In this document: in pieces, positions 1 through 64,000 of the stretch
Position numbering within the stretch: position 1 is the stretch's first letter
Layout of the letters: each line of letters starts with the position of its first letter
Source: Elsinoe ampelina
Lineage: Eukaryota
Assembly (NCBI GenBank): GCA_010093995.1
Contig: ML992506.1
Location: 692,551 to 756,550 of the forward strand
Length of the DNA stretch: 64,000 nucleotides
Direction: 5' to 3'
Notes under the pieces: generated by a model
The model's input: only the letters and a program-made list of their open reading frames with translations
What the model was told of the DNA's origin: nothing
Databases searched by the model: none
Made by a program: the position numbers and the translations under genes

Positions 1-103
1 CAACAAATCCTGTGCCACAACAATTGCTCTTCCTCCTCCTCCTTTCACATGTCTTTTACAGCTCGGATACGCCTCATTGACACCGCGGTCTGAAACACCC
101 AGC

Positions 104-1690
104 ATGTCTTCACCAGCGGCACCACGGAGATCAGGCTCGAGATCGAGGAGGTCTCACCCCTCCTTCTCAGACCTCCGCCTTGCACCTCTCTCGACACCAG
201 CCCCGATTCAGCAAGAAAAGGTAGACAAGTCTACAATGCGGATATCTCTCGACAGCCCTCGCACTCCTGGTAGTATAGACCCGAGCACGGCACACGCATA
301 CAAGGTCAACCACCCAAGCTACCTTGCTGGACGATCGGCCCCAACCACACCTGGTATCCTTTCACGATCCTCGAGCAGGAAAGCAGATGCAGATGGTCTA
401 AGCCGAAATGTTGTATACGCCGACGACGAAGACGAGAACATCGATCCAAGCACAAGCTACTTCGACACGCCAAACTACGCGGCCGTTCGCGTCAATGCCC
501 AAGGTGGAGTAGACTCCAATACAGGGTACATGGGTGACAAGGGCAAGAGCAAGAGCGAATCCGGTCTCAACAACGCCGCAGCGGTTCGAAAAGCCCGCCT
601 CCGCCCTCTCAGCACTGCCGGCCCCCTAGGCCTCAAGTCTCGCACACCCAACACCGCCAGCACTCCCCGTGGCCGCTCAGCCCGCCCCGTTGCTCCCTCC
701 GCAGACGACGACTGGCTCTCCCACGCCACCTCCTTCACCACCTCCCTCCTCCAAGAAGGCAAAGCCGGCGCCTGGGTCTCCTCCCACTCCTCCGTGACAA
801 ACCTCCACTCCTACTCCAACCCCAAATCCCATAGCGCCTACCCCTCATCCGACTCGGACGACGACACACCAAACTCACACTCCTCCCGCCCGACCCACCT
901 CCCCTTCTCCCCGGCCGCCCACGATGCCTCCTCCCCCGCGCTGCGCTCCCCCAACCTCAACCACCAAACCCACGGCTGGTCCTCCCGCTTCGGCTCCCGC
1001 CTCCCCTCCGCCGCCCACTCGCGCAGAAACTCCCGCGTACACCTCCGCCCTTTATCCGGCTCCACGACACCCTACCCCCTGTCCTCCACCACCGACCGGC
1101 CCCAAACAGCCACTTCCATCGACGCGATCCTCAAGCCTGACTTCGTCGACCCCCGCGCACAAAAAGAGATGGAGACCAGCCTCGCGGAGCTACAGCGTGA
1201 GCGAGCCGCCGCGCAGCAAGGGGACTACTTCGACTCCCCCAGCCAGGCCCCGTATCACCGCGGGAGACACGCGGACGACGGCGCAGGGATCGACGACGGA
1301 GACGACGACGAGGCCGAAGTCGCTCGCCTTGCGCAGACGCCTGGCTTCGGGCTGGGGGGGTTCGGGATCATCGACGCGTTGGTGGGGTTGGGTGGTTTCG
1401 GCCCGGGGGAGGAAGGGGGGGATACAGATGGTGAGACGACGTCGGGAGGGATAGGGAGGGGAAGAGATGATGATGGGGAGCGGGAGGTGGGAGGAGAGGT
1501 GGGGAATAAGAAGCGCAGGAGCGTGATGTTGGATTTGCAGGGGTGGTTCGGGAGGCAGGGGACGGGGGACGGGCGGGTGGGTGAAGGGTCAGGGGAGGGG
1601 GAGAGGGAGAGGAAGGGAGACGAGGGGGAGGGTGGGTGGAGCGATGCTGCTTGGTTGTTGAGCGTGGCTAGTAAGGCGCTTTTGTCGTAG
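104..1690 (+). CDS. Conserved fungal disordered protein, probably DUF3984 family
   Basis: Single ORF from ATG 104. Motifs 'LRLAPLS', 'SYLAGRSAPTTPGILSRSSSR' and C-terminal 'GGWSDAAWLLSVASK' are recalled as typical of this Pezizomycotina family. Confidence 0.7.
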   Translation: MSSPAAPRRSGSRSRRSHPSFSDLRLAPLSTPAPIQQEKVDKSTMRISLDSPRTPGSIDPSTAHAYKVNHPSYLAGRSAPTTPGILSRSSSRKADADGLSRNVVYADDEDENIDPSTSYFDTPNYAAVRVNAQGGVDSNTGYMGDKGKSKSESGLNNAAAVRKARLRPLSTAGPLGLKSRTPNTASTPRGRSARPVAPSADDDWLSHATSFTTSLLQEGKAGAWVSSHSSVTNLHSYSNPKSHSAYPSSDSDDDTPNSHSSRPTHLPFSPAAHDASSPALRSPNLNHQTHGWSSRFGSRLPSAAHSRRNSRVHLRPLSGSTTPYPLSSTTDRPQTATSIDAILKPDFVDPRAQKEMETSLAELQRERAAAQQGDYFDSPSQAPYHRGRHADDGAGIDDGDDDEAEVARLAQTPGFGLGGFGIIDALVGLGGFGPGEEGGDTDGETTSGGIGRGRDDDGEREVGGEVGNKKRRSVMLDLQGWFGRQGTGDGRVGEGSGEGERERKGDEGEGGWSDAAWLLSVASKALLS

Positions 1691-2287
1691 GTTTGCTTGG
1701 TGTCGTCTCGTGCAAAGGTTTTGGGAACGGGAACTGGGACTGGAAGCAGTAAATTTCATGCGGGTTAAAGTGGATCAAAGGTCATGGAACAAGAGGGGGA
1801 AAGAGCCGTGGTTTCTTGGGAGGCACGTAGATATCCTGGACTGAAATCTTTTGACATCTACGCTGGTCGTGTCCCGGGACCTACTTGTACGTGATTGCTG
1901 CACATGGCGGTGACTGAGTTGTCTTTGCGTGTCGATGCGGCAGTCGCTGTCGATCAGATCGATTTTGATGTTCCTACCGAGGGCGTATCGCTGTTGAAGA
2001 CCGCTCCTGGTTCCAGAACCCAGGATGTCTGCCGAATACCCACCCCCACGCTCGTTCCATGCTGCCATTCGAATCCAGACTCGCCATGGCTACCGCTCCG
2101 GCAGCACAAGTAACTTCTCCTCTTCCCGGCTCGTTCGCTCGTAACCACCACCATGACAAACATCCCACCAGCATGCGAAGACCCACCGGATCTGCTCGTC
2201 TCTCTACATCCCCTTGCCACACCTACCAGCATTCCTCAATACCTACCAGCCTTCTCCCCCATATCCCTCTGCCGTCAAACCCAACCC

Positions 2288-4528
2288 CTACATCCCGGGC
2301 GGTGGAGGCACCTATTGGCCCAGTCAGTACCGTACCAAATCCGCTGCACTTGCCTGCGTCCATCGCCCAACCCGTCGGCATCCCTGCCGGCCCAGCAATT
2401 GCACCTCGTCCGGACCCCATATTCCGCGTCCGAGTCGCGGAAGGGATAGGGCGGGTGAGAACCCTGCGACTCAGCGGGGCGGAAGCTCGATGGGTAGCTG
2501 GGATAAGGGCGGGGGGTGTCGCCGCGCCTTGCTTGGGGGGTTGTGTAGGCCTCCCCGTTGGCGGTCGAGCGTGGCAACGCCCCGAACTCATCCCTGTGGT
2601 GGTGCTCGCGAAAATAACGAGAGTCTGCACTTACTGCATTGTAGCCTGGTGCGCCTGCACCGGGAGGGGGCGGAGGTGGGGCGGAGTCATCCGCTGGGGG
2701 AGGCGGAGGGGGCGCCTGACCGTAGCCTTGTGCCGGAGAGGCTTCCTGTCCTGAGTATGCGGCCTGTCCTTGTGCTTGGCCTTGAGGATACTGGGCCATC
2801 ATGCTCAAGTAGACTTGGTAAGGGTCGTAACCGGGATATTGCTGGGCGATCTGAGCCAGGTATGCGTCCCATTGGGCTCTCTGGTTGGCGTCGTATCCTG
2901 AAGCAGCAGTGGGGCTCATTGCACCTCCCGCTTGAGGGTTGGTCGGGGATTGTGCGCCACCGTAGCCACCATATGCTGACTGGCCGCCGTATTGTGAGTT
3001 GCCGCCGTATTGAGAGCCGCCACCGTATGCTGATTGACCACCTCCGCCGTATGATTCTGATCGTCCGCGGTCGTCTCCACCGAATCCGCCACGACCTCCA
3101 CCTCCATAGCCACCTCGTCCTCCAAATCCACGACTGTTGGCGCGTTCTTTGAATTCTTCGTACTGCACCTTGACGTTGGCGAGGAGATCATTGCATAGAT
3201 CCTTGGCTTTGGCGACTTGTGCTGGATCTGGGGCGGCAACATGAAGGTACATTGGTTCGTCCGACTCAACTCCAGTATCGTGTTCGTAGAATCCAGATCC
3301 GCGACCTTTGATTTGTACACGGGCGCCAGTCTCCCCTTGGATATGTTTGACGTAAGATCCGCCAGAGCCGACGACTTGCGCACGGAGATTGAAACCGTTG
3401 ATAGGCTCGAGTGAGATGGGGATACGCTCTTCTGGCCATTTTCGCTGTGAATGGTCAGCACTGTGGACGTCCTGCTTACCCAAGGACCATGCATACTCTG
3501 CCTCTCTCGTCCCTCTCAAAGTCAGGCTCCCGACGACGTGGTAGCCTGCGCTCATCTATCAAATTAGGTAGATCCTGCTTCATCATCTCTTCAATCTCCT
3601 TGACGGCAGCTTCCAAGCCTTCTTTGCTGGTGCTGGTGATGTGGAGGTAAAGTGGTGGTGCCTGAATCGCGTCAGCTCAGTCATCTTGGGCACAGAAAGG
3701 TAGACGTACGGCTGCAGTGGCCATGGCTTTGTCGGGATAATACGCGCCTCGAGTTGTGACATCTTAAAAGTAATAAGCGATCTGACCTAAAGGTTAAACA
3801 TGGACGTGTGGTATGCGTACCAGCTCCGGTCTTTTCTTTGATCTAAATGTCACACGACCTCTGTCAGCAAATGCAAATACTGTGGAAAGCCTAGATGCTA
3901 AGGCAGATAAGTGAGCAAGCTAGACTCTTTTGAAATTATCTTTTGACCTTGAGTTTGAGATGTGGAATTGGAGACATTGGCTGTTCGCCTGTGTATCAGT
4001 GGGAGTGCAACAAGTGATAATTACCATTTTCTGTGTTTGCCCCTTCGTTAGGGTATAACGATTGCGAAGATCGTTGACCTCAATGTCCTTGATCCAATCT
4101 CCATCTTGCTCGTAAATGTCGAGGTTCAAACCATTCGCGTCCGTGTTTGGCGCCGGGGACTGTGTTTTCGGGAGCTGCTGTAAAAGGTCAGAGGTGAGCA
4201 TAATGCGCTCCAGCAGGCGACTCACAGTCTTGACCTGCGGCTGGCTGATGAGACCCAGCTTCTTCTTCTGTTCGAGTTCGGCGTTGATTTTGGCGGCCAT
4301 GGCTGCAGCTGCGGCGGCGGCGACAGGATTCACTGGAGTCGCCTTCTTGCGTTCGGGACTCTCCTTGCGCGCGGCTGGGCTGCGACTGCGCTTGCGTGAG
4401 GATTCATCTTTGGCTGCAGGTGATCTCGAGCGACGATCAAATCTGGAACGACGTGGATCTTGTGTTGCAGGCTCTTTCGCAGGCTCTTTCTGATCGAATC
4501 GCGAGCGCTTTCTCGAGCCGTCCGACAT
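2288..4528 (-). CDS. KH-domain RNA-binding/splicing protein (KHDC4/BLOM7-like), 7 exons, ~509 aa
   Basis: Exons 4528-4226, 4177-4025, 3842-3821, 3762-3710, 3661-3497, 3444-2635, 2311-2288 join in frame with GT-AG introns. RS-like N-terminus, 'KDIEVNDLRNRYTLTKG', KH motif 'VVGSGGSYVKHIQGETGARVQIKGRGSG', Gly/Tyr-rich tail ending VPPPPGM*. Confidence 0.88.
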
Positions 4529-4720
4529 GACGGGTCGTGAGGACAGCGGTGTAATCTGATATGATGCGTTTTGGAAAAGTCGAGGTTAGTTCTATAGCTT
4601 CAGCCGAGTCGAGCTAAGAATTTAGGGTGCTCGGGCCGATGACGGCGGACTCGACAAGAATCGAGCTCCTTTAGACTCATGTGTTTTCTTCTTTCATCTT
4701 GCAAGTCTGCACAAACAGCA

Positions 4721-5752
4721 ATGGCTTCGAAACGGAGATGGCTGACCTGTGTCAGCGACAGCCTACTGGCTCGTCAAAAACCCACAACTATCAACACCTC
4801 GAGGCATTACCATGCAACAGCCCGGAACCAGCAATCGTCGTCGACCTCCGCTATCGCATACAAAGCTCTCCACCGAAAGATCTCCCCTCTACCAGCGGCG
4901 CCAACAACACCCTCCGTCTCGCCTGCGGCTGCCGTGTCGAGCATTCTCTATGAAACCCCTCTACCATCACAAGCAGCGCCAAAGAGACATGTTCTCAACT
5001 GTTTGGTGCAGAACGAGCCTGGTGTTTTATCACGAGTATCTGGTATCTTGGCTGCGAGAGGTTTCAACATTGACAGTCTGGTGGTCTGCAACACGGAAGT
5101 ACAAGATCTCAGTAGGATGACCATTGTGCTGCAAGGTCAGGACGGTGTGGTTGAGCAAGCGCGGCGACAATTGGAAGATCTCGTCCCAGTGTGGGCTGTT
5201 CTGGATTACACCGAGGCTCCCCTGGTTCAGCGCGAATTGCTCTTGGCCAAGGTCAGTATTCTTGGTCCTGAGTACTTTGAGGAACTGCTCAACCACCATC
5301 GAGAGATGACTGGTGCAGAATCATACATGGATGAGTCGAATCCCGAGCACATGCAGGCTAGCATCCAGGCTCGTCAAGACGCAGCGTCTCTCGACTATCA
5401 TCCTGGCAATCTCGCTCCTAGTCAGGCAATGCGACAGAAGCATGAACACCTCAAGTCGATCACGTTCTTAACTCACCAATTTGGTGGTAAAGTTCTTGAC
5501 ATCAGTACCAACAACTGCATTGTGGAAGTTTCAGCCAAACCCAACAGGATTGATTCATTCATGAAGCTCGTTTCGCCATTTGGAATTTTGGAGAGTGCAA
5601 GGACAGGTAAGCGACCTGATCTATCTTTTCGTTCCATACTGACATGCACAGGTCTCATGGCATTGCCTCGCTCTCCGCTTGAGACAGCCAACGAAGCTCT
5701 TGATAAGGATGCCGAGGATGTTGTCGATGCCAGCACGTTGCCCCCTGGCTAG
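4721..5752 (+). CDS. ILV6: Acetolactate synthase small (regulatory) subunit, mitochondrial
   Basis: ACT domain 'HVLNCLVQNEPGVLSRVSGILAARGFNIDSLVV'; C-terminal 'ESARTGLMALPRSPL...TLPPG' after removing the 45-nt intron 5607-5651; Arg/Ser-rich targeting peptide. Confidence 0.95.
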   Translation: MASKRRWLTCVSDSLLARQKPTTINTSRHYHATARNQQSSSTSAIAYKALHRKISPLPAAPTTPSVSPAAAVSSILYETPLPSQAAPKRHVLNCLVQNEPGVLSRVSGILAARGFNIDSLVVCNTEVQDLSRMTIVLQGQDGVVEQARRQLEDLVPVWAVLDYTEAPLVQRELLLAKVSILGPEYFEELLNHHREMTGAESYMDESNPEHMQASIQARQDAASLDYHPGNLAPSQAMRQKHEHLKSITFLTHQFGGKVLDISTNNCIVEVSAKPNRIDSFMKLVSPFGILESARTGKRPDLSFRSILTCTGLMALPRSPLETANEALDKDAEDVVDASTLPPG

Positions 5753-5846
5753 TCGTAGAATGTACTATATTGGATATCTTGAAAGGACAAAATTGTTTGT
5801 TGCCGCGCTAGGGCGGTGGAGTCTGGGGTTGCTCGCAGGGTGTCTT

Positions 5847-6968
5847 TCACGATATCCGTCCCTTGTTGACTACAAAAGCTTCAATAGCAGCTGGAGCTCG
5901 TTAGACGTGGACAGCCAAATGACAATCACACTTACAGATCGCAGCCCATAGCCTGTTCTCTGCTTCGGGAAAGACCAGACTCTTCGGGCTGTAGAAGACC
6001 TCATCTGCAACCTCCTCAGGATGTCTGGGTAGACAGTGCATGAACCTCCAGTCCTCATTTGCTCCACCATCGTCGATCATCTTCTTCGTGACCTGGAAGC
6101 CCTCAAAAGCCTTCATCCTCTTCACCTTCTCCTCCTCCTGTCCCATACTCACCCAGGTATCCGTCACAATCACATTCGCCCCCTTCACCGCCTCTCTCGG
6201 CTCATTCGACTCTACCAGACTCCCCTTCCTTCCCACCCCTTCTCCAGCCGCCAGAATCACCTTCCTCATCCCTTCTGGAATCTCATACCCCTTCGGCGTC
6301 GCCACCGCCACCTCCACCCCCAATTTCATCGCCCCAATCGCCAAATCAAACAGCACATTATTCGCATCCCCAACCCACGCAATCCTCAACCCCTCCAGCC
6401 CCAAACCCTTCCCATCCTTCTTCCCAAACACCTCAAACACAGTCAAATAATCCGCAATCGTCTGCAAAGGATGATACGCATCACTCAACGCATTAATCAC
6501 CGGCACAGAACTATGTTTCGCCAAATCCGCGACGTCACTGTGACCATGCACCCGCGCCACGATGCCCGATACCATACTGCTGATGACGACAGAGGTGTCG
6601 TACAGCGATTCGTTGACGCCCAGCTGGATATCTGATGAGGAGAGGAACATGGCGTGGCCTCCCATGCGGGCTATGGCGGCTTCGGTGGAGACGCGGGTTC
6701 GAGTGGAGCGTTTGCTGAAGGGGAGGGCGATGGTTTGGCCGGCGAGCGCGGTGGCGAGGTGCGGAGGGGATGTGTTGGTGGATTTGATGTGGGTTTTGTG
6801 GGCGTGGGCGTTGCGGACGAGGGTGGTGAGCTCGGTCGGGGTGAGGTCGGAGATGCTGAGAAGGTGGCGAGGGGCGAAGGGGGAGGTGGCAGGCTTGGAG
6901 GAGGCGTAGGTTCGGCGGAGGAGGGTGCTGGGTTTGAGGGAGCGGGATAGGGGGCGGTATGGTGGCAT
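5847..6968 (-). CDS. ARG3: Ornithine carbamoyltransferase, mitochondrial
   Basis: Motifs 'FSKRSTRTR', 'HPLQ', 'DTWVSMGQE', 'FMHCLPR', 'EAENRLWA'. A final intron (GTAAGT...CTAAC...CAG) gives a last exon SAIEAFVVNKGRIS* with TGA at 5847-5849. Confidence 0.96.
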
Positions 6969-7201
6969 GGCTTAGGGGCCAATGGCTTGGGAAACAGTCT
7001 GATTGCTGCTTAAAGGTCTCGTAGCTTGCTGGAAGAGCGTTTGGGAAGAATTTAATGTTGATTTGAGGAGGATGAGTGGTAGAAACGTGAGTAATACCTA
7101 TGACTTTTTGAGAAAGCTTGGGCCATGAGTTCGCGGGGCTTTTTGATATGATGCGGCATCTTTGCTATCAATCTTTGCAATTCTGGCCAGACGCAATTGC
7201 A

Positions 7202-8614
7202 ATGATGCTTAGAAATTTGGCATTAGCTGCGCGGCGATCTCGAGCGTCCAACACCTTGCTCCAATCGGTATGCATCAGACGAACAATGTCGAGTACTGCC
7301 GTTAGGCACACAGATGGCGTGTTCAGAGCACTTACCGAGAGTCGCATACAGACGCCATGGATCGACGCGTTCCGAGCTCAGGAAGAAGCAGAGCGTACTG
7401 GAAAGACAGGTGGCTCAAGTGAGCCAGCTACGCCTCCGAGTCGCGATCTCACCCCCCGTAAAGTATCGGACAGCTACTATCGGGTCATTCTTCCACTCGG
7501 GCAGGACAAATGGCTGTTGGATACGTACGCCAATTCTTCTGGCCACATCCGCTTTGGTACCATCATGATGGACTTGGATGCCTTGTCAGGTGTCGTCGCC
7601 TATCGTCATACTGGTGACTCTGTCACGACCGTCACAGCTGCTTGTGATCGAATCGTAATCAACAACCCTTTGACTGAGATCTGTGACCTCGAGTACAGTG
7701 GAAGAGTCACTTACGCCACCGGGCGGTCAAGTATGGAGATATCTGTCCAAGTCGCCAAAGCTCCTCCAGAAGGTCAGGAAGCAAAGGAGTCTGATATCCT
7801 CCTGACCTGTCAATTCACCATGGTGTCCCTCGACAAGAACACCAAGAAGCCCGTCCCCATCCCCGCCGTCATCCCCGAGTCCGACCTCGAGAAACGCCTT
7901 TTTCAAGAAGGAGAAAAGAACCACGCCGCCCGCAAAGAGCTCAAGGAACGCTCTCTCCTCCGCCAAACTCCCAACGATGAAGAATCCGACCTCATCCACG
8001 CCATGTGGCAACGCCAACTCCAATACCACGACCCCAACGACCCCCTTCGCAAACCCAACAACGTCCACTTCATGGACACCACCCGCCTCTCCACAGCCAG
8101 CATCATGCAACCTCAATACCGCAACCGCCACAGCTTCATGATCTTCGGCGGCTTCCTGCTCAAACAAACCTTCGAGCTCGCCTTCTGCTGCGCCGCCTCT
8201 TTCGCCCACGTCCGCCCCACCTTCGTCTCCCTCGACCCTAGCACGTTCCAGAACCCCGTCCCCGTGGGCAGCGTCCTCTACCTCACCGCTACAGTAGTCT
8301 ACACCGACCCACCCATCGTCAAGGGTGCGTCGGACGGGAGTCATCCCGAGGCGGGGCACGTGGCGGACGACGGGGAGTACACGCGCGTTCAGGTGCGGGT
8401 GGATAGCAAAGTGCGCAATGTGGAGCACGGGGAGACGAAGCCGACTGGGCAGTTCAATTATACGTTCATGGTGAAGAAGGATGTCAAGGTCATGCCGAGG
8501 AGTTATAGTGAGTTTATGATGTATGTGGATGCGAGGAGGAGGGCGATGAGGGTGAGGGATACGTTGAGGACGGGGGAGGCGGATGAGGGGAGTAAGGAGC
8601 GAGTGACGGAGTGA
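7202..8614 (+). CDS. Mitochondrial acyl-CoA thioesterase, double hotdog fold (ACOT9-like)
   Basis: 'GHIRFGTIMMDLDALSG', 'TVTAACDRI', 'GRSSMEI', second hotdog 'MQPQYRNRHSFMIFGGFLLKQTFELA'; intronless ORF. Confidence 0.9.
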   Translation: MMLRNLALAARRSRASNTLLQSVCIRRTMSSTAVRHTDGVFRALTESRIQTPWIDAFRAQEEAERTGKTGGSSEPATPPSRDLTPRKVSDSYYRVILPLGQDKWLLDTYANSSGHIRFGTIMMDLDALSGVVAYRHTGDSVTTVTAACDRIVINNPLTEICDLEYSGRVTYATGRSSMEISVQVAKAPPEGQEAKESDILLTCQFTMVSLDKNTKKPVPIPAVIPESDLEKRLFQEGEKNHAARKELKERSLLRQTPNDEESDLIHAMWQRQLQYHDPNDPLRKPNNVHFMDTTRLSTASIMQPQYRNRHSFMIFGGFLLKQTFELAFCCAASFAHVRPTFVSLDPSTFQNPVPVGSVLYLTATVVYTDPPIVKGASDGSHPEAGHVADDGEYTRVQVRVDSKVRNVEHGETKPTGQFNYTFMVKKDVKVMPRSYSEFMMYVDARRRAMRVRDTLRTGEADEGSKERVTE

Positions 8615-8907
8615 GAGGGGATGAAGGGAGGGAGGGTTGGAAGTGGTTCCTGGATTCTATGTTGAGGATATGTATGGAGGTATCTATAACGTGACGCGGC
8701 GTGGAAACATGAATGCTGACAGTGGTAGTCGCCCAATCTCTTACTAAATGCGACATGCTGGACGCTAGAATGCAAAGCGCTGAAACGAGCAAATATCAAA
8801 ACGACGATGGGTATCCTCTTCTTCCTCTTCTACGCCGGTCACACGACCAATGCTTCTCGAAACCATGTGTATCCTGCCTGGTCTACTGGCTTGCCATGTA
8901 GAATGTC

Positions 8908-9129
8908 CTACTCTTCCAATTGGAACTCGAGCGTATGGTCTTCGCTGCACTCCCGGCAGTAGTAGTTGCTGATGCCGCCGCACTCGACAGTGCTGTTCTT
9001 GCACATGTCGATACTCCAGATGTCGGGGGAGTAGCCGGAGAGGAAGCGGTTCCAGCAAGCTTCCATGCTGTCGGCCCAGATGAAGTAGGTGCAGCCGCAG
9101 CGGTAGTAAGAGTAGGTGTATGAACACAT
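8908..9129 (-). CDS. Small (73 aa) Cys-rich protein, MC..Y.CG type, no signal peptide
   Basis: Good Kozak context (CACAATG), C-biased codons, 8 Cys including N-terminal MCxY...YxCG and C-terminal CxxC, acidic tail. Confidence 0.6.
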   Translation of the reverse strand: MCSYTYSYYRCGCTYFIWADSMEACWNRFLSGYSPDIWSIDMCKNSTVECGGISNYYCRECSEDHTLEFQLEE

Positions 9130-10357
9130 TGTGTGGGAGATGGTCCCTTCGGGAGGTCGCGTCGAGTGTACGTTTGGGAGTTGCTCGGGTGTGATTCACT
9201 CGCGTTGAGAGTGGCAGGCAGCGGGGATTCGATATAGGCGACTGCAGTCTTGGTACAAAGACTTGTGGATGTCAAAGGCCGAGTCAAGGGATGGTGAGAG
9301 ATTAGAGACAAAGAGGAAGCGATAAGGCCAGTCGCGTGAGTAAAGAGACAAAAGTAGACAACAATAAAGATGCCAACGATACGAGACCAAAGGGATAGGG
9401 CACAAACCGTGACGGTAATAAATGACAGGACACTGGATAGCCGGACAGTCATGCCACCTTCCGGGCCCACCGATAACGAGGGTCCAGAGCCGCTGAGATT
9501 AGTATACCAGAGACCCGTAGACCCTCAAACAAGGCGGACCCCTCCAGATTATTGGCACGAGCCAGTCAGACAGTGAACGGCGAAGGTGAACGGCGAATTA
9601 AGCTCCATGGTACCGCTGCAACGGCCAGCGAAGCGCGGCAAGGCTCGTAACATTATTGATGATTGGATCCGGGTTGGAGATAGGCAAGACTCGGGGTATG
9701 CGTAAACTTAGGAGCTGAGGTAAGAAGGTGAGGTGTCTTTGGCGGCACGTACTCGTTGATCCCTGGACCCTGATAGATTCCATGGAACCCGAGCAAATGC
9801 ACAGGCACAAAAGACCTGGGGTTGGTCGCCCTGTCTCAGAGTCTCAGACTGGGGAAAGGGAATGCGATAAGCTGCTCCTTGTTCGTCCCCCACAAGTCCA
9901 GATCTTCTCGCAGACACGGCAGGCGAACTGTCAAAGGGTCGTCGACACATGCAAGGCACGCTCGGGTCTAGAAATGATGAACAAAGCGTAGATAAGGCAT
10001 GCTGCAGGGACAATAACAATGACAGCCGCCGTGGACATCAAACGTCTGGTTTGGACCCTGGCTTGGATTGTCGTCTTGAATGAAAGTGAAGGGGTCCGAA
10101 ACAGGAGCTGTTTCCAAGATTGACTCGCCGACGTCGGGCCTTCTGGAGGTCGTCCTCCAAGAGCCGACCGACCAATCACAGCATAGATTGGATCAAGAGC
10201 TACAGTACAGCTTCATGCTCAGAAAAATGTCCAGCTCAACAGACAATATGCCCTGAACTTTCCAATATGCGTCTGAAGCCACGACCATGACCTTACACCT
10301 TCACCCAGGATTGCGGACGATTCCCCGGGAGAGCATTGGCCTCAGCAGACCACCACC

Positions 10358-11842
10358 ATGTCCTCCCTCCTAATCTACTCCTCCTGCCTCACCACCCTCA
10401 TCCTCGCCTTCATCCTCACCATCTTTCCTCCCCGCAACTACTTTGCCCCTCCATCCCTCCCCACCTATAACCACACATGGTCCATCCTCCAGCATCTCGG
10501 CGGCTCCGGCCCCTGGATCCCCCACACCACCCACGCCCTCACCCACGACCTCTCCCCTCCCCCCGGCTGTCGCGTCGACCAAGTCCACCTCATCTCCCGC
10601 CACGCAGCACGCTACCCCACGCATCCCGCAGGCATCCGCATGCTCCAGCTGTACCACCGCCTCGTGCACCTCGACACCAACTTCACTGGCCCGTTGGAGT
10701 TTCTCAACACGTGGAACTTCTTCATGCCTGACCCCGCCGGCCGGCTGGAGAATCTCGTTCCCGTTGGCCCGTACGCAGGGAGTATGCAGGCTTTCCAGAC
10801 TGGGACGGAGATGCGCACACGGTATGAAGAGCTGGTGGGAGAGGCGACGGGAAGGGGACAAACGGTGTTTTGGGCGAGCGGGAGTAGGAGGGTGGAGGAG
10901 ACGGCGAGGTACTGGGCTTTGGGGATGTGGGGACTGGAGTGGCAGGAGAAGGCGAGGTTGGAGGTTGTGAGTGAGGGGGCGGAGAGGGGTGGGGATACGT
11001 TGACTCCGGGCAGGACGTGTGAGAGGTACAGGAGTGAAGAGGAGGGAGAGGGGAGGCAGAAGGGGTATAAGAAGCTGGAAGATTGGATGAGGGTGTACCT
11101 CCCGAAGATTGGGGCGAGGCTGAAGGAGTTCCTGCCTGGAGTGGAGTTCTCGAACTTTGAGATCTTTACCATGCAAGAGATGTGTGGGTTCGAGATATTG
11201 GCGAGGGCAAGCAGTCCGTGGTGCGAGGTGTTCACGCACGAAGAGTGGGGAGAGTTCGAATACGCGAGAGATTTGCTGCACTACTATCGGGCCGGAGAAG
11301 GCAACAAGTACGGACCGACAATGGGCTGGCTGTTCCTCAATGCCACAAAGGACCTTTTGGTGCAAGGTCCTGAGGCAGGGCAACTATTCGCCAGCTTCGT
11401 CCACGATGGCGACCTTGTTCCTTTCCTGGCTGCTCTGGATCTATTTGCACAGCTTAGAAAGCTGCCCGCAGATCATGTCATGACCAACCGGACCTGGAGA
11501 ACCAGCGATGTAGTGCCGATGGGGGGACGAGTCATTCTGGAGAGACTAGCATGTCCTGCGCCGCAGAATTGCTGGAGCAATGAACCATACTACCCGAACC
11601 ATGTCTACTGCGATCCACCTCGAGACGACTACTTTGTGAGGATCAATGTCAACGACGCCATTGTGGCTCTACCAGATTGCCAGTATGGTCCTGGTGGGAG
11701 TTGTCCATTGGACAAGTTTGTCGACCACGTCAAGATGCGGCGTAGACATGCGGAAGACTTTCGAGAACTCTGTGGTCTATCAGAGGATGCACCGGCTAGA
11801 ATCACGTTCCTCAAGCAGCCGCCGCGCAAAGACAAAGGCTGA
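10358..11842 (+). CDS. Histidine acid phosphatase / phytase-like protein with N-terminal signal anchor
   Basis: Catalytic RHAARYP (RHxxRxP), HD motif 'FVHDGD', 'VPMGGRVILERLAC', 'GPGGSCPL'; hydrophobic N-terminus. Confidence 0.92.
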   Translation: MSSLLIYSSCLTTLILAFILTIFPPRNYFAPPSLPTYNHTWSILQHLGGSGPWIPHTTHALTHDLSPPPGCRVDQVHLISRHAARYPTHPAGIRMLQLYHRLVHLDTNFTGPLEFLNTWNFFMPDPAGRLENLVPVGPYAGSMQAFQTGTEMRTRYEELVGEATGRGQTVFWASGSRRVEETARYWALGMWGLEWQEKARLEVVSEGAERGGDTLTPGRTCERYRSEEEGEGRQKGYKKLEDWMRVYLPKIGARLKEFLPGVEFSNFEIFTMQEMCGFEILARASSPWCEVFTHEEWGEFEYARDLLHYYRAGEGNKYGPTMGWLFLNATKDLLVQGPEAGQLFASFVHDGDLVPFLAALDLFAQLRKLPADHVMTNRTWRTSDVVPMGGRVILERLACPAPQNCWSNEPYYPNHVYCDPPRDDYFVRINVNDAIVALPDCQYGPGGSCPLDKFVDHVKMRRRHAEDFRELCGLSEDAPARITFLKQPPRKDKG

Positions 11843-12464
11843 AGAACCAGGAAAGATCAATGAATGACCAATTTGCCCAGCTTGACAACCAGGCCGAGCG
11901 CATCCGTGGAGCAAGCTGGGCCCTCGATACACGCATCGAGAACCACAACTCAGCTCGAAAGCAGGCAGAACATCCCCCGCGGCTCGTGCGGAGTCACGGC
12001 CTGCAGAGTGCATCACCACGAGGCTCCCAGGATGTCAGTAAAGCACGATGCCTCGATCGTCACAACTCAATTGCCCGGAAATGATGTATTTCCAAGCTCG
12101 AACAAGCACGACTGCCCCGCTTCTCGGCCCTCGCTCAACCCCACTTGATCACTCTTTTTGCCCGCAGCTCCCCCGCAATTTACTGGATTGAACGACGCGC
12201 CGTCGATTCGCACGCGGGCAATGACAACATGCACATCCCGAGCTGTAACAGAGCCCGGTAGTTGAGAATTGCAGCTGTCCAAGCTCTGCAGCTGAGCTCT
12301 TGGGTTGTCCACCGGTCCGGGGATTCGGGGAGGAGAATTGAAAGTCGATAGTTTGTCCATGGCAGCTCTTCCCCTCTTTAATCACAATTCTCTCTTCATA
12401 CCTACTACCACCCCTCAATCCCAATCCTCAACCACCAATTGAACCATCCACCACCACCACCAAA

Positions 12465-13826
12465 ATGTCCAACATGAAAGCCGTCCACTACGAAGGCCCC
12501 TTCAAAGTCTCCGTCAAAGAAGTCCCCCTCCCCACCATCCAACACCCAGACGATGTCCTCGTCAAAGTCACCACCGCAGGTACGCCTCTCCCTTCACCTC
12601 TCCTCCCGTCCCCTCTCCTCCTTATACCCACCTCCTCATGTGATGTGAAACCCCACTAACCCCATCCCAACAGCCATCTGCGGCTCCGACCTCCACATGT
12701 ACCAAGGCCGCACAGCCGCCGAAGCCGGCCTCGTCTTCGGCCACGAAAACATGGGCATCATCACCGAAGTAGGCGAAGGCGTGACACTGCTCAAAAAGGG
12801 CGACAGGATCGTGTTGCCGTTCAACGTCGCGGACGGACGATGCAGGAACTGCGAGGAAGGGAGGACGGCGTTCTGCACCGGTGAGGATCCCTCGACGGCA
12901 TGGCTGGTGGGGGCGGGAAAACAAGCTGATCGGTGCGTCTAGGTGTCAACCCAGGCTTCGCGGGTGGTGCGTACGGGTATGTCGCCATGGGGCCGTATCA
13001 GGGTGGGCAGGCGCAGTATCTGCGTGTGCCGTATGCGGATTTCAACGCGTTGAAACTGCCCGAGGGGACGGAGCATGAGGCTGATTTCATTTTGTTGGCG
13101 GATATCTTTCCCACTGGGTGGCATGGGTTGGTCTTGGCGGGGTTCAAGTCGGGGGAGACGGTAGCTGTCTTTGGTGCTGGGCCGGTTGGGTTGATGGCTG
13201 CGTACTCGGGGGTGATTCGCGGTGCGAGCAAGGTGTTTGTTGTTGATCAGGTCAAGGAGCGGCTGGATGCGGCGAAGAAGATTGGTTGCATTCCGGTCAA
13301 TTTCACGGAGGGAGACCCTGTGGCCAAGATCATTGAGTTGAATGGTGGGGAGATGGTGGATCGCGCGGTGGATGCTGTGGGATACCAGGCTGTTGACAAG
13401 GGAGGGAAGAAGGAGCAGCCGAACGTGGTGCTTGACCAATTGATCATGGTGACGAGGCCGACGGGTGGTCTTGGTATTCCAGGTCTTTACGTACCTGCTG
13501 TAGGTTCCATGCCGTTCGTCAAAGTTGTTCTTACTGACTTGTTTCAGGATCCCGGTGCTCCAGACTCGCAGTCTGCAAAGGGCCAGATTCTGATCTCCTT
13601 CGGCAAGCTCTTCGAAAAGGGCCTGACGCTCGGTACTGGTCAGTGCAACGTCAAGTCCTACAATCGATACCTCCGGGACCTCATCATCTCCGGTAAGGCG
13701 AAGCCAAGTTTCGTGGTGAGCCACGAGATCACCCTCGACAACGCTGTCGAGGCATACGACAAGTTCGACCGCAGGATTGATGGGTATACCAAGGTCCTTA
13801 TCCACCCCAACGGACCTTTGTCTTGA
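12465..13826 (+). CDS. Zn-dependent MDR dehydrogenase, glutathione-independent formaldehyde dehydrogenase (FdhA)-like
   Basis: Introns 12580-12673, 12881-12942, 13500-13547. Motifs 'AICGSDLHMY', 'GHENMG', 'DGRCRNC...C', 'YGYVAMGPYQGGQAQYLRVPYADFN', 'DIFPTGWH', 'GAGPVG'. Confidence 0.9.
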
Positions 13827-13881
13827 TCCCCCTAAAGATCAGGTATTGTTGTACATAGCTCTTGAAACAATCCTTCCCTTC

Positions 13882-14364
13882 TCAATCCTGTCCGTCCAAC
13901 ACCCTCGCGCTTACGATCTTGACTTCCTCAGTCGGCTTATCATCCCTGTCTGTCTTGACCAAACCCATCCTCTGCACTATTCTCATTCCGCTCTTCACCC
14001 TCCCAAAGATTGTGTGCTTTCCGTCCAGCCACGGCGTCGGTGCCAAGGTGATGAAGAATTGGCTGCCATTCGTGTTCGGTCCGCTGTTGGCCATGCTCAA
14101 GACTCCTGCACCGGTGTGCTTGAGCTCGGGGCTGATCTCGTCCTCGAACTTTTCGCCGTACATGCTGGCTCCACCGCGACCAGTACCAGTCGGATCGCCA
14201 CCCTGTATCATGAACGAGGGAATGATACGGTGGAAGATTGTGCCATTGTAGTAGCCTCGAGCAGCAAGTGTGGTGAAGTTTTTGACTGTGCGCGGGGCGT
14301 GGTTGGTGTAGAGCTCCACGGTGATGGCACCGAGAGAGGTCTCCAGGAGAACTTCTTGTGCCAT
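13882..14364 (-). CDS. CYP1: Cyclophilin-type PPIase, spliceosomal PPIL1/Cyp1-like
   Basis: 160-aa intronless ORF; '[22 protein letters not shown]', '[34 protein letters not shown]'. Confidence 0.92.
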
Positions 14365-14550
14365 GACAACGGTTGTAGTATTAAGGAGGAAATGGTATTC
14401 GATTAAGTGGGAAGACAGGAAGGGCCATCAAGGTACTGACTTTTTCCGAGCTCAAACGGCAGCGCGGCCCGCATCCCCGCCTGTCCTCGAGATGAAGTCA
14501 ACAGCTCTCCATACCATCTTCGTCCATCCATTGAACTCTTGCACGGCACC

Positions 14551-15884
14551 ATGCTGGTCTCCCTCACAGTCGGCAAGGTCGATGCTGGCGTCGCCGTACT
14601 GCTGACAGAAGACAAACGACTGGTACGTCCCTCTGGCTCCCTCCCACCACCATCTCTAACACCTCCCAGATCGAGTTCCCTTCGATCCTCCTCCCACCAG
14701 ATATTACCTCGGGCAGCATAGTCGACATCGACGTCTCGCGCAACTTCGCCAGTGAGTCTGCTGCTGCGAAGAAGTTCAATGCCCTCCAAGATGAAATCTT
14801 CACCACCTTCGGACAAGCCACCCCCTCCCCACCAGTCCTGCGCTGCCGCAATGCAACTCAAACCTCCGTCGTCCTCGAATGGGATCCAGTAAGCATCGCC
14901 ACGGCCGAACTACGCAGCCTCAGCCTCTACCGCAACGGCAGCAAAGCCGGCAACATCCCACGGGACAAACTCAGCACCAAAATCTCCGGCCTCCAAGTCG
15001 ACCACGAATACACCTTCCACCTCGTCCTACGTACCTCAGCAGGGACCTACACCTCCGAGCGCCTCGCCGTCAAAACCCAAAAAATGACCGACCTAACCGG
15101 CATCACCGTCACGCCCGGCATCATGCCCCAACCCCTGCGCGACAGCCTCGAAGAAACCGTCCAAAAAATCGGCGCCAAACTCATCGACACCGTCCGCATC
15201 GACACCACACACTTCGTCTGCACCGAAGGCAGAGGCCAAGCCTGGGAAAAAGCCGTCGAGATGAACGTCCCCGTCGTAGTCCCAGACTGGGTCAAGGGGT
15301 GCGAGCGCGAAGGCCGCATCGTAGGCGTGAGGGGGTACTACCTCAACGCCGACCCGAAGTTGCGCAACGTCGGGCCAATGACGATCAACACTGCCTCGGC
15401 GCAGACTTCCACTGCCAGTCCGGCGACCCAGACGTCCCAGAGCGGAGGGGAGGCGCCGGCCAATGACGCGGTGAGGAATCTCCGCGCCGAGACCCCGAGG
15501 ATAGAGCACACCCCGCCGACGCCGGAGCAGACGGGGAAGCAGCGGCAGATGGAGGAGGCACGGAGGAGGGAGGAGGAGGAGAGGAGGAGTGAGCCCCCTA
15601 CGCCGCCGCCTAAGATGGAGGCGTTTCCGGATGCGCCGACGGAGTTGGAGGAGGATGGGGGGGAGGAGGAGGAGGACGAGGGGCGAGGGCAGGAGACGTA
15701 TGAGAGGGTTGTGGTGGAGGGGAGGGAGGTGGATGGGGATGAGGGCAGTGAGAGGGGGAGTGAGACGAGTGATACCACGGAGAAGGCGGGTGGGGATGTT
15801 GGAGGGGTTGGGACGGGGGATGGGGCGAAGGCAGAGGGCAAGAAGAGAGAGGAAGAGGAGGGGTTCGATGAAGTGAGCTTGTAG
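14551..15884 (+). CDS. CHS5: Exomer subunit Chs5 (FN3 + BRCT)
   Basis: 'MLVSLTVGKVDAGVAVLLTEDKRL|IEFPSILLP' across intron 14623-14669; FN3 'RNATQTSVVLEWD'; BRCT 'DTTHFVCTEG...VVVPDWVKGC'; acidic tail. Confidence 0.95.
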
Positions 15885-15980
15885 TCGGGTGAAGTGTTGA
15901 TATCCATACTTAAGCGACCTTGTCCGGCTCTTGTGAACCAGCTAGCGAAGACCTTGAGATCCCCGTCAAGGGAGATCCGT

Positions 15981-17618
15981 TCAGTCATCCACACTATCCT
16001 CCGACTCCCCCCCGTCTTCTCCCCCATCAGACACCAAATCACTCATCTCCCCCTCCTCGGACCCCAAATCACTCATCTCCGCCTCCTCGCTCTCACTCTC
16101 GTACTTCTTCCCCCTACTCGCCTTTCTCTTTCCCTTCTTCCCCTCCCATCCCACCTCCTCCCCCTCGTCGTCCTCCGCGACCCACCCCTCGTCCCCACCT
16201 TTCTTCGCCCCATGCCTCTTCACCAAATGCTCAATCGGACACCCCTTCTTCCACCCCTCGCTGCCCATGCCCGTCGCGGCCCTGCACCTCCCGCACGTCT
16301 TCCCATGCTTGATGAGGAGCTGATGCAAAGCGTACTTGAGCTCGTCCGGCACCATGACCTCGCAATGGCTGTACGTCGAATTGCGCTCCACCTTCGGCCA
16401 GCCGTGCTCTTTCGCTTCGGCGTCACTGGGTACCCAGGCGAGGTAGCGGCAGAGACGGAAGACGTGGGTGTCCACCGCGAAGGAAGGGCGTTGGAGGCAG
16501 AAGAGGAGGACGCAGGAGGCGGTCTTGGGGCCGATGCCGGGGTAGGAAACGAGTTTGTTGAAGGCGTCTTCGTTGGAGAGGAGATGGAGGTGGTCGAGGT
16601 TGGGGACGCCGGAGTGGGCTTTTGTGATTTCGGAGGTTTGTTCGGAGGGGGACTCGTGAGTGGAGCCGGAGATGGGGTTGGAGGAGGAGAGGGATTTGGC
16701 GCGTTCGAGGTTCTCGGCCCAGACGAGGTCGAGGATGGCTTTGATGTCTTTGCTTTTGCTGCCGGCCAGGCCGCCGCATTTGATGGCCTCGAAGACTTGT
16801 TCGACGGGTGCGAGGCGGACAGCGTTCCAGTCTACGCTGCCTTTGCCGACGCCGTCTTTGAGGGTGCCGAAGGTCTTTACGAGACCTTGGAATGCGCGGG
16901 AGCTGTTGAGGTTGGTAGTGGCGGCGGATAGGCGGGTGCGGATCAAGGCGTCGAGTACAGAGGGCACTTCGCCACATCCTGCGACCTCTAGGGAAGGGGG
17001 GCGGATCTCCTTGGGAGCAGACACGGTCCCGTGGACTTTGGACAAGAGCCGGACGACTTCATGGCACTCTTCCTTGGTCGGACGGTTGTAGCCGGGATAT
17101 GGCGAGGTGCCTGGCGTGAGCTTGTAGTTGATGTTCTTCTTCTTCTTGGCCGACTGTCCATCTTTCTCGGGTGATGGTGAGATCAAGCCAGCTTTCTCGG
17201 CGACTTTGGCTACCTCATCTGCTGAGGGAGTTGGGACTTTCTTGCCCTTCTTCGCTGGTGCCTTCTTCGGAGTGGCCTCTGGTTTTTTTGGAGTTACTTT
17301 GTTGGGGCGAGAACGCTTCGCCGGTGGCTCGTTGCTCGGAGTCGGGAGCTCACCGAGGTTGTGAGGGAGGTCATTGACAGAGTCATCGACAGCTCTGGCA
17401 GAAGGGCGTGCGCGTTTGCGGGACTTTGGTGCCGAAGCTGGGGTTTCAGGCTCTTGCTTGATATCTTCTGCCTTGATATCTTCCACTTTGACGTCTTCAG
17501 TCTTGACGTTGCCAGACTTGCGCGAGATGCGTTTCGTGGCCGGCGCAGGTGTGTGAGGTGGGCTGGATAGCTGCGTTGGCTCTGCAGCTGCCTGCGAGCG
17601 TGTGCTGCGACGAGCCAT
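15981..17618 (-). CDS. HhH-GPD (endonuclease III superfamily) DNA glycosylase
   Basis: HhH 'LVSYPGIGPKTASCVLLF', catalytic 'FAVDTHVFRL', 'VLDALIRTRLSAAT', 'AIKCGGLA'; Lys-rich disordered N-terminus from ATG 17618. Confidence 0.92.
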   Translation of the reverse strand: MARRSTRSQAAAEPTQLSSPPHTPAPATKRISRKSGNVKTEDVKVEDIKAEDIKQEPETPASAPKSRKRARPSARAVDDSVNDLPHNLGELPTPSNEPPAKRSRPNKVTPKKPEATPKKAPAKKGKKVPTPSADEVAKVAEKAGLISPSPEKDGQSAKKKKNINYKLTPGTSPYPGYNRPTKEECHEVVRLLSKVHGTVSAPKEIRPPSLEVAGCGEVPSVLDALIRTRLSAATTNLNSSRAFQGLVKTFGTLKDGVGKGSVDWNAVRLAPVEQVFEAIKCGGLAGSKSKDIKAILDLVWAENLERAKSLSSSNPISGSTHESPSEQTSEITKAHSGVPNLDHLHLLSNEDAFNKLVSYPGIGPKTASCVLLFCLQRPSFAVDTHVFRLCRYLAWVPSDAEAKEHGWPKVERNSTYSHCEVMVPDELKYALHQLLIKHGKTCGRCRAATGMGSEGWKKGCPIEHLVKRHGAKKGGDEGWVAEDDEGEEVGWEGKKGKRKASRGKKYESESEEAEMSDLGSEEGEMSDLVSDGGEDGGESEDSVDD

Positions 17619-18174
17619 GATGTATGTGTTCTGCTCAAGTACACAGGGGCTGAATCTTGAAGTACTAGTGAGGGAGAGTGCCACAGGTCGACCGAAATGA
17701 GCTCGTCGAGTCGAGTGAAGTACAATCGGAGCTCTGCAGATATGAAGCAGCCGAGGCGGCCGGAAGATGCAACGGAGTGATTCAATCGTGTCTGTCAGTG
17801 AAGAGGGATGCTCAATTGATTAGCAAGCCCATGGATCTGTCAAAATATGTGTATATGTGACCAAGAGAGAATGACTGGGTTGAGCTCGACATTTTGCTTC
17901 TGCAACCTCGAAAAAGCCCAATGACGTCGACGTGGAACGCACGCGCTTTGACCCCTGCCATCGCTCCCGTCATCAGGAACCAGATCCAGATCGCGGAGAA
18001 GGTGGAGATCCAGATCGAAAGGCAAATTGCATCTCATTGAGATCTCACCAACTCGCATGCATGTTCACTTCCCCGGGTGGCACGTACACGAAATGGGATA
18101 CCCGTTGATGATGAAGACTTCCATACCTAATCATTACTACACAATCCCATCCATGCACCGGAACCCGGGGTATA

Positions 18175-20757
18175 TCAAATCGCATAATTCTCGGCATGCA
18201 TCCACACTTCCTCCCGCCCCTCTCTCCTCCAGACGCTACTCTGCATCTCTGCCACTCCCTTTTGCACATCCACTCGCATACTGGGCGGTCCGCACACGTA
18301 CACCGCGACCCTCTTGCCCGTCCACGTCCGCTCCATCTCCCGCAGCATGTACCTGATATCAGGCCGGCCGTACTCTGTCGTCCACCCACTGTTTCGGCTC
18401 TTAATGGCAGCGGGGAGGAAGGCGAAGCGCATGAGGTTCTTCTGGAATTCGGTAGGGGTGGAGGGAAAGCCGAAGTCGAAGTTGCGTTGGTTGGCTGCGG
18501 TGGTGGCTATTGATGGCGAGGATGCCTGGCGGCGTAATGTGTGGGCTGGGTCGTAGGTCTGTGACGGTGTGGTGGTGGCTCGTTGGGCGGAAGAGATGTC
18601 CAGGTGCAGGTTTGCCGCGAGGGGCCGCTTTTGAGACAGGTGGGATGTTGCTGACTTCTCTGATACTGGCATGGGCGGGACCGGAGGTGGTGTGGCATTT
18701 GTGCTGCGGTTGCTGTGGTTGCTCGCTCGGCTATTGGCCCGTGCTGGAAGGAGGTGGGCTTGTGGGAGGGGTCGGATGCGGTCTTCCTCCTCGTCCCGGA
18801 GCACCTTTTCACGCTTCGGATCAATAGCGGCTTCATCTGCGATCAGTGCCGAGTGGCGATGGTTCGAGATGGTACTGTGCCGATTGTCGGCTATGCTTTG
18901 AAATGCGTGGTTGACCTTGTCGTGGAAGAAACCGCTGATTGGTCTGGTAGGTGTTTGTGCGGAGACAAGCTGTCCTGTCTTCGCCTGTCTCTTCGCCGCT
19001 GTGATGTAGAATTGACACTGAGTTGTACCAGGCGGTGCGTATTCTCGGCAGATTCGGAGCTCTTCCTTGAACCATTCCAGGACTTCGGGCCGTTTGAGAG
19101 CCCAGACGACTTGAACAGTCTTGGTCACTGCTTTGTCTTCTCGCATTCGCTTGATCAAATCGAGCAGTTGAGATATCAGAGCTGTAACTCCGCTGCCGCC
19201 TGCAAAGAGAACAACATGATCGAATGAGTGAAGATCTCGATTCATGCCCCCGTATGGTCCATCAATGAATGCACGGTATGTGTGCCACGGTCCATGTTCG
19301 ATCGCACTCTCAAACACCTTCTTCGTGAATCCGCCAAACGGCCTGAAGACTAGGACCATGTCTCTATACTCCTCGCCGTAAGTCGAATGAAAGTCCTCAC
19401 TGCAAAGCGACGCGATCGTGAAAGGATGATTCTCAAACATCGACACGCCGGGCATTCGAAGGTAGACGTACTGTCCAGGCTTCCACCTGACTTGAGTGGG
19501 GATGGTGACTTTGATCGCGTTCTCAGGCATGAGGGTCACAGCAGCTTCTTCGCCTATGAGCCACGATTTCCGCCATGGGTTGGACCAATTGAGGAAGAAC
19601 AGTCGGGCGACGTACGACAATAACCAGATTGCTGCTGTTGCAATCAGATAATGCCAGCTGGTCAAGTAATTCTTGCAATGCCAGAAGAGCAGTCCTAGAT
19701 AGACCATGGCAAGCGGAACATGCAGCGCCACGAACAACTCGTACATCTTGCGTCGAAAAACAGGCAGAGACTGAAGGCAAAGAAGTCCCAGGGGAACCAA
19801 AGCACAGATGCCAGTGGTGTAGATGTAGCCGCCATTTCGTGGGAAGTATGATTCAAATATCCGGTATCCCTGTGCATCTGATGCCGGCTTAATGTAGAAC
19901 GGCACCATGTGGATAATGCTCAGAATTAAGCACAAGTATGCGAGCCACCTGTGGAGAACGTTCAATCGCTCATGGCTAATTCCGGTGAGCAGTGTGAGGA
20001 TATTTGCCTTCATGCTGAGTGCGATGATCCATGGCATGAGTGCGACTGCTAGCATACCTGCGCGAATAGCCAACGGAGGTGATCCATAGGCAAAACTTTG
20101 CCAGAAGTAAGGTCGAGGGATGAAGCAGTAGCCAATCGTGACACCCAGAGCAGCTATGAAGAGAAGGAAGACGCCTGGATTGGGAAGATTGACAGGCCTC
20201 ATTCTCTTCTTCAGCTTGTTGGCCCTGAGCAGTGGTAGAGGTCTGTAGAAGACGTACCGGAATGCAGCAATGGTGAGGTTGAAGGGCCGAATTGTTGATA
20301 AGGAGGACTCTGACTTTGGTGGTTTGGGCAGCTCACCCTTTGCTGGGAAAAATCGTCTCGTCGAGGTGCTTGTAGGCAACGCAGATGGCAACGACGACAT
20401 TTCGTAATCAGAACCAGGTGATGAGCCCTTTCCTGACTGTAGTGTCTCTTCCTTGTAGAATGCCGTGCGAAGCTTGTCTGTCCATATCGAGTAGAGTCTC
20501 TTCAATGTAGCGATGACCAGCAGGATAACGCAGAAGTATACCCAGGCGAGAGCGTACTTTCCAGATTTATTCCATGGGTCCAGAGTATTAGCTTCGACTA
20601 ATCCAGCAGGGCTTGTCCGGTTGCAGCACGGGATACTGACTCGTTTGTGTAGTTGCGTGGTGTCTCCAAGTACATCTTCAAACAGGTCGACCGGCGAGGT
20701 TACGTGAGAGATGGCAATGCCAGCTCTGCGAGCAAGGAGCTCCACAATGGAAGGCAT
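18175..20757 (-). CDS. Ferric/cupric reductase-like transmembrane protein (FRE family)
   Basis: Heme-ligand helices 'HERLNVLHRW...SIIH' and 'FVALH...FWH', FAD motif 'HPFTIAS', 'DGPYGG', NADPH 'AGGSGVT', 'VCGPPSM'; start at ATG 20757. Confidence 0.93.
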   Translation of the reverse strand: MPSIVELLARRAGIAISHVTSPVDLFEDVLGDTTQLHKRVSIPCCNRTSPAGLVEANTLDPWNKSGKYALAWVYFCVILLVIATLKRLYSIWTDKLRTAFYKEETLQSGKGSSPGSDYEMSSLPSALPTSTSTRRFFPAKGELPKPPKSESSLSTIRPFNLTIAAFRYVFYRPLPLLRANKLKKRMRPVNLPNPGVFLLFIAALGVTIGYCFIPRPYFWQSFAYGSPPLAIRAGMLAVALMPWIIALSMKANILTLLTGISHERLNVLHRWLAYLCLILSIIHMVPFYIKPASDAQGYRIFESYFPRNGGYIYTTGICALVPLGLLCLQSLPVFRRKMYELFVALHVPLAMVYLGLLFWHCKNYLTSWHYLIATAAIWLLSYVARLFFLNWSNPWRKSWLIGEEAAVTLMPENAIKVTIPTQVRWKPGQYVYLRMPGVSMFENHPFTIASLCSEDFHSTYGEEYRDMVLVFRPFGGFTKKVFESAIEHGPWHTYRAFIDGPYGGMNRDLHSFDHVVLFAGGSGVTALISQLLDLIKRMREDKAVTKTVQVVWALKRPEVLEWFKEELRICREYAPPGTTQCQFYITAAKRQAKTGQLVSAQTPTRPISGFFHDKVNHAFQSIADNRHSTISNHRHSALIADEAAIDPKREKVLRDEEEDRIRPLPQAHLLPARANSRASNHSNRSTNATPPPVPPMPVSEKSATSHLSQKRPLAANLHLDISSAQRATTTPSQTYDPAHTLRRQASSPSIATTAANQRNFDFGFPSTPTEFQKNLMRFAFLPAAIKSRNSGWTTEYGRPDIRYMLREMERTWTGKRVAVYVCGPPSMRVDVQKGVAEMQSSVWRREGREEVWMHAENYAI

Positions 20758-22039
20758 CTTAGAGATCAAGTGATCGGAATGGCATGCGGCGAGCAAGGCT
20801 TTGATGACAAGCCAGTGTCGTCCAGGTGGTATGACAGATGGCGTTCTGCCGTATTGGTCCTGAAGCAGTGAGCGGGACTGTGGTTAGTGGTCGTGGCTTT
20901 CCTACATCTTCAGATCATAGAATGTCAGATGGTGCTGACACGACCGAGTGAAGATGCAGGTGTCTCACACAACGCCGGATACAAAGGGGAAGGCGAAGAC
21001 CAGCGAAAGTGCGTGCATAGAGGTTAAAGGGCCAGTGTCCATCCATCCCACCTTACCTGTCGAGTCGTCGGGTCTAGTCCCGTGGCGAGGGGCGGAAGAA
21101 CTACATTCGCCATCACACAGCCGTGGAATGGTTCGCTGAGAGTGCGCGCTACGACATGAAAGCGGTAACATTCAGTCCGAGCACTCATCGACAAAAGTGG
21201 CGCTATCTGTTTCCACAAAGCTTGGGGCAGACTCGATCGGGAGCGGCCTATGTGATGGCACAAGTCCTGTGTCGTATAGTTTGCCAGGGTCCACAGCCAA
21301 TTGAGCGAGTCAGATGCATGTCGAGGTGGACGAGGGCCCGAGCCGATCATGCAGGTCTCAAGCCTCGTGCAGCTTCACTGCACAAGCAGCAACCTTGATC
21401 CTGGCTGCTCGTCCTTGCATGATCCTTCAGACCTAGAGTCCACGGCTTCTAGAAGCATGCTGACAGAGTCAACCATCTATGATGAATTGCGTTACGCTCG
21501 AGACACGACGGAAAGACCGTAATACCGTCCAAGTCATGCGTGCCTCGAGGGCAAAGTGGATCGTGCCGGACAGGTTGGTCACTCGGTAGATCAATAGCTG
21601 GCTAAGCGTGGACAAACTTGAAGCATGCATTTTAGACGTGGCCAATGAAAGATGGGAAAGGCATCAAGAAGCGCTCGAGTTCCTGCAAGGTGATGAGGAG
21701 AAATGGAGGGGACTTTGTGACTGGCCACTCATTCGCCTTTTCGAAGCGCTGGCGCTTTGCCTCTTTGGGTCGCCGCAGCCGCTGCTCTGATTGGCTGGAT
21801 ATACTACCACCTTTGATATGCTATACAGTATCACACGAGATGATTAATCAAGTGCTTTGCTCTGGTAGTACTGCTCGTTGCAGCAGTTTTGATGTCGTAT
21901 TTCTGGTAGTACTTCTCTCCATAAACTACCAGACCCGATCCTTGGTCGACGCTGATATACAACCATGAAGCTGTCCCTGTCCTACCAGACCACCGAAGAA
22001 ACTACCACAAAGCAACCTTGATATCTCCGGCCTTGCCTA

Positions 22040-24279
22040 TCACCTCCCGCACAGCTTACACATCAAAGTCTTCATCGGCCCATCCTGCACGAACCAGCAA
22101 CACTGCGGACACACCTTCTTCCCACAAATACCGCAATGCAAAAACGTGTCGAACTTCTCGATCCCCTCTCCCTCCTTGCTCAAACTCCACAACTTCTCCA
22201 GCTTCTTGTCGATTCCTTCCTTCCCTCCATGTTCCATGCCTGCCATGTCGTACTTGAGCATGGTCTTCAGTCGTTCTTCTTCGCAACATAGTTTCCCACA
22301 GATGGTGCACTCGTGCTGATGGACGGCGCAGTGGAGCTTCTGGGCGTGCCAGTCGAAAGGGTGATTTGGGTGAGGTTTCGGGTTGGTTGGTTTGATGGTG
22401 AGCGCGGGGAGATTGAAGCGCTGGCGGGATGAGGTCATGTTGGATGATGTGAGGTTCTTGTTGATTGCCTCTTGATCGGAGCTTTCTAGCTTCTCGATGT
22501 GTGCGGATGACTTGTTGTTGGTCAGGTCCGTCTTGGATATGAGATTTGTACTGGATGTGTTGGTCTCGTCGATGGTCTCGAGCTTCTGTAGGTGTCTCTT
22601 GCGGTCTCTGCCGGCGGACCCGAATTTGCTGAAGCTGTTGCGGAGATCGGTGAAGGATGCGCGGCTTAGTCTGGATTTCTTGGGCTCTTTGGCCTCTGCA
22701 GCTCGTGGCTGTGACTCGTCGCTGTCTGAAGACCATGCGCTCTGGAGAGATTGAAGCGACGTATGGGAGAAAGCAGTACGGACGTATGATGATGTCGAGG
22801 TCGGTGATGGTGTTGATGCGTTGAGGCTCCCTATAAAGTCGACTGCTGGGGAGGCTATTTCCTCGTCTGGATCGGTGGGTGAGACGGGTGAACGGTTGAG
22901 AACACACTTGGAGTTGAGGAATGGATCCTTGGGATCAAGCGGTGAGACCTTGTAGTCGTCGTATAAAGATGATGCATCGTTTTCTTCATCTGTCGTAGGA
23001 TAGATGGTGTTGGGGGGCGTAAAGGTAGTTGTGATGGGTGTGACGGGCCCAGATAGAGAGGAAGAGGTGTGAGATGGTGCCTTGATAGGTCTTGGTATCT
23101 TCGATCTCTTGATCGTGTTTGAGGCAGGGAGCTCTGCTTTGCCTTTACCTTTGCTGTCAGAACCGACAGTCTTCTCGTCATGTGCGAACGCAGGGTGCGT
23201 TCCCAACACCTTCTCCAGCGCCGAAGGGTCGTCATGGCTCGGGATACCGAGCTCTCCAGTGGTCGTGTCGAATACGACATTGCGGCCGTTCCAGCGTCCA
23301 GATCCAGCTCCAGCAGGTCGAGCGGCGGCGGCAGGCAAAAAACGACTCGCTTGAGACTCACCTTGGGTATTCTGGGGACCCCTCCCCCTCTCTCCTCCTG
23401 AACTTCTGCCGGGGGACATCACCCCACCCGGCGCATCGCTCAGAGCGATCCCAAGACCGCCCCCCCTCTCCGCCCACCGAGCCATCTCAACTGGGCGGGG
23501 GACCGCCATATGCTCTTCAGAGGGCTTCGCAAAGCCCTCGGCCCCCCGAACCAAGTCGAGACTCCCAGTGGGGATCTCCACCCCCATCACCCCGGTGCTT
23601 CTCGACGCAAGAGGAGAGCCAGGCGCCAAGGCCCTCCCCTCCGTCATCCCACTGCTCCCTGCACTGGTGTTAGGTCCAGATTCAGGACAGGACAGATTGT
23701 AACATGTAGCAAAGAGTGAAGCAGACATCCAAGCACTGATCATATCCCTTCAAGAAGCCCTGCACATTGCAGGGCTCTTCATGGTGGTATATGACAGGCA
23801 AGCATGTTGATGAAGAAGTGCGCAAGGGATAGGGGTAAAGTGAGGATTAGAAATGGTGCTCATGTGAGGGAAATGTGCAGATGAAGTGTTTGGCAAAACA
23901 GGATAGCAAAACAGAGGAGAAAGTGAAGGAGCGGAAGACATACCCGTCGCAGGTGTGGCAGGAGGAGGAGGCCTGCCGTAAGTGAGGGACAAACCCTCGG
24001 CCCTCCTCCCCCACCTCCTTGCCAATGTCGCCGGTGTGCCCGAAGGCACCGAATACCGGGAGCTACCAGGGGTGCTCCCCGCCGACCCGGTCGTCATGGC
24101 CGGCGAGGTGCCCGCCACCCCAGTGCTCCCCAAAGACTGTTGTGAAGTCAGTGAAGTGAACTTGTACCGTTGAGGTGGAAACTCACATTGCTGGTCTGGA
24201 GCGACCCCACCAGATCTTGTACGTATGATGAGCGGTTTCCGCTCACCCTCGCATCGCGAGGCGTTCCAGGCGATGTCAT
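22040..24279 (-). CDS. Hypothetical disordered protein with C-terminal Cys/His (zinc-binding-like) domain
   Basis: Exons 24279-24187, 24136-23944, 23658-22040 join in frame via introns GTGAGT..CTGAC..CAG and GTATGT..CTAAC..CAG. C-terminus 'HCAVHQHECTICGKLCC...HCGICGKKVCPQCC...MCKLC'. Confidence 0.7.
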
Positions 24280-24747
24280 TTTGAAAATAATTTTGTTGTT
24301 GTGTAAAGAGGAAGAGGAGGTGAGAGATTTGAAATGAAGTGCACATGAGCAGCAGCTGCACGTGGCGACGTGGCAGAGAGGGAGCTAGGCGAAATGAGGT
24401 ATTACTGACTTGACATGTGAATGTGAGCTATACCTTTCTGGTCGACAGCGAGGGTCACCATACAGACGGAGCATCACATCGCGTACACTCAGAACGTCAG
24501 TATACGGTATACGAAGATAACGTTGGGGGGCTTCGAGTAGGGGCATAAGTAGTAAACGAAACGAGAAGTCTTCACTCGTGATATGAAACGTGTCTACTCA
24601 GCCGCTCACATATGCCGAACCATGACTGATGGATCGCCCGACTCCAGCAATGCACCTCCGCTAATCGCCTAGAGAAATTCACAATTGCAAGAAGCATCCC
24701 ATATAGACGCCAGGCCTTTGAGATGTGGTCGTACTGCGATCGCCTCC

Positions 24748-25350
24748 CTACGCTTTTGCGTATTCCTTAGTCCAATCCCGTGCCGTCTGTATCGCAGCGT
24801 TCTGATCTTCCTTCCACCTCTGTGCAACATCGTTCGCCAGCGGATCATCTGGATTTGGAGCACCCAGAAGAGCCTGGATGGATAGAAGAATGGTACGGAT
24901 CTGCAGTGCTGGTGACCAGTTGCCTGTTGTTCAATCAGCCAATATACTTTACGTAGAATGGCTTGCGTATCCACCTACTCTTCAAGACATCTAAACATAT
25001 TCTTCCCAGCCTGTCGATGTTGGGATGGTAGATCTTGGTGAGAAAGCGAATCTTGGGCGGTGTCATGGGGTAGTCGTCGGGTAGAAAAAGCTCGAGCTTG
25101 AAGACGCCACCTGCTGGCATCAGTATACGTAGCGGAACTGGATTTCGACATAGATCATACCTTCGTATGGAGACTGAGATGGGCCATCGATCTTGACGTC
25201 AAAGTATCTGAGGTTGTCTTCATGGGGCACGGCGTGGATGCCAGGCACTCTATCCGCCTGTCAGATAATTAAACGATGTCCGGTATGTGCGACCCACGGC
25301 TCAGCCATGAGGCGCTCCGTCTCTTTGATGATGCGCTTTGGTAGAGCCAT
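24748..25350 (-). CDS. UBC13: Ubiquitin-conjugating enzyme E2 Ubc13 (K63 chains), 4 exons
   Basis: [22 protein letters not shown]...NLRYFDV...[68 protein letters not shown]...PDDPLAND; stop TAG 24748-24750. Confidence 0.96.
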
Positions 25351-25874
25351 CTCGATCAATGTAGGGTGTGTCGTGTGAAGGGGTCGTCACTGGATACAGG
25401 GAGATCCTCGAGTGTTTCAGAGGCAGATCGCGAGGACTGTTCGAAGATGAAGTCGCAATACGAGTGTGATCTGGGCTTGTCGTTCTCCAGTTGTATGCAC
25501 CAGGTCCTGTGACTTTGAAATGCTTTATCAGCAAGATGATGGACAGATCGACGACTGCGGTCGGCGTTCCTGTCGGTGGATGACGTCCAAACGTCGACCC
25601 TCCCACTTCGAGCCTTGGCGCGGCTCCGCTCCGTCGACGGACACGTGCGCGATACATGCTGCTTTCGCATCTCACACGAACGACATCGAATGTTTCTAAT
25701 GCGCCCATAGCAACTGGCAGAATCCTAGTCCAGCCATTTCAATCGCTATGTCGCCTGTCAAGGCTTTACTGGACGTTGAGCACGAGCAGTGTGCTGTCGA
25801 CCAAAGCTCACAATTCCGTGCCAGTCTCCTGACGGCAGGTCTGGCAATAGACAGATGAATAAAAGCTCTTCGCC

Positions 25875-28800
25875 ATGATGATCACCGATGAAGTGGCACC
25901 AGATGCAACCTCGGCCTTTCAAAGTCCAACATTTGACCGAGATCTTAGTATCGATGTGCCCGACGCGATTGGCTCCGCCACCATTGCCCCGAGTGGACGC
26001 GATATAGCATTGGCATCAAAAGGTGGTCTACATATCATCGACCTTGACAACCCATTCTCGCCTCCTCGTCATATTTCTCATCAATCGCCCTGGACACCAG
26101 CCGACGTACAATGGTCGCCATTCGCGAGCAAGCCTTACTGGATCGTGAGCACTTCCAACCAAAGAGCCTTGGTATGGAACTTGGCCCTAAATACGACAAA
26201 AGCTCCAATAGAGTTCGTACTGCACGGCCATTACCGTGCGATCACGGATATCAACTTCTCTCCTTTTCACCCAGAATTGCTGGCCACATGTGCTGTGGAC
26301 GGATTTGTTCATACATGGGATCTTCGCATCCCGTCCAGACCCGCAACGAGCTTCAATGACTGGTTCGCTGGCGCCACCCAGGTGAAATGGAATAGAAAGG
26401 ACTCCCACATTGTCGCATCCTCGCATGATCGGTATCTTCGCATTTGGGACGACAGGAAAGGAGCAATTCCTCTGACCTCGATCGAGGCCCACAACACCAA
26501 GATCTACGGGGTGGACTGGAGTCGCTTCAACGAAAACAAAGTCATCACATGTTCATTGGACAGGACGATCAAGATCTGGGATTATTCCGTGTCTGACGAT
26601 CATCCAGAACGGATCATTCGTACGCCCTACCCAGTATGGCGAGCAAGACACACGCCCTTTGGAGAGGCTATCCTGGCTATGCCTCAGCGTGGCGATAGCA
26701 GACTTCACCTTTTTGATGCGCGGCCGGACCCATCTGCTCCGTACGAGGCCACGGTCGATCCCGTCTATTCCTTCAAAGGACACGACGACAGCGTCAAAGA
26801 ATTTCTCTGGCGAGCTCGAGGTACTGTCAATGATCAAATGGAGGATCATCGAGAGTTCCAGCTCGTCTCTTGGGGCGATGACCACAAATTGATTCTGCAC
26901 AAAATGAAGGACAAGCCTTATGAAGGCATCGGATTCAAGAAGGGCATCCGTCTGAACCGACAACTTCAACTATCTAGGAAGGGCAGTCAGTACATATCGT
27001 ATCACGAGCCCTCGTCTCGAGCTGCTAGTGGCGATATGAGCAGTTCGACCACCTGGCAAGAGCAGCAATCAACTAGACCACTTGGCGCCGGTGCACGAAA
27101 TGGCAACACGAACGTAGCAACGGCTACAATGACACGGCCTTCGGTTACGACCAGCTCGGCCGTAACTTCCACTACTATCATAACTTGGATGAAAGGTGTC
27201 AAGTTTGGGAAGGGATCCAAAGCAGGTCGCAGAAATGCAAGACGTTCTTTCCAGGTTTTGTCCAAATTCACTGGGACCCCAGCGCAGCGCGAGACATTGA
27301 GTGATGAGATCATACATGTCAGTGACATGTTCAAGAAGCTGTCTTTCGACGAGGTTGACGTCAAGTCTCGCCATGCTGTAATCTCTCTGAGTGGACCTTG
27401 GGGTTCTGACGACAAGCCGATTTTTATCAAATTAGGCATCTCGTTTCCACATGGATACCCTATCTCAATGTCCCCGATTTTCGATCTCAGTAAATCATCC
27501 GCCCTAGGCGATGAACGAATGGAAGCTCTAGAGAACGATCTTGGGAGGATCGCTCAGGCTCATCTCAGACAAGGTGCGGGCTGTCTTGAATCCATCCTAT
27601 ACTATCTTACTGGGGAGCATACGTTGAAGCAGAGTGTCGCTTGGCTTGACATGGAAGCTGATGGCTTGAAGATCAATGACAAAGCCGACAGCTCTAGTGA
27701 TGAGGAGGATCCATTGGGTAACTTCACGACCTCAGAGTCCCAAGTGCTCCCTGGTGAAGGGCCTGACTCTGCAGCACTCAGTGGTAATGCGAATGTACCA
27801 ATTCCCAAGGCCTGTGGCGCCATATGGGCCCCAGATGGTCGTTTGATCTGCTTCTTTCCGCCCAAGGCATTACCTCCTTCTCTGTTCGAGAAGATTCATC
27901 CCACAAAGGCGGCGAAAAGCAATTCTGATGTGATGCTAGAGGGTTTGGGGAGACTGCAGTCAGAGCACGAGAAGTCAAGGCCGCCTTCTCATGCCACACC
28001 TGAAGACTCACCCGAGGACACTGATTTCGATGATTCTTCCTCTGGCAGCTCAAGCAGCTCTTCAGAGTCTTCGGACGAGATTGGGTTTCCAGCATTCTCC
28101 ACAACTCTGTATCGCCGTAGAGGCTGGCAACGCTCATCTCTCAAGGACAAATTACGGACCGCATCGGTCGATGGATCTCAGCGTACAAGTGCAGGTCCCG
28201 CCAAATCACTAGGTGCTCCTAAGCCGAAGACGATCGTTTCTATTCAACTCCACGACGAAGTACTGCCTGCGAAGGTAGAACTGGCGGAACAATACATAAT
28301 CTTTGGAGACAGCACCACGGTCTGTCGTCATAACAATGATGTTGCCCTTCGGCATGGTGCCACGGGTATAGCAGAAATCTGGAGTCTGCTAGGCTTCGTT
28401 CTGGACAAACAAGTACCGCTCATATCTCTCATGCTAGATGGCCAAAGCAGCGCTCTCATCATGGCTAAGCGAGCACTCGTGCGTATCCAGCGGCAAGACA
28501 GCGGACTAGACTTGTCTTTCGACGAACCAGAGTCAGTCTCGCATCCGCATCTATGGGGTCAACTCAAGTGGGGCAACCACCCATTCAGCTCGGTCTGGCT
28601 TGTCGCTACAATCATTGACCACTTTGAGCGTCTCGCCGACGTCCAGATGCTCGCAATGCTATCGTGTGTATTGGCCGACGCGCCATCCGCGAGTCGACCA
28701 CTACCGTCTCCCGTCACATCCATGTGGCCAGGTCACACTATCCCATACTACCCTTCCGAAGACACAGCCCTCTTCACGTCCCACCCACGCATCACACTCT

Positions 28801-29864
28801 CCTCCTCCCACGCATCCTCAGACGGCCACTCCCACAACCTCTACGGCTCACACCCCTCCTCCGACGGCTTCGACCACGCCCCACCCCGCACCTCCTCCGA
28901 CCTCCCCACCCCGCTCTCCACCGCTTCTACCCCACCCACCCTGTCCCGCCAACCCTCCGCCCGCGCCTCCCTCGCCGCCTCCCTCTCCGTCTCCCCCGAC
29001 GCCAAACCCACCCCGATCTCCACCCAACCCTCCTTCGCAAGCAGCATGTGGTCGCGCCCCTTCCAACTCTCCTCCTCTCCACCATCTCGTATTCGCCACT
29101 CCACCTCGGGCGACGAGAACCTCGCTTCCTCCCTCGCTTCGTCAGGCGGCATCACATGGGGCCCAATCACAGTGCACGGGAGCAACGCCACTATGCGCCG
29201 CGCGTTCATGCGTGACGAGGAGAGTAGTTCGGAGGAAGACGACGATCCGCAGACACCCGAGGAGGGAAGCGTCAAGGTGTTGCTGAAGAACAGCATGGCG
29301 TTTGACGAGGAAGGGGCGGGGGACGTGGGGCTCTTGAGTCCGGAGCTGCAAGGGCGGGCGAGAGGATGGAGGGAAGCATACGCCGCGTTGTTGGAGAGTT
29401 GGGGACTGGGTGTCGCGGCGGCGGAGGTGAGGAAGTTTAATACTGGGGGTGGGGTGTGGGAGGGGCTGGAGGGGAGGATGGATAGGGAGAGGGTGTTTGA
29501 TGACGCGATGAGTCAGGTTACGATGGTGGGGGATCGGGAGGTGGCGGAGTCGGGGAAGGAGGTGGGTAAGGGGTTGGTGGTGGGCAAGTGTTGCGAGAGA
29601 TGTGGGTTTGTGGATGACGGGGGCAAGGAGGGGAGGTGTGCGAGGTGTGGTGCGAGGAGGAGGGTGTTGGGGTGTGGGGTTTGTTGTGAGCCGGTGAGGG
29701 GGTTGCATAAGGCTTGTTTTGGTTGTGGGCATGTGGCGCATATGAAGTGCTTTTCGGGATTGGATTGGGTGAGGGAAGAGGGTGGGATGGGGGATGGGGG
29801 GTTGTGTGAGGTGGGTTGTGGTTGTGAGTGTATGGCGTTTGGGGTGCTGCAGCTTGAGGAGTGA
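25875..29864 (+). CDS. MTC5: GATOR2/SEA complex subunit WDR59/Sea3/Mtc5 (WD40 + RWD + C-terminal Zn/RING)
   Basis: WD40 repeats ('LHGHYRAITDINF', 'AHNTKIYGVDW', 'YPVWRARHTPFG'), RWD-like 'GPWG...FPHGYP', 'ADVQMLAMLSCV', C-terminal 'CGVC...CFGCGHVAH..C...CEVGCGCEC'. Confidence 0.92.
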   Translation: MMITDEVAPDATSAFQSPTFDRDLSIDVPDAIGSATIAPSGRDIALASKGGLHIIDLDNPFSPPRHISHQSPWTPADVQWSPFASKPYWIVSTSNQRALVWNLALNTTKAPIEFVLHGHYRAITDINFSPFHPELLATCAVDGFVHTWDLRIPSRPATSFNDWFAGATQVKWNRKDSHIVASSHDRYLRIWDDRKGAIPLTSIEAHNTKIYGVDWSRFNENKVITCSLDRTIKIWDYSVSDDHPERIIRTPYPVWRARHTPFGEAILAMPQRGDSRLHLFDARPDPSAPYEATVDPVYSFKGHDDSVKEFLWRARGTVNDQMEDHREFQLVSWGDDHKLILHKMKDKPYEGIGFKKGIRLNRQLQLSRKGSQYISYHEPSSRAASGDMSSSTTWQEQQSTRPLGAGARNGNTNVATATMTRPSVTTSSAVTSTTIITWMKGVKFGKGSKAGRRNARRSFQVLSKFTGTPAQRETLSDEIIHVSDMFKKLSFDEVDVKSRHAVISLSGPWGSDDKPIFIKLGISFPHGYPISMSPIFDLSKSSALGDERMEALENDLGRIAQAHLRQGAGCLESILYYLTGEHTLKQSVAWLDMEADGLKINDKADSSSDEEDPLGNFTTSESQVLPGEGPDSAALSGNANVPIPKACGAIWAPDGRLICFFPPKALPPSLFEKIHPTKAAKSNSDVMLEGLGRLQSEHEKSRPPSHATPEDSPEDTDFDDSSSGSSSSSSESSDEIGFPAFSTTLYRRRGWQRSSLKDKLRTASVDGSQRTSAGPAKSLGAPKPKTIVSIQLHDEVLPAKVELAEQYIIFGDSTTVCRHNNDVALRHGATGIAEIWSLLGFVLDKQVPLISLMLDGQSSALIMAKRALVRIQRQDSGLDLSFDEPESVSHPHLWGQLKWGNHPFSSVWLVATIIDHFERLADVQMLAMLSCVLADAPSASRPLPSPVTSMWPGHTIPYYPSEDTALFTSHPRITLSSSHASSDGHSHNLYGSHPSSDGFDHAPPRTSSDLPTPLSTASTPPTLSRQPSARASLAASLSVSPDAKPTPISTQPSFASSMWSRPFQLSSSPPSRIRHSTSGDENLASSLASSGGITWGPITVHGSNATMRRAFMRDEESSSEEDDDPQTPEEGSVKVLLKNSMAFDEEGAGDVGLLSPELQGRARGWREAYAALLESWGLGVAAAEVRKFNTGGGVWEGLEGRMDRERVFDDAMSQVTMVGDREVAESGKEVGKGLVVGKCCERCGFVDDGGKEGRCARCGARRRVLGCGVCCEPVRGLHKACFGCGHVAHMKCFSGLDWVREEGGMGDGGLCEVGCGCECMAFGVLQLEE

Positions 29865-30098
29865 GATGGGAGGAGGAATGATACCCGATGAAATGGTTGA
29901 GACATTAGTGTACATTGGGCCTGGTACGGCTTTACTGGATTTTGCTAATCGATCCCTTTCGATCCTTTCCGACCTGAGTCGTGGGCGGTGCATCTGGACG
30001 TCCCTCTACTGAGTGGTTTTGTGAGTTGGGGATTACCTCCAGAAAGCATGTTGTACATGGCAATGCTGTCGCTGTGCGGCCCACCGCTCGCGTAGCAG

Positions 30099-30875
30099 CT
30101 ACTTGTTCTTCGGTGTCCTCTTCCCGATATTCCATCCCCATCCCCTCAAAGTCTTTACCACCTTCGGCGTCACCGCAGCGGTGAGCGGCACTCGAATGAA
30201 GATGAATGATTTGTGAATCGCATACGCCAGCGCCAGTTGCGTCCATAGAGCTGCTCATATCAGTACATGTCCTGTGATGCCCAACCGTGGGACCAGATAC
30301 TCACATGCATTATCCCCCTTATTGGCTTCCTGCGCCTTCTCCACGCCCCAACCCTCCCTCATCTTCCCATCCTCCTCCTCTCCTATCGCTTTCCCCTTGT
30401 CGATCCAATCCGGCACGACCCACTCCACCGTCCGCCAGAATGCTGACACGACCGCGTGCTCGATGTGTCCGATGCGTTCTGTGCCCACCAGCCGGACAGT
30501 GAGAAAGCAGAACGGAAAGTCTGCCGCTGATAGCAGAAGGTATACGCCCAGTGCTGACCAGCCGTATTCACGCGAGAGCTTACGCATGCGGGCGCTGAGG
30601 GAGGTGGGTTCAGGGGATCCTAGATGAGGGGTTGGGTTCGGGGTCGTGGGCTTTTGTGAAGTGTAATGCCGCTTTGTGCGAAGGTTGCGGAGGAGAAAAG
30701 AGGGTCGTTGTGATCGCCATGAGGGGAGTGAGTGCCATCGCTGCGCTGAGGGACTATTCGTGTGAAGCGCTCGAGGCCGGGGGATGCGATTTGGGGACTG
30801 GAATGCGCGGGATAGCTGCTGTATGGTCCTCGGGGACAGCAGTGATCGCGTGACTGATGAGTAAAGGGCGGACAT
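30099..30875 (-). CDS. NAT2: Mitochondrial DUF1279 protein (yeast Nat2 / FAM210-like)
   Basis: 'RMRKLSREYGWSALGVYLLLSAADFPFCFL'; after a GTGAGT..CTGAT..CAG intron, 'SLWTQLALAYAIHKSFIFIRVPLTAAVTPKVVKTLRGWGWNIG'; targeting-peptide-like N-terminus. Confidence 0.88.
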
Positions 30876-33632
30876 GCCGATGCTTGCGACACGTTGTGAG
30901 CTTGTGGAGACCGTTTTGATAGGGTAGGTATGCGCTGAAGTCAAGAGCTCGGATTGTCAGACGCTGAAGCCTTGATGTGAAGGTCAAAAAGTTTAAGCAT
31001 ACCTGAAAGAGGTTAGGGCTGCAACCGGGGTCGGACGCTGATGGCACCGGTCCTCCGAGGGAACTTGGGAAGCGGCACTGAGCAGCCCCACCCTTGGCAG
31101 CATTGCGCAACACCGGTCGAGCTTCGGTCTATCCGTACGTACTGCACGGAGAATTAATGTCTCAACCTTATATGTATAGACTCTAACAGACAAGCCGTTG
31201 CAAGCGAATCTAGCTGCCGATCCGGACCTCAATTTGGTCACACGAAGCTTGTTTTTGAGTCTTGAGCCGCGTCTGAGTGACCTTTCAGTGATTCAGTCAG
31301 AGAGATAGGCTTCTTGCGAGCCGTCAAAGCTCCACAGATGCTTCAATGCCCTCACACACCTTACCCTTGGAAACGTGCGTGGTCCTTCCACGTCGCTCTG
31401 CTGTTGCGAGGCTGAACCTTATCGGACTGCTTACTCCTATTAGCCACCCTTCTCGAGGGGCATAGAGTGCGCGGTCCGTAGCCTACCATGGAATGACTGC
31501 AGCTTGGCCTTCTCAATATAAGACGAACGTAAAGTCAACTCTAAAAGCCCCACGACCCCTGGGTAAAGAATGGATAAGCGATCGTCGGTATCCAATCCCC
31601 AAGGACTGCGATCACCTTGCTGCAGTAAGCGTGATGATTGCCCGGCGCCAGAGAATTGCGTGTCGTGTTGTCCCGGTATGCACTTGATGTCTCAGAAGTG
31701 TAAAGGCAATGGAGGCTACCTCGCTATGCTGATTGTGAGGTTACGTTGAGATTACGAAACAACGATCCTGACGGAGCTCACACCTGCCCTAGAGTCTCGC
31801 TTGCAGGAAGCTCAAGCTCTGAAAGCGTCTCAGCAAGATTATGGACGATCTCCCACGAGTACAGTAGTGAGACCTGGGGAAGCATATAGCTGCAGACGGT
31901 CACTTGGCAACGGGAACGGGTAATGTCAGAAATGGTACATGAAGCAAATCTCGACCAGTTTCCCTCGCGTGCTGGTGGGTTCATTTGACACGTGCCAATA
32001 GTCCAAATAAGTCTCCGAATTGTTGAAGAAGTTCCCGGGCAAACGGTAGTATTCAATAATCAGTAAGTTGATGCTGCCCAAGTCGAGGGTGTAGTCTTCC
32101 CAAAGGATGTCGTTTGCGCAAAGTGGGACAGATCTGCTGCATCCTCCAGGCTTGGGACAGCCATAGTCAAGAAGCCGCAACCATGTTCCTTAGAGATCGC
32201 AATGCCGAAAGGACCGATTGCTGCATATCAACCGCATAGCCCTGACCACTGTTGGACAAAGGTGAGCTAGCCTTGACGTGAGAGAGTGCCGTTCTGCGAG
32301 CAAATTGGACTATTTGGACCAGCGTATGAACGAGACCAGGAATCGATGCTTTGACGCTGTGGTTGGGAAATACATGCCGCCTTTCCTCGGCATCGGCCTT
32401 CACTCCGGCGGTCAATCCAGTGGTCAGAAGCCGTATGGTCTATCAATTCATGAGTTTCCTGTTGGCCAGGTTATGAGATGTGCATATTTGCTGGTCAGGC
32501 GAGCAGTATGCCAGAGCTATGGTAGGTAAGCAGATGCTGCTGCTCGACCGTTACCGCTATGACCGACCGATTGTAAGGCCTCAAACGTCAGATCAATCTT
32601 GACAAACCTTTTGTGATCTTGTGCGGAGAACGAGGCCGTGACGGTTGATACGTCCGTACAGGGACGTTGCAATCCCTCACGACTTCCCTGCGTACGCAAT
32701 GGGGACAGAAGCAGGGCGTTGGGTTCGCTTGCGAGGTAATTTGACAGCTCGTTCTTGACGGGCATTGTCAATAATGGTGAAGTGACAGCAAGAAATCAAA
32801 GTGACGACCCACGCTGGAAAGATGCCGGCCCGCAGAAACCGCGCTAGAACACTTTTGGCGTCAAAGCTCAGATCTACACCGTCGCCATGCATCCGCCCAT
32901 GACTCAATCTTCGTCTTCCTGTCATCTCTCGCCAAGTCGATCACATCCAGAAATGCATGCGCCATGATTCACTCTGCGGCAGGAGACGTTGTTTCCCAAT
33001 GCAAGCAAGATGTCGCTGCCACCGGTCGAGAGCTCACGGCCGGCTGCCGGCTCTTCAGGAGACCGCGAAACTTCATCGTTGGCACCGATGCGCGTCCCGT
33101 GTTCGGTGCCAGTATGCCGCAGGGCAAGATTCCAACGGTTCTGCATTGGATAGACTTTCTCCAGATCGAGGCACTCATAGCCCTATCATTCCAACGTCCA
33201 CAATTTTGCGTTTGGCGCGACCCGCTGGCCACGAGCCAACGAGAGCCGACCCCACGGAAGATTAACGAGCGGCGTGGGACTCGGTGGCGTGGTAGTACAT
33301 CGTTTCCTTCCCACAGTCTCTGTACCGGCCCTTGTCCGCCAAGCGTCTGTGGGTGGCCGATAGAGGTCAAGACGTACCTTCCTGTAACGCTACGTTGGCG
33401 GTGGAACATACACAAACTTTAGTCGGTCATTCCAGCTGCACATTCAAGTATTCTCATTCGTCCACGTCTGAGGTCCTCTTTTTCCCAGTGCAGCTCAACA
33501 AGCCACAGCTAAGATTGTCCCCAAAAATTTAGCTCACATCGATTGATACCGCCTGCACGGTCAGACCACACATATCACCGCGCCGCCCGAATCTCCCAGA
33601 TCAACCAAGCATATATTACTGCCAACATCCCA

Positions 33633-33986
33633 ATGGCAACAATGACTGAGTTTCCAGTCGCAGACATTCTCTCGCTGGCTTCCCTCAGCATGGGACCACG
33701 TCAAGACCCGGAACGACTACTATCAAATCTTACCATCCAGTTGGCGCTCGAAATTGCTCGGAACTCGGATGCCGATGTCGATCCCACCGTCTGGAGATTT
33801 CTCGAGGGTCAAGTGACAGACCTGTGGTCGCGGATTCAGACCCATCCCGGCTCCTATGTCATGACCAAAGACGAGTTTGCCCTCTTCAACTACTTCATCT
33901 ATCGATTCAACAACTCCGACCTCACGGAAAAGGCAATTGCTCGTTTCTGGCAACATCACCATAGGCATGACAGCGCCAGTGGCTGA
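33633..33986 (+). CDS. Small (117 aa) hypothetical fungal protein
   Basis: Intact ORF with protein-like composition: 'LTIQLALEIARNS...DPTVWRFLE...LWSRIQTHPGSYVMTKDEFALFNYF..RF...ARFW'. Recalled as resembling a family of uncharacterised ascomycete proteins. Confidence 0.7.
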   Translation: MATMTEFPVADILSLASLSMGPRQDPERLLSNLTIQLALEIARNSDADVDPTVWRFLEGQVTDLWSRIQTHPGSYVMTKDEFALFNYFIYRFNNSDLTEKAIARFWQHHHRHDSASG

Positions 33987-36011
33987 GAGCCTCTGGAATG
34001 TCACGATGATATCCAGTTACATTACTGCCTTATCCTGTAAGTCCCGATACCAGAACGTTGGTAATCTGGTGACAATAGCGATTGCTAACAACCTGGCATA
34101 GCATGTCGATACTGGGAGGTCAAAAACGGCACGGCACGCAGTCCACTGGACCAGGTTGGCCGATCTGCAGTACAGCACATCTACGCTTCTTAGCCTAGGA
34201 AGATGCGTCAATTGTGCCCGGCACAAGATGTACCCGCAAAGGAACATCAGCGACACGCAAAATTTGGCCGCATGCCCCAGCACCTGTCAGGTCACGTTGC
34301 ACATGACGTGCTAAGTACTGTCTGATGCGTCGGATACCCACCAAAACCCGGTCGGACAGGCCAAAACCCTGCATGAACAGCCCTTGGGATGTCTCTTGCT
34401 GTTTCCGGTCTTGCGATCCGGAAAGGCACGCCTATCCCACGGGCTTCTTCCAATCTCGTCAAATCCAAGTCATACTCTTCTTGTCATATATTACCTCAAA
34501 TCTTATTCCCGCCAAGGACATGCTTCCACACCATGAAGTACCTGCTGATTGCTCTTGCTTGGTTGGATCTTGTACAGATTGGCTTAAGGTGAGCTCATCC
34601 CGTCCAGTGCGCACCTCTGCTGAGCTGGTCCGACGCCATGCGTAGTTCACATGAAATCAAGGGCGTGCTGGCGGGATCAATCTGTCGCTGTCCCTCTCAA
34701 AGGGTATTCGCGATGTCATTGACAAGTGTGCTCCGCAACGCGTTTACTCAGCTCGGAAGCTACACCGAACAACTACGACAAGTCAACGAATAATATTGAG
34801 CGAGGTGTAGGGTCAGTGGATTGGATTGCCTTTCCTCATAATTGGATCGGAGGAAGCTGCCACGACAAGTAGGCTCTGCGGACTATTTCATCGCGCAGGA
34901 ATCATCCTTTTATGTACGGCACGTATTCGATGATGATGAGGGTCCAAACCTGCCGCGCGCCTGATCCCCAACCATTGGGCGCTAATCAACTGCTACCCAT
35001 GCGCCACTGGCTATACGAGCATCGTGGAGGTGAAGATGGCTCGACGCACTCGACAGCGTAGGCTAAGAGGATCAGGAGGTCGTAATTCGGCCCACCTCTC
35101 ACGATAGCGCCCGTGAAAGGGACGGAGTCTCTCGGTGTATCTTGGAGTCAAAGAACACCTATGTGGTACGTACCTGCCACGCGAAAAGGGATCCCGTCCG
35201 ACGACCTTGATCACCCCAAGGGAGTCCGACCATCACCGTGCCCTGCACCAGCATAGATATGCCTACACCTCTGAATATTCGGCCACGGCTCACAATTGCT
35301 CTCGCGACTGCTGCAACAAAAACGAACTTCCGCCTGACCAAAGGCTCGAGCTGATCTTGCAGATCAACCATCTTCATCGGACTCACTGATCAACACAAGT
35401 CGGAGAGCATGCACTGCGGTATGCTGTGCAATGCTTCTTTGGTCCGGAACATCTGCCAGTCGGCCTCTGCTGCGTGCATGGTGTTTTTATGATCCATCGG
35501 TCGCGTCTGGACAATGCCATGTAGAGATCATCCCAACCTTTCGGTCGCTATTAGCCACCCACTAAGAGGTCTTTAAGATCGATACACAGCAGTATATAGT
35601 GAGATCTTGCCAGCCTAAATAAAGAGATCTGTAACCCCAGGACGCATTTCATTGCAATTATGACCTCCTTCAGATCCTTCAGAGGTGACAATCGTGATAA
35701 ATCATGTTCTTGTGCTCCATCAAGACGCTCGGAAATCGGCTTAAGAATGCAGGAGTTGTCCTAAAGGCGGTGACTGCTTCGTGAAGTTACAAGAATACCA
35801 TGGAATCCGATGACTGCAGATCTAATCGACGATCGCACTAACGGCGACTATAAGCTCACATCAGGTATGGCTACTAATCAGCTCCAGTCCACGGAGCCCG
35901 CTGCATGCAGCGGTCTTTTCCGCGAGAATGAACAGATCCAGAAACTAGTGGTGCAGCAATTGCAGACCTGCAAAACTGTACGTAGAGGCCCTGATCGCTA
36001 CAGCCGGGGAT

Positions 36012-39000
36012 TTGATTCAGGGTCCGCCCCTCTCCTGTCTCTCGAGTCATGGGTTGCGGTGCGGTGAAGCAGCCCGGAGGAATGGGTTCAGGGTCAAAGG
36101 CGTCCAAAGAAACCTCCATCCCCACCTGCACCACCATCAGAATTCGATCAAGGCAACTTTTCCTGCGCATCACACTGGGCGACTGACCCCGACTCAGACA
36201 TCTTCTAAACAACACATACGTCCAGACAAGAAACACACTTGCACAACTCTATCGTTCACTGTTTCGGGGCAATGGTGGAAACCTTTCGTTGCACTTGCCA
36301 AGGCACAACAGCTGTTCTCCTCTGATGGGTCATCGTTGACACTCGATACCTGTATTGGTGCCGTTGTCTAGCATTAGGGGCCGTGAAACGTCTGGGATGG
36401 CGAGCCCGTTGGCGCTCGCAAATCTTCTGCAAACGAACGGAGCATCCGTTGGCCTGCCTGAACACCTCGTTGCTGGCAGTCGAGAGCGGTGCGTGAACTT
36501 CCGTGAAGGACCCTTACAAATGTCGAACACAATTTTCGGTACAGTGTCAACACCCACGCGACAGGAAGAGGGACCACGCGAGTGCCAGGCCTGTCGATGC
36601 AGGTGGATTCCCGTCGTGCCACCCACGGTAATGTTGATCATTATGACCAAGTCCTGCCAGCACGGCTTTCACGCTTTGTTGCATGGCGTGAAGGCGCTCA
36701 TAGTCACATTCGAGCTAACCGAATACGGCTAGAGGAATCACCCAGGTCAAATGTCGAACTTGCCCTGCATCTTGATTGCCACGTCTTGTCGCGTACTGCC
36801 AAGCGAGTAACCACAAAGACGAGGTTGCTTGTCTCTATCCGACGAGCACGAGAACACATTGCATTAAGTCGATAACCGTTGGACCCAATTTTCGAGATGT
36901 TCGCCCAGCATGCATCCAGCGAAGCTCCCACGACACCTCCAAGCTATCTGGGTCATTTTTCCAGGACAAGGATTAGCAAATAACTTTAATGAGCTTCCAG
37001 ACTCCGGATCCTTCCCAGAGCTCATTTTCAATTGCACGAGTTGATCTGTCTGGATGAACTGACCCATCAATCATAGTGCCTGGGTCATTGAACGCGCCGA
37101 GGGCTCGACCGTGCGGGAAGAGGTAGAGAATCTGCTCACGTGTATACCGTCGGGACCACTGACTCGTCACAGACCAAAGTGAACTCGTTCAAAAATCACC
37201 CTGCAGGCCCCTCACGGGTCCTCGGAGTCGCCGATCATTGTGCCTCAAGGACACAATGCTGCAACGACTAATCATGCATCTTGCGGCCGGGCGTTCAGCC
37301 GTATAATGAGTGGGACTCGAGACGGTTCATCCAGCAACAACGCGTCAGATCTTGCGTAATGCTTCGGGGTCCGGCAAGGGGCAGATGTCTAGCTAGCCCG
37401 AAGCCGGATTGACTAGAACCACAGTACACATTGTGCCCTACTAAGCTGTACAGATACGCAAGAGCTTTCAAGGCGTACTCACCCAAACACCTCTGTACAT
37501 GTGTGTTGCGGGGTTTGAAACTGCTGCGCATGGCCTATGACCAACCAGAAAGCTTCGTCCGACCTCGAGTTCTCAACTCAAATCCCGCACAAGAAGTGAA
37601 TCTTATCAGATGGATGGAGTCATTGCTTCCCACAGCGTTTTAGCTGGGGTCGGCTCCTTGCGTCCAAAACTGCTTGGTGATTTCACGACAAAGAGGGCAA
37701 AAAACATTGATACCTGCGGCAATTCTGCAGGAAGTCAAGAACTTGGTTGTCGAGAGCACCAAGGCCGACGCGTTTACGTATCTAGTATCAACCACCGCGC
37801 GATCTCTTCCCGACATCAACGAGTTCGAAGTCGGCAGTAGGAAGTAGCATGACACAAGAAGAAGACTGGTACAGACTCGACGGAAGCGTCGCATGCGATT
37901 CATCATGCCAGCTACAACCAAGACTCACACACATTGCGACGAGGTCGTTATGGACTTGACATGGTATTCACATCCGGTCCGCGACCATTGATCTCGGAGC
38001 GCCGTGTCTCGATTCACGGCATTGAAGACTCATTTACGACTTTGCCTTCGTCCGTGTAGTCGCGAAGCGCGATACTTCTTGATCTGTCGACAAGAGAGGC
38101 ATGAGTACCCGAAGAGTCTCGTATCGGCATTTTTCCCTTCTGATGGGGACTGTATTGAGATTTCTCATCTCGGACACTTCCTTCGCGTCGAAACCGACCG
38201 CACACAGTCACATTTGTCCCAACTCCCTTTCTAGTCTCAAATGGTGTGGGTGCGTCGGGAATACCTGCAAGAATCTTCGCGTTTCAAGCTGACAACCAAG
38301 ACACTAGAGGAACTTTGCTTACGGTCAACGAGATACCGAGATACATGGAAGGAGAATAGAGCGATTACTCTGCATCAGCCAGAGGCGTCATCGACCGACG
38401 TTGAAAGACTTCTAGCAAGGTTTACGCCATGTCTGAGCTTCTTCACGACTTCACCTGACAGACGCGCCGAGTAGAAATTGGGTGAGAGGACGATGCGCCT
38501 CAAGAACGTCCACAGCGATCTAGCAATGATCATGAGGCTACCTTCAATATCGCCAAAGCTTCTATCGTTCCTTTAACAATGGTGCGACCACCTTGGGCAT
38601 GGTCGAGAGAGTGGTCTATCCTCACCAAATTAAGCTCAAGGTTTCGGATGACAGAACTGCAAAGAGTCGGTGAAACAAAGATACACAATGACATGGTCTG
38701 AGAGATCATCCCGGGCACCGTGAGAGGCTGAGCCGCTGGCGGCGCTACTCGTCGGGACATGTTCGCGAACGTCATCCCCAAAGCTGCTTCGCATCTCCAC
38801 GTGAGGGATTCCTCGATTTGTCGGGGAACAATCCACAACACATCAGTCCACAAAGCAAAAGAGGACGGCCGAATGTGAGACTTCGAGAACTGCAAAGATT
38901 GGACATGGTTGTCACACTCATATATTGGCGAACGAGATCGGTGTACACGTGCTAGCTACACCAGGTAACACCTCTCTCGGCAGATTTCCAATCCGTATCG

Positions 39001-39158
39001 GCACGCTTCCACTACAGGCTCCTTTCCAGAACACTCCCCAGTCGACCAATCACTTGCACAATTCCCAATGGTGCGTTGTCAAACCTCCCGGAGATCCTGG
39101 GGTTGAAAAGCAGTCCAGCAATTCCGACAAGAACTCTGACGGAACTGAGAGGAGTTGA
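36012..39158 (+). pseudogene. Possible decayed long gene of unknown family
   Basis: ORF fragments 36012-36371, 36582-36875, 37431-37643, 38004-38234, 38241-38474 and 38925-39158 all lie in one + frame. From 37431 to ~38474 this frame has only isolated stops. Confidence 0.35.
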
Positions 39159-39374
39159 TGGATGGAAGCTTGACTTTTGTATTATGATTACAGATTATAG
39201 TAAGTATTAAAAGTATTAAAAGTGTTACCGAGTCAATATGCACCATCCGAAGCGAAATCCCTTAAACCCAAATGAGTGTCTCCACCTCTGCATCCCAAGT
39301 AAAAAAACACCGCCAACTCCTCGCTCCCGCTGATCAAAAGAGTGCATCAAGAGAGTGCATCACACACCACCCTC

Positions 39375-40517
39375 TCACAGGACCAGCACCATAAAAGCAG
39401 CGACACCAGCCAACGCCAACCCCGCGCCCATCTTCTCCGCCCCTCCAGTGAACGGCGGCGGGATCGGCCTCCCACTCGTCCCCGGCGCCGTCCCGTTGCG
39501 CGGCGGCTGCGGCGTCCCAGTCGCGGTCGTCTGAGGCGGGACGACGGACACCGAGCCTGAGGGACCGCTGGGCTTGCTTGGACCCGGGGCAGTGCCGGAC
39601 GGGAGCGGACCATTGCACAACCGGGCGTTGCAGGAGTTGTAAGCGCATTGCTCGTTCTTGGTGCAGGCGGCGTTGAAGTTGCCGCAGCGGCGGATGAGCA
39701 TGGCGTTGCTGGCCCAGCATTGGGCGCCGTTGGAGCACTGTGCGTCGGTGGAGCATTGTTCGCCGAGCTTGAGGGAGCCGATGGGGGCGTTGACGGGGGG
39801 GACGGGGGGTTGGGAGCCGGAGGTGGGAGGGGGGTTGTTGGTGGGTGGTTGAGGGGCGGGGGTGGGAGGGTTGGGGGGAGTGCTGGTTGGTGGTGGTCCG
39901 TTGCAGAGGCCGTTGTTGCAGGTGGTGCCGTCGCATTGGGTGTTGTTGGTGCAGGCTGCGTTGAAGCCGCCGCAGCGCTTGACTTTCATGACGTTGCTGG
40001 CGAAGCATTGGGCTCCGTTGGCGCAGTCTTTGTCGATGCCGCATTGTTCACCGAGCTTGAGGGAGCCGATGGGGACGTTGATGGGTGGGACGGGGGGCTG
40101 GTTGCCGGTGGGAGGTGGGGTGGTGGTAGCTGGAGGTCCGTTGCAGAGGCCGTTCAGACAGGTCTGGCCTGAGCATTGCGAATCCTTGGTGCAGGCAGCG
40201 TTGAAACCACCGCACTTCTTCTGGCCGAGGACGTTGGAGGCGAAGCATTGAGCTCCCCCAGCGCACTCTGCATCAGTGCCGCAAGGAGATCCGACAGGAA
40301 GGTTGCTGGGAGGCTCGGGCTTCGGGTTGGGGTCGTAGCAAGACTTGTCGCCAGTCTTGCAGTAGCTGCGCTCACAAGCGCAGGAGGCTTCGGGCTGTCC
40401 AGCGCTCAAACAGACCAAGTAGCGTCTGTCGCAGAGGTCGGTGATCTGACGACGATCAAAGGAGGTGGCAGTGGCGCTGGCAATGGCCAAGGCGGAAAAG
40501 ATGAGAACGTTGCGCAT
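39375..40517 (-). CDS. Secreted, probably GPI-anchored Cys-rich repeat cell-surface protein
   Basis: Signal peptide MRNVLIFSALAIASATA, dibasic 'DRR', 6-Cys N-domain, three 8-Cys repeats separated by Pro/Thr/Asn linkers, C-terminal 'FTGGAEKMGAGLALAGVAAFMVLVL' GPI-type signal. Confidence 0.9.
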   Translation of the reverse strand: MRNVLIFSALAIASATATSFDRRQITDLCDRRYLVCLSAGQPEASCACERSYCKTGDKSCYDPNPKPEPPSNLPVGSPCGTDAECAGGAQCFASNVLGQKKCGGFNAACTKDSQCSGQTCLNGLCNGPPATTTPPPTGNQPPVPPINVPIGSLKLGEQCGIDKDCANGAQCFASNVMKVKRCGGFNAACTNNTQCDGTTCNNGLCNGPPPTSTPPNPPTPAPQPPTNNPPPTSGSQPPVPPVNAPIGSLKLGEQCSTDAQCSNGAQCWASNAMLIRRCGNFNAACTKNEQCAYNSCNARLCNGPLPSGTAPGPSKPSGPSGSVSVVPPQTTATGTPQPPRNGTAPGTSGRPIPPPFTGGAEKMGAGLALAGVAAFMVLVL

Positions 40518-40691
40518 GCTGAATGAGAAGGTGGGAGTTGCAACTATGATTATGGTGGGTATTTTGTGTGGGTAAGGAAATGAAGCGAGTGTCTTTGAAG
40601 TGTGTAGCGAATGTGCTGTAATGAGAAGCTTTGAGCGAATGTGTTTGGTTTGATGGAGAATGAAATTCTTGTCAAGGAAAGGATCGTCATC

Positions 40692-40697
40692 TTTATA
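40692..40697 (-). promoter_or_regulatory. Candidate TATA box (TATAAA) of the Cys-rich surface protein gene
   Basis: TATAAA on the minus strand ~175 nt upstream of ATG 40517, followed by a C/A/T-rich leader. Confidence 0.4.
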
Positions 40698-41271
40698 GAC
40701 ATACCAATTGTCTATTGAGATGCGGTGAGTATGAAATCCGACATGTCAGCGATCGGAGTAGACGAAGTGGTAGTGGGAGGTTCTGCAGGTGCTGCGCCCT
40801 CGTATACCGCCAAAACCAGTCACAATCTGTCAGCCACTCGGTGTAACCGTACCTTCACGGGCGTCGTGCCCAGAGAAACCATTCAAAACTGTTGTATTTT
40901 TGGCAGAGCGCTGACCTTGTGACGCCATGCTGTCACCGTACCTGATTTGAAAGCACCTTCAGATCAGTTTGGTAGCGTCCCACCTGTTCGGAGTGTAAAT
41001 GAGGAGCGAGAGATGGAAAACTCCAAGAATGCGACACGAACTTTGGCATCGCGGAGACCAGATGCCTCCAGCCAATCAGCGTATGCCATACCGAGGTGGT
41101 TTGACAGATCTCGCCAATTCCTTCCCAGATCTGTGGGGTCGCATCGGAGCTCTTTTGCTGTGACGCAGCAGCCTTCTGTTCGCTTCGTACCTACACTCAC
41201 TCGACCACCGTACTGCCACAAGCAGAATATGCCCCCAGTACAACCCAGATGAAGGCAGCCAGCTAGCGCAA

Positions 41272-44147
41272 ATGGCCGAGGACGGTGCTCCACCTGTCAA
41301 GCTCTCTCTACCCCTGGTACGATACGCGACAACCCGACTCATTCTCGCCTTGCTGACATCCATCAGGAATTCCAGCAGGACATATTCCGGGAGCTTCGCG
41401 AGGAAGACGAGCTCGTAGTCATAGCGCGCGGTCTTGGCCTTCTACGAATAGTCACAAATCTCCTCCACTCGTACGACGCCGCCGGTAACTCTCTCGTGAT
41501 CCTGGTCGGCGCAGACGACCGCGAAAATGGCTGGATTGGAGAGGCGCTGGCCGAGCATGCGGCCATCAGCGGCCCCTCGAAATGCAGAGGCCTCAATCTC
41601 ATCAAAACTGAGATTATGACGGTAGAGAGGCGGCAAGACATGTATGCAAAAGGAGGGGTCTTCAGCATCACATCCCAGATCTTGATCGTCGACTTCCTGT
41701 CAGGCGTCCTTGATCCAGCAGTAGTGACCGGCTTGGTCATGCTTCATGCCGAGAGGGTTGTTGCGACCGCCACAGAAGCTTTCATCGCAAGAGCGTACCG
41801 ACAGAAGAATAAGACAGGCTTTCTCAAAGCCTTCTCGGACGCGCCTGAGCCCTTAACCACTGGCTTTTCCCCTCTGAGCACGACCTTGCGGAACCTGTTC
41901 CTTCGCAAGCCTGCGCTATATCCAAGATTCCATGTCACGGTGGCGCAATCGTTGGAGGGTAAAAGAAAGGCAGAAGTCATAGAGCTTGAAGTACCCATGA
42001 CAGACTCGATGCGTGACATTCAAAACGCCGTCCTCGAGTGCATAGCTGTGAGCATCGGCGAGCTGAAGAAAGGCAATCCTGGCCTGGACATGGAAGACTG
42101 GAATGAGGACAGCGCTCTGCACAAGAATTTTGACGGCATTGTTCGGCGTCAGCTCAACCCTGTGTGGCATAGGACCAGCTTCCGCACGAAACAGATTGTT
42201 CGTGATCTCGCTATACTGAGGAGCATTTTGCACTACCTACTCGCTTTCGATGCTGTTTCATTCAATCGGTATCTTGATACTGTGCTTGCAGCCTCGGCTC
42301 CACCTCCCGGGTCGAACAGGCAAAATCAATCGCCGTGGCTCTTCCTCGATGCTGCTCATACCATCTTTGACACCTCAAAGCGAAGAGTCTTCACAGGTAA
42401 GATGGCAGACGGTCAGTCTTTACACGCCGCACATGGCATTCCCGACTCCCTACATCCTGTCTTAGAAGAATTACCCAAGTGGGCACTGCTGTCTGAGATA
42501 CTGGACGAGATTGAACGCGACATGTACTTCAATCCTTCACCCCAAGATTCATCCAACAACACCATCCTGATCATGTGCGGCGATCAGTCGACTTGCAGCC
42601 AGATCCGTGAATACCTGCAAAGCATGTGGACCATGCCTGAAAACGCCAAGGATGACGATGACCCAGACTCGTATATGGCTGAGAAACCCTCCGCCAAGTC
42701 GATGCTGCGCAAGAAGCTTAGGAACTACCTGCTGTGGAAACGAGACTTCAACAAGTTTTCCGCATCGCTTTTCCAGGAAAACCAGAAGGCCATCAATGGT
42801 GTGACAGACTATCGTAGCAGGCCTGGCGAGAAAGGTCGAGGAGGCGGCGCCCCGGCTAACAAACGGAGACGTATACGAGGAGGATCAGCAGCTGCCTCAG
42901 CTCCCACCCGCACACCCACGGGTGCCATCCGTGTCCCAGGTGACAAAGAAGCACATCTGGCAAGCCTCATGGCCGATCTTGCACCGACAGAAGCCGAAGC
43001 CGCTCAAAAAGCAGAAATCGGTGCCGACCCACTCGACGACATGGACGATTATTTCGAGCTTTACGATATGCACGATCTACTCGTAGTGCATCCTTACGAC
43101 GGTGACATGGACGAGCATGTCTTGGCCGAAGTCAAGCCAAGGTACATCATCATGTACGAACCCGACGCAGCTTTCATCCGACGAGTGGAAGTGTACCGAT
43201 CAAGTCATGGTGACAGAAGTGTACGAGTCTACTTCATGTACTACGGCGGATCCGTGGAAGAACGACGCTACCTCGACGCCGTCCGTCGAGAGAAGGATGC
43301 ATTCACAAAACTCATCCGCGAACGAGGCAGCATGGCCCTGACCTTCACCCACGACACCGCCAACCTCGACCCGCAAGAAGCCTTCCTGCGCACCGTCAAC
43401 ACCCGCATCGCCGGCGGCGGCCGCCTCCTCGCCACCGCCGAGCCTCCCCGCGTGGTAGTCGACGTGCGCGAATTCCGCTCCAGCCTCCCCTCGCTCCTCC
43501 ACGGCCGCAACATCGTCATCGTCCCCTGCATGCTCACAGTAGGCGACTACGTCCTGACCCCAGACATCTGCATCGAGCGCAAATCCGTCAGCGATCTCAT
43601 CAGCAGTTTCGCGTCCGGCCGCCTCTACCACCAAGCCGAAGTGATGCTCCAACACTACAAATCACCCATGCTCCTCATCGAATTCGACCAGCAGAAATCC
43701 TTCACCCTCGAGCCTTTCGCCGACCTGAGCAACGCCGTCGGCAGCACGGGACTGGGTCAAAGCGACCTGCACACCAAAATCGTGCAGCTGACCATCGCCT
43801 TCCCCAGGCTGAAAATCATCTGGTCCTCCTCCCCGTACCAGACGGCGGAGATCTTCGACGAGTTGAAGAAGTTGCAGGAGGAGCCGGATCCGGTCAAGGC
43901 GGTGAGCATCGGCCTGAACCAGAACGGCGAGGACGAGGAGGGGGGCAAGACGTTCGCGCAGGCGCCGATGGATATGTTGCGCATGGTGCCTGGGGTGACG
44001 CCGAAGAATTTGGGCAAGTTGGTGCTGGAGATGGAGAGTGTGGTGGAGGTGGCGAATGCGGGGGAGGAGGAGTTGGGGGTTTTGATTGGGAGGGAGGCGG
44101 CGAGGCCGATGAGGAGGTTTTTTGGGAGGAGTGTGTTTGAGGATTAG
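41272..44147 (+). CDS. RAD1: XPF/ERCC4 structure-specific endonuclease (Rad1/Rad16/MUS-38)
   Basis: ATG 41272, intron 41317-41366. Helicase-like 'GGVFSITSQILIVD', 'KTGFLKAFSDAPE'; nuclease 'VVVDVREFRSSLP...VGDYVL...CIERKSVSDL'; C-terminal HhH2. Confidence 0.96.
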
Positions 44148-44262
44148 ACCGAGGGGATATTGGGACTGGGATGGGGTTGGGGATGTTATACATGGTTTGG
44201 TACATTGTTCTTGCCTGCCTGAACGCCGATCTGCCAAGGTGCTCGTCGTGTGCGTGTGTGTG

Positions 44263-44978
44263 CTACTTCTGGGACATGGCTTTGATCTCGGCTTTGCGGG
44301 CGTCTATCGCTGCTTGCTCTGCTCGCCGCTCCGCGAGGAGCTTTTGTACGCCTTCTTCTTTTTGGCGTGCTTGGTCTTCTTCCATGGCTGCCCATACTGG
44401 TCAAGTCAGTACCATGATCTAATGCTCTCGTCATGTCTCCGCTGGTGCCCGCCCCCTACTGCTCCTCCGAGTGTATATTGGTTGAAGACCGGGAATGTGA
44501 CTGGGGTGGCAGAACGAAAGACTCACTGGGTTTGTCACTCTTCGAGTACTGCTTCAATCTCGTCACGAAGGCGTCAAAGTCTTCTTGCTTCTCCTGACGC
44601 CGCTCGAGTGACCGCCGTTGCAGTTCTGGATTGTACCGCAGGAATAGCTCTTCTTCTGAGGGTGTGACGTAGTAGATCAGGGCTGGGCCGCCAATGCACA
44701 TTGCTGCGCCGCTTGAGTGGTGTCAGATATGTGACGGACAGGCTCTCGTGGTAGCAGAAAGCAGGGGTCTAGAGAAGGTTTGTGAAGTGAAGTTGTGTAA
44801 AGTGGCGGCCCGGAGATGGAGCAATGAAAGGGGATGGGGAAACGGTAAAGCAGGTATTTCTACAGACGAGAACGTGTGCGGAGCAAGATAGCGATGTATG
44901 GAAAGGATTGGAATAATAAGAACGCAGATGCAGTACGTACGCTACGCCCATCTTGATCCAGGTCGCTGTGCGGGACAT
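44263..44978 (-). CDS. CBP4: Cytochrome b/complex III assembly factor Cbp4
   Basis: [47 protein letters not shown]...YSKSDKP|IWAAMEED...; introns 44940-44712 and ~44526-44398; stop 44263-44265. Confidence 0.92.
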
Positions 44979-45746
44979 TGTGGTGGCGAGAGATTTCGAG
45001 GGAGTCGCGGAAGGGCGTGTCGTCTTCTCAGCGATGCAGTAGAGGTGTTAAGTCCTTCTCGCAAGAAAATTTACAAAGCGTAATTACTGGATGGGATTTG
45101 TTGATGTTAATGTTGAAGTCTTCTACCGATGTCATGGTCGACTTCATTGACGAAGTTTTTGCTTGGCGTCATCGATTCTGGCCAAGACGCCACTGGTCAC
45201 GCAGCGTATCACAATAGGGGCATCTTACAAGGAACAAAGCAAAGGAGAAGGGCATTAGCAGCCTTTATTAAGGCATTATACGTCCATCGGAGGAACGTTT
45301 ACGTGCAAAAATAGTCCGCTGCTTCTCCCTCGATGCCTCAAATTCCACGATTGCGACGCACGTCTATATTGTGATGCTCAAACTACAGTATATACATGGT
45401 CGGGCTGCCGTGCTTAGATCTGCCATCGCCCTTCCCTCGTATCGTCTAATTTGTCATCGGAATGACAATGCCAGTCCTTCTGAGGTGCGATCTGTCGTCA
45501 CTTGTGACAAGATCACAAGACTACCTTGAGTCGTCCCTTGGACGTCCGAAATGGTTCCATCATGGTTCTTCAGGGCGACTTTAGCCTCCATGCTCGCATT
45601 TGGCTCATCCCTGGCAAATGTTCGATGCCTTCCCCGTCGTCCGCTGCTCATCTTGGACCGTAGCGGCTGGCAGTATGAGTGTGCATGCGGGTACTGTTTC
45701 AGTGTTTGATGCGTGAATGCTTCGGTGCTGATGCGTTGATGGCCGG

Positions 45747-46366
45747 TCAAACGCTTGTTATGTTCGACTTTGCAAAAGGATCAGCTCCGTCGGAGTTTAG
45801 AAGTTGCACGACCCTCCCGTCCTCGGTTTCCAGGCTCCATACTAGCGTCTGAAACTATCCACATGTCAGCGTCACGCTCCAGTATCCGTCACCCGCATCA
45901 TGCATACATATCCCATCCTGTACTTCCTCTCGCTCTTGAATCGCATCAGGGCCTTTTGCTTCCGTCCTTTGACCCAAAACTTGATGTCTATTCTCCCGTG
46001 CAGTTGATTTAACTCTCCACTAATCCACGGGAACTTGCTCGCAAAGTAGATTTCGTCTCCCAAAATTTCTCTTGCTTGGCTGTTCGTCCGAAGGGCGTAG
46101 AGAGTGCTGGATACTACCGACGACGATGACTTCTGGTAGTTGAATATGGCGGCTGTGGAGAGCCCCATCACAAGTAAGAACACTGGGACTGTCTTGAGCC
46201 ATCGCCGGGAGTTGTTGACCGAAGGAAGTTCGCGATCTGCTCGTCGGCTCATAAGAGGTCCAGAACCAGGCTTCGGCGCGGCGATGAGTGTTCTTCGAAA
46301 CGCGCCATATGGGCGAAGCGAAGCAGATCCTGTGCTTCGCCTTAGGCCAAGATGCCGTAGAATCAT
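45747..46366 (-). CDS. COA1: Cytochrome c oxidase assembly factor Coa1
   Basis: 'AIFNYQKSSSSVVSSTLYALRT...LGDEIYFA...WISGELNQLHGRIDIKFWVKG'; after a GTATGC..CTGAC..TAG intron, 'FQTLVWSLETEDGRVVQLL'. Confidence 0.9.
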
Positions 46367-46521
46367 GCTGTCGGTGTTGTGGTAATCTAATGGAGGAAGG
46401 AAGAGGTCTTTTGACGGTCTCGGATGACGATGGCCCCGCAGCAGCTTCAACTTCAAGCTTCGGACAACAAGAACCTTTGCTTCACCTTTCCCGCAGTACA
46501 ACACCAATCCGCTTGCGCACA

Positions 46522-47166
46522 ATGTCAATGTTCAAGAAGCTATTCAAGGAGGTGAGTCAAATCCGTATCCCAGGTCGAGGACCGAGCATACAATCCAGAC
46601 TGGGTGCGCGCACTCTACGAAACAATGGCAAGCTAACCAAGCTGCAGGCTGGTGTGAAGGACGTGATCACTCTGTTTCATGCGCCAAAGAACCCAAGCTC
46701 AATACGTGTATACACTTTACTCAAGCAGACGGCTGCTACAGCGCAATCGACCGCTACGGAAGATCAGGCTTCGAGCCACGACCAACATGCCAAGGTTGCG
46801 AGAACAGAGTTCGATCTTCGTGAGTAAGAGGCAAGCTATGCGCGCAGAATTAGGGCTGAGACAATGAGCAGAGGTGGAGGAGAGTGATCCGACCACCGAT
46901 CAAATCCAGAGCATACTGGAATACGCTGGGGATGGAAGGGTAGGATCTGTGGTTGAGGGTGCCTCTAGTGTAGCAGATGCCTTGAAGAAGGTCAGGCAGG
47001 GTTCGCAGATATCTCGTCCCTTACTGGTAGACTGGAACAAAGGGCAAATTGGTTTGTGTAGCGATGACTCTGGATGTTTGCCAGTAGGCTGACAATGGCA
47101 GTAACGGGAGACAACGAGTCTGAGATCCTCAAGATGGTCAAGGCTTTGCCTCACAAGACCGCGTAG
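46522..47166 (+). CDS. FMP46: Mitochondrial thioredoxin-like protein Fmp46 / DUF1687
   Basis: 4 exons: MSMFKKLFKE|..DVITLFHAPKNPSSIRVYTLLKQ...EFDL|.VEESDPTTDQIQSILEY...RPLLVDWNKG..|..GDNESEILKMV; stop 47164-47166. Confidence 0.85.
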
Positions 47167-47950
47167 ACCCAGAAGACGCGAATGATAGTGAGTCCCTATC
47201 AAAGCTTGCAAATGTCAATACTGATGGTTTATGTAGCCCAACATGTAATATCAACTCCCCTCTCCGAAGTCACATCATCAGACTAAGGTCGTCTATCAGT
47301 GCTCGGAAATGGACATATGAGCATGGCACAACTGCTACCTGTGCGAGCTCAGTGGCGCCAAAGTGACAATTGATGTGTGAATACAAATGAAAGCATGTGA
47401 TCGCACCGTGGTTTGAGGTGTGAGTTTCTCTTCTGGTAGTACTTGTCGCTTGCCTCTTGCCTCGCTTGCCCCTCCATCGCTCCTTCCTTCCGCAAACTCA
47501 CACACCAGACACTCCACCACTCGATGATTATTTGTCTGTCATTACAGCAATTCCGTTCTCCTTCGCACAAGCATTGTATCGCCATTATATTCTCTTCTTA
47601 CTCCCCTCCCTCATTCACCCATCCGACCTCACTTCAACCTCACCTTACGACTCCGACGCAACACCAGCACTTCCCCGAGACTCTACTCTAGCTCACTCGA
47701 AGCTCCAGCACAGCTTCGCGGCCAGCGAAGAATTGGCAGTACGTTGCAGAGCTTCACATATTCTGTCCAACTTGCGCCAACTGACGGACTCACAGAGCTA
47801 GCTTTCAGGTACTACCAGTAGCTCGCAAAGCTTCACCACTCGGGCGACCATGCGCTAAATCCCAGACTCACAGTCTTTCGAACTACTACCAGACACATCG
47901 CCACTGGGAGGATCAAAGCTGCCTACTGGGCTGGCGCTAGAGCTGGGACA

Positions 47951-50900
47951 ATGGCTACCCCCATTACCCAACCTCAACGAGGTCTTCACACGCCGTCCTT
48001 GATACTCAGATCGAACCCCCACGATGAAGTCCGTCCATTTATTGAGCATCTATGGCGCAGCAAGCCAGGCATGTGCCGGGGTATTTTCACCGACATGTTC
48101 CCTCGTGGTGATCAATGCACAGGCGCCACACAGCAGGAGGAAGATGCATTCATTGCCAAGTACTTTGACGACCACACTTTCGCTGAGCAAGGACCCCGCT
48201 TCCTCAAACAGGTTCTTTACAACATCGCCATGTACAATGATGGTCTCGTCAAAGAGAAAGCGCAAGCTTTTATGGATGCTCAGGCAGACTTCTTCTATGA
48301 TCAATCCTTCGTCAACGACATGCTCAAGAGAGATTCGACCAAGAAATTCTTCGACTCCGAAGACATAATCGATCATGGCGACAACGAGGAGTTATCCAAG
48401 CGTGTCATGTGGTACATACAGGCCACCGAGACGAGACAGAGGGCGCAAGCTTGGATCGAGGTCCACGCGGACGATCTAAATGATCCCAAGACCAAGCGAA
48501 AGATCCTCACGTCCGCATCCCTCAGGCAGATCTTCAGCGAGGACGATTTCAAAGCGAACGCGTACATCGAGGGCGTCATGCACGGAATGAGGCAGCATAT
48601 CCACATACACTTGATCAAATCACGGGCAGCAGCATGGAAGTCTGCCAATGCACACCACTTCGACGACCCGATGGTCCTTCGTAATCTACTTGCTACGAGA
48701 GCTGTTGAGCACTTCTTCAACAAGGAGGTCTGTGAAGAACTTGGCTACAACGACTACCACCTTCAACTTATACTGATGCAAATCCATTCCGACATCAATT
48801 CGGCACTTTGTCAACACCAGGATGGAACGTATGAGCCCATATTCACAAGCCAGAAGCCTTTGTTTGCACCAGTCAACTACGACACAGCTGCGGAGCAGAG
48901 CAGAAAGACCAGTGACAAGATCTCGCCAACGTCCACTGCTACTCAACATGGGTCGGAAGACCAGTATATCAAGTCCGATGTCAAGACAGCCAGCAGCAAG
49001 GCTCCCTCTGCAAGTAAGTCGATGCATCCAATCATACCAGTCCCTGCTAACGACCTTGTAGCACAAGCCACATCTGTGTCTGCTTCTCGCAACAAGATTA
49101 CCTACCAACATAATGACTTCGTCCCCGCACAAGCTGGCGCCGCAAACATCGCTCAACGCATCAAGAGTGAGCCCCAGAGACTGTACTCTCCGGATAGGTA
49201 CGGGGAGAATGGTTCACAGCGCAATCGGAGCTCCAGCATCAGAGGAGCAAGAGGCCCTCGAGGACGCGGCCGCGGAGGTAGAAACTCCTTCACCTCGCAC
49301 ACGCACGCCGATCATCTCAGTACTTTCCGCACAAACAATGGCAGGAGCGAACGCTGGAACCACCAGCAAGAGAACATTCCGCCGACTTTGCCAATTGGGC
49401 AGCGTGCGGCATCGTGGCTAGGTGGCCATCCACAGCATCAACAACCATCCGATCGTCGAATCTTCTCCGAAAGCGACAGCAACGCATACGGCGGTAACCT
49501 GGCGGCCAACAATGAAGCAACACCGACCATCCCTCGTGCCATGCTTGGTCCAAACGGTCTCGGTCGTCGCTTTGACCAGCATATCGGCCCCATCAGTCCT
49601 CACTTCATCGGTGCTGGCTCTGTCCTACCTGGTGCAGGTTTTGCACAGGTACCCTTTTCCAGCATTCCATATCCGGTTGCTGTTTATGGGATACCTCCTG
49701 GTCAGACTCCACAGAGCATTGCTGCCTGGGCTGCGAGAATTGCACCTCCAGCTTACTACCAGGGTTGTTCCTTCACACCACACTTCGTCCAACTCTAGTT
49801 AGTGGTCCCAGAATTGACTACTGGAACAATGCTAATATCTCTCAGCTTCTGCTCTCCTCAAGTCGCCAACGATCTATTGAAACAGAAGGACGTCGCGTTC
49901 CTTGACGGCACTCCGGTCATGCTTGACGTTCCACCTCATAGCATTCCGCAGATGAGGCCCATCTTTCATGCTCCGATGCCTAGTGCTCGTCCTTTGGAGT
50001 ACGTGGAAACGATGTCGCATACACCAATGGATATAAGGCGGCCCACCAATCCTTTTCCCGAGGATGAAATCAGGACTCCAGCGCCGCAGCAACTCTTCTC
50101 TATTCGTAATGAGTCTGGTGAGGCAGTTGATCGTACCCGACTTGGTGGCGACGCAAGGCTTTCTGAGCAAGATCGCCTCACCGTTCCGCCGAGATACAAT
50201 CCCAGCCACGTCGAGAGTTCGCACAGCCAGTCCAATGGATCAAAGAAGAAGAGCCACAAGAAGAACAAGACGAACGACAATCAGAAGCAGGAAGAATGTG
50301 CCGATGGCCCAGCGTCTGGAGCAGTCAAGATCGCTCAGCAGAACCCGGATGCCAACAAGAAACCTGGGTATCGTCCTCCAAGGATTGAGGTGCCAGCGCC
50401 AGACTTCAAGGACCATGTGGAGGTGGTACATGACTCTGAGGCTGCACCTCCACCAGATCCGTCCGCGAGAATCAACATCGGACATCAGACCAGCTCACCG
50501 CTGCTTCGACCAGTAACGACTCTGGCAGTCAGTAAGAGACAGTCGACCAGCGGCTTGACAGATGGAATGGACGGACGTTCTCCTCAGCCGCAGCCAGACT
50601 CTCATTCGACGACAGAGCTTGCAACGGTCAAGGTCAAGCTTCCATCTTCAACAGCCACATCAGATCCAATCGTAGAAGACGCGGTCGCTCCTTTGAGTCT
50701 TGACGACAAGAAGATTTCAGTATCCCCTCCAGAAGCGACCCCGGACGAAAAGATAGTCGAGACGCTTGCTCAGAATGGTCCTCCATCTTCGCTGAAGGTG
50801 AAGAGCAGGGCTGCGAGTTCGATTGGAGGCCGCACACAACAACGTAATGCCACCCCATTCCGTACTTTCACAGGGCATTCCTCCAATCAGACACCAGGAA

Positions 50901-53507
50901 CAGAAGACGTCGAGGACAGTTTCCAAACTGCTGCAGAGAGCCCAGAATCTCTTCGCAAGGATGTCGAGGACCTGCTCGACCAAGCTCTCCCACGGGACAC
51001 AGCGAAAACTGAACAGACTGGAGCAGACGGTGTTAGAGACACAGCCAAGCTAAATGCTATGGATGATCCAAATCCGTCAACAACTTCGGATCACCTTTCA
51101 GAACACGCAGAGAGTCCTTTGAAGGAGTTGTTCAGGTATACCACTCAGACTGTATCGCCCGCGTCACCTGTTCAGGCTGGAGCCCAGGCGGAATCATCGG
51201 TGCACCAAAAGCAATCACCACAGCAAGATCCTTCTGCTCATTCCAAGGACATTCTCAAGCCGATTGGCCCGAAGCAGACACCGTCGCTCAGTCCTTATGC
51301 CAGGCAAGCTCCAGTAAAGAAGAAAGACAAGAAGAAAGCAAAGGCGAAGGTCAAGGGCAAGCAGGAGTCCGGTCCTCAGTCCCGTTCGAGTAGTGTTACG
51401 GGAGCCAGCGACATGGCGATGACGGATACTTCGGGACATCAGCAGACTGTATCTTCCGTTCGTGCTGATCAGGTGCCTGTTCATGATGGCGCCGACGAGC
51501 CTCCACTCAGCCCTTCCAAAGCAGCCTTGCGTGGTTTGAAGACTGCCATGTCACGGCCCTTCAAATACATGGCTGGACGCAGCTCCGCAAAGCTTCCGGT
51601 CGACGAGGCTGACGCTACTCTCGAACAAGCTTCATACGAAGTAGAAGAAGAAACTCGTGGCTTCGCACACGCCGCAAATTCTGGATCGGAAATCAAAGGA
51701 AATCACACTACCGACGCACAGTACAAAGTCGCTGCACTCCCTGAGAGTCCTACCGCTAGTTCTGCACACTCGCAAAATTCGATCGAGGGTCGCAACGAAC
51801 CATTCACCTTTCGTTCTTCTCAACAAGGGCCCAGCTTTGGCCTTGATGGTGCGTTGACGGTCCGTGACACAAACGTCCCTGAGGAGGACAATCAGATGGT
51901 GCTTTTCGACAAAGGCAAGGCGGTGGCGTCCCCAGATGAGCTCGAGCAGATGACTGCCACCACCGAGAGCAGCTGCACTGTCTCGATCAGCGCTGCTAGC
52001 AGCAGGTCGACAAGTCCGACGGCGATTCGTAGGAACGTTTCTAGCGGCGATTCACACCTGGTAAAGCCCAAAGTGGATCGACTTAGTGCCCGCAAGAAGC
52101 GTAAAAACCGCAACAAGAGACATGGCGCAAAGTCCAAGCAGGACAGCGAGGATGATGGAGATGAGAACGCTTTGGCCAAGGTGAGCCACACTTTTTCTAT
52201 TACCGACATCTGCGATGGGAACGGGAAGCAAGTGATTCTCCTGCAAGCCAACGATGAGGGAGGCAAGCCCAAGAGGAAGAAATTCGTCCGAAAGACACCA
52301 ACGGAGAGGGAGAATGAGCGCAGAGAGAAGCTCAAGTATCCTATGAAGAAGCTGGAGCATGAGGAAAGGGTGTTGAAGCTTATGAAGCAGGGGGATATGG
52401 ATGCGCTGGAGGAAGAGGAGAACCAGTGGGCTCGCTACGAGCGCAAGCGCAAGGGAGAGCCGGAGCCGCTCATCCTCAAGTTGCTCGAGCATATTGGTGG
52501 CCGCGTATTGTAGTCGCGCGACAGACAGTGTTCCATATAGTTAGCGAAATTATGCTCATGGTGCTGATAATGCATTTCAGATCCCCGAAGTTCACGAACA
52601 GTCCGCTGGAGCATTTCATGCCCAACATGAGGAGGTTCAAGATGCACTCCGCGCTCATCTTGAGGAGGCCGAGACAAAAGCTGCACAAGCTCTCTGTCAG
52701 CTTGCCCAGGGGGATGAATCGCGCGACCAGAACGAAGTTGAAGTCTCACCAGATAGTACGGTGCTCCACCCCGAGGGTTCGGATGTCCCACCAGAAGATG
52801 CTGGCGTCATTTCAGATGGCGCAGACGTCCAGCCAGACCGCACGCTTAGTCTGCCAGATAGGACTGCGCCAGCCGCCAACCAGGAGGCATCTTTCAGCTC
52901 GACGGCCACGACGCCTATAATGACCCCAGGTCCAGCAACACCCACCGATGGATTCGACATGGCCGCCGAATGGCAGAAGTACAAGGACAGGAAAGACCGC
53001 TTCCAAGCCACCCTCACCATGCCCGACAGCCCCGTCGGCATCGACGCCGCCTCAAGGGCCCGTAGCGACTCCCTCCAGCCCCCCACTCGCAGTCCCACCA
53101 CGGATCACAGCGCAAGACGTCCTCACCCCTCAATCGACACCATCTTCGCGCCTGCCGGTCGCGCCGTGACCGAGAACGTGCTCGAGAAATTCAATCGCCT
53201 CATGTTCCACTCGGACCTCGCGGTAGCCAAAGCGTTTGCGGAGAGGTGGATGGCGCTCGGGCGGCGTTTGGGTTCCGCAGAGGCGGCGTGCAAGGCGGCG
53301 ACCGAGGTGGGGGATGGAGCGGCGATGGAGAGGGCGAGGGAGAGCATGAGGGTTGACGAGGAGAGTAAGGCGGAGGCCCAGAAGCAGCTGACGCGGATGA
53401 CGAGGGAGGCGCAGTCGCTTGTGGCGGAGTTGTTGAAGGCGTGGATGGAGGGGAGGTATGAGGAGAGGTTGAAGAGGTTTGAGAGTTGTGATGGGGCGGT
53501 GTGGTAG
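47951..53507 (+). CDS. Large (~1810 aa) orphan protein: N-terminal helical repeats, RGG, cryptic RRM-like domain, long disordered region, coiled-coil C-terminus
   Basis: ORFs 47951-49798, 49802-52513 and 52761-53507 join in frame via introns 49798-49845 (GTTAGT..GCTAAT..CAG) and 52505-52580 (GTATTG..GCTGAT..CAG); spliced length 5433 nt. The second donor is weaker, so the 52513 stop may be used instead. Confidence 0.7.
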
Positions 53508-54221
53508 GGAGGAGTGGAAAGGGGGTGTTGATTTGTGCTTGGATTTGGACGTTCGTTTTTCGGGGAGGGCGGCTTTCGCTGATGGGGTGGAGGTATTGCT
53601 TGGGGATGGATGTTTTCTATCGCTGATTGGGTGAGATGTTGATCTGACCTGTCTGGCTCTTGGTGCCCTAGTGATCACTGCAATGTTTGATATCCACGTC
53701 TTGATCATGCCCAAGCACGACAACAGACGTGAGAGGTTGGCATACTCGATGCAATCAACGTTTAGAATGCCAGGTTCACTGCTTACATACTGACCTGCCG
53801 ATTTGACACACGCTCCCTCATGAGGCGCCACTTTACAAAGCAACAGTCCCCACATGGCGACGGGCATAATTTCTCCAGAATGAGATCGCCATTTAGGGCA
53901 TGTTGAGACAAAGCTGGGGCGTCCCACATGAACCTTGTTCAAGGTGCGAGGATATACGCACAGCCAGGCAGCGAAATGGTATTTGCGAATTGACACGCCG
54001 GACAGTCTGCCAAACATGTAACCATGCGTGGTTATTTGTTGTCGTTATACAAAAAGGTGATCATGTGGGATCCCACGATCGATGGCTAGGGACGGGCCGG
54101 CGAGCGAAAGAGCGCCACATTTGCATTTGATCAGCATGTGGCACTCGAGCCAATTGGATGGAACTCGGTCGTCTTCTGGCCTTCGCTGGACTGCTTTGAC
54201 GGGAATCCACTCCGGCCCACC

Positions 54222-54256
<35 letters not shown>
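54222..54256. repeat. Perfect heptamer tandem repeat (TGCTCAG)x5
   Basis: Directly visible, ~215 nt upstream of the STS1 ATG. Confidence 0.95.
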
Positions 54257-54469
54257 CGCTTGGACAACCACAACACACTTTGTCTCGAACTGTCTCTGCC
54301 TTTCATCACCGACACTCGACTTTTCACAACCTCACTGCCGGGCCTGCTCCGTGAAACAGCCGCACTCACGATATCGACTTTGATTACCCGTCATCGTCAA
54401 AGCAATCAACGCAATCGAGCACATACACTCGGAGCCGCCTGCGAGGCAACACCGCTTCACACCAGCGTC

Positions 54470-55486
54470 ATGAACAGCGTGATACCAACTCACACGCTGT
54501 TCGCTCCTCACCTGCTTGAGAACCCCCGACACTCACCACCTCGCAACGGTATCTATTCTCCTCACCAAACCCGCCATCGACATCATCTGACGTCTCCAGA
54601 CTTCTACTCCGCCTCCACCATGTCAGGCCGCAAGCGTAAAGCTTCCACACCGCCCGCCGACGACCGCATGTCCACATCGCCCACCGCCTCCCCATCCGTC
54701 CCCAACCGCACACTCCCACCTCCTCTCCAGCCACGATTCAAACGAACCCGCACAAACGCCGCGACCGGCCGACCGCTCGACCTCCCTCGACTCCTCGAGA
54801 CCCTCTCCCCTACCGACCTCCGCTCCGTCATCACCCAACTCTGCACCTCCCACCCCTCCCTCACCGGCGTGGTCACATCCCTCGCCCCCCGTCCAACCCT
54901 CGAATCCACCCTCTCCGTCCTCCACAAATACGAAGAAACCTTCAAATCCTCCTTCCCCTTCGGCAACCGCCCAACAAGCGACTACACCTACAACCGAGTC
55001 AAAACGGCCCTTCACTCCCTCCTCGAAGCCCTCAAAGACTTTACCCCCAGCTTCCTCCCACCACAAGAACACCAACCCACCGTCTCCCTCAGCTACCTCG
55101 ACGCTGTCACAGACATCGTCCACCGTCTACCGAACTGGGACACACCCAGTCACAACCGCTCGAAAGAGGAGGCGTACGAAGAACTCGGATCCGCGTGGGC
55201 GGCCGTGGTGAAAGAAGCCACGAAGCGAAGCGGGGGGATCCAGCTTGGGTTTGTAGGCTGGGAGGACCGGGTCAGGCGACACCATGAGCTGAGCGGTGGG
55301 AGGCTGCAAGGGGCGGTGGAGGAGTTGAGGAAAGGGTTGGGGGTTTGGGGTGGTGGAAGCGGGGCAGCGCCGATGGGGAGCGGGATGGGGATCGGGAATG
55401 CGGGCATGGAGGAGAGGGAGAGGGTGAGGAGGGAGTTGTTGAGCGGGAATTATGGGGCGGGGATGGTGGGTGGGGGCCAGTGGTAG
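54470..55486 (+). CDS. STS1: Nuclear proteasome tethering factor Sts1/Cut8
   Basis: 'MSGRKRKA', 'GRPLDLPRLLETL', 'APRPT', 'SDYTYNRVK', 'DFTPSFLPP', 'VHRLPNWD'; probable 51-nt in-frame intron 54549-54599. Confidence 0.9.
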   Translation: MNSVIPTHTLFAPHLLENPRHSPPRNGIYSPHQTRHRHHLTSPDFYSASTMSGRKRKASTPPADDRMSTSPTASPSVPNRTLPPPLQPRFKRTRTNAATGRPLDLPRLLETLSPTDLRSVITQLCTSHPSLTGVVTSLAPRPTLESTLSVLHKYEETFKSSFPFGNRPTSDYTYNRVKTALHSLLEALKDFTPSFLPPQEHQPTVSLSYLDAVTDIVHRLPNWDTPSHNRSKEEAYEELGSAWAAVVKEATKRSGGIQLGFVGWEDRVRRHHELSGGRLQGAVEELRKGLGVWGGGSGAAPMGSGMGIGNAGMEERERVRRELLSGNYGAGMVGGGQW

Positions 55487-56167
55487 AAGACTGCTCTGTC
55501 CTCGAACACTACAAGGCAGTGTAACTCTGAACCATGGCGTTGAAGGGAGAACGATGAAGCGATCGATGCCCTGCAGCTTCCTGCACGCCGGAACAAGATG
55601 GCACACACATAACGACCTCATGAACCTTTTTTTCATATCGCATCGCCTCGCGGCTGGGCTGGCTTGGGGTGGAAGGACACTTGCTACGAACGGCACACTG
55701 CTGATGGGGAAGGCACAAGCAGATATTTGCTCGGGATAATGACCGGTACATAGAGGAGAGGAGGAAGGTGGTGTCTTGCTTCAGTATGCTTAGACACCGG
55801 CATAAGTGGACTTGCTACGAATGAACGAATCATCACAACCCATCACCGTTGCACCACGTAGCTCCCTCTCGAACTCGCAAAGGATATCCCGCCGTCTCAT
55901 GTCTCGTCTCCGCATCGGGACACTCACTGCCTCTCTACCCGCGTCACTCCCTTTCTGCACTCACCGCTCACTAATAATAACCTTGCAACGTCACCGTCAC
56001 GGAATATCAGCTCTTGGAACAAGAAAAGGGGTGGTCAAGGTCCTCCATTCCCCCCCGTGCCCCGCTCTGATCTGTAGTTGATGTAGTCCTGCTATGCACC
56101 GGTGCGTCCTAACCTTGTACACTACTGCACTCCCTCCGCCTCGCCTCTCTCGCCCGTCACATGCAAC

Positions 56168-56189
56168 CCAGCCAGCCAGCCAGCCAGCC
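56168..56189. repeat. (CCAG)n microsatellite, ~5 copies
   Basis: ccagccagccagccagccagcc in the STS1-ANP1 intergenic region. Confidence 0.85.
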
Positions 56190-56569
56190 AAAATCGCCTG
56201 ATCTGCATCCACCTCCGCCTCGCACGCCTCTTTGGCGTCGAACAAAAAACGAGCAGATGATTAGTCTTCCCCTACCCCCCCCGGCCGCCTCTGCTCTCCC
56301 AAAAAAACAAGCCATAATCAACAGCAATACAAAGAAGCATATCCAACCCTTTCACACCAGATAGTAAAGAGAGAGAAGGTGGGAGGGGTGGGGTGGGGGG
56401 GCATTACATCGCTCATCCTATCTCATTTCGTCCTTCATCCCGCAGCCCAACATACACGACCAGAATATCAGGCTCTCAAGGGCGGAAGCTCCAGCACCCA
56501 CGTGTCACCAGGGAGATATGACTCTCCCGCATCACCCATCTCCTCTTGGCCCCGTGCGTATCCTGGCTC

Positions 56570-58000
<1,431 letters not shown>

Positions 58001-58718
58001 GATGTGTTGTGTTTTGGAGTGTAACGAGCGTGGGTGGAAAGGGTGAGCGCCCTGCAGGCGAGGCCGAGGAGGCGCTCAGAGAGAAACGCGTCCAGAGCCA
58101 ATCGTACGCCGACGAAAGGTATTGGAGAAGAGAAAGCTGGAGGCGTAGTATTCGGGGATCTCGAGCAGTAGTCGTGGGTGTAGGCAAAGGATGGAGTTGT
58201 TGAGGCCAAAAGTCGTAGTTCGCGGAAGGCTCTCTGGAGAAATGAGGTCTTTTGCTTGGCGAGGATCACGAATCAAGCTCTGCCAAAAGGTGTCTCACTC
58301 AGCAAAACACAGACAGCCGATGCGTACTCACTGCAAAACATGTCAAGAGACCTGTCAAAAATGCCTGTCAAAATACCGGCAAAAGCGGGAAAGAATTGGA
58401 CCAGGGTGAGGAGGATACGCAAGCTCTTCGCGTCAATCACATGTGTTTTCTACAATTAGCGCCGAGTGGGTTTAGCATGACCATTGCATCAACACGGTAC
58501 ATATCAGCTGCTAGCAAGGTAGATCAGATGGCACTTGAAGAGAAGAGGTACTTGACTTTGTGTAGATATAGTCCTTATCGCTGTCCCAGTAGGCGGCCTC
58601 GTGAACGGTATATAGCCGTGCAGCCGGCGGGTTAGGGTTGTGACCCTGGTAGTGTACCATCAGTCCATCAATCGTTACATGTGAATGTCAATCACAGACA
58701 GTAACCTAATCGCCCGTC

Positions 58719-59718
58719 ATGTCTGGTCCAGCTGCTATCGTAGTACCGGCTGTGAGGCGCCACACATCCACGGTCATCGTCGCCCATGGTCTTGGTGATA
58801 GGTATCTCCAAAACATGTCATTTGCTGCCATGTACTAATACAAGGCAGCGGTGCTGGATGGTCAGCTTTCATCTTTGCCATTGAAAGGCTCATATCCTGA
58901 TCTGTTCATCTAGGTCATTCCTCTCCGAGCAGTGGCGGCGACAGAACAAGTTTCCAGAAACAAAATTCATCTTTCCAAATGCTCCTACAATACCAATCAC
59001 CATCGTATGCTCGACAACATCCGAAGAAGGACCTTGCAATGCTAACGACCTCGCAGAACATGGGCATGAAGATGCCTGGTTGGTACGACATAGTAAGGCC
59101 ACGAGATATAGCTGTTCGCCACCTTGCATCAGCGATTTGCACAGCACTTGTCATGCATTTTGCTGACCACTCATCATGACAGGTCTCATTCGACGCTCTG
59201 CAAGAAAGCGAGGACGAGCCTGGCATCAAAAGGGCCCAGGACTACTTCCATGGTCTGATCGCCAAAGAGATCGAAGCTGGAATACCCTCTGAGCGCATCG
59301 TGCTCGGCGGCTTCAGTCAAGGCGGTGCCATGTCCTTGATATCAGGAGTGACATCCCCCGTCAGACTCGGAGGTATATTCGGCTTGTCAAGCTACCTTCT
59401 GCTGAAAGGCAAGATCCGAGACATGGTACCAAAGGAGAACCCAAACAAGGTACCATGAATCTATGATGCAAGCTCTATGTCCTTCATGCTGACTTGAGCA
59501 AGGATACGGTCATCTTCATGGGGCACGGAGACATGGATCCCGTGGTAAGGTATGAATGGGGTCAACAGACCGCCGCGAAACTGAAGGAATGGGGCTGGAA
59601 TGTCGACTTCAACACGTATGGTGGCTTGCCACACTCTGCCGCGCCAGAAGAGATCAATGATCTGGAGAAGTATTTGAAGGCGAGGATACCTGATCAAGGA
59701 GACAAGGGCGCGTTGTGA
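58719..59718 (+). CDS. Acyl-protein thioesterase 1 / lysophospholipase (alpha/beta hydrolase), 6 exons
   Basis: 'HGLGD|SGAGW', 'FIFPNAPTIPIT|NMGMKMPGWYDI', nucleophile 'GGFSQGG', 'HGDMDPVV', 'LPHS'; stop 59716-59718. Confidence 0.93.
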
Positions 59719-60348
59719 CTAGGAGAAGAACTACCAAAGATCGACGGTGTGGGAGAGTATCCGATACTGATCCTCACCTTCTTTGCTGCTACCATCCTGC
59801 TGGTATTCTTCCTGCGGTACTACAAGAAAGGCTTGCAGAAAAAAGAATACATCATGCAGTAGCAAAGACAAACTTGGCACCTGCAAAAGCAACGAGCAAC
59901 CTCTTCGATCCTTCTGTACCTTTGCCCTGCCAAGTGAACCAGGCCAATCCTCCCGCAGTGGCCAAAAATCGGGATCTTTTGACGATTGCCGGCCGCACCA
60001 TCTGCCCAAACTTCAAAGTGTGGGGGCTTTCATTTAACCATGACCCTCCAATGCAGTTTTTAATTTGCTCTGCTTCTCTAGCCCTGTCCGATTCATGTCT
60101 TCCTTCGCCAATTCGACAGAATGTGGCGCCCTCTTTTCTGGCACCATGGTCCGCCCAATCCCAGCACTCGTGCAGCCGCAGATTGCTGCCAGTCCCAGGC
60201 CCAAGGGTTCCCTGGCGTGCCTGGCACTTTTGCCTCGTGGCCAACAACGTGATCTACACGTCCCTGTTTAGCCTGACGTGAATATCTCAACGTCAATATG
60301 ATGCCTCTGGATCCTCGATAGTCCTTTTGGCTTTGATTGGCATGATCA

Positions 60349-63300
60349 ATGGCGTCTGACCTGAAGCGTTCGCCGTCCTTTTCGTTGCGCAAGAGCTTCG
60401 AGACGACGCGCTTCAGGCGAAAGCATGCAGACTCGACAGCGACAGTCCCGGATTATGATCCGCCTCCGCCAGTGCCACAGCTGCCTCGAGCCTCCACGAC
60501 ACAATTCGATGGGCCTAAGAGCGATGGACCTAAATTGTCAAAGCGAAAGTCCGTCCGAGACCTCTGGAATGCTACACTGGCTCCGAAGATTTCGAGACGA
60601 GGCACGCGCAAGACCAAGGCGAGTGCCGAACAAGCAGATCATTTCTCACGTGCTGACAGCATCAGGTCGAGCATGTCGACTTTGACCGCCAAAGACATGT
60701 TGTGAACTTTTCCGCAATGGCAGAACAGGACAAATCTCCCAGACGTGACAACTCGAGCGACTTCTCCTTCGAGCCGTCAACGGTACGAAGCTCTGCTTAC
60801 TCTGGGAGCGACACCTTCAAGCCTCTGGGTGCACACCCTCCCCCAAACCGGATGGAGACTGTCAGAGAAGAATCCCAGGTCAGATCGCTACGTGAGGCAG
60901 ATCTCCGGAAGATGTTCTTCGGCGCCCCTCTGTTTGCAGTCTCTGGCCCTCGAGATCATCCGAAACCACAAGCGACATATCGGGATCAGGATCCTGACAA
61001 TACTCAAGATGGCCGCGATGCGCTTGACTTTCAGCACAGCTCATTCGAGGTGGCGACTCTGCTGTCAGCCGACGGTGATGGGCTACTCGATGGCATTAGA
61101 GGCGCCAATCATGTGTGCGAGCTTCCCAGCATGCTTGGTCTGCATGGACTAGAGCCAGGTACCGTCGGAATGGACCACTTTCTTCAGCTGCCACTGTCGT
61201 TAGCGCCCGAGGTGTCCAAAGATGCAAAATCAAGCTCAAACCGGGTGGTCATACAAACCGACCCCGAGTCAATTGGACTGCGCGCACCCCGCGTCGAGCG
61301 TCTCATAGACAGACTGACTGAGCTCGGCGACTTACAGGCGCAGAGAGACATTGACGGACAAGGTCTCTCGACCATCATCAACGAACAAAAAGCGTCCGAG
61401 ATGTACGCTGACCTTTTCGCGAAGCTTTTGACACCGCCAAAGTATACACCCGCAGCAGAGGCAGATCCGACCGGACTCAACGTGCAGATATCAGCACTCG
61501 TGAAGGCTCTGAATCTACCAAATCTATGGTACGATCTGAGCATTCCGGATGAACGATTACGGATAGGCAAGGTCATTTGGGCGGCACAAGGCGAGTCTGG
61601 AGCTGTGGAGGTCGTCAACGACAGGAACGTTATGCTTCTTCAGATCACGCTTGCGGCCGAACTTCTCACTCGGCTGGAATCCAACCAAACGGGCTCAGAT
61701 AGCGAGTCTGAGGACGAAGGTGTCGGTCGGCGGAGACCGGCCATCACTCGCAAAATCGCTTGGGATCTGGTGCTGGCCAAGCGCTTCCTCACCGACGTCC
61801 GCATAGCGCCGGCCACGATAGATGCGAAGGCTGGAAGAGACCCAAATCGAAGCAGCCTGTTCTCCATGCTGTCTTTCGTGACCGCTCGCGAGGATTTTGA
61901 GGAAGACGAAGAGATTCAGCCAGTCTTGTACCCGCGAAACGAGAAGGCGCAGATGACTGGCCTGATCGCATTCGCCATGGCTTTGAACTGGCCACACATT
62001 GACGAGCTCAAGCAGAAGATGGCAAACAGATCCGAAGAGAGCCAGGAAGGCGCCAGACAGACATACACAGCACCCGTCGGCACTCCAGCCTTCAAGCCTG
62101 ATGATCGCGACAGCTACTTTGGCGTGTTGGTCGGTCCTCATGTGGGACGAAGCTTGACAGCACAATCAGTGCAGCTTCTGCCGCCGATAGAGCCGGACCA
62201 GTCCACCACTCTAAATGCAGCAGGCTGGCTTAGTCGCTCCTGGCTCACTGGACTGGTCATGCCTGGTGAATCAGCTTCTCACCTGCTGATATCGTCCTTG
62301 CTGGAGAATTCTTCCAATGCCCTTTCAGCTCTGGGGGATACTGCCAACCTCACTGGTGGCTTCATATATCGCAACCGATCTTACTGGTCCAAGTCATGCG
62401 TCGCCGGTCGAGTACTGGCGGCCTTGAGCGGTGTCCATGACTGCATGGGTTGGATATCGGCGCCGCCTCCCAACCAGACCCATGAAGATGGATGGATCAA
62501 CATCTCCTCACTTCCCATATCCGCCAACAAACCCCGCATCAAATCCGCTGGGCTCATTGCTTCCTCTTCAACTCCATATCCTGATCCGAAGGCCGAAGTG
62601 ATCCAAGAAGCAGATTTCGTATGGCCGACCGACGGACCTCCAGTACTCGGCAACGAAGTCCGGCAACACGTCCTCACATTCGAGTCCTCCCCCACCACAT
62701 TCGAGTTGTCCACACCGGTTCCACAAGTCTCTTCCAACGACAGCATCTCGTCCGGCAGCCCCAAGACCATCTCAGCTCTTCCCACTAGCCAAGCCGTCAT
62801 CACCTTCACTCCGCCCCGCAACACAAAGTTCGGGAACCTTACCGTCCCTCTCAAGTATGATGTCTATTTCGTCGCCTCCCAACCATGCTTTCCCAAGATG
62901 CGAACGCCGCAGTCGACTCCGCGAAAGAGCGTCACCATCGCAGGCGACGAGAAGCGGGAGAAGAAGGACAAAGAGCTCCCTGCACCGCCTTGCCACCCAG
63001 TAATGAAGAAGTACGCTTTCGAAGTCGTACCAGCGCTTGTGCTTCTCGGTGACGACGAGCGGGTCGTGAGATTCGAGAAGCCCGACGGAGACAAAGACTC
63101 CAAAGAAGGTCGAGACAGGCAGGACTCTGGCGCCGGTCGCAGCCCACGGGTCAAGCTTGAGGATCCGGCAAAAGAAGATCGAGTGCTCGTCCTCGACTGC
63201 CGCGGCAGCGGTGACCTTCAACTCCTAGCACGAGCCTGGTGCGCCAAGGTTGGCGAGCACGCCCTCGTCGGCAGAGTCGAGCGGACCTGTCTGGGTTGCT

Positions 63301-63350
63301 GCATAAGAGAGGCGCGGGCGCTGGGCATCAACATCGTCATTCGGATCTAA
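60349..63350 (+). CDS. Conserved fungal hypothetical protein (~984 aa) with C-terminal 'ARAWC...RTCLGCCIREA' motif
   Basis: ORFs 60349-60705 and 60702-63350 join in frame through a GC-AG intron 60619-60665. Motifs 'GWLSRSWLTGLVMPGE', 'YWSKSCVAGRVLA', 'LLARAWCA...RTCLGCCIREARAL'. Confidence 0.75.
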
Positions 63351-64000
63351 GGCGCATTTCGACATTATGCATTGGGGAGACTGGACGGCGTTCACGGCAT
63401 CATCCATGGCATCGCACAAAGTGATGTATCCAGCTCGACTTTGCTGCAGAAAAAATTTCCCACGCAGCGACGAAGCCCTGACATGTGCCTCCCAGCCTCA
63501 CCTCAGTAACCTCCCCCTCTCCCCGGGCTGGCCCAAGGTACATAACCATTTCTCCCCCCTCCCTCCCTCAGCGATCGGTCCCATGAATAGCCCAGTCGGC
63601 TGCCGCGTCGCAGTCCGGTTCCGAAAAGCGCTGCCAACCAGAATCTCACAAAGATTTGGTGCAGCACTCCCGCACTCGTAGAGGCTGTCGGTTCGAAACC
63701 CGTCGACGTCGTCCATTTGTCTGGACGGATGACGTTGAGGGGTGGGTTCGAGAAAACCAGATCTGACGTCAAAGCCATCCGACCCCCTGTCTTGCGATTC
63801 AGGGGGGAGTACACACGTTAGGGGAGAGTTGTATTTTTTGGCCATTTTTCTTGCTGGGGGGGAGGGGGGTGAATGGCGAGGGGATGGGAGAGGTTGGCGA
63901 GGGAGGGATGGGCGAGGTTGGCATTAAAGGTTTAAAAGGAAGGGTTTAGGATGGTTTGGCAGGGCATTTGAGGTTCGGGGGACTGGGGGTTTATCTTCTG

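Follow-up and report, generated by a model that had tools for sequence, protein, structure and literature searches.

C-to-G skew islands anchored to genes in a 64-kb stretch of the Elsinoe ampelina genome

In 64,000 nt of Elsinoe ampelina DNA (GCA_010093995.1, contig ML992506.1, positions 692,551 to 756,550, forward strand; hereafter the window), blocks of C-rich sequence that turn G-rich are anchored to genes, most of which make this turn toward their end, and the skew reshapes both codon use and amino-acid composition. We hold with moderate confidence that these islands are local peaks of a sawtooth repeated gene by gene, arising from a strand asymmetry that is most likely mutational, and that they represent an extreme, ~1-kb form of the 5'-C/3'-G gradient of fungal genes. 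That fungal pattern is itself already known, though unexplained; the island-like extreme form is what is seen here.

Results

How real are the islands, and how consistent is their polarity? We compared GC skew in the 300 nt on each side of a point and counted jumps of at least 0.6. Across the whole window this detector returned 18 C-to-G jumps and matched, within 100 nt, 16 of the 18 switch points proposed by a sequence-only reading, bearing out the existence of about 18 islands (about 1 per 3.5 kb; Table 1). The other two are 15350, a gradual switch that the detector places 264 nt away at 15614, and 56370, whose 31-nt right arm is too short for it to be detected; a further jump, at 23666, was absent from the earlier list. 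Skew of |GC| ≥ 0.4 occurs in 90 of 639 200-nt windows and ≥ 0.6 in 34 of 639, compared with 0.14 and 0.00 expected from 200 shuffles within 2-kb blocks. Pooled composition is A.21, C.44, G.17, T.18 in left arms; A.18, C.16, G.46, T.20 in right arms; and A.24, C.27, G.26, T.23 in the remainder of the window.

The predominance of C-then-G polarity also stood, full reversals being rare: jumps of at least 0.8 number 11 C-to-G vs. 2 G-to-C, and opposite blocks lying side by side number 12 vs. 2 (binomial p = 0.013). Most G-to-C events are either island edges, at which strong skew drops to about 0, or junctions of neighboring islands (1997, 15959). The flip is less abrupt than the ~100 nt originally proposed, with a peak-to-peak distance of about 200–300 nt in the switch-aligned profile. 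This profile is symmetric, with arms of about 400–500 nt, skew fading 400–700 nt from the switch, and a central GC maximum of.63 vs..54–.56 at ±600 nt. AT skew flips mildly along with the arms, and a search for a motif common to the switch points found none.

Table 1. Skew islands of the window (gene strand in parentheses; positions in nt from the start of the window)
Island	Span	Switch	Gene and placement	Remarks
1	560..1690	~1259	DUF3984 gene (+), 3' part	G-arm ends at stop codon 1688-1690
2	2150..2720	~2431	BBP/KH-domain gene (-), 3' end and 3'UTR	Weaker
3	6040..6990	~6577	ARG3, ornithine carbamoyltransferase (-), nearly whole exon 1	Begins near 5'UTR; zero C at third positions of codons 162-262
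4	7830..8650	~8317	ORF 7112-8611 (+), 3' end	ORF without Pfam match, with coding-like periodicity
5	10350..11120	~10738	Histidine-phosphatase gene (+), 5' half	Anchored at 5' end; gene skew-neutral in final ~600 nt ahead of stop
6	12370..13480	~12765	Zn-dehydrogenase (ADH-like) gene (+), 5'UTR to exon 3	
7	14620..15890	15224-15350, gradual	CHS5 (+), whole ORF	G-arm stops at stop codon
8	15990..17010	~16418	ORF 15984-17819 (-), 3' end	
9	18180..18790	~18389	Ferric reductase gene (-), 3' end	
10	22000..22480	~22299	ORF 22043-23749 (-), 3' end	Sense C-rich part reaches about 23131
11	28740..29880	~29199	WDR59 (+), last 1.1 kb	G-arm stops at stop codon; C-arm codes S/P/T-rich linker, conserved RING finger inside G-arm
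12	30300..30790	~30493	FAM210-domain gene (-), inside	
13	39280..40140	~39494	Secreted Cys-rich repeat protein gene (-, 39378-40745), 3' end	Sense strand C-rich for most of gene length
14	43320..44190	~43839	XPF/RAD1 (+), last 0.9 kb	C-arm spans ERCC4 nuclease domain
15	52990..53630	~53219	ORF 52545-53504 (+), 3' end	
16	54520..55490	~55161	Cut8 gene (+), most of it	G-arm stops at stop codon
C-rich (+) block	56110..56400		Non-coding	No real right arm; in sense, G-rich stretch 3' of Anp1 (-) stop codon
18	63490..63990	~63677	3' of ORF 60657-63347 (+)	Cut by window end

Are the islands independent of genes, as had been supposed? Their placement says otherwise. Counting all gene calls, 7 of which are ORFs only (and skewed DNA inflates ORFs), 21 of 22 cumulative-skew minima, where C gives way to G, sit inside ORFs by more than 60 nt (57% expected, P = 7e-5), and only 3 of 21 maxima, where G gives way to C, lie deep inside them (P = 7e-5), the remaining 18 coinciding with gene borders or falling in unannotated DNA. 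No jump in the window is sharper than the G-to-C drop (D = 1.34) between CHS5 and ORF 15984-17819, which are convergent with stop codons about 100 nt apart. The shared polarity of + and - genes, once offered as evidence of independence, is uninformative, because C-then-G reads C-then-G on either strand; read in sense, every island is C-rich and then G-rich. Over the final 300 nt of 22 coding regions, mean sense skew is +0.30 (random sets of 22, 0.002 ± 0.052, maximum 0.23); the skew usually peaks just ahead of the stop codon and has decayed by 100–200 nt past it.

Other observations weigh against the gene-by-gene reading. Skew of at least +0.3 in the last 300 nt is found in only 9 of 22 genes, and in 5 of 15 of those backed by Pfam. 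The strong islands of the histidine-phosphatase, ADH, and ARG3 genes start 5' and end 200–1100 nt short of the stop codon. In the long genes WDR59, XPF, and FRE, a strong C-arm adjoins the G-arm away from the 5' end, a placement that a simple "5' C, 3' G" rule fails to predict. Nor is skew a simple function of expression, since the cyclophilin gene, probably highly expressed, has only a weak island.

Silent sites are the most skewed, and introns and UTRs are skewed as well, in keeping with the strand-asymmetric, nucleotide-level force proposed in the sequence-only reading. Third positions are C in.64 of cases in C-arms and G in.61 in G-arms (.33 and.23 outside), and four-fold sites reach C.67/G.10 and G.64/C.13, with a purine excess on the G-rich strand. 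Two of three introns examined lie within arms; ADH intron 1 (12579-12672) has a skew of -0.70, intron 2 (12885-12941) +0.28, and the ADH 5'UTR -0.37. Among K/E/Q codons the NNG share goes up from.58 to.88 on the G-rich strand and is down to.35 in C-arms; among Y-ending codons the NNC share drops from.64 to.42 in G-arms. Many amino-acid changes have been imposed by the skew on conserved enzymes.

Is this degree of skew particular to the lineage? We measured the contrast in amino-acid skew between the two arm regions for window proteins and for other homologues:.61 vs..24 ±.08 for ARG3 (n = 114),.92 vs..38 ±.06 for WDR59 (n = 109), and.29 vs..07 ±.08 for XPF (n = 116). Metagenome-derived fungal relatives show the same direction of skew, more weakly, and the direction of the ARG3 gradient is kept in relatives with about 71% protein identity. 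These protein comparisons indicate that the skew has been intensified in the Elsinoe/Sphaceloma lineage.

Discussion

What could write such a pattern into individual genes? In our preferred reading, an asymmetry acts on DNA (or pre-mRNA), and the coding strand of each transcription unit runs from C-rich, G-poor to G-rich, C-poor and is reset at the border with the next gene. Under the mechanism we infer, the G-rich strand of an arm would be single-stranded more often than its partner and would lose C and A and gain G by two routes. One would be deamination (C>T, A>G); the other would be bypass of abasic sites by Rev1/Pol zeta, with C inserted opposite them (C>G, T>G). Exposure would fall on the non-template strand in the 3' arm, compatible with R-loops at terminators, and on the template strand in the upstream arm, for which antisense transcription or antisense R-loops would be required. 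Because G-richness favors R-loops, the skew could be self-amplifying. The symmetric profile and the GC peak at the switch fit a switch-centered process too; mismatch-specific repair at a recombination hotspot may be at work, or a process linked to R-loops.

In its recombination form, this alternative makes each switch the center of a meiotic initiation hotspot at which heteroduplex repair is biased by mismatch type and strand; if, for example, G.T mismatches were converted and A.C restored, the invading strand would become rich in C+A to the left and in G+T to the right. Besides symmetry and the central GC peak, arms about the length of half conversion tracts agree with this, the T>C and G>A shifts of one strand would be derivable from such a mismatch rule, and in Zymoseptoria, another Dothideomycete genus, many inferred hotspots are described in exons (PMC5844332). 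The same study, however, describes GC-biased gene conversion as weak or absent (PMC5844332), and a purely GC-biased form is contradicted here, since half of the two-fold sites shift toward AT, namely the K/E/Q NNG share in C-arms and the NNC share in G-arms. The arms moreover break off at stop codons and 3'UTRs, each G-arm has its maximum at the outer end, away from the switch, the switch points lack a common motif, and simple exposure of a resected 3' tail should give the opposite polarity. The retention of the ARG3 gradient at ~71% protein identity fits gene structure better than labile hotspots, and we regard hotspots as unlikely.

The G-to-C borders might instead be the centers. Double-strand breaks, or another event exposing single-stranded DNA, would then fall in nucleosome-free intergenic DNA at both gene ends; the repeatedly exposed 3'-tailed strand would drift to G, genes in any orientation would become C-rich 5' and G-rich 3', and the C-to-G switch would be a mere meeting point of two zones of influence. 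The location of 18 of 21 skew maxima and the sharp drop between the convergent genes are as this model would have them, its polarity would agree with 3'-tail exposure, and yeast resection lengths, of the same order as arms of 220–700 nt, favor it. However, in WDR59, XPF, and FRE the arms adjoin far from borders with no G-rich zone beyond the C-arm, and the ILV6, Anp1, and Coa1 borders have no strong arms; we give this model only a small chance. It seems similarly improbable that composition itself is selected, whether for R-loop-assisted termination in a compact genome, RNA pairing of arms, G4/i-motif structures, or nucleotide economy (CTP-avoidance, McLean & Tirosh). Genes are tightly packed here, as between CHS5 and its neighbor, closely packed human genes are described as having terminal positive skew with R-loops (PMC3787257), and an adaptive hypothesis has been published (McLean & Tirosh 2011, PMC3315797). 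Against this, the arms of 17 islands are no more complementary than composition predicts (mean z 0.66), conserved enzymes pay in many amino-acid changes, and introns are skewed too, yet missing from mature mRNA. The paired G4/i-motif structures suggested from the sequence fare no better: G-runs of at least 3 number 603 (703 in mononucleotide and 634 in dinucleotide shuffles) and G4 motifs 25 (29.5 expected), at or under composition expectation.

Comparison with known systems

An upward C-to-G jump marks replication origins, as is established for bacteria, and origin skew jumps and the deamination gradients of vertebrate mtDNA share such a jump, with keto (G+T) vs. amino (A+C) excess on complementary arms. 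The islands resemble both, and the polarity of the jump would suit bidirectional origins with G-rich leading strands. What does not fit is the density (some 18 sites in the 64 kb), arms that span at most 0.7 kb and whose skew fades rather than continuing to the next terminus, switches within ORFs, arms bounded by gene ends, and the absence of a common motif. The islands probably do not mark replication origins, an explanation that we consider very remote.

Transcription-linked systems come closer. As in the plant and fungal peaks of Fujimori 2005 (PMC555766), the C-arms of the ADH, ARG3, and phosphatase genes start within the 5'UTR or close to the TSS, and their C content exceeds twice that of G; the peak described there was measured within about 100 bp on each flank of the TSS, whereas C-arms here span 230–730 nt, are followed by a G-arm, and lie mostly near 3' ends. 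The islands share with the loci described by Ginno 2013 (PMC3787257) GC-rich skewed DNA and terminal positive skew in closely packed genes, and with skewed bidirectional CpG islands a non-template strand that is G-rich both ways from the center; unlike those loci, they lie inside coding sequence, and their G-clusters are not enriched. In yeast, Owiti 2018 (PMC6063437) describes mutagenesis tied to transcription and R-loops that affects the non-transcribed strand by way of abasic sites and Rev1/Pol zeta. We infer a tie between mutagenesis of this type and the islands: an exposed strand should undergo T>G and C>G, in agreement with the composition of the G-rich strand here, which is shifted towards G throughout at the expense of C and A. 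That work used reporter assays in repair mutants, and the part of it drawn on here reports no evolutionary footprint this large.

The closest counterpart is the 5'-C/3'-G gene gradient of fungi described by McLean & Tirosh 2011 (PMC3315797). In both, C prevails on the coding strand at first and G later, the effect includes four-fold sites, skew extends into UTRs, amino-acid usage is shifted, and positive skew is maximal at the stop codon. As presented in that account, the gradient emerges as a mean across genes and is described for yeasts and other unicellular fungi only, with similar magnitudes at four-fold sites and positions 1–2 and a uniform AT skew. In the window, by contrast, four-fold sites are more affected, AT skew flips mildly with the arms, and skew attains ±0.5 to 0.8 in individual genes of a filamentous Dothideomycete, in paired ~1-kb arms that are often confined to the last kilobase of long genes.

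Reality, Polarity, and Shape of the Islands

Are the skew islands—each a C-rich, G-poor arm (C-arm) followed by a G-rich, C-poor arm (G-arm), with a switch point between them—genuine features of this DNA? They are real and striking. A jump detector that contrasts the 300 nt to either side of a position found 18 C-to-G jumps in GC skew of at least 0.6, and 16 of these lie within 100 nt of a switch point proposed in the sequence-only reading. That earlier list needs some revision: a jump was detected at CHS5, but it is gradual and 264 nt from the proposed position, another proposed switch has almost no right arm, and a further jump is added (see table of features). The claimed excess of C-to-G over G-to-C switches is borne out, at 11 versus 2 for jumps of at least 0.8 and 12 versus 2 for adjoining blocks of opposite skew (P = 0.013). 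Pooled left arms contain.44 C and.17 G, and pooled right arms contain.46 G and.16 C, compared with.27/.26 in the remainder of the window; absolute skew is at least 0.4 in 90 of 639 windows, versus 0.14 from 2-kb block shuffles. The flip, thought to occur within ~100 nt, instead takes ~200–300 nt peak to peak. G+C peaks at the switch (.63 versus.54–.56 at ±600 nt), and AT skew undergoes a mild sign change across it, from ~+0.05 on the left to ~−0.1 on the right. At four-fold sites, A exceeds T in C-arms and T exceeds A in G-arms.

Gene Content of the Window

The 64 kb are fungal nuclear DNA with 55% G+C. The window has 210 stop-to-stop ORFs that reach 100 aa, and Pfam scans over every one of them identified ~16 genes, including those for DUF3984, a BBP-like KH protein, ILV6, ARG3, a histidine phosphatase, a Zn-dehydrogenase, a cyclophilin, CHS5, a ferric reductase, WDR59, a FAM210-domain protein, XPF/RAD1, Coa1, Cut8, and Anp1. 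Seven gene calls are ORFs with coding-like periodicity only. The best named protein match of ARG3 is from Elsinoe ampelina (99%), while WDR59 has one match at 100% and its best named match in E. fawcettii (74%); next-best matches come from E. fawcettii, E. australis, Sphaceloma murrayae, and Myriangium duriaei. Reading ARG3 through its intron yields a false C-terminus, and the exons of the ADH-like gene come from mapping its annotated protein to the window. In "Dothideomycetidae sp. 11243," the ARG3, ADH-like, and WDR59 homologues have neighboring locus tags (022380, 022370, and 022310, respectively), which suggests that the gene neighborhood is conserved beyond the genus. The 7.4-kb segment lacking long ORFs does not look RIP-mutated, because its G+C is ordinary (.51–.54).

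Features of the window (window positions)
Position	Strand	Feature	Observation
798-1451	+	ORF in skewed arm	Long, overlapping; no Pfam match
1258-1755	-	ORF in skewed arm	Long, overlapping; no Pfam match
5847-6968	-	ARG3	46-nt intron, 13 codons upstream of stop
12465-13826	+	ADH-like gene	3 introns of 94, 57, and 48 nt
15881-15984		Convergence of CHS5 (+) and ORF 15984-17819 (-)	~100 nt between stops
15984-17819	-	ORF	Converges with CHS5
22043-23749	-	ORF	Contains 23131-23749
23131-23749	-	Sense-strand G-then-C reversal	One reversal, one of three ORF-internal maxima; could reflect mis-joining of genes or be a genuine exception
23666		C-to-G jump	Extra to the earlier list
28844-29512	-	ORF in skewed arm	Long, overlapping; no Pfam match
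29145-30005	-	ORF in skewed arm	Long, overlapping; no Pfam match
31100-38500		7.4-kb segment	No ORF of at least 210 aa; no Pfam match among 11 ORFs of at least 100 aa
33401-33700		C-rich block	Single short block in 31100-38500
39378-40745	-	ORF	Signal-peptide-like start; three ~75-aa repeats with conserved Cys pattern, Pro/Thr-rich linkers between; weak EB-module Pfam match, no other; product probably a secreted protein
56370		Proposed switch	Right arm practically absent

Relation of the Islands to Genes

Is the placement of the islands independent of genes, as the sequence-only reading held? Its argument that polarity is the same in + and − genes is uninformative, because C-then-G reads identically on both strands, and the positions themselves speak against independence. 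We used a cumulative-skew walk (threshold 45), in which a C-to-G switch is a minimum and a G-to-C switch a maximum, and counted as inside any point more than 60 nt within an ORF. By this measure, 21 of the 22 minima fall inside ORFs, where 57% would be expected (P = 7e-5). Of the 21 maxima, only 3 are ORF internal (P = 7e-5), the other 18 being at gene borders (14) or in unannotated DNA (4).

Read along the coding strand, the G-arm is typically maximal just 5′ of the stop codon, and skew decays over the 100–200 nt past stop codons. Sense skew in tenths, with a slash marking the stop, runs +7 +8 +7 +9 / +3 +1 in WDR59, +4 +7 +8 / +1 in CHS5, and +3 +7 +8 / 0 in Cut8. The final 300 nt of 22 coding regions have a mean sense skew of +0.30, versus 0.002 ± 0.052 for random sets of 22. 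The sharpest G-to-C drop of the window (D = 1.34) lies between CHS5 and the ORF converging on it, whose 3′UTRs must overlap because so short a distance separates their stops. Other observations count against anchoring to genes, however. A skew of +0.3 is reached by only 9 of the 22 genes (5 of the 15 that are Pfam backed), and neither ILV6 nor Anp1 has a G-rich end in its coding sequence, Anp1 being G-rich only downstream of its stop. The strong islands of the phosphatase, ADH, and ARG3 genes start at the 5′UTR and finish 200–1,100 nt before the stop, and in long genes the strong C-arm adjoins the G-arm rather than the 5′ end. The seven gene calls supported by ORF periodicity only also weigh against it.

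A Nucleotide-Level Force

The islands are the product of a nucleotide-level force and not a protein artefact. Across nine Pfam-backed ORFs, skew peaks at third positions, with C at.64 in sense C-arms and G at.61 in G-arms, compared with.33 and.23 outside. The check proposed with the original observation, a restriction to four-fold and noncoding sites, leaves the islands standing: they peak at third and four-fold positions and extend to introns. These maxima, together with the intron skew, rule out a protein-level artefact. In ARG3, the frequency of C at third positions (C3) is.72–.82 over codons 12–112 and 0.00 over codons 162–262. The minority base is actively avoided in both arm types: C-arms avoid AAA, GAA, and CAA, for example, and G-arms avoid TGT, CAT, and GAT. 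In the ADH-like gene, skew is −0.70 in intron 1 (in the C-arm), +0.28 in intron 2 (in the G-arm), +0.05 in intron 3 (at the island edge), and −0.37 in the 5′UTR; because these introns and the 5′UTR are skewed, selection on translation or on mature mRNA is unlikely, as far as three introns can show. Amino acid usage tracks the skew as well, when G-arms are set against C-arms (Gly 15.6 versus 4.9%, Glu 11.1 versus 3.4%, Pro 3.9 versus 10.2%, and Ser 4.2 versus 12.4%).

Base and codon choice by arm (fractions)
Class	C-arm	G-arm	Outside
C at four-fold sites	.67	.13	.29
G at four-fold sites	.10	.64	.21
NNG among K/E/Q codons	.35	.88	.58
NNC among F/Y/H/N/D/C (Y-ending) codons	.89	.42	.64

How far does the pattern extend among relatives? 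ARG3 in three fungal metagenome loci (~71% identity) has a gradient in the same direction but weaker; in the metagenome ARG3 locus L003, C3 goes from.58 to.20 and G3 from.04 to.56. We also compared the two arm regions of proteins by scoring amino acids by the G-minus-C of codon positions 1 and 2. The ARG3 contrast is.61 in the window and in E. fawcettii, versus.24 ±.08 (maximum.51) in 114 other homologues. That of WDR59 is.92, versus.38 ±.06 in 109 others, with E. fawcettii and Sphaceloma at ~.78–.79 and Myriangium at ~.45, and that of XPF is.29, versus.07 ±.08 in 116 others, a baseline near zero. From the weaker same-direction signal of the relatives and these contrasts, the trait is therefore old, shared, and intensified in Elsinoe/Sphaceloma. 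Judging by the homologues of ARG3 and WDR59 in other fungi, where the contrast is weaker but in the same direction, skew in these two genes sits on a weaker contrast intrinsic to the protein; because the homologues share it, the positional pattern may be partly seeded by protein composition.

Candidate Explanations

What could generate such switches? Replication origins, proposed in the sequence-only reading, do not fit. Origin skew is expected to extend from an origin to the neighboring termini, and origins to lie tens of kilobases apart, whereas here skew is back to ~0 by 500–700 nt from the switch and there are ~18 switches per 64 kb. Nor do the switches have the gene-independent position or motif that this explanation implied: they lie inside ORFs, their arms stop at gene ends, and no motif is shared among them. 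No 6-mer was significant at the switches after correction for the 1,339 tested (best P = 5e-5), and the top-ranking 6-mers are CpG-rich words reflecting the mixed zone. Selection for G4 or i-motif structures, also suggested earlier, finds no support in motif counts, which are not above composition expectation: G-runs of at least three number 603, versus 703 in mononucleotide and 634 in dinucleotide shuffles, and G4 motifs number 25 versus 29.5 expected. The sequence-only reading held that the arms are not exact inverted repeats, and they are not diverged ones either; when each left arm was locally aligned to its right arm in reverse complement, there was no complementarity beyond composition (mean z 0.66 versus shuffles over 17 islands), and diverged inverted repeats or a hairpin were rejected.

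Hotspots of GC-biased conversion should have a local GC peak at their center, as the islands do, and should be enriched for AT-to-GC changes in every site class and on either strand. Pure GC-biased conversion is nonetheless excluded, because the minority base is actively avoided in both arm types: NNG makes up.35 of K/E/Q codons in C-arms, down from.58 outside, and NNC makes up.42 of Y-ending codons in G-arms, down from.64. A process centered on the switch itself—recombination or divergent transcription—is alive as a rival, and in its favor the profile is symmetric about the switch with the GC peak there.

For a gene-anchored process, we infer a mechanism from the composition of the G-rich strand of each arm, on which C and A are lost, G is gained from all bases, and T is roughly kept. 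Deamination of exposed single strands (C>T and A>G) would produce this in combination with abasic sites opposite which Rev1/Pol zeta inserts C during bypass (C>G and T>G). Such mutations in yeast are described as increasing with transcription and, with R-loop accumulation, as increasing specifically on the nontranscribed strand (PMC6063437). In 3′ G-arms, the sense strand would be exposed by R-loops near terminators; in C-arms, the opposite strand would be, for example by antisense transcription. R-loops reportedly promote antisense transcription. Feedback, in which skew favors R-loops and R-loops add skew, could supply the amplitude. We offer as a long shot the reading that, in Elsinoe and close relatives, ~1-kb modules seeded at gene ends are self-amplifying hypermutation zones. 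In these, a G-rich nontemplate strand would promote R-loops, and its exposure in them to deamination and abasic bypass would add more G; the R-loops would also initiate antisense transcription, with the same outcome on the other strand just upstream. If true, the modules would correspond in fungi to skewed bidirectional CpG islands and would lie inside coding sequence, overriding codon preference (100 ARG3 codons without C at third positions) and reshaping conserved proteins.

Significance and Comparison with Known Systems

The fungal 5′-C/3′-G gene gradient has had no accepted cause since its description in 2011. At the amplitude seen here, single genes are readable by eye. The high amplitude, along with skew in one small clade that exceeds that of its sister lineages, provides a natural system in which to look for the mechanism. 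Codon usage and amino acid composition are distorted by skew, with glycine differing threefold between arms. Several long ORFs overlap one another in the skewed arms, with both strands represented (see table of features); stop codons are scarce in G-poor or C-poor DNA. False opposite-strand ORFs are inflated by skew and can mislead gene callers, and in these plant pathogens selection tests, phylogenetics, and expression predictors based on codons can be misled by skew as well.

No description of nuclear skew islands, whether in Elsinoe or in other Dothideomycetes, turned up among the literature matches listed, nor was an extension of the 2011 pattern to filamentous fungi among the three citing papers found. 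The matches were an unrelated Bacillus genome paper and, among the 10 listed of 21 on Dothideomycetes, nine on mitochondrial genomes and one nuclear genome report (Mycosphaerella graminicola; PMC3111534). Related patterns are on record elsewhere. In plants and some fungi, C exceeds G at TSSs (Fujimori 2005; PMC555766). Ginno (2013; PMC3787257) links terminal positive skew of closely packed human genes to R-loops; a G-rich sense strand at 3′ ends is seen here too, from sequence alone. The closest likeness is to the gradient that McLean and Tirosh (2011; PMC3315797) describe in most unicellular fungi, whose coding strands are C-biased 5′ and G-biased 3′. As they describe it, the bias affects four-fold sites and amino acids, extends into UTRs, and peaks at the stop codon; its cause is given as not known. 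Here, too, the sense order is 5′-C/3′-G (given the ORF-internal minima, the maxima outside ORFs, and the mean terminal skew, though only 9 of 22 genes reach +0.3), skew is present at four-fold sites, in introns, in the 5′UTR, and beyond stops, and amino acid usage shifts between arms. AT skew, by their account, is roughly uniform along genes, whereas here it mildly changes sign at switches. Overall, the islands are best filed as a variant of this known fungal gene-skew gradient, itself without a known cause, that is extreme in degree and intensified in one lineage.
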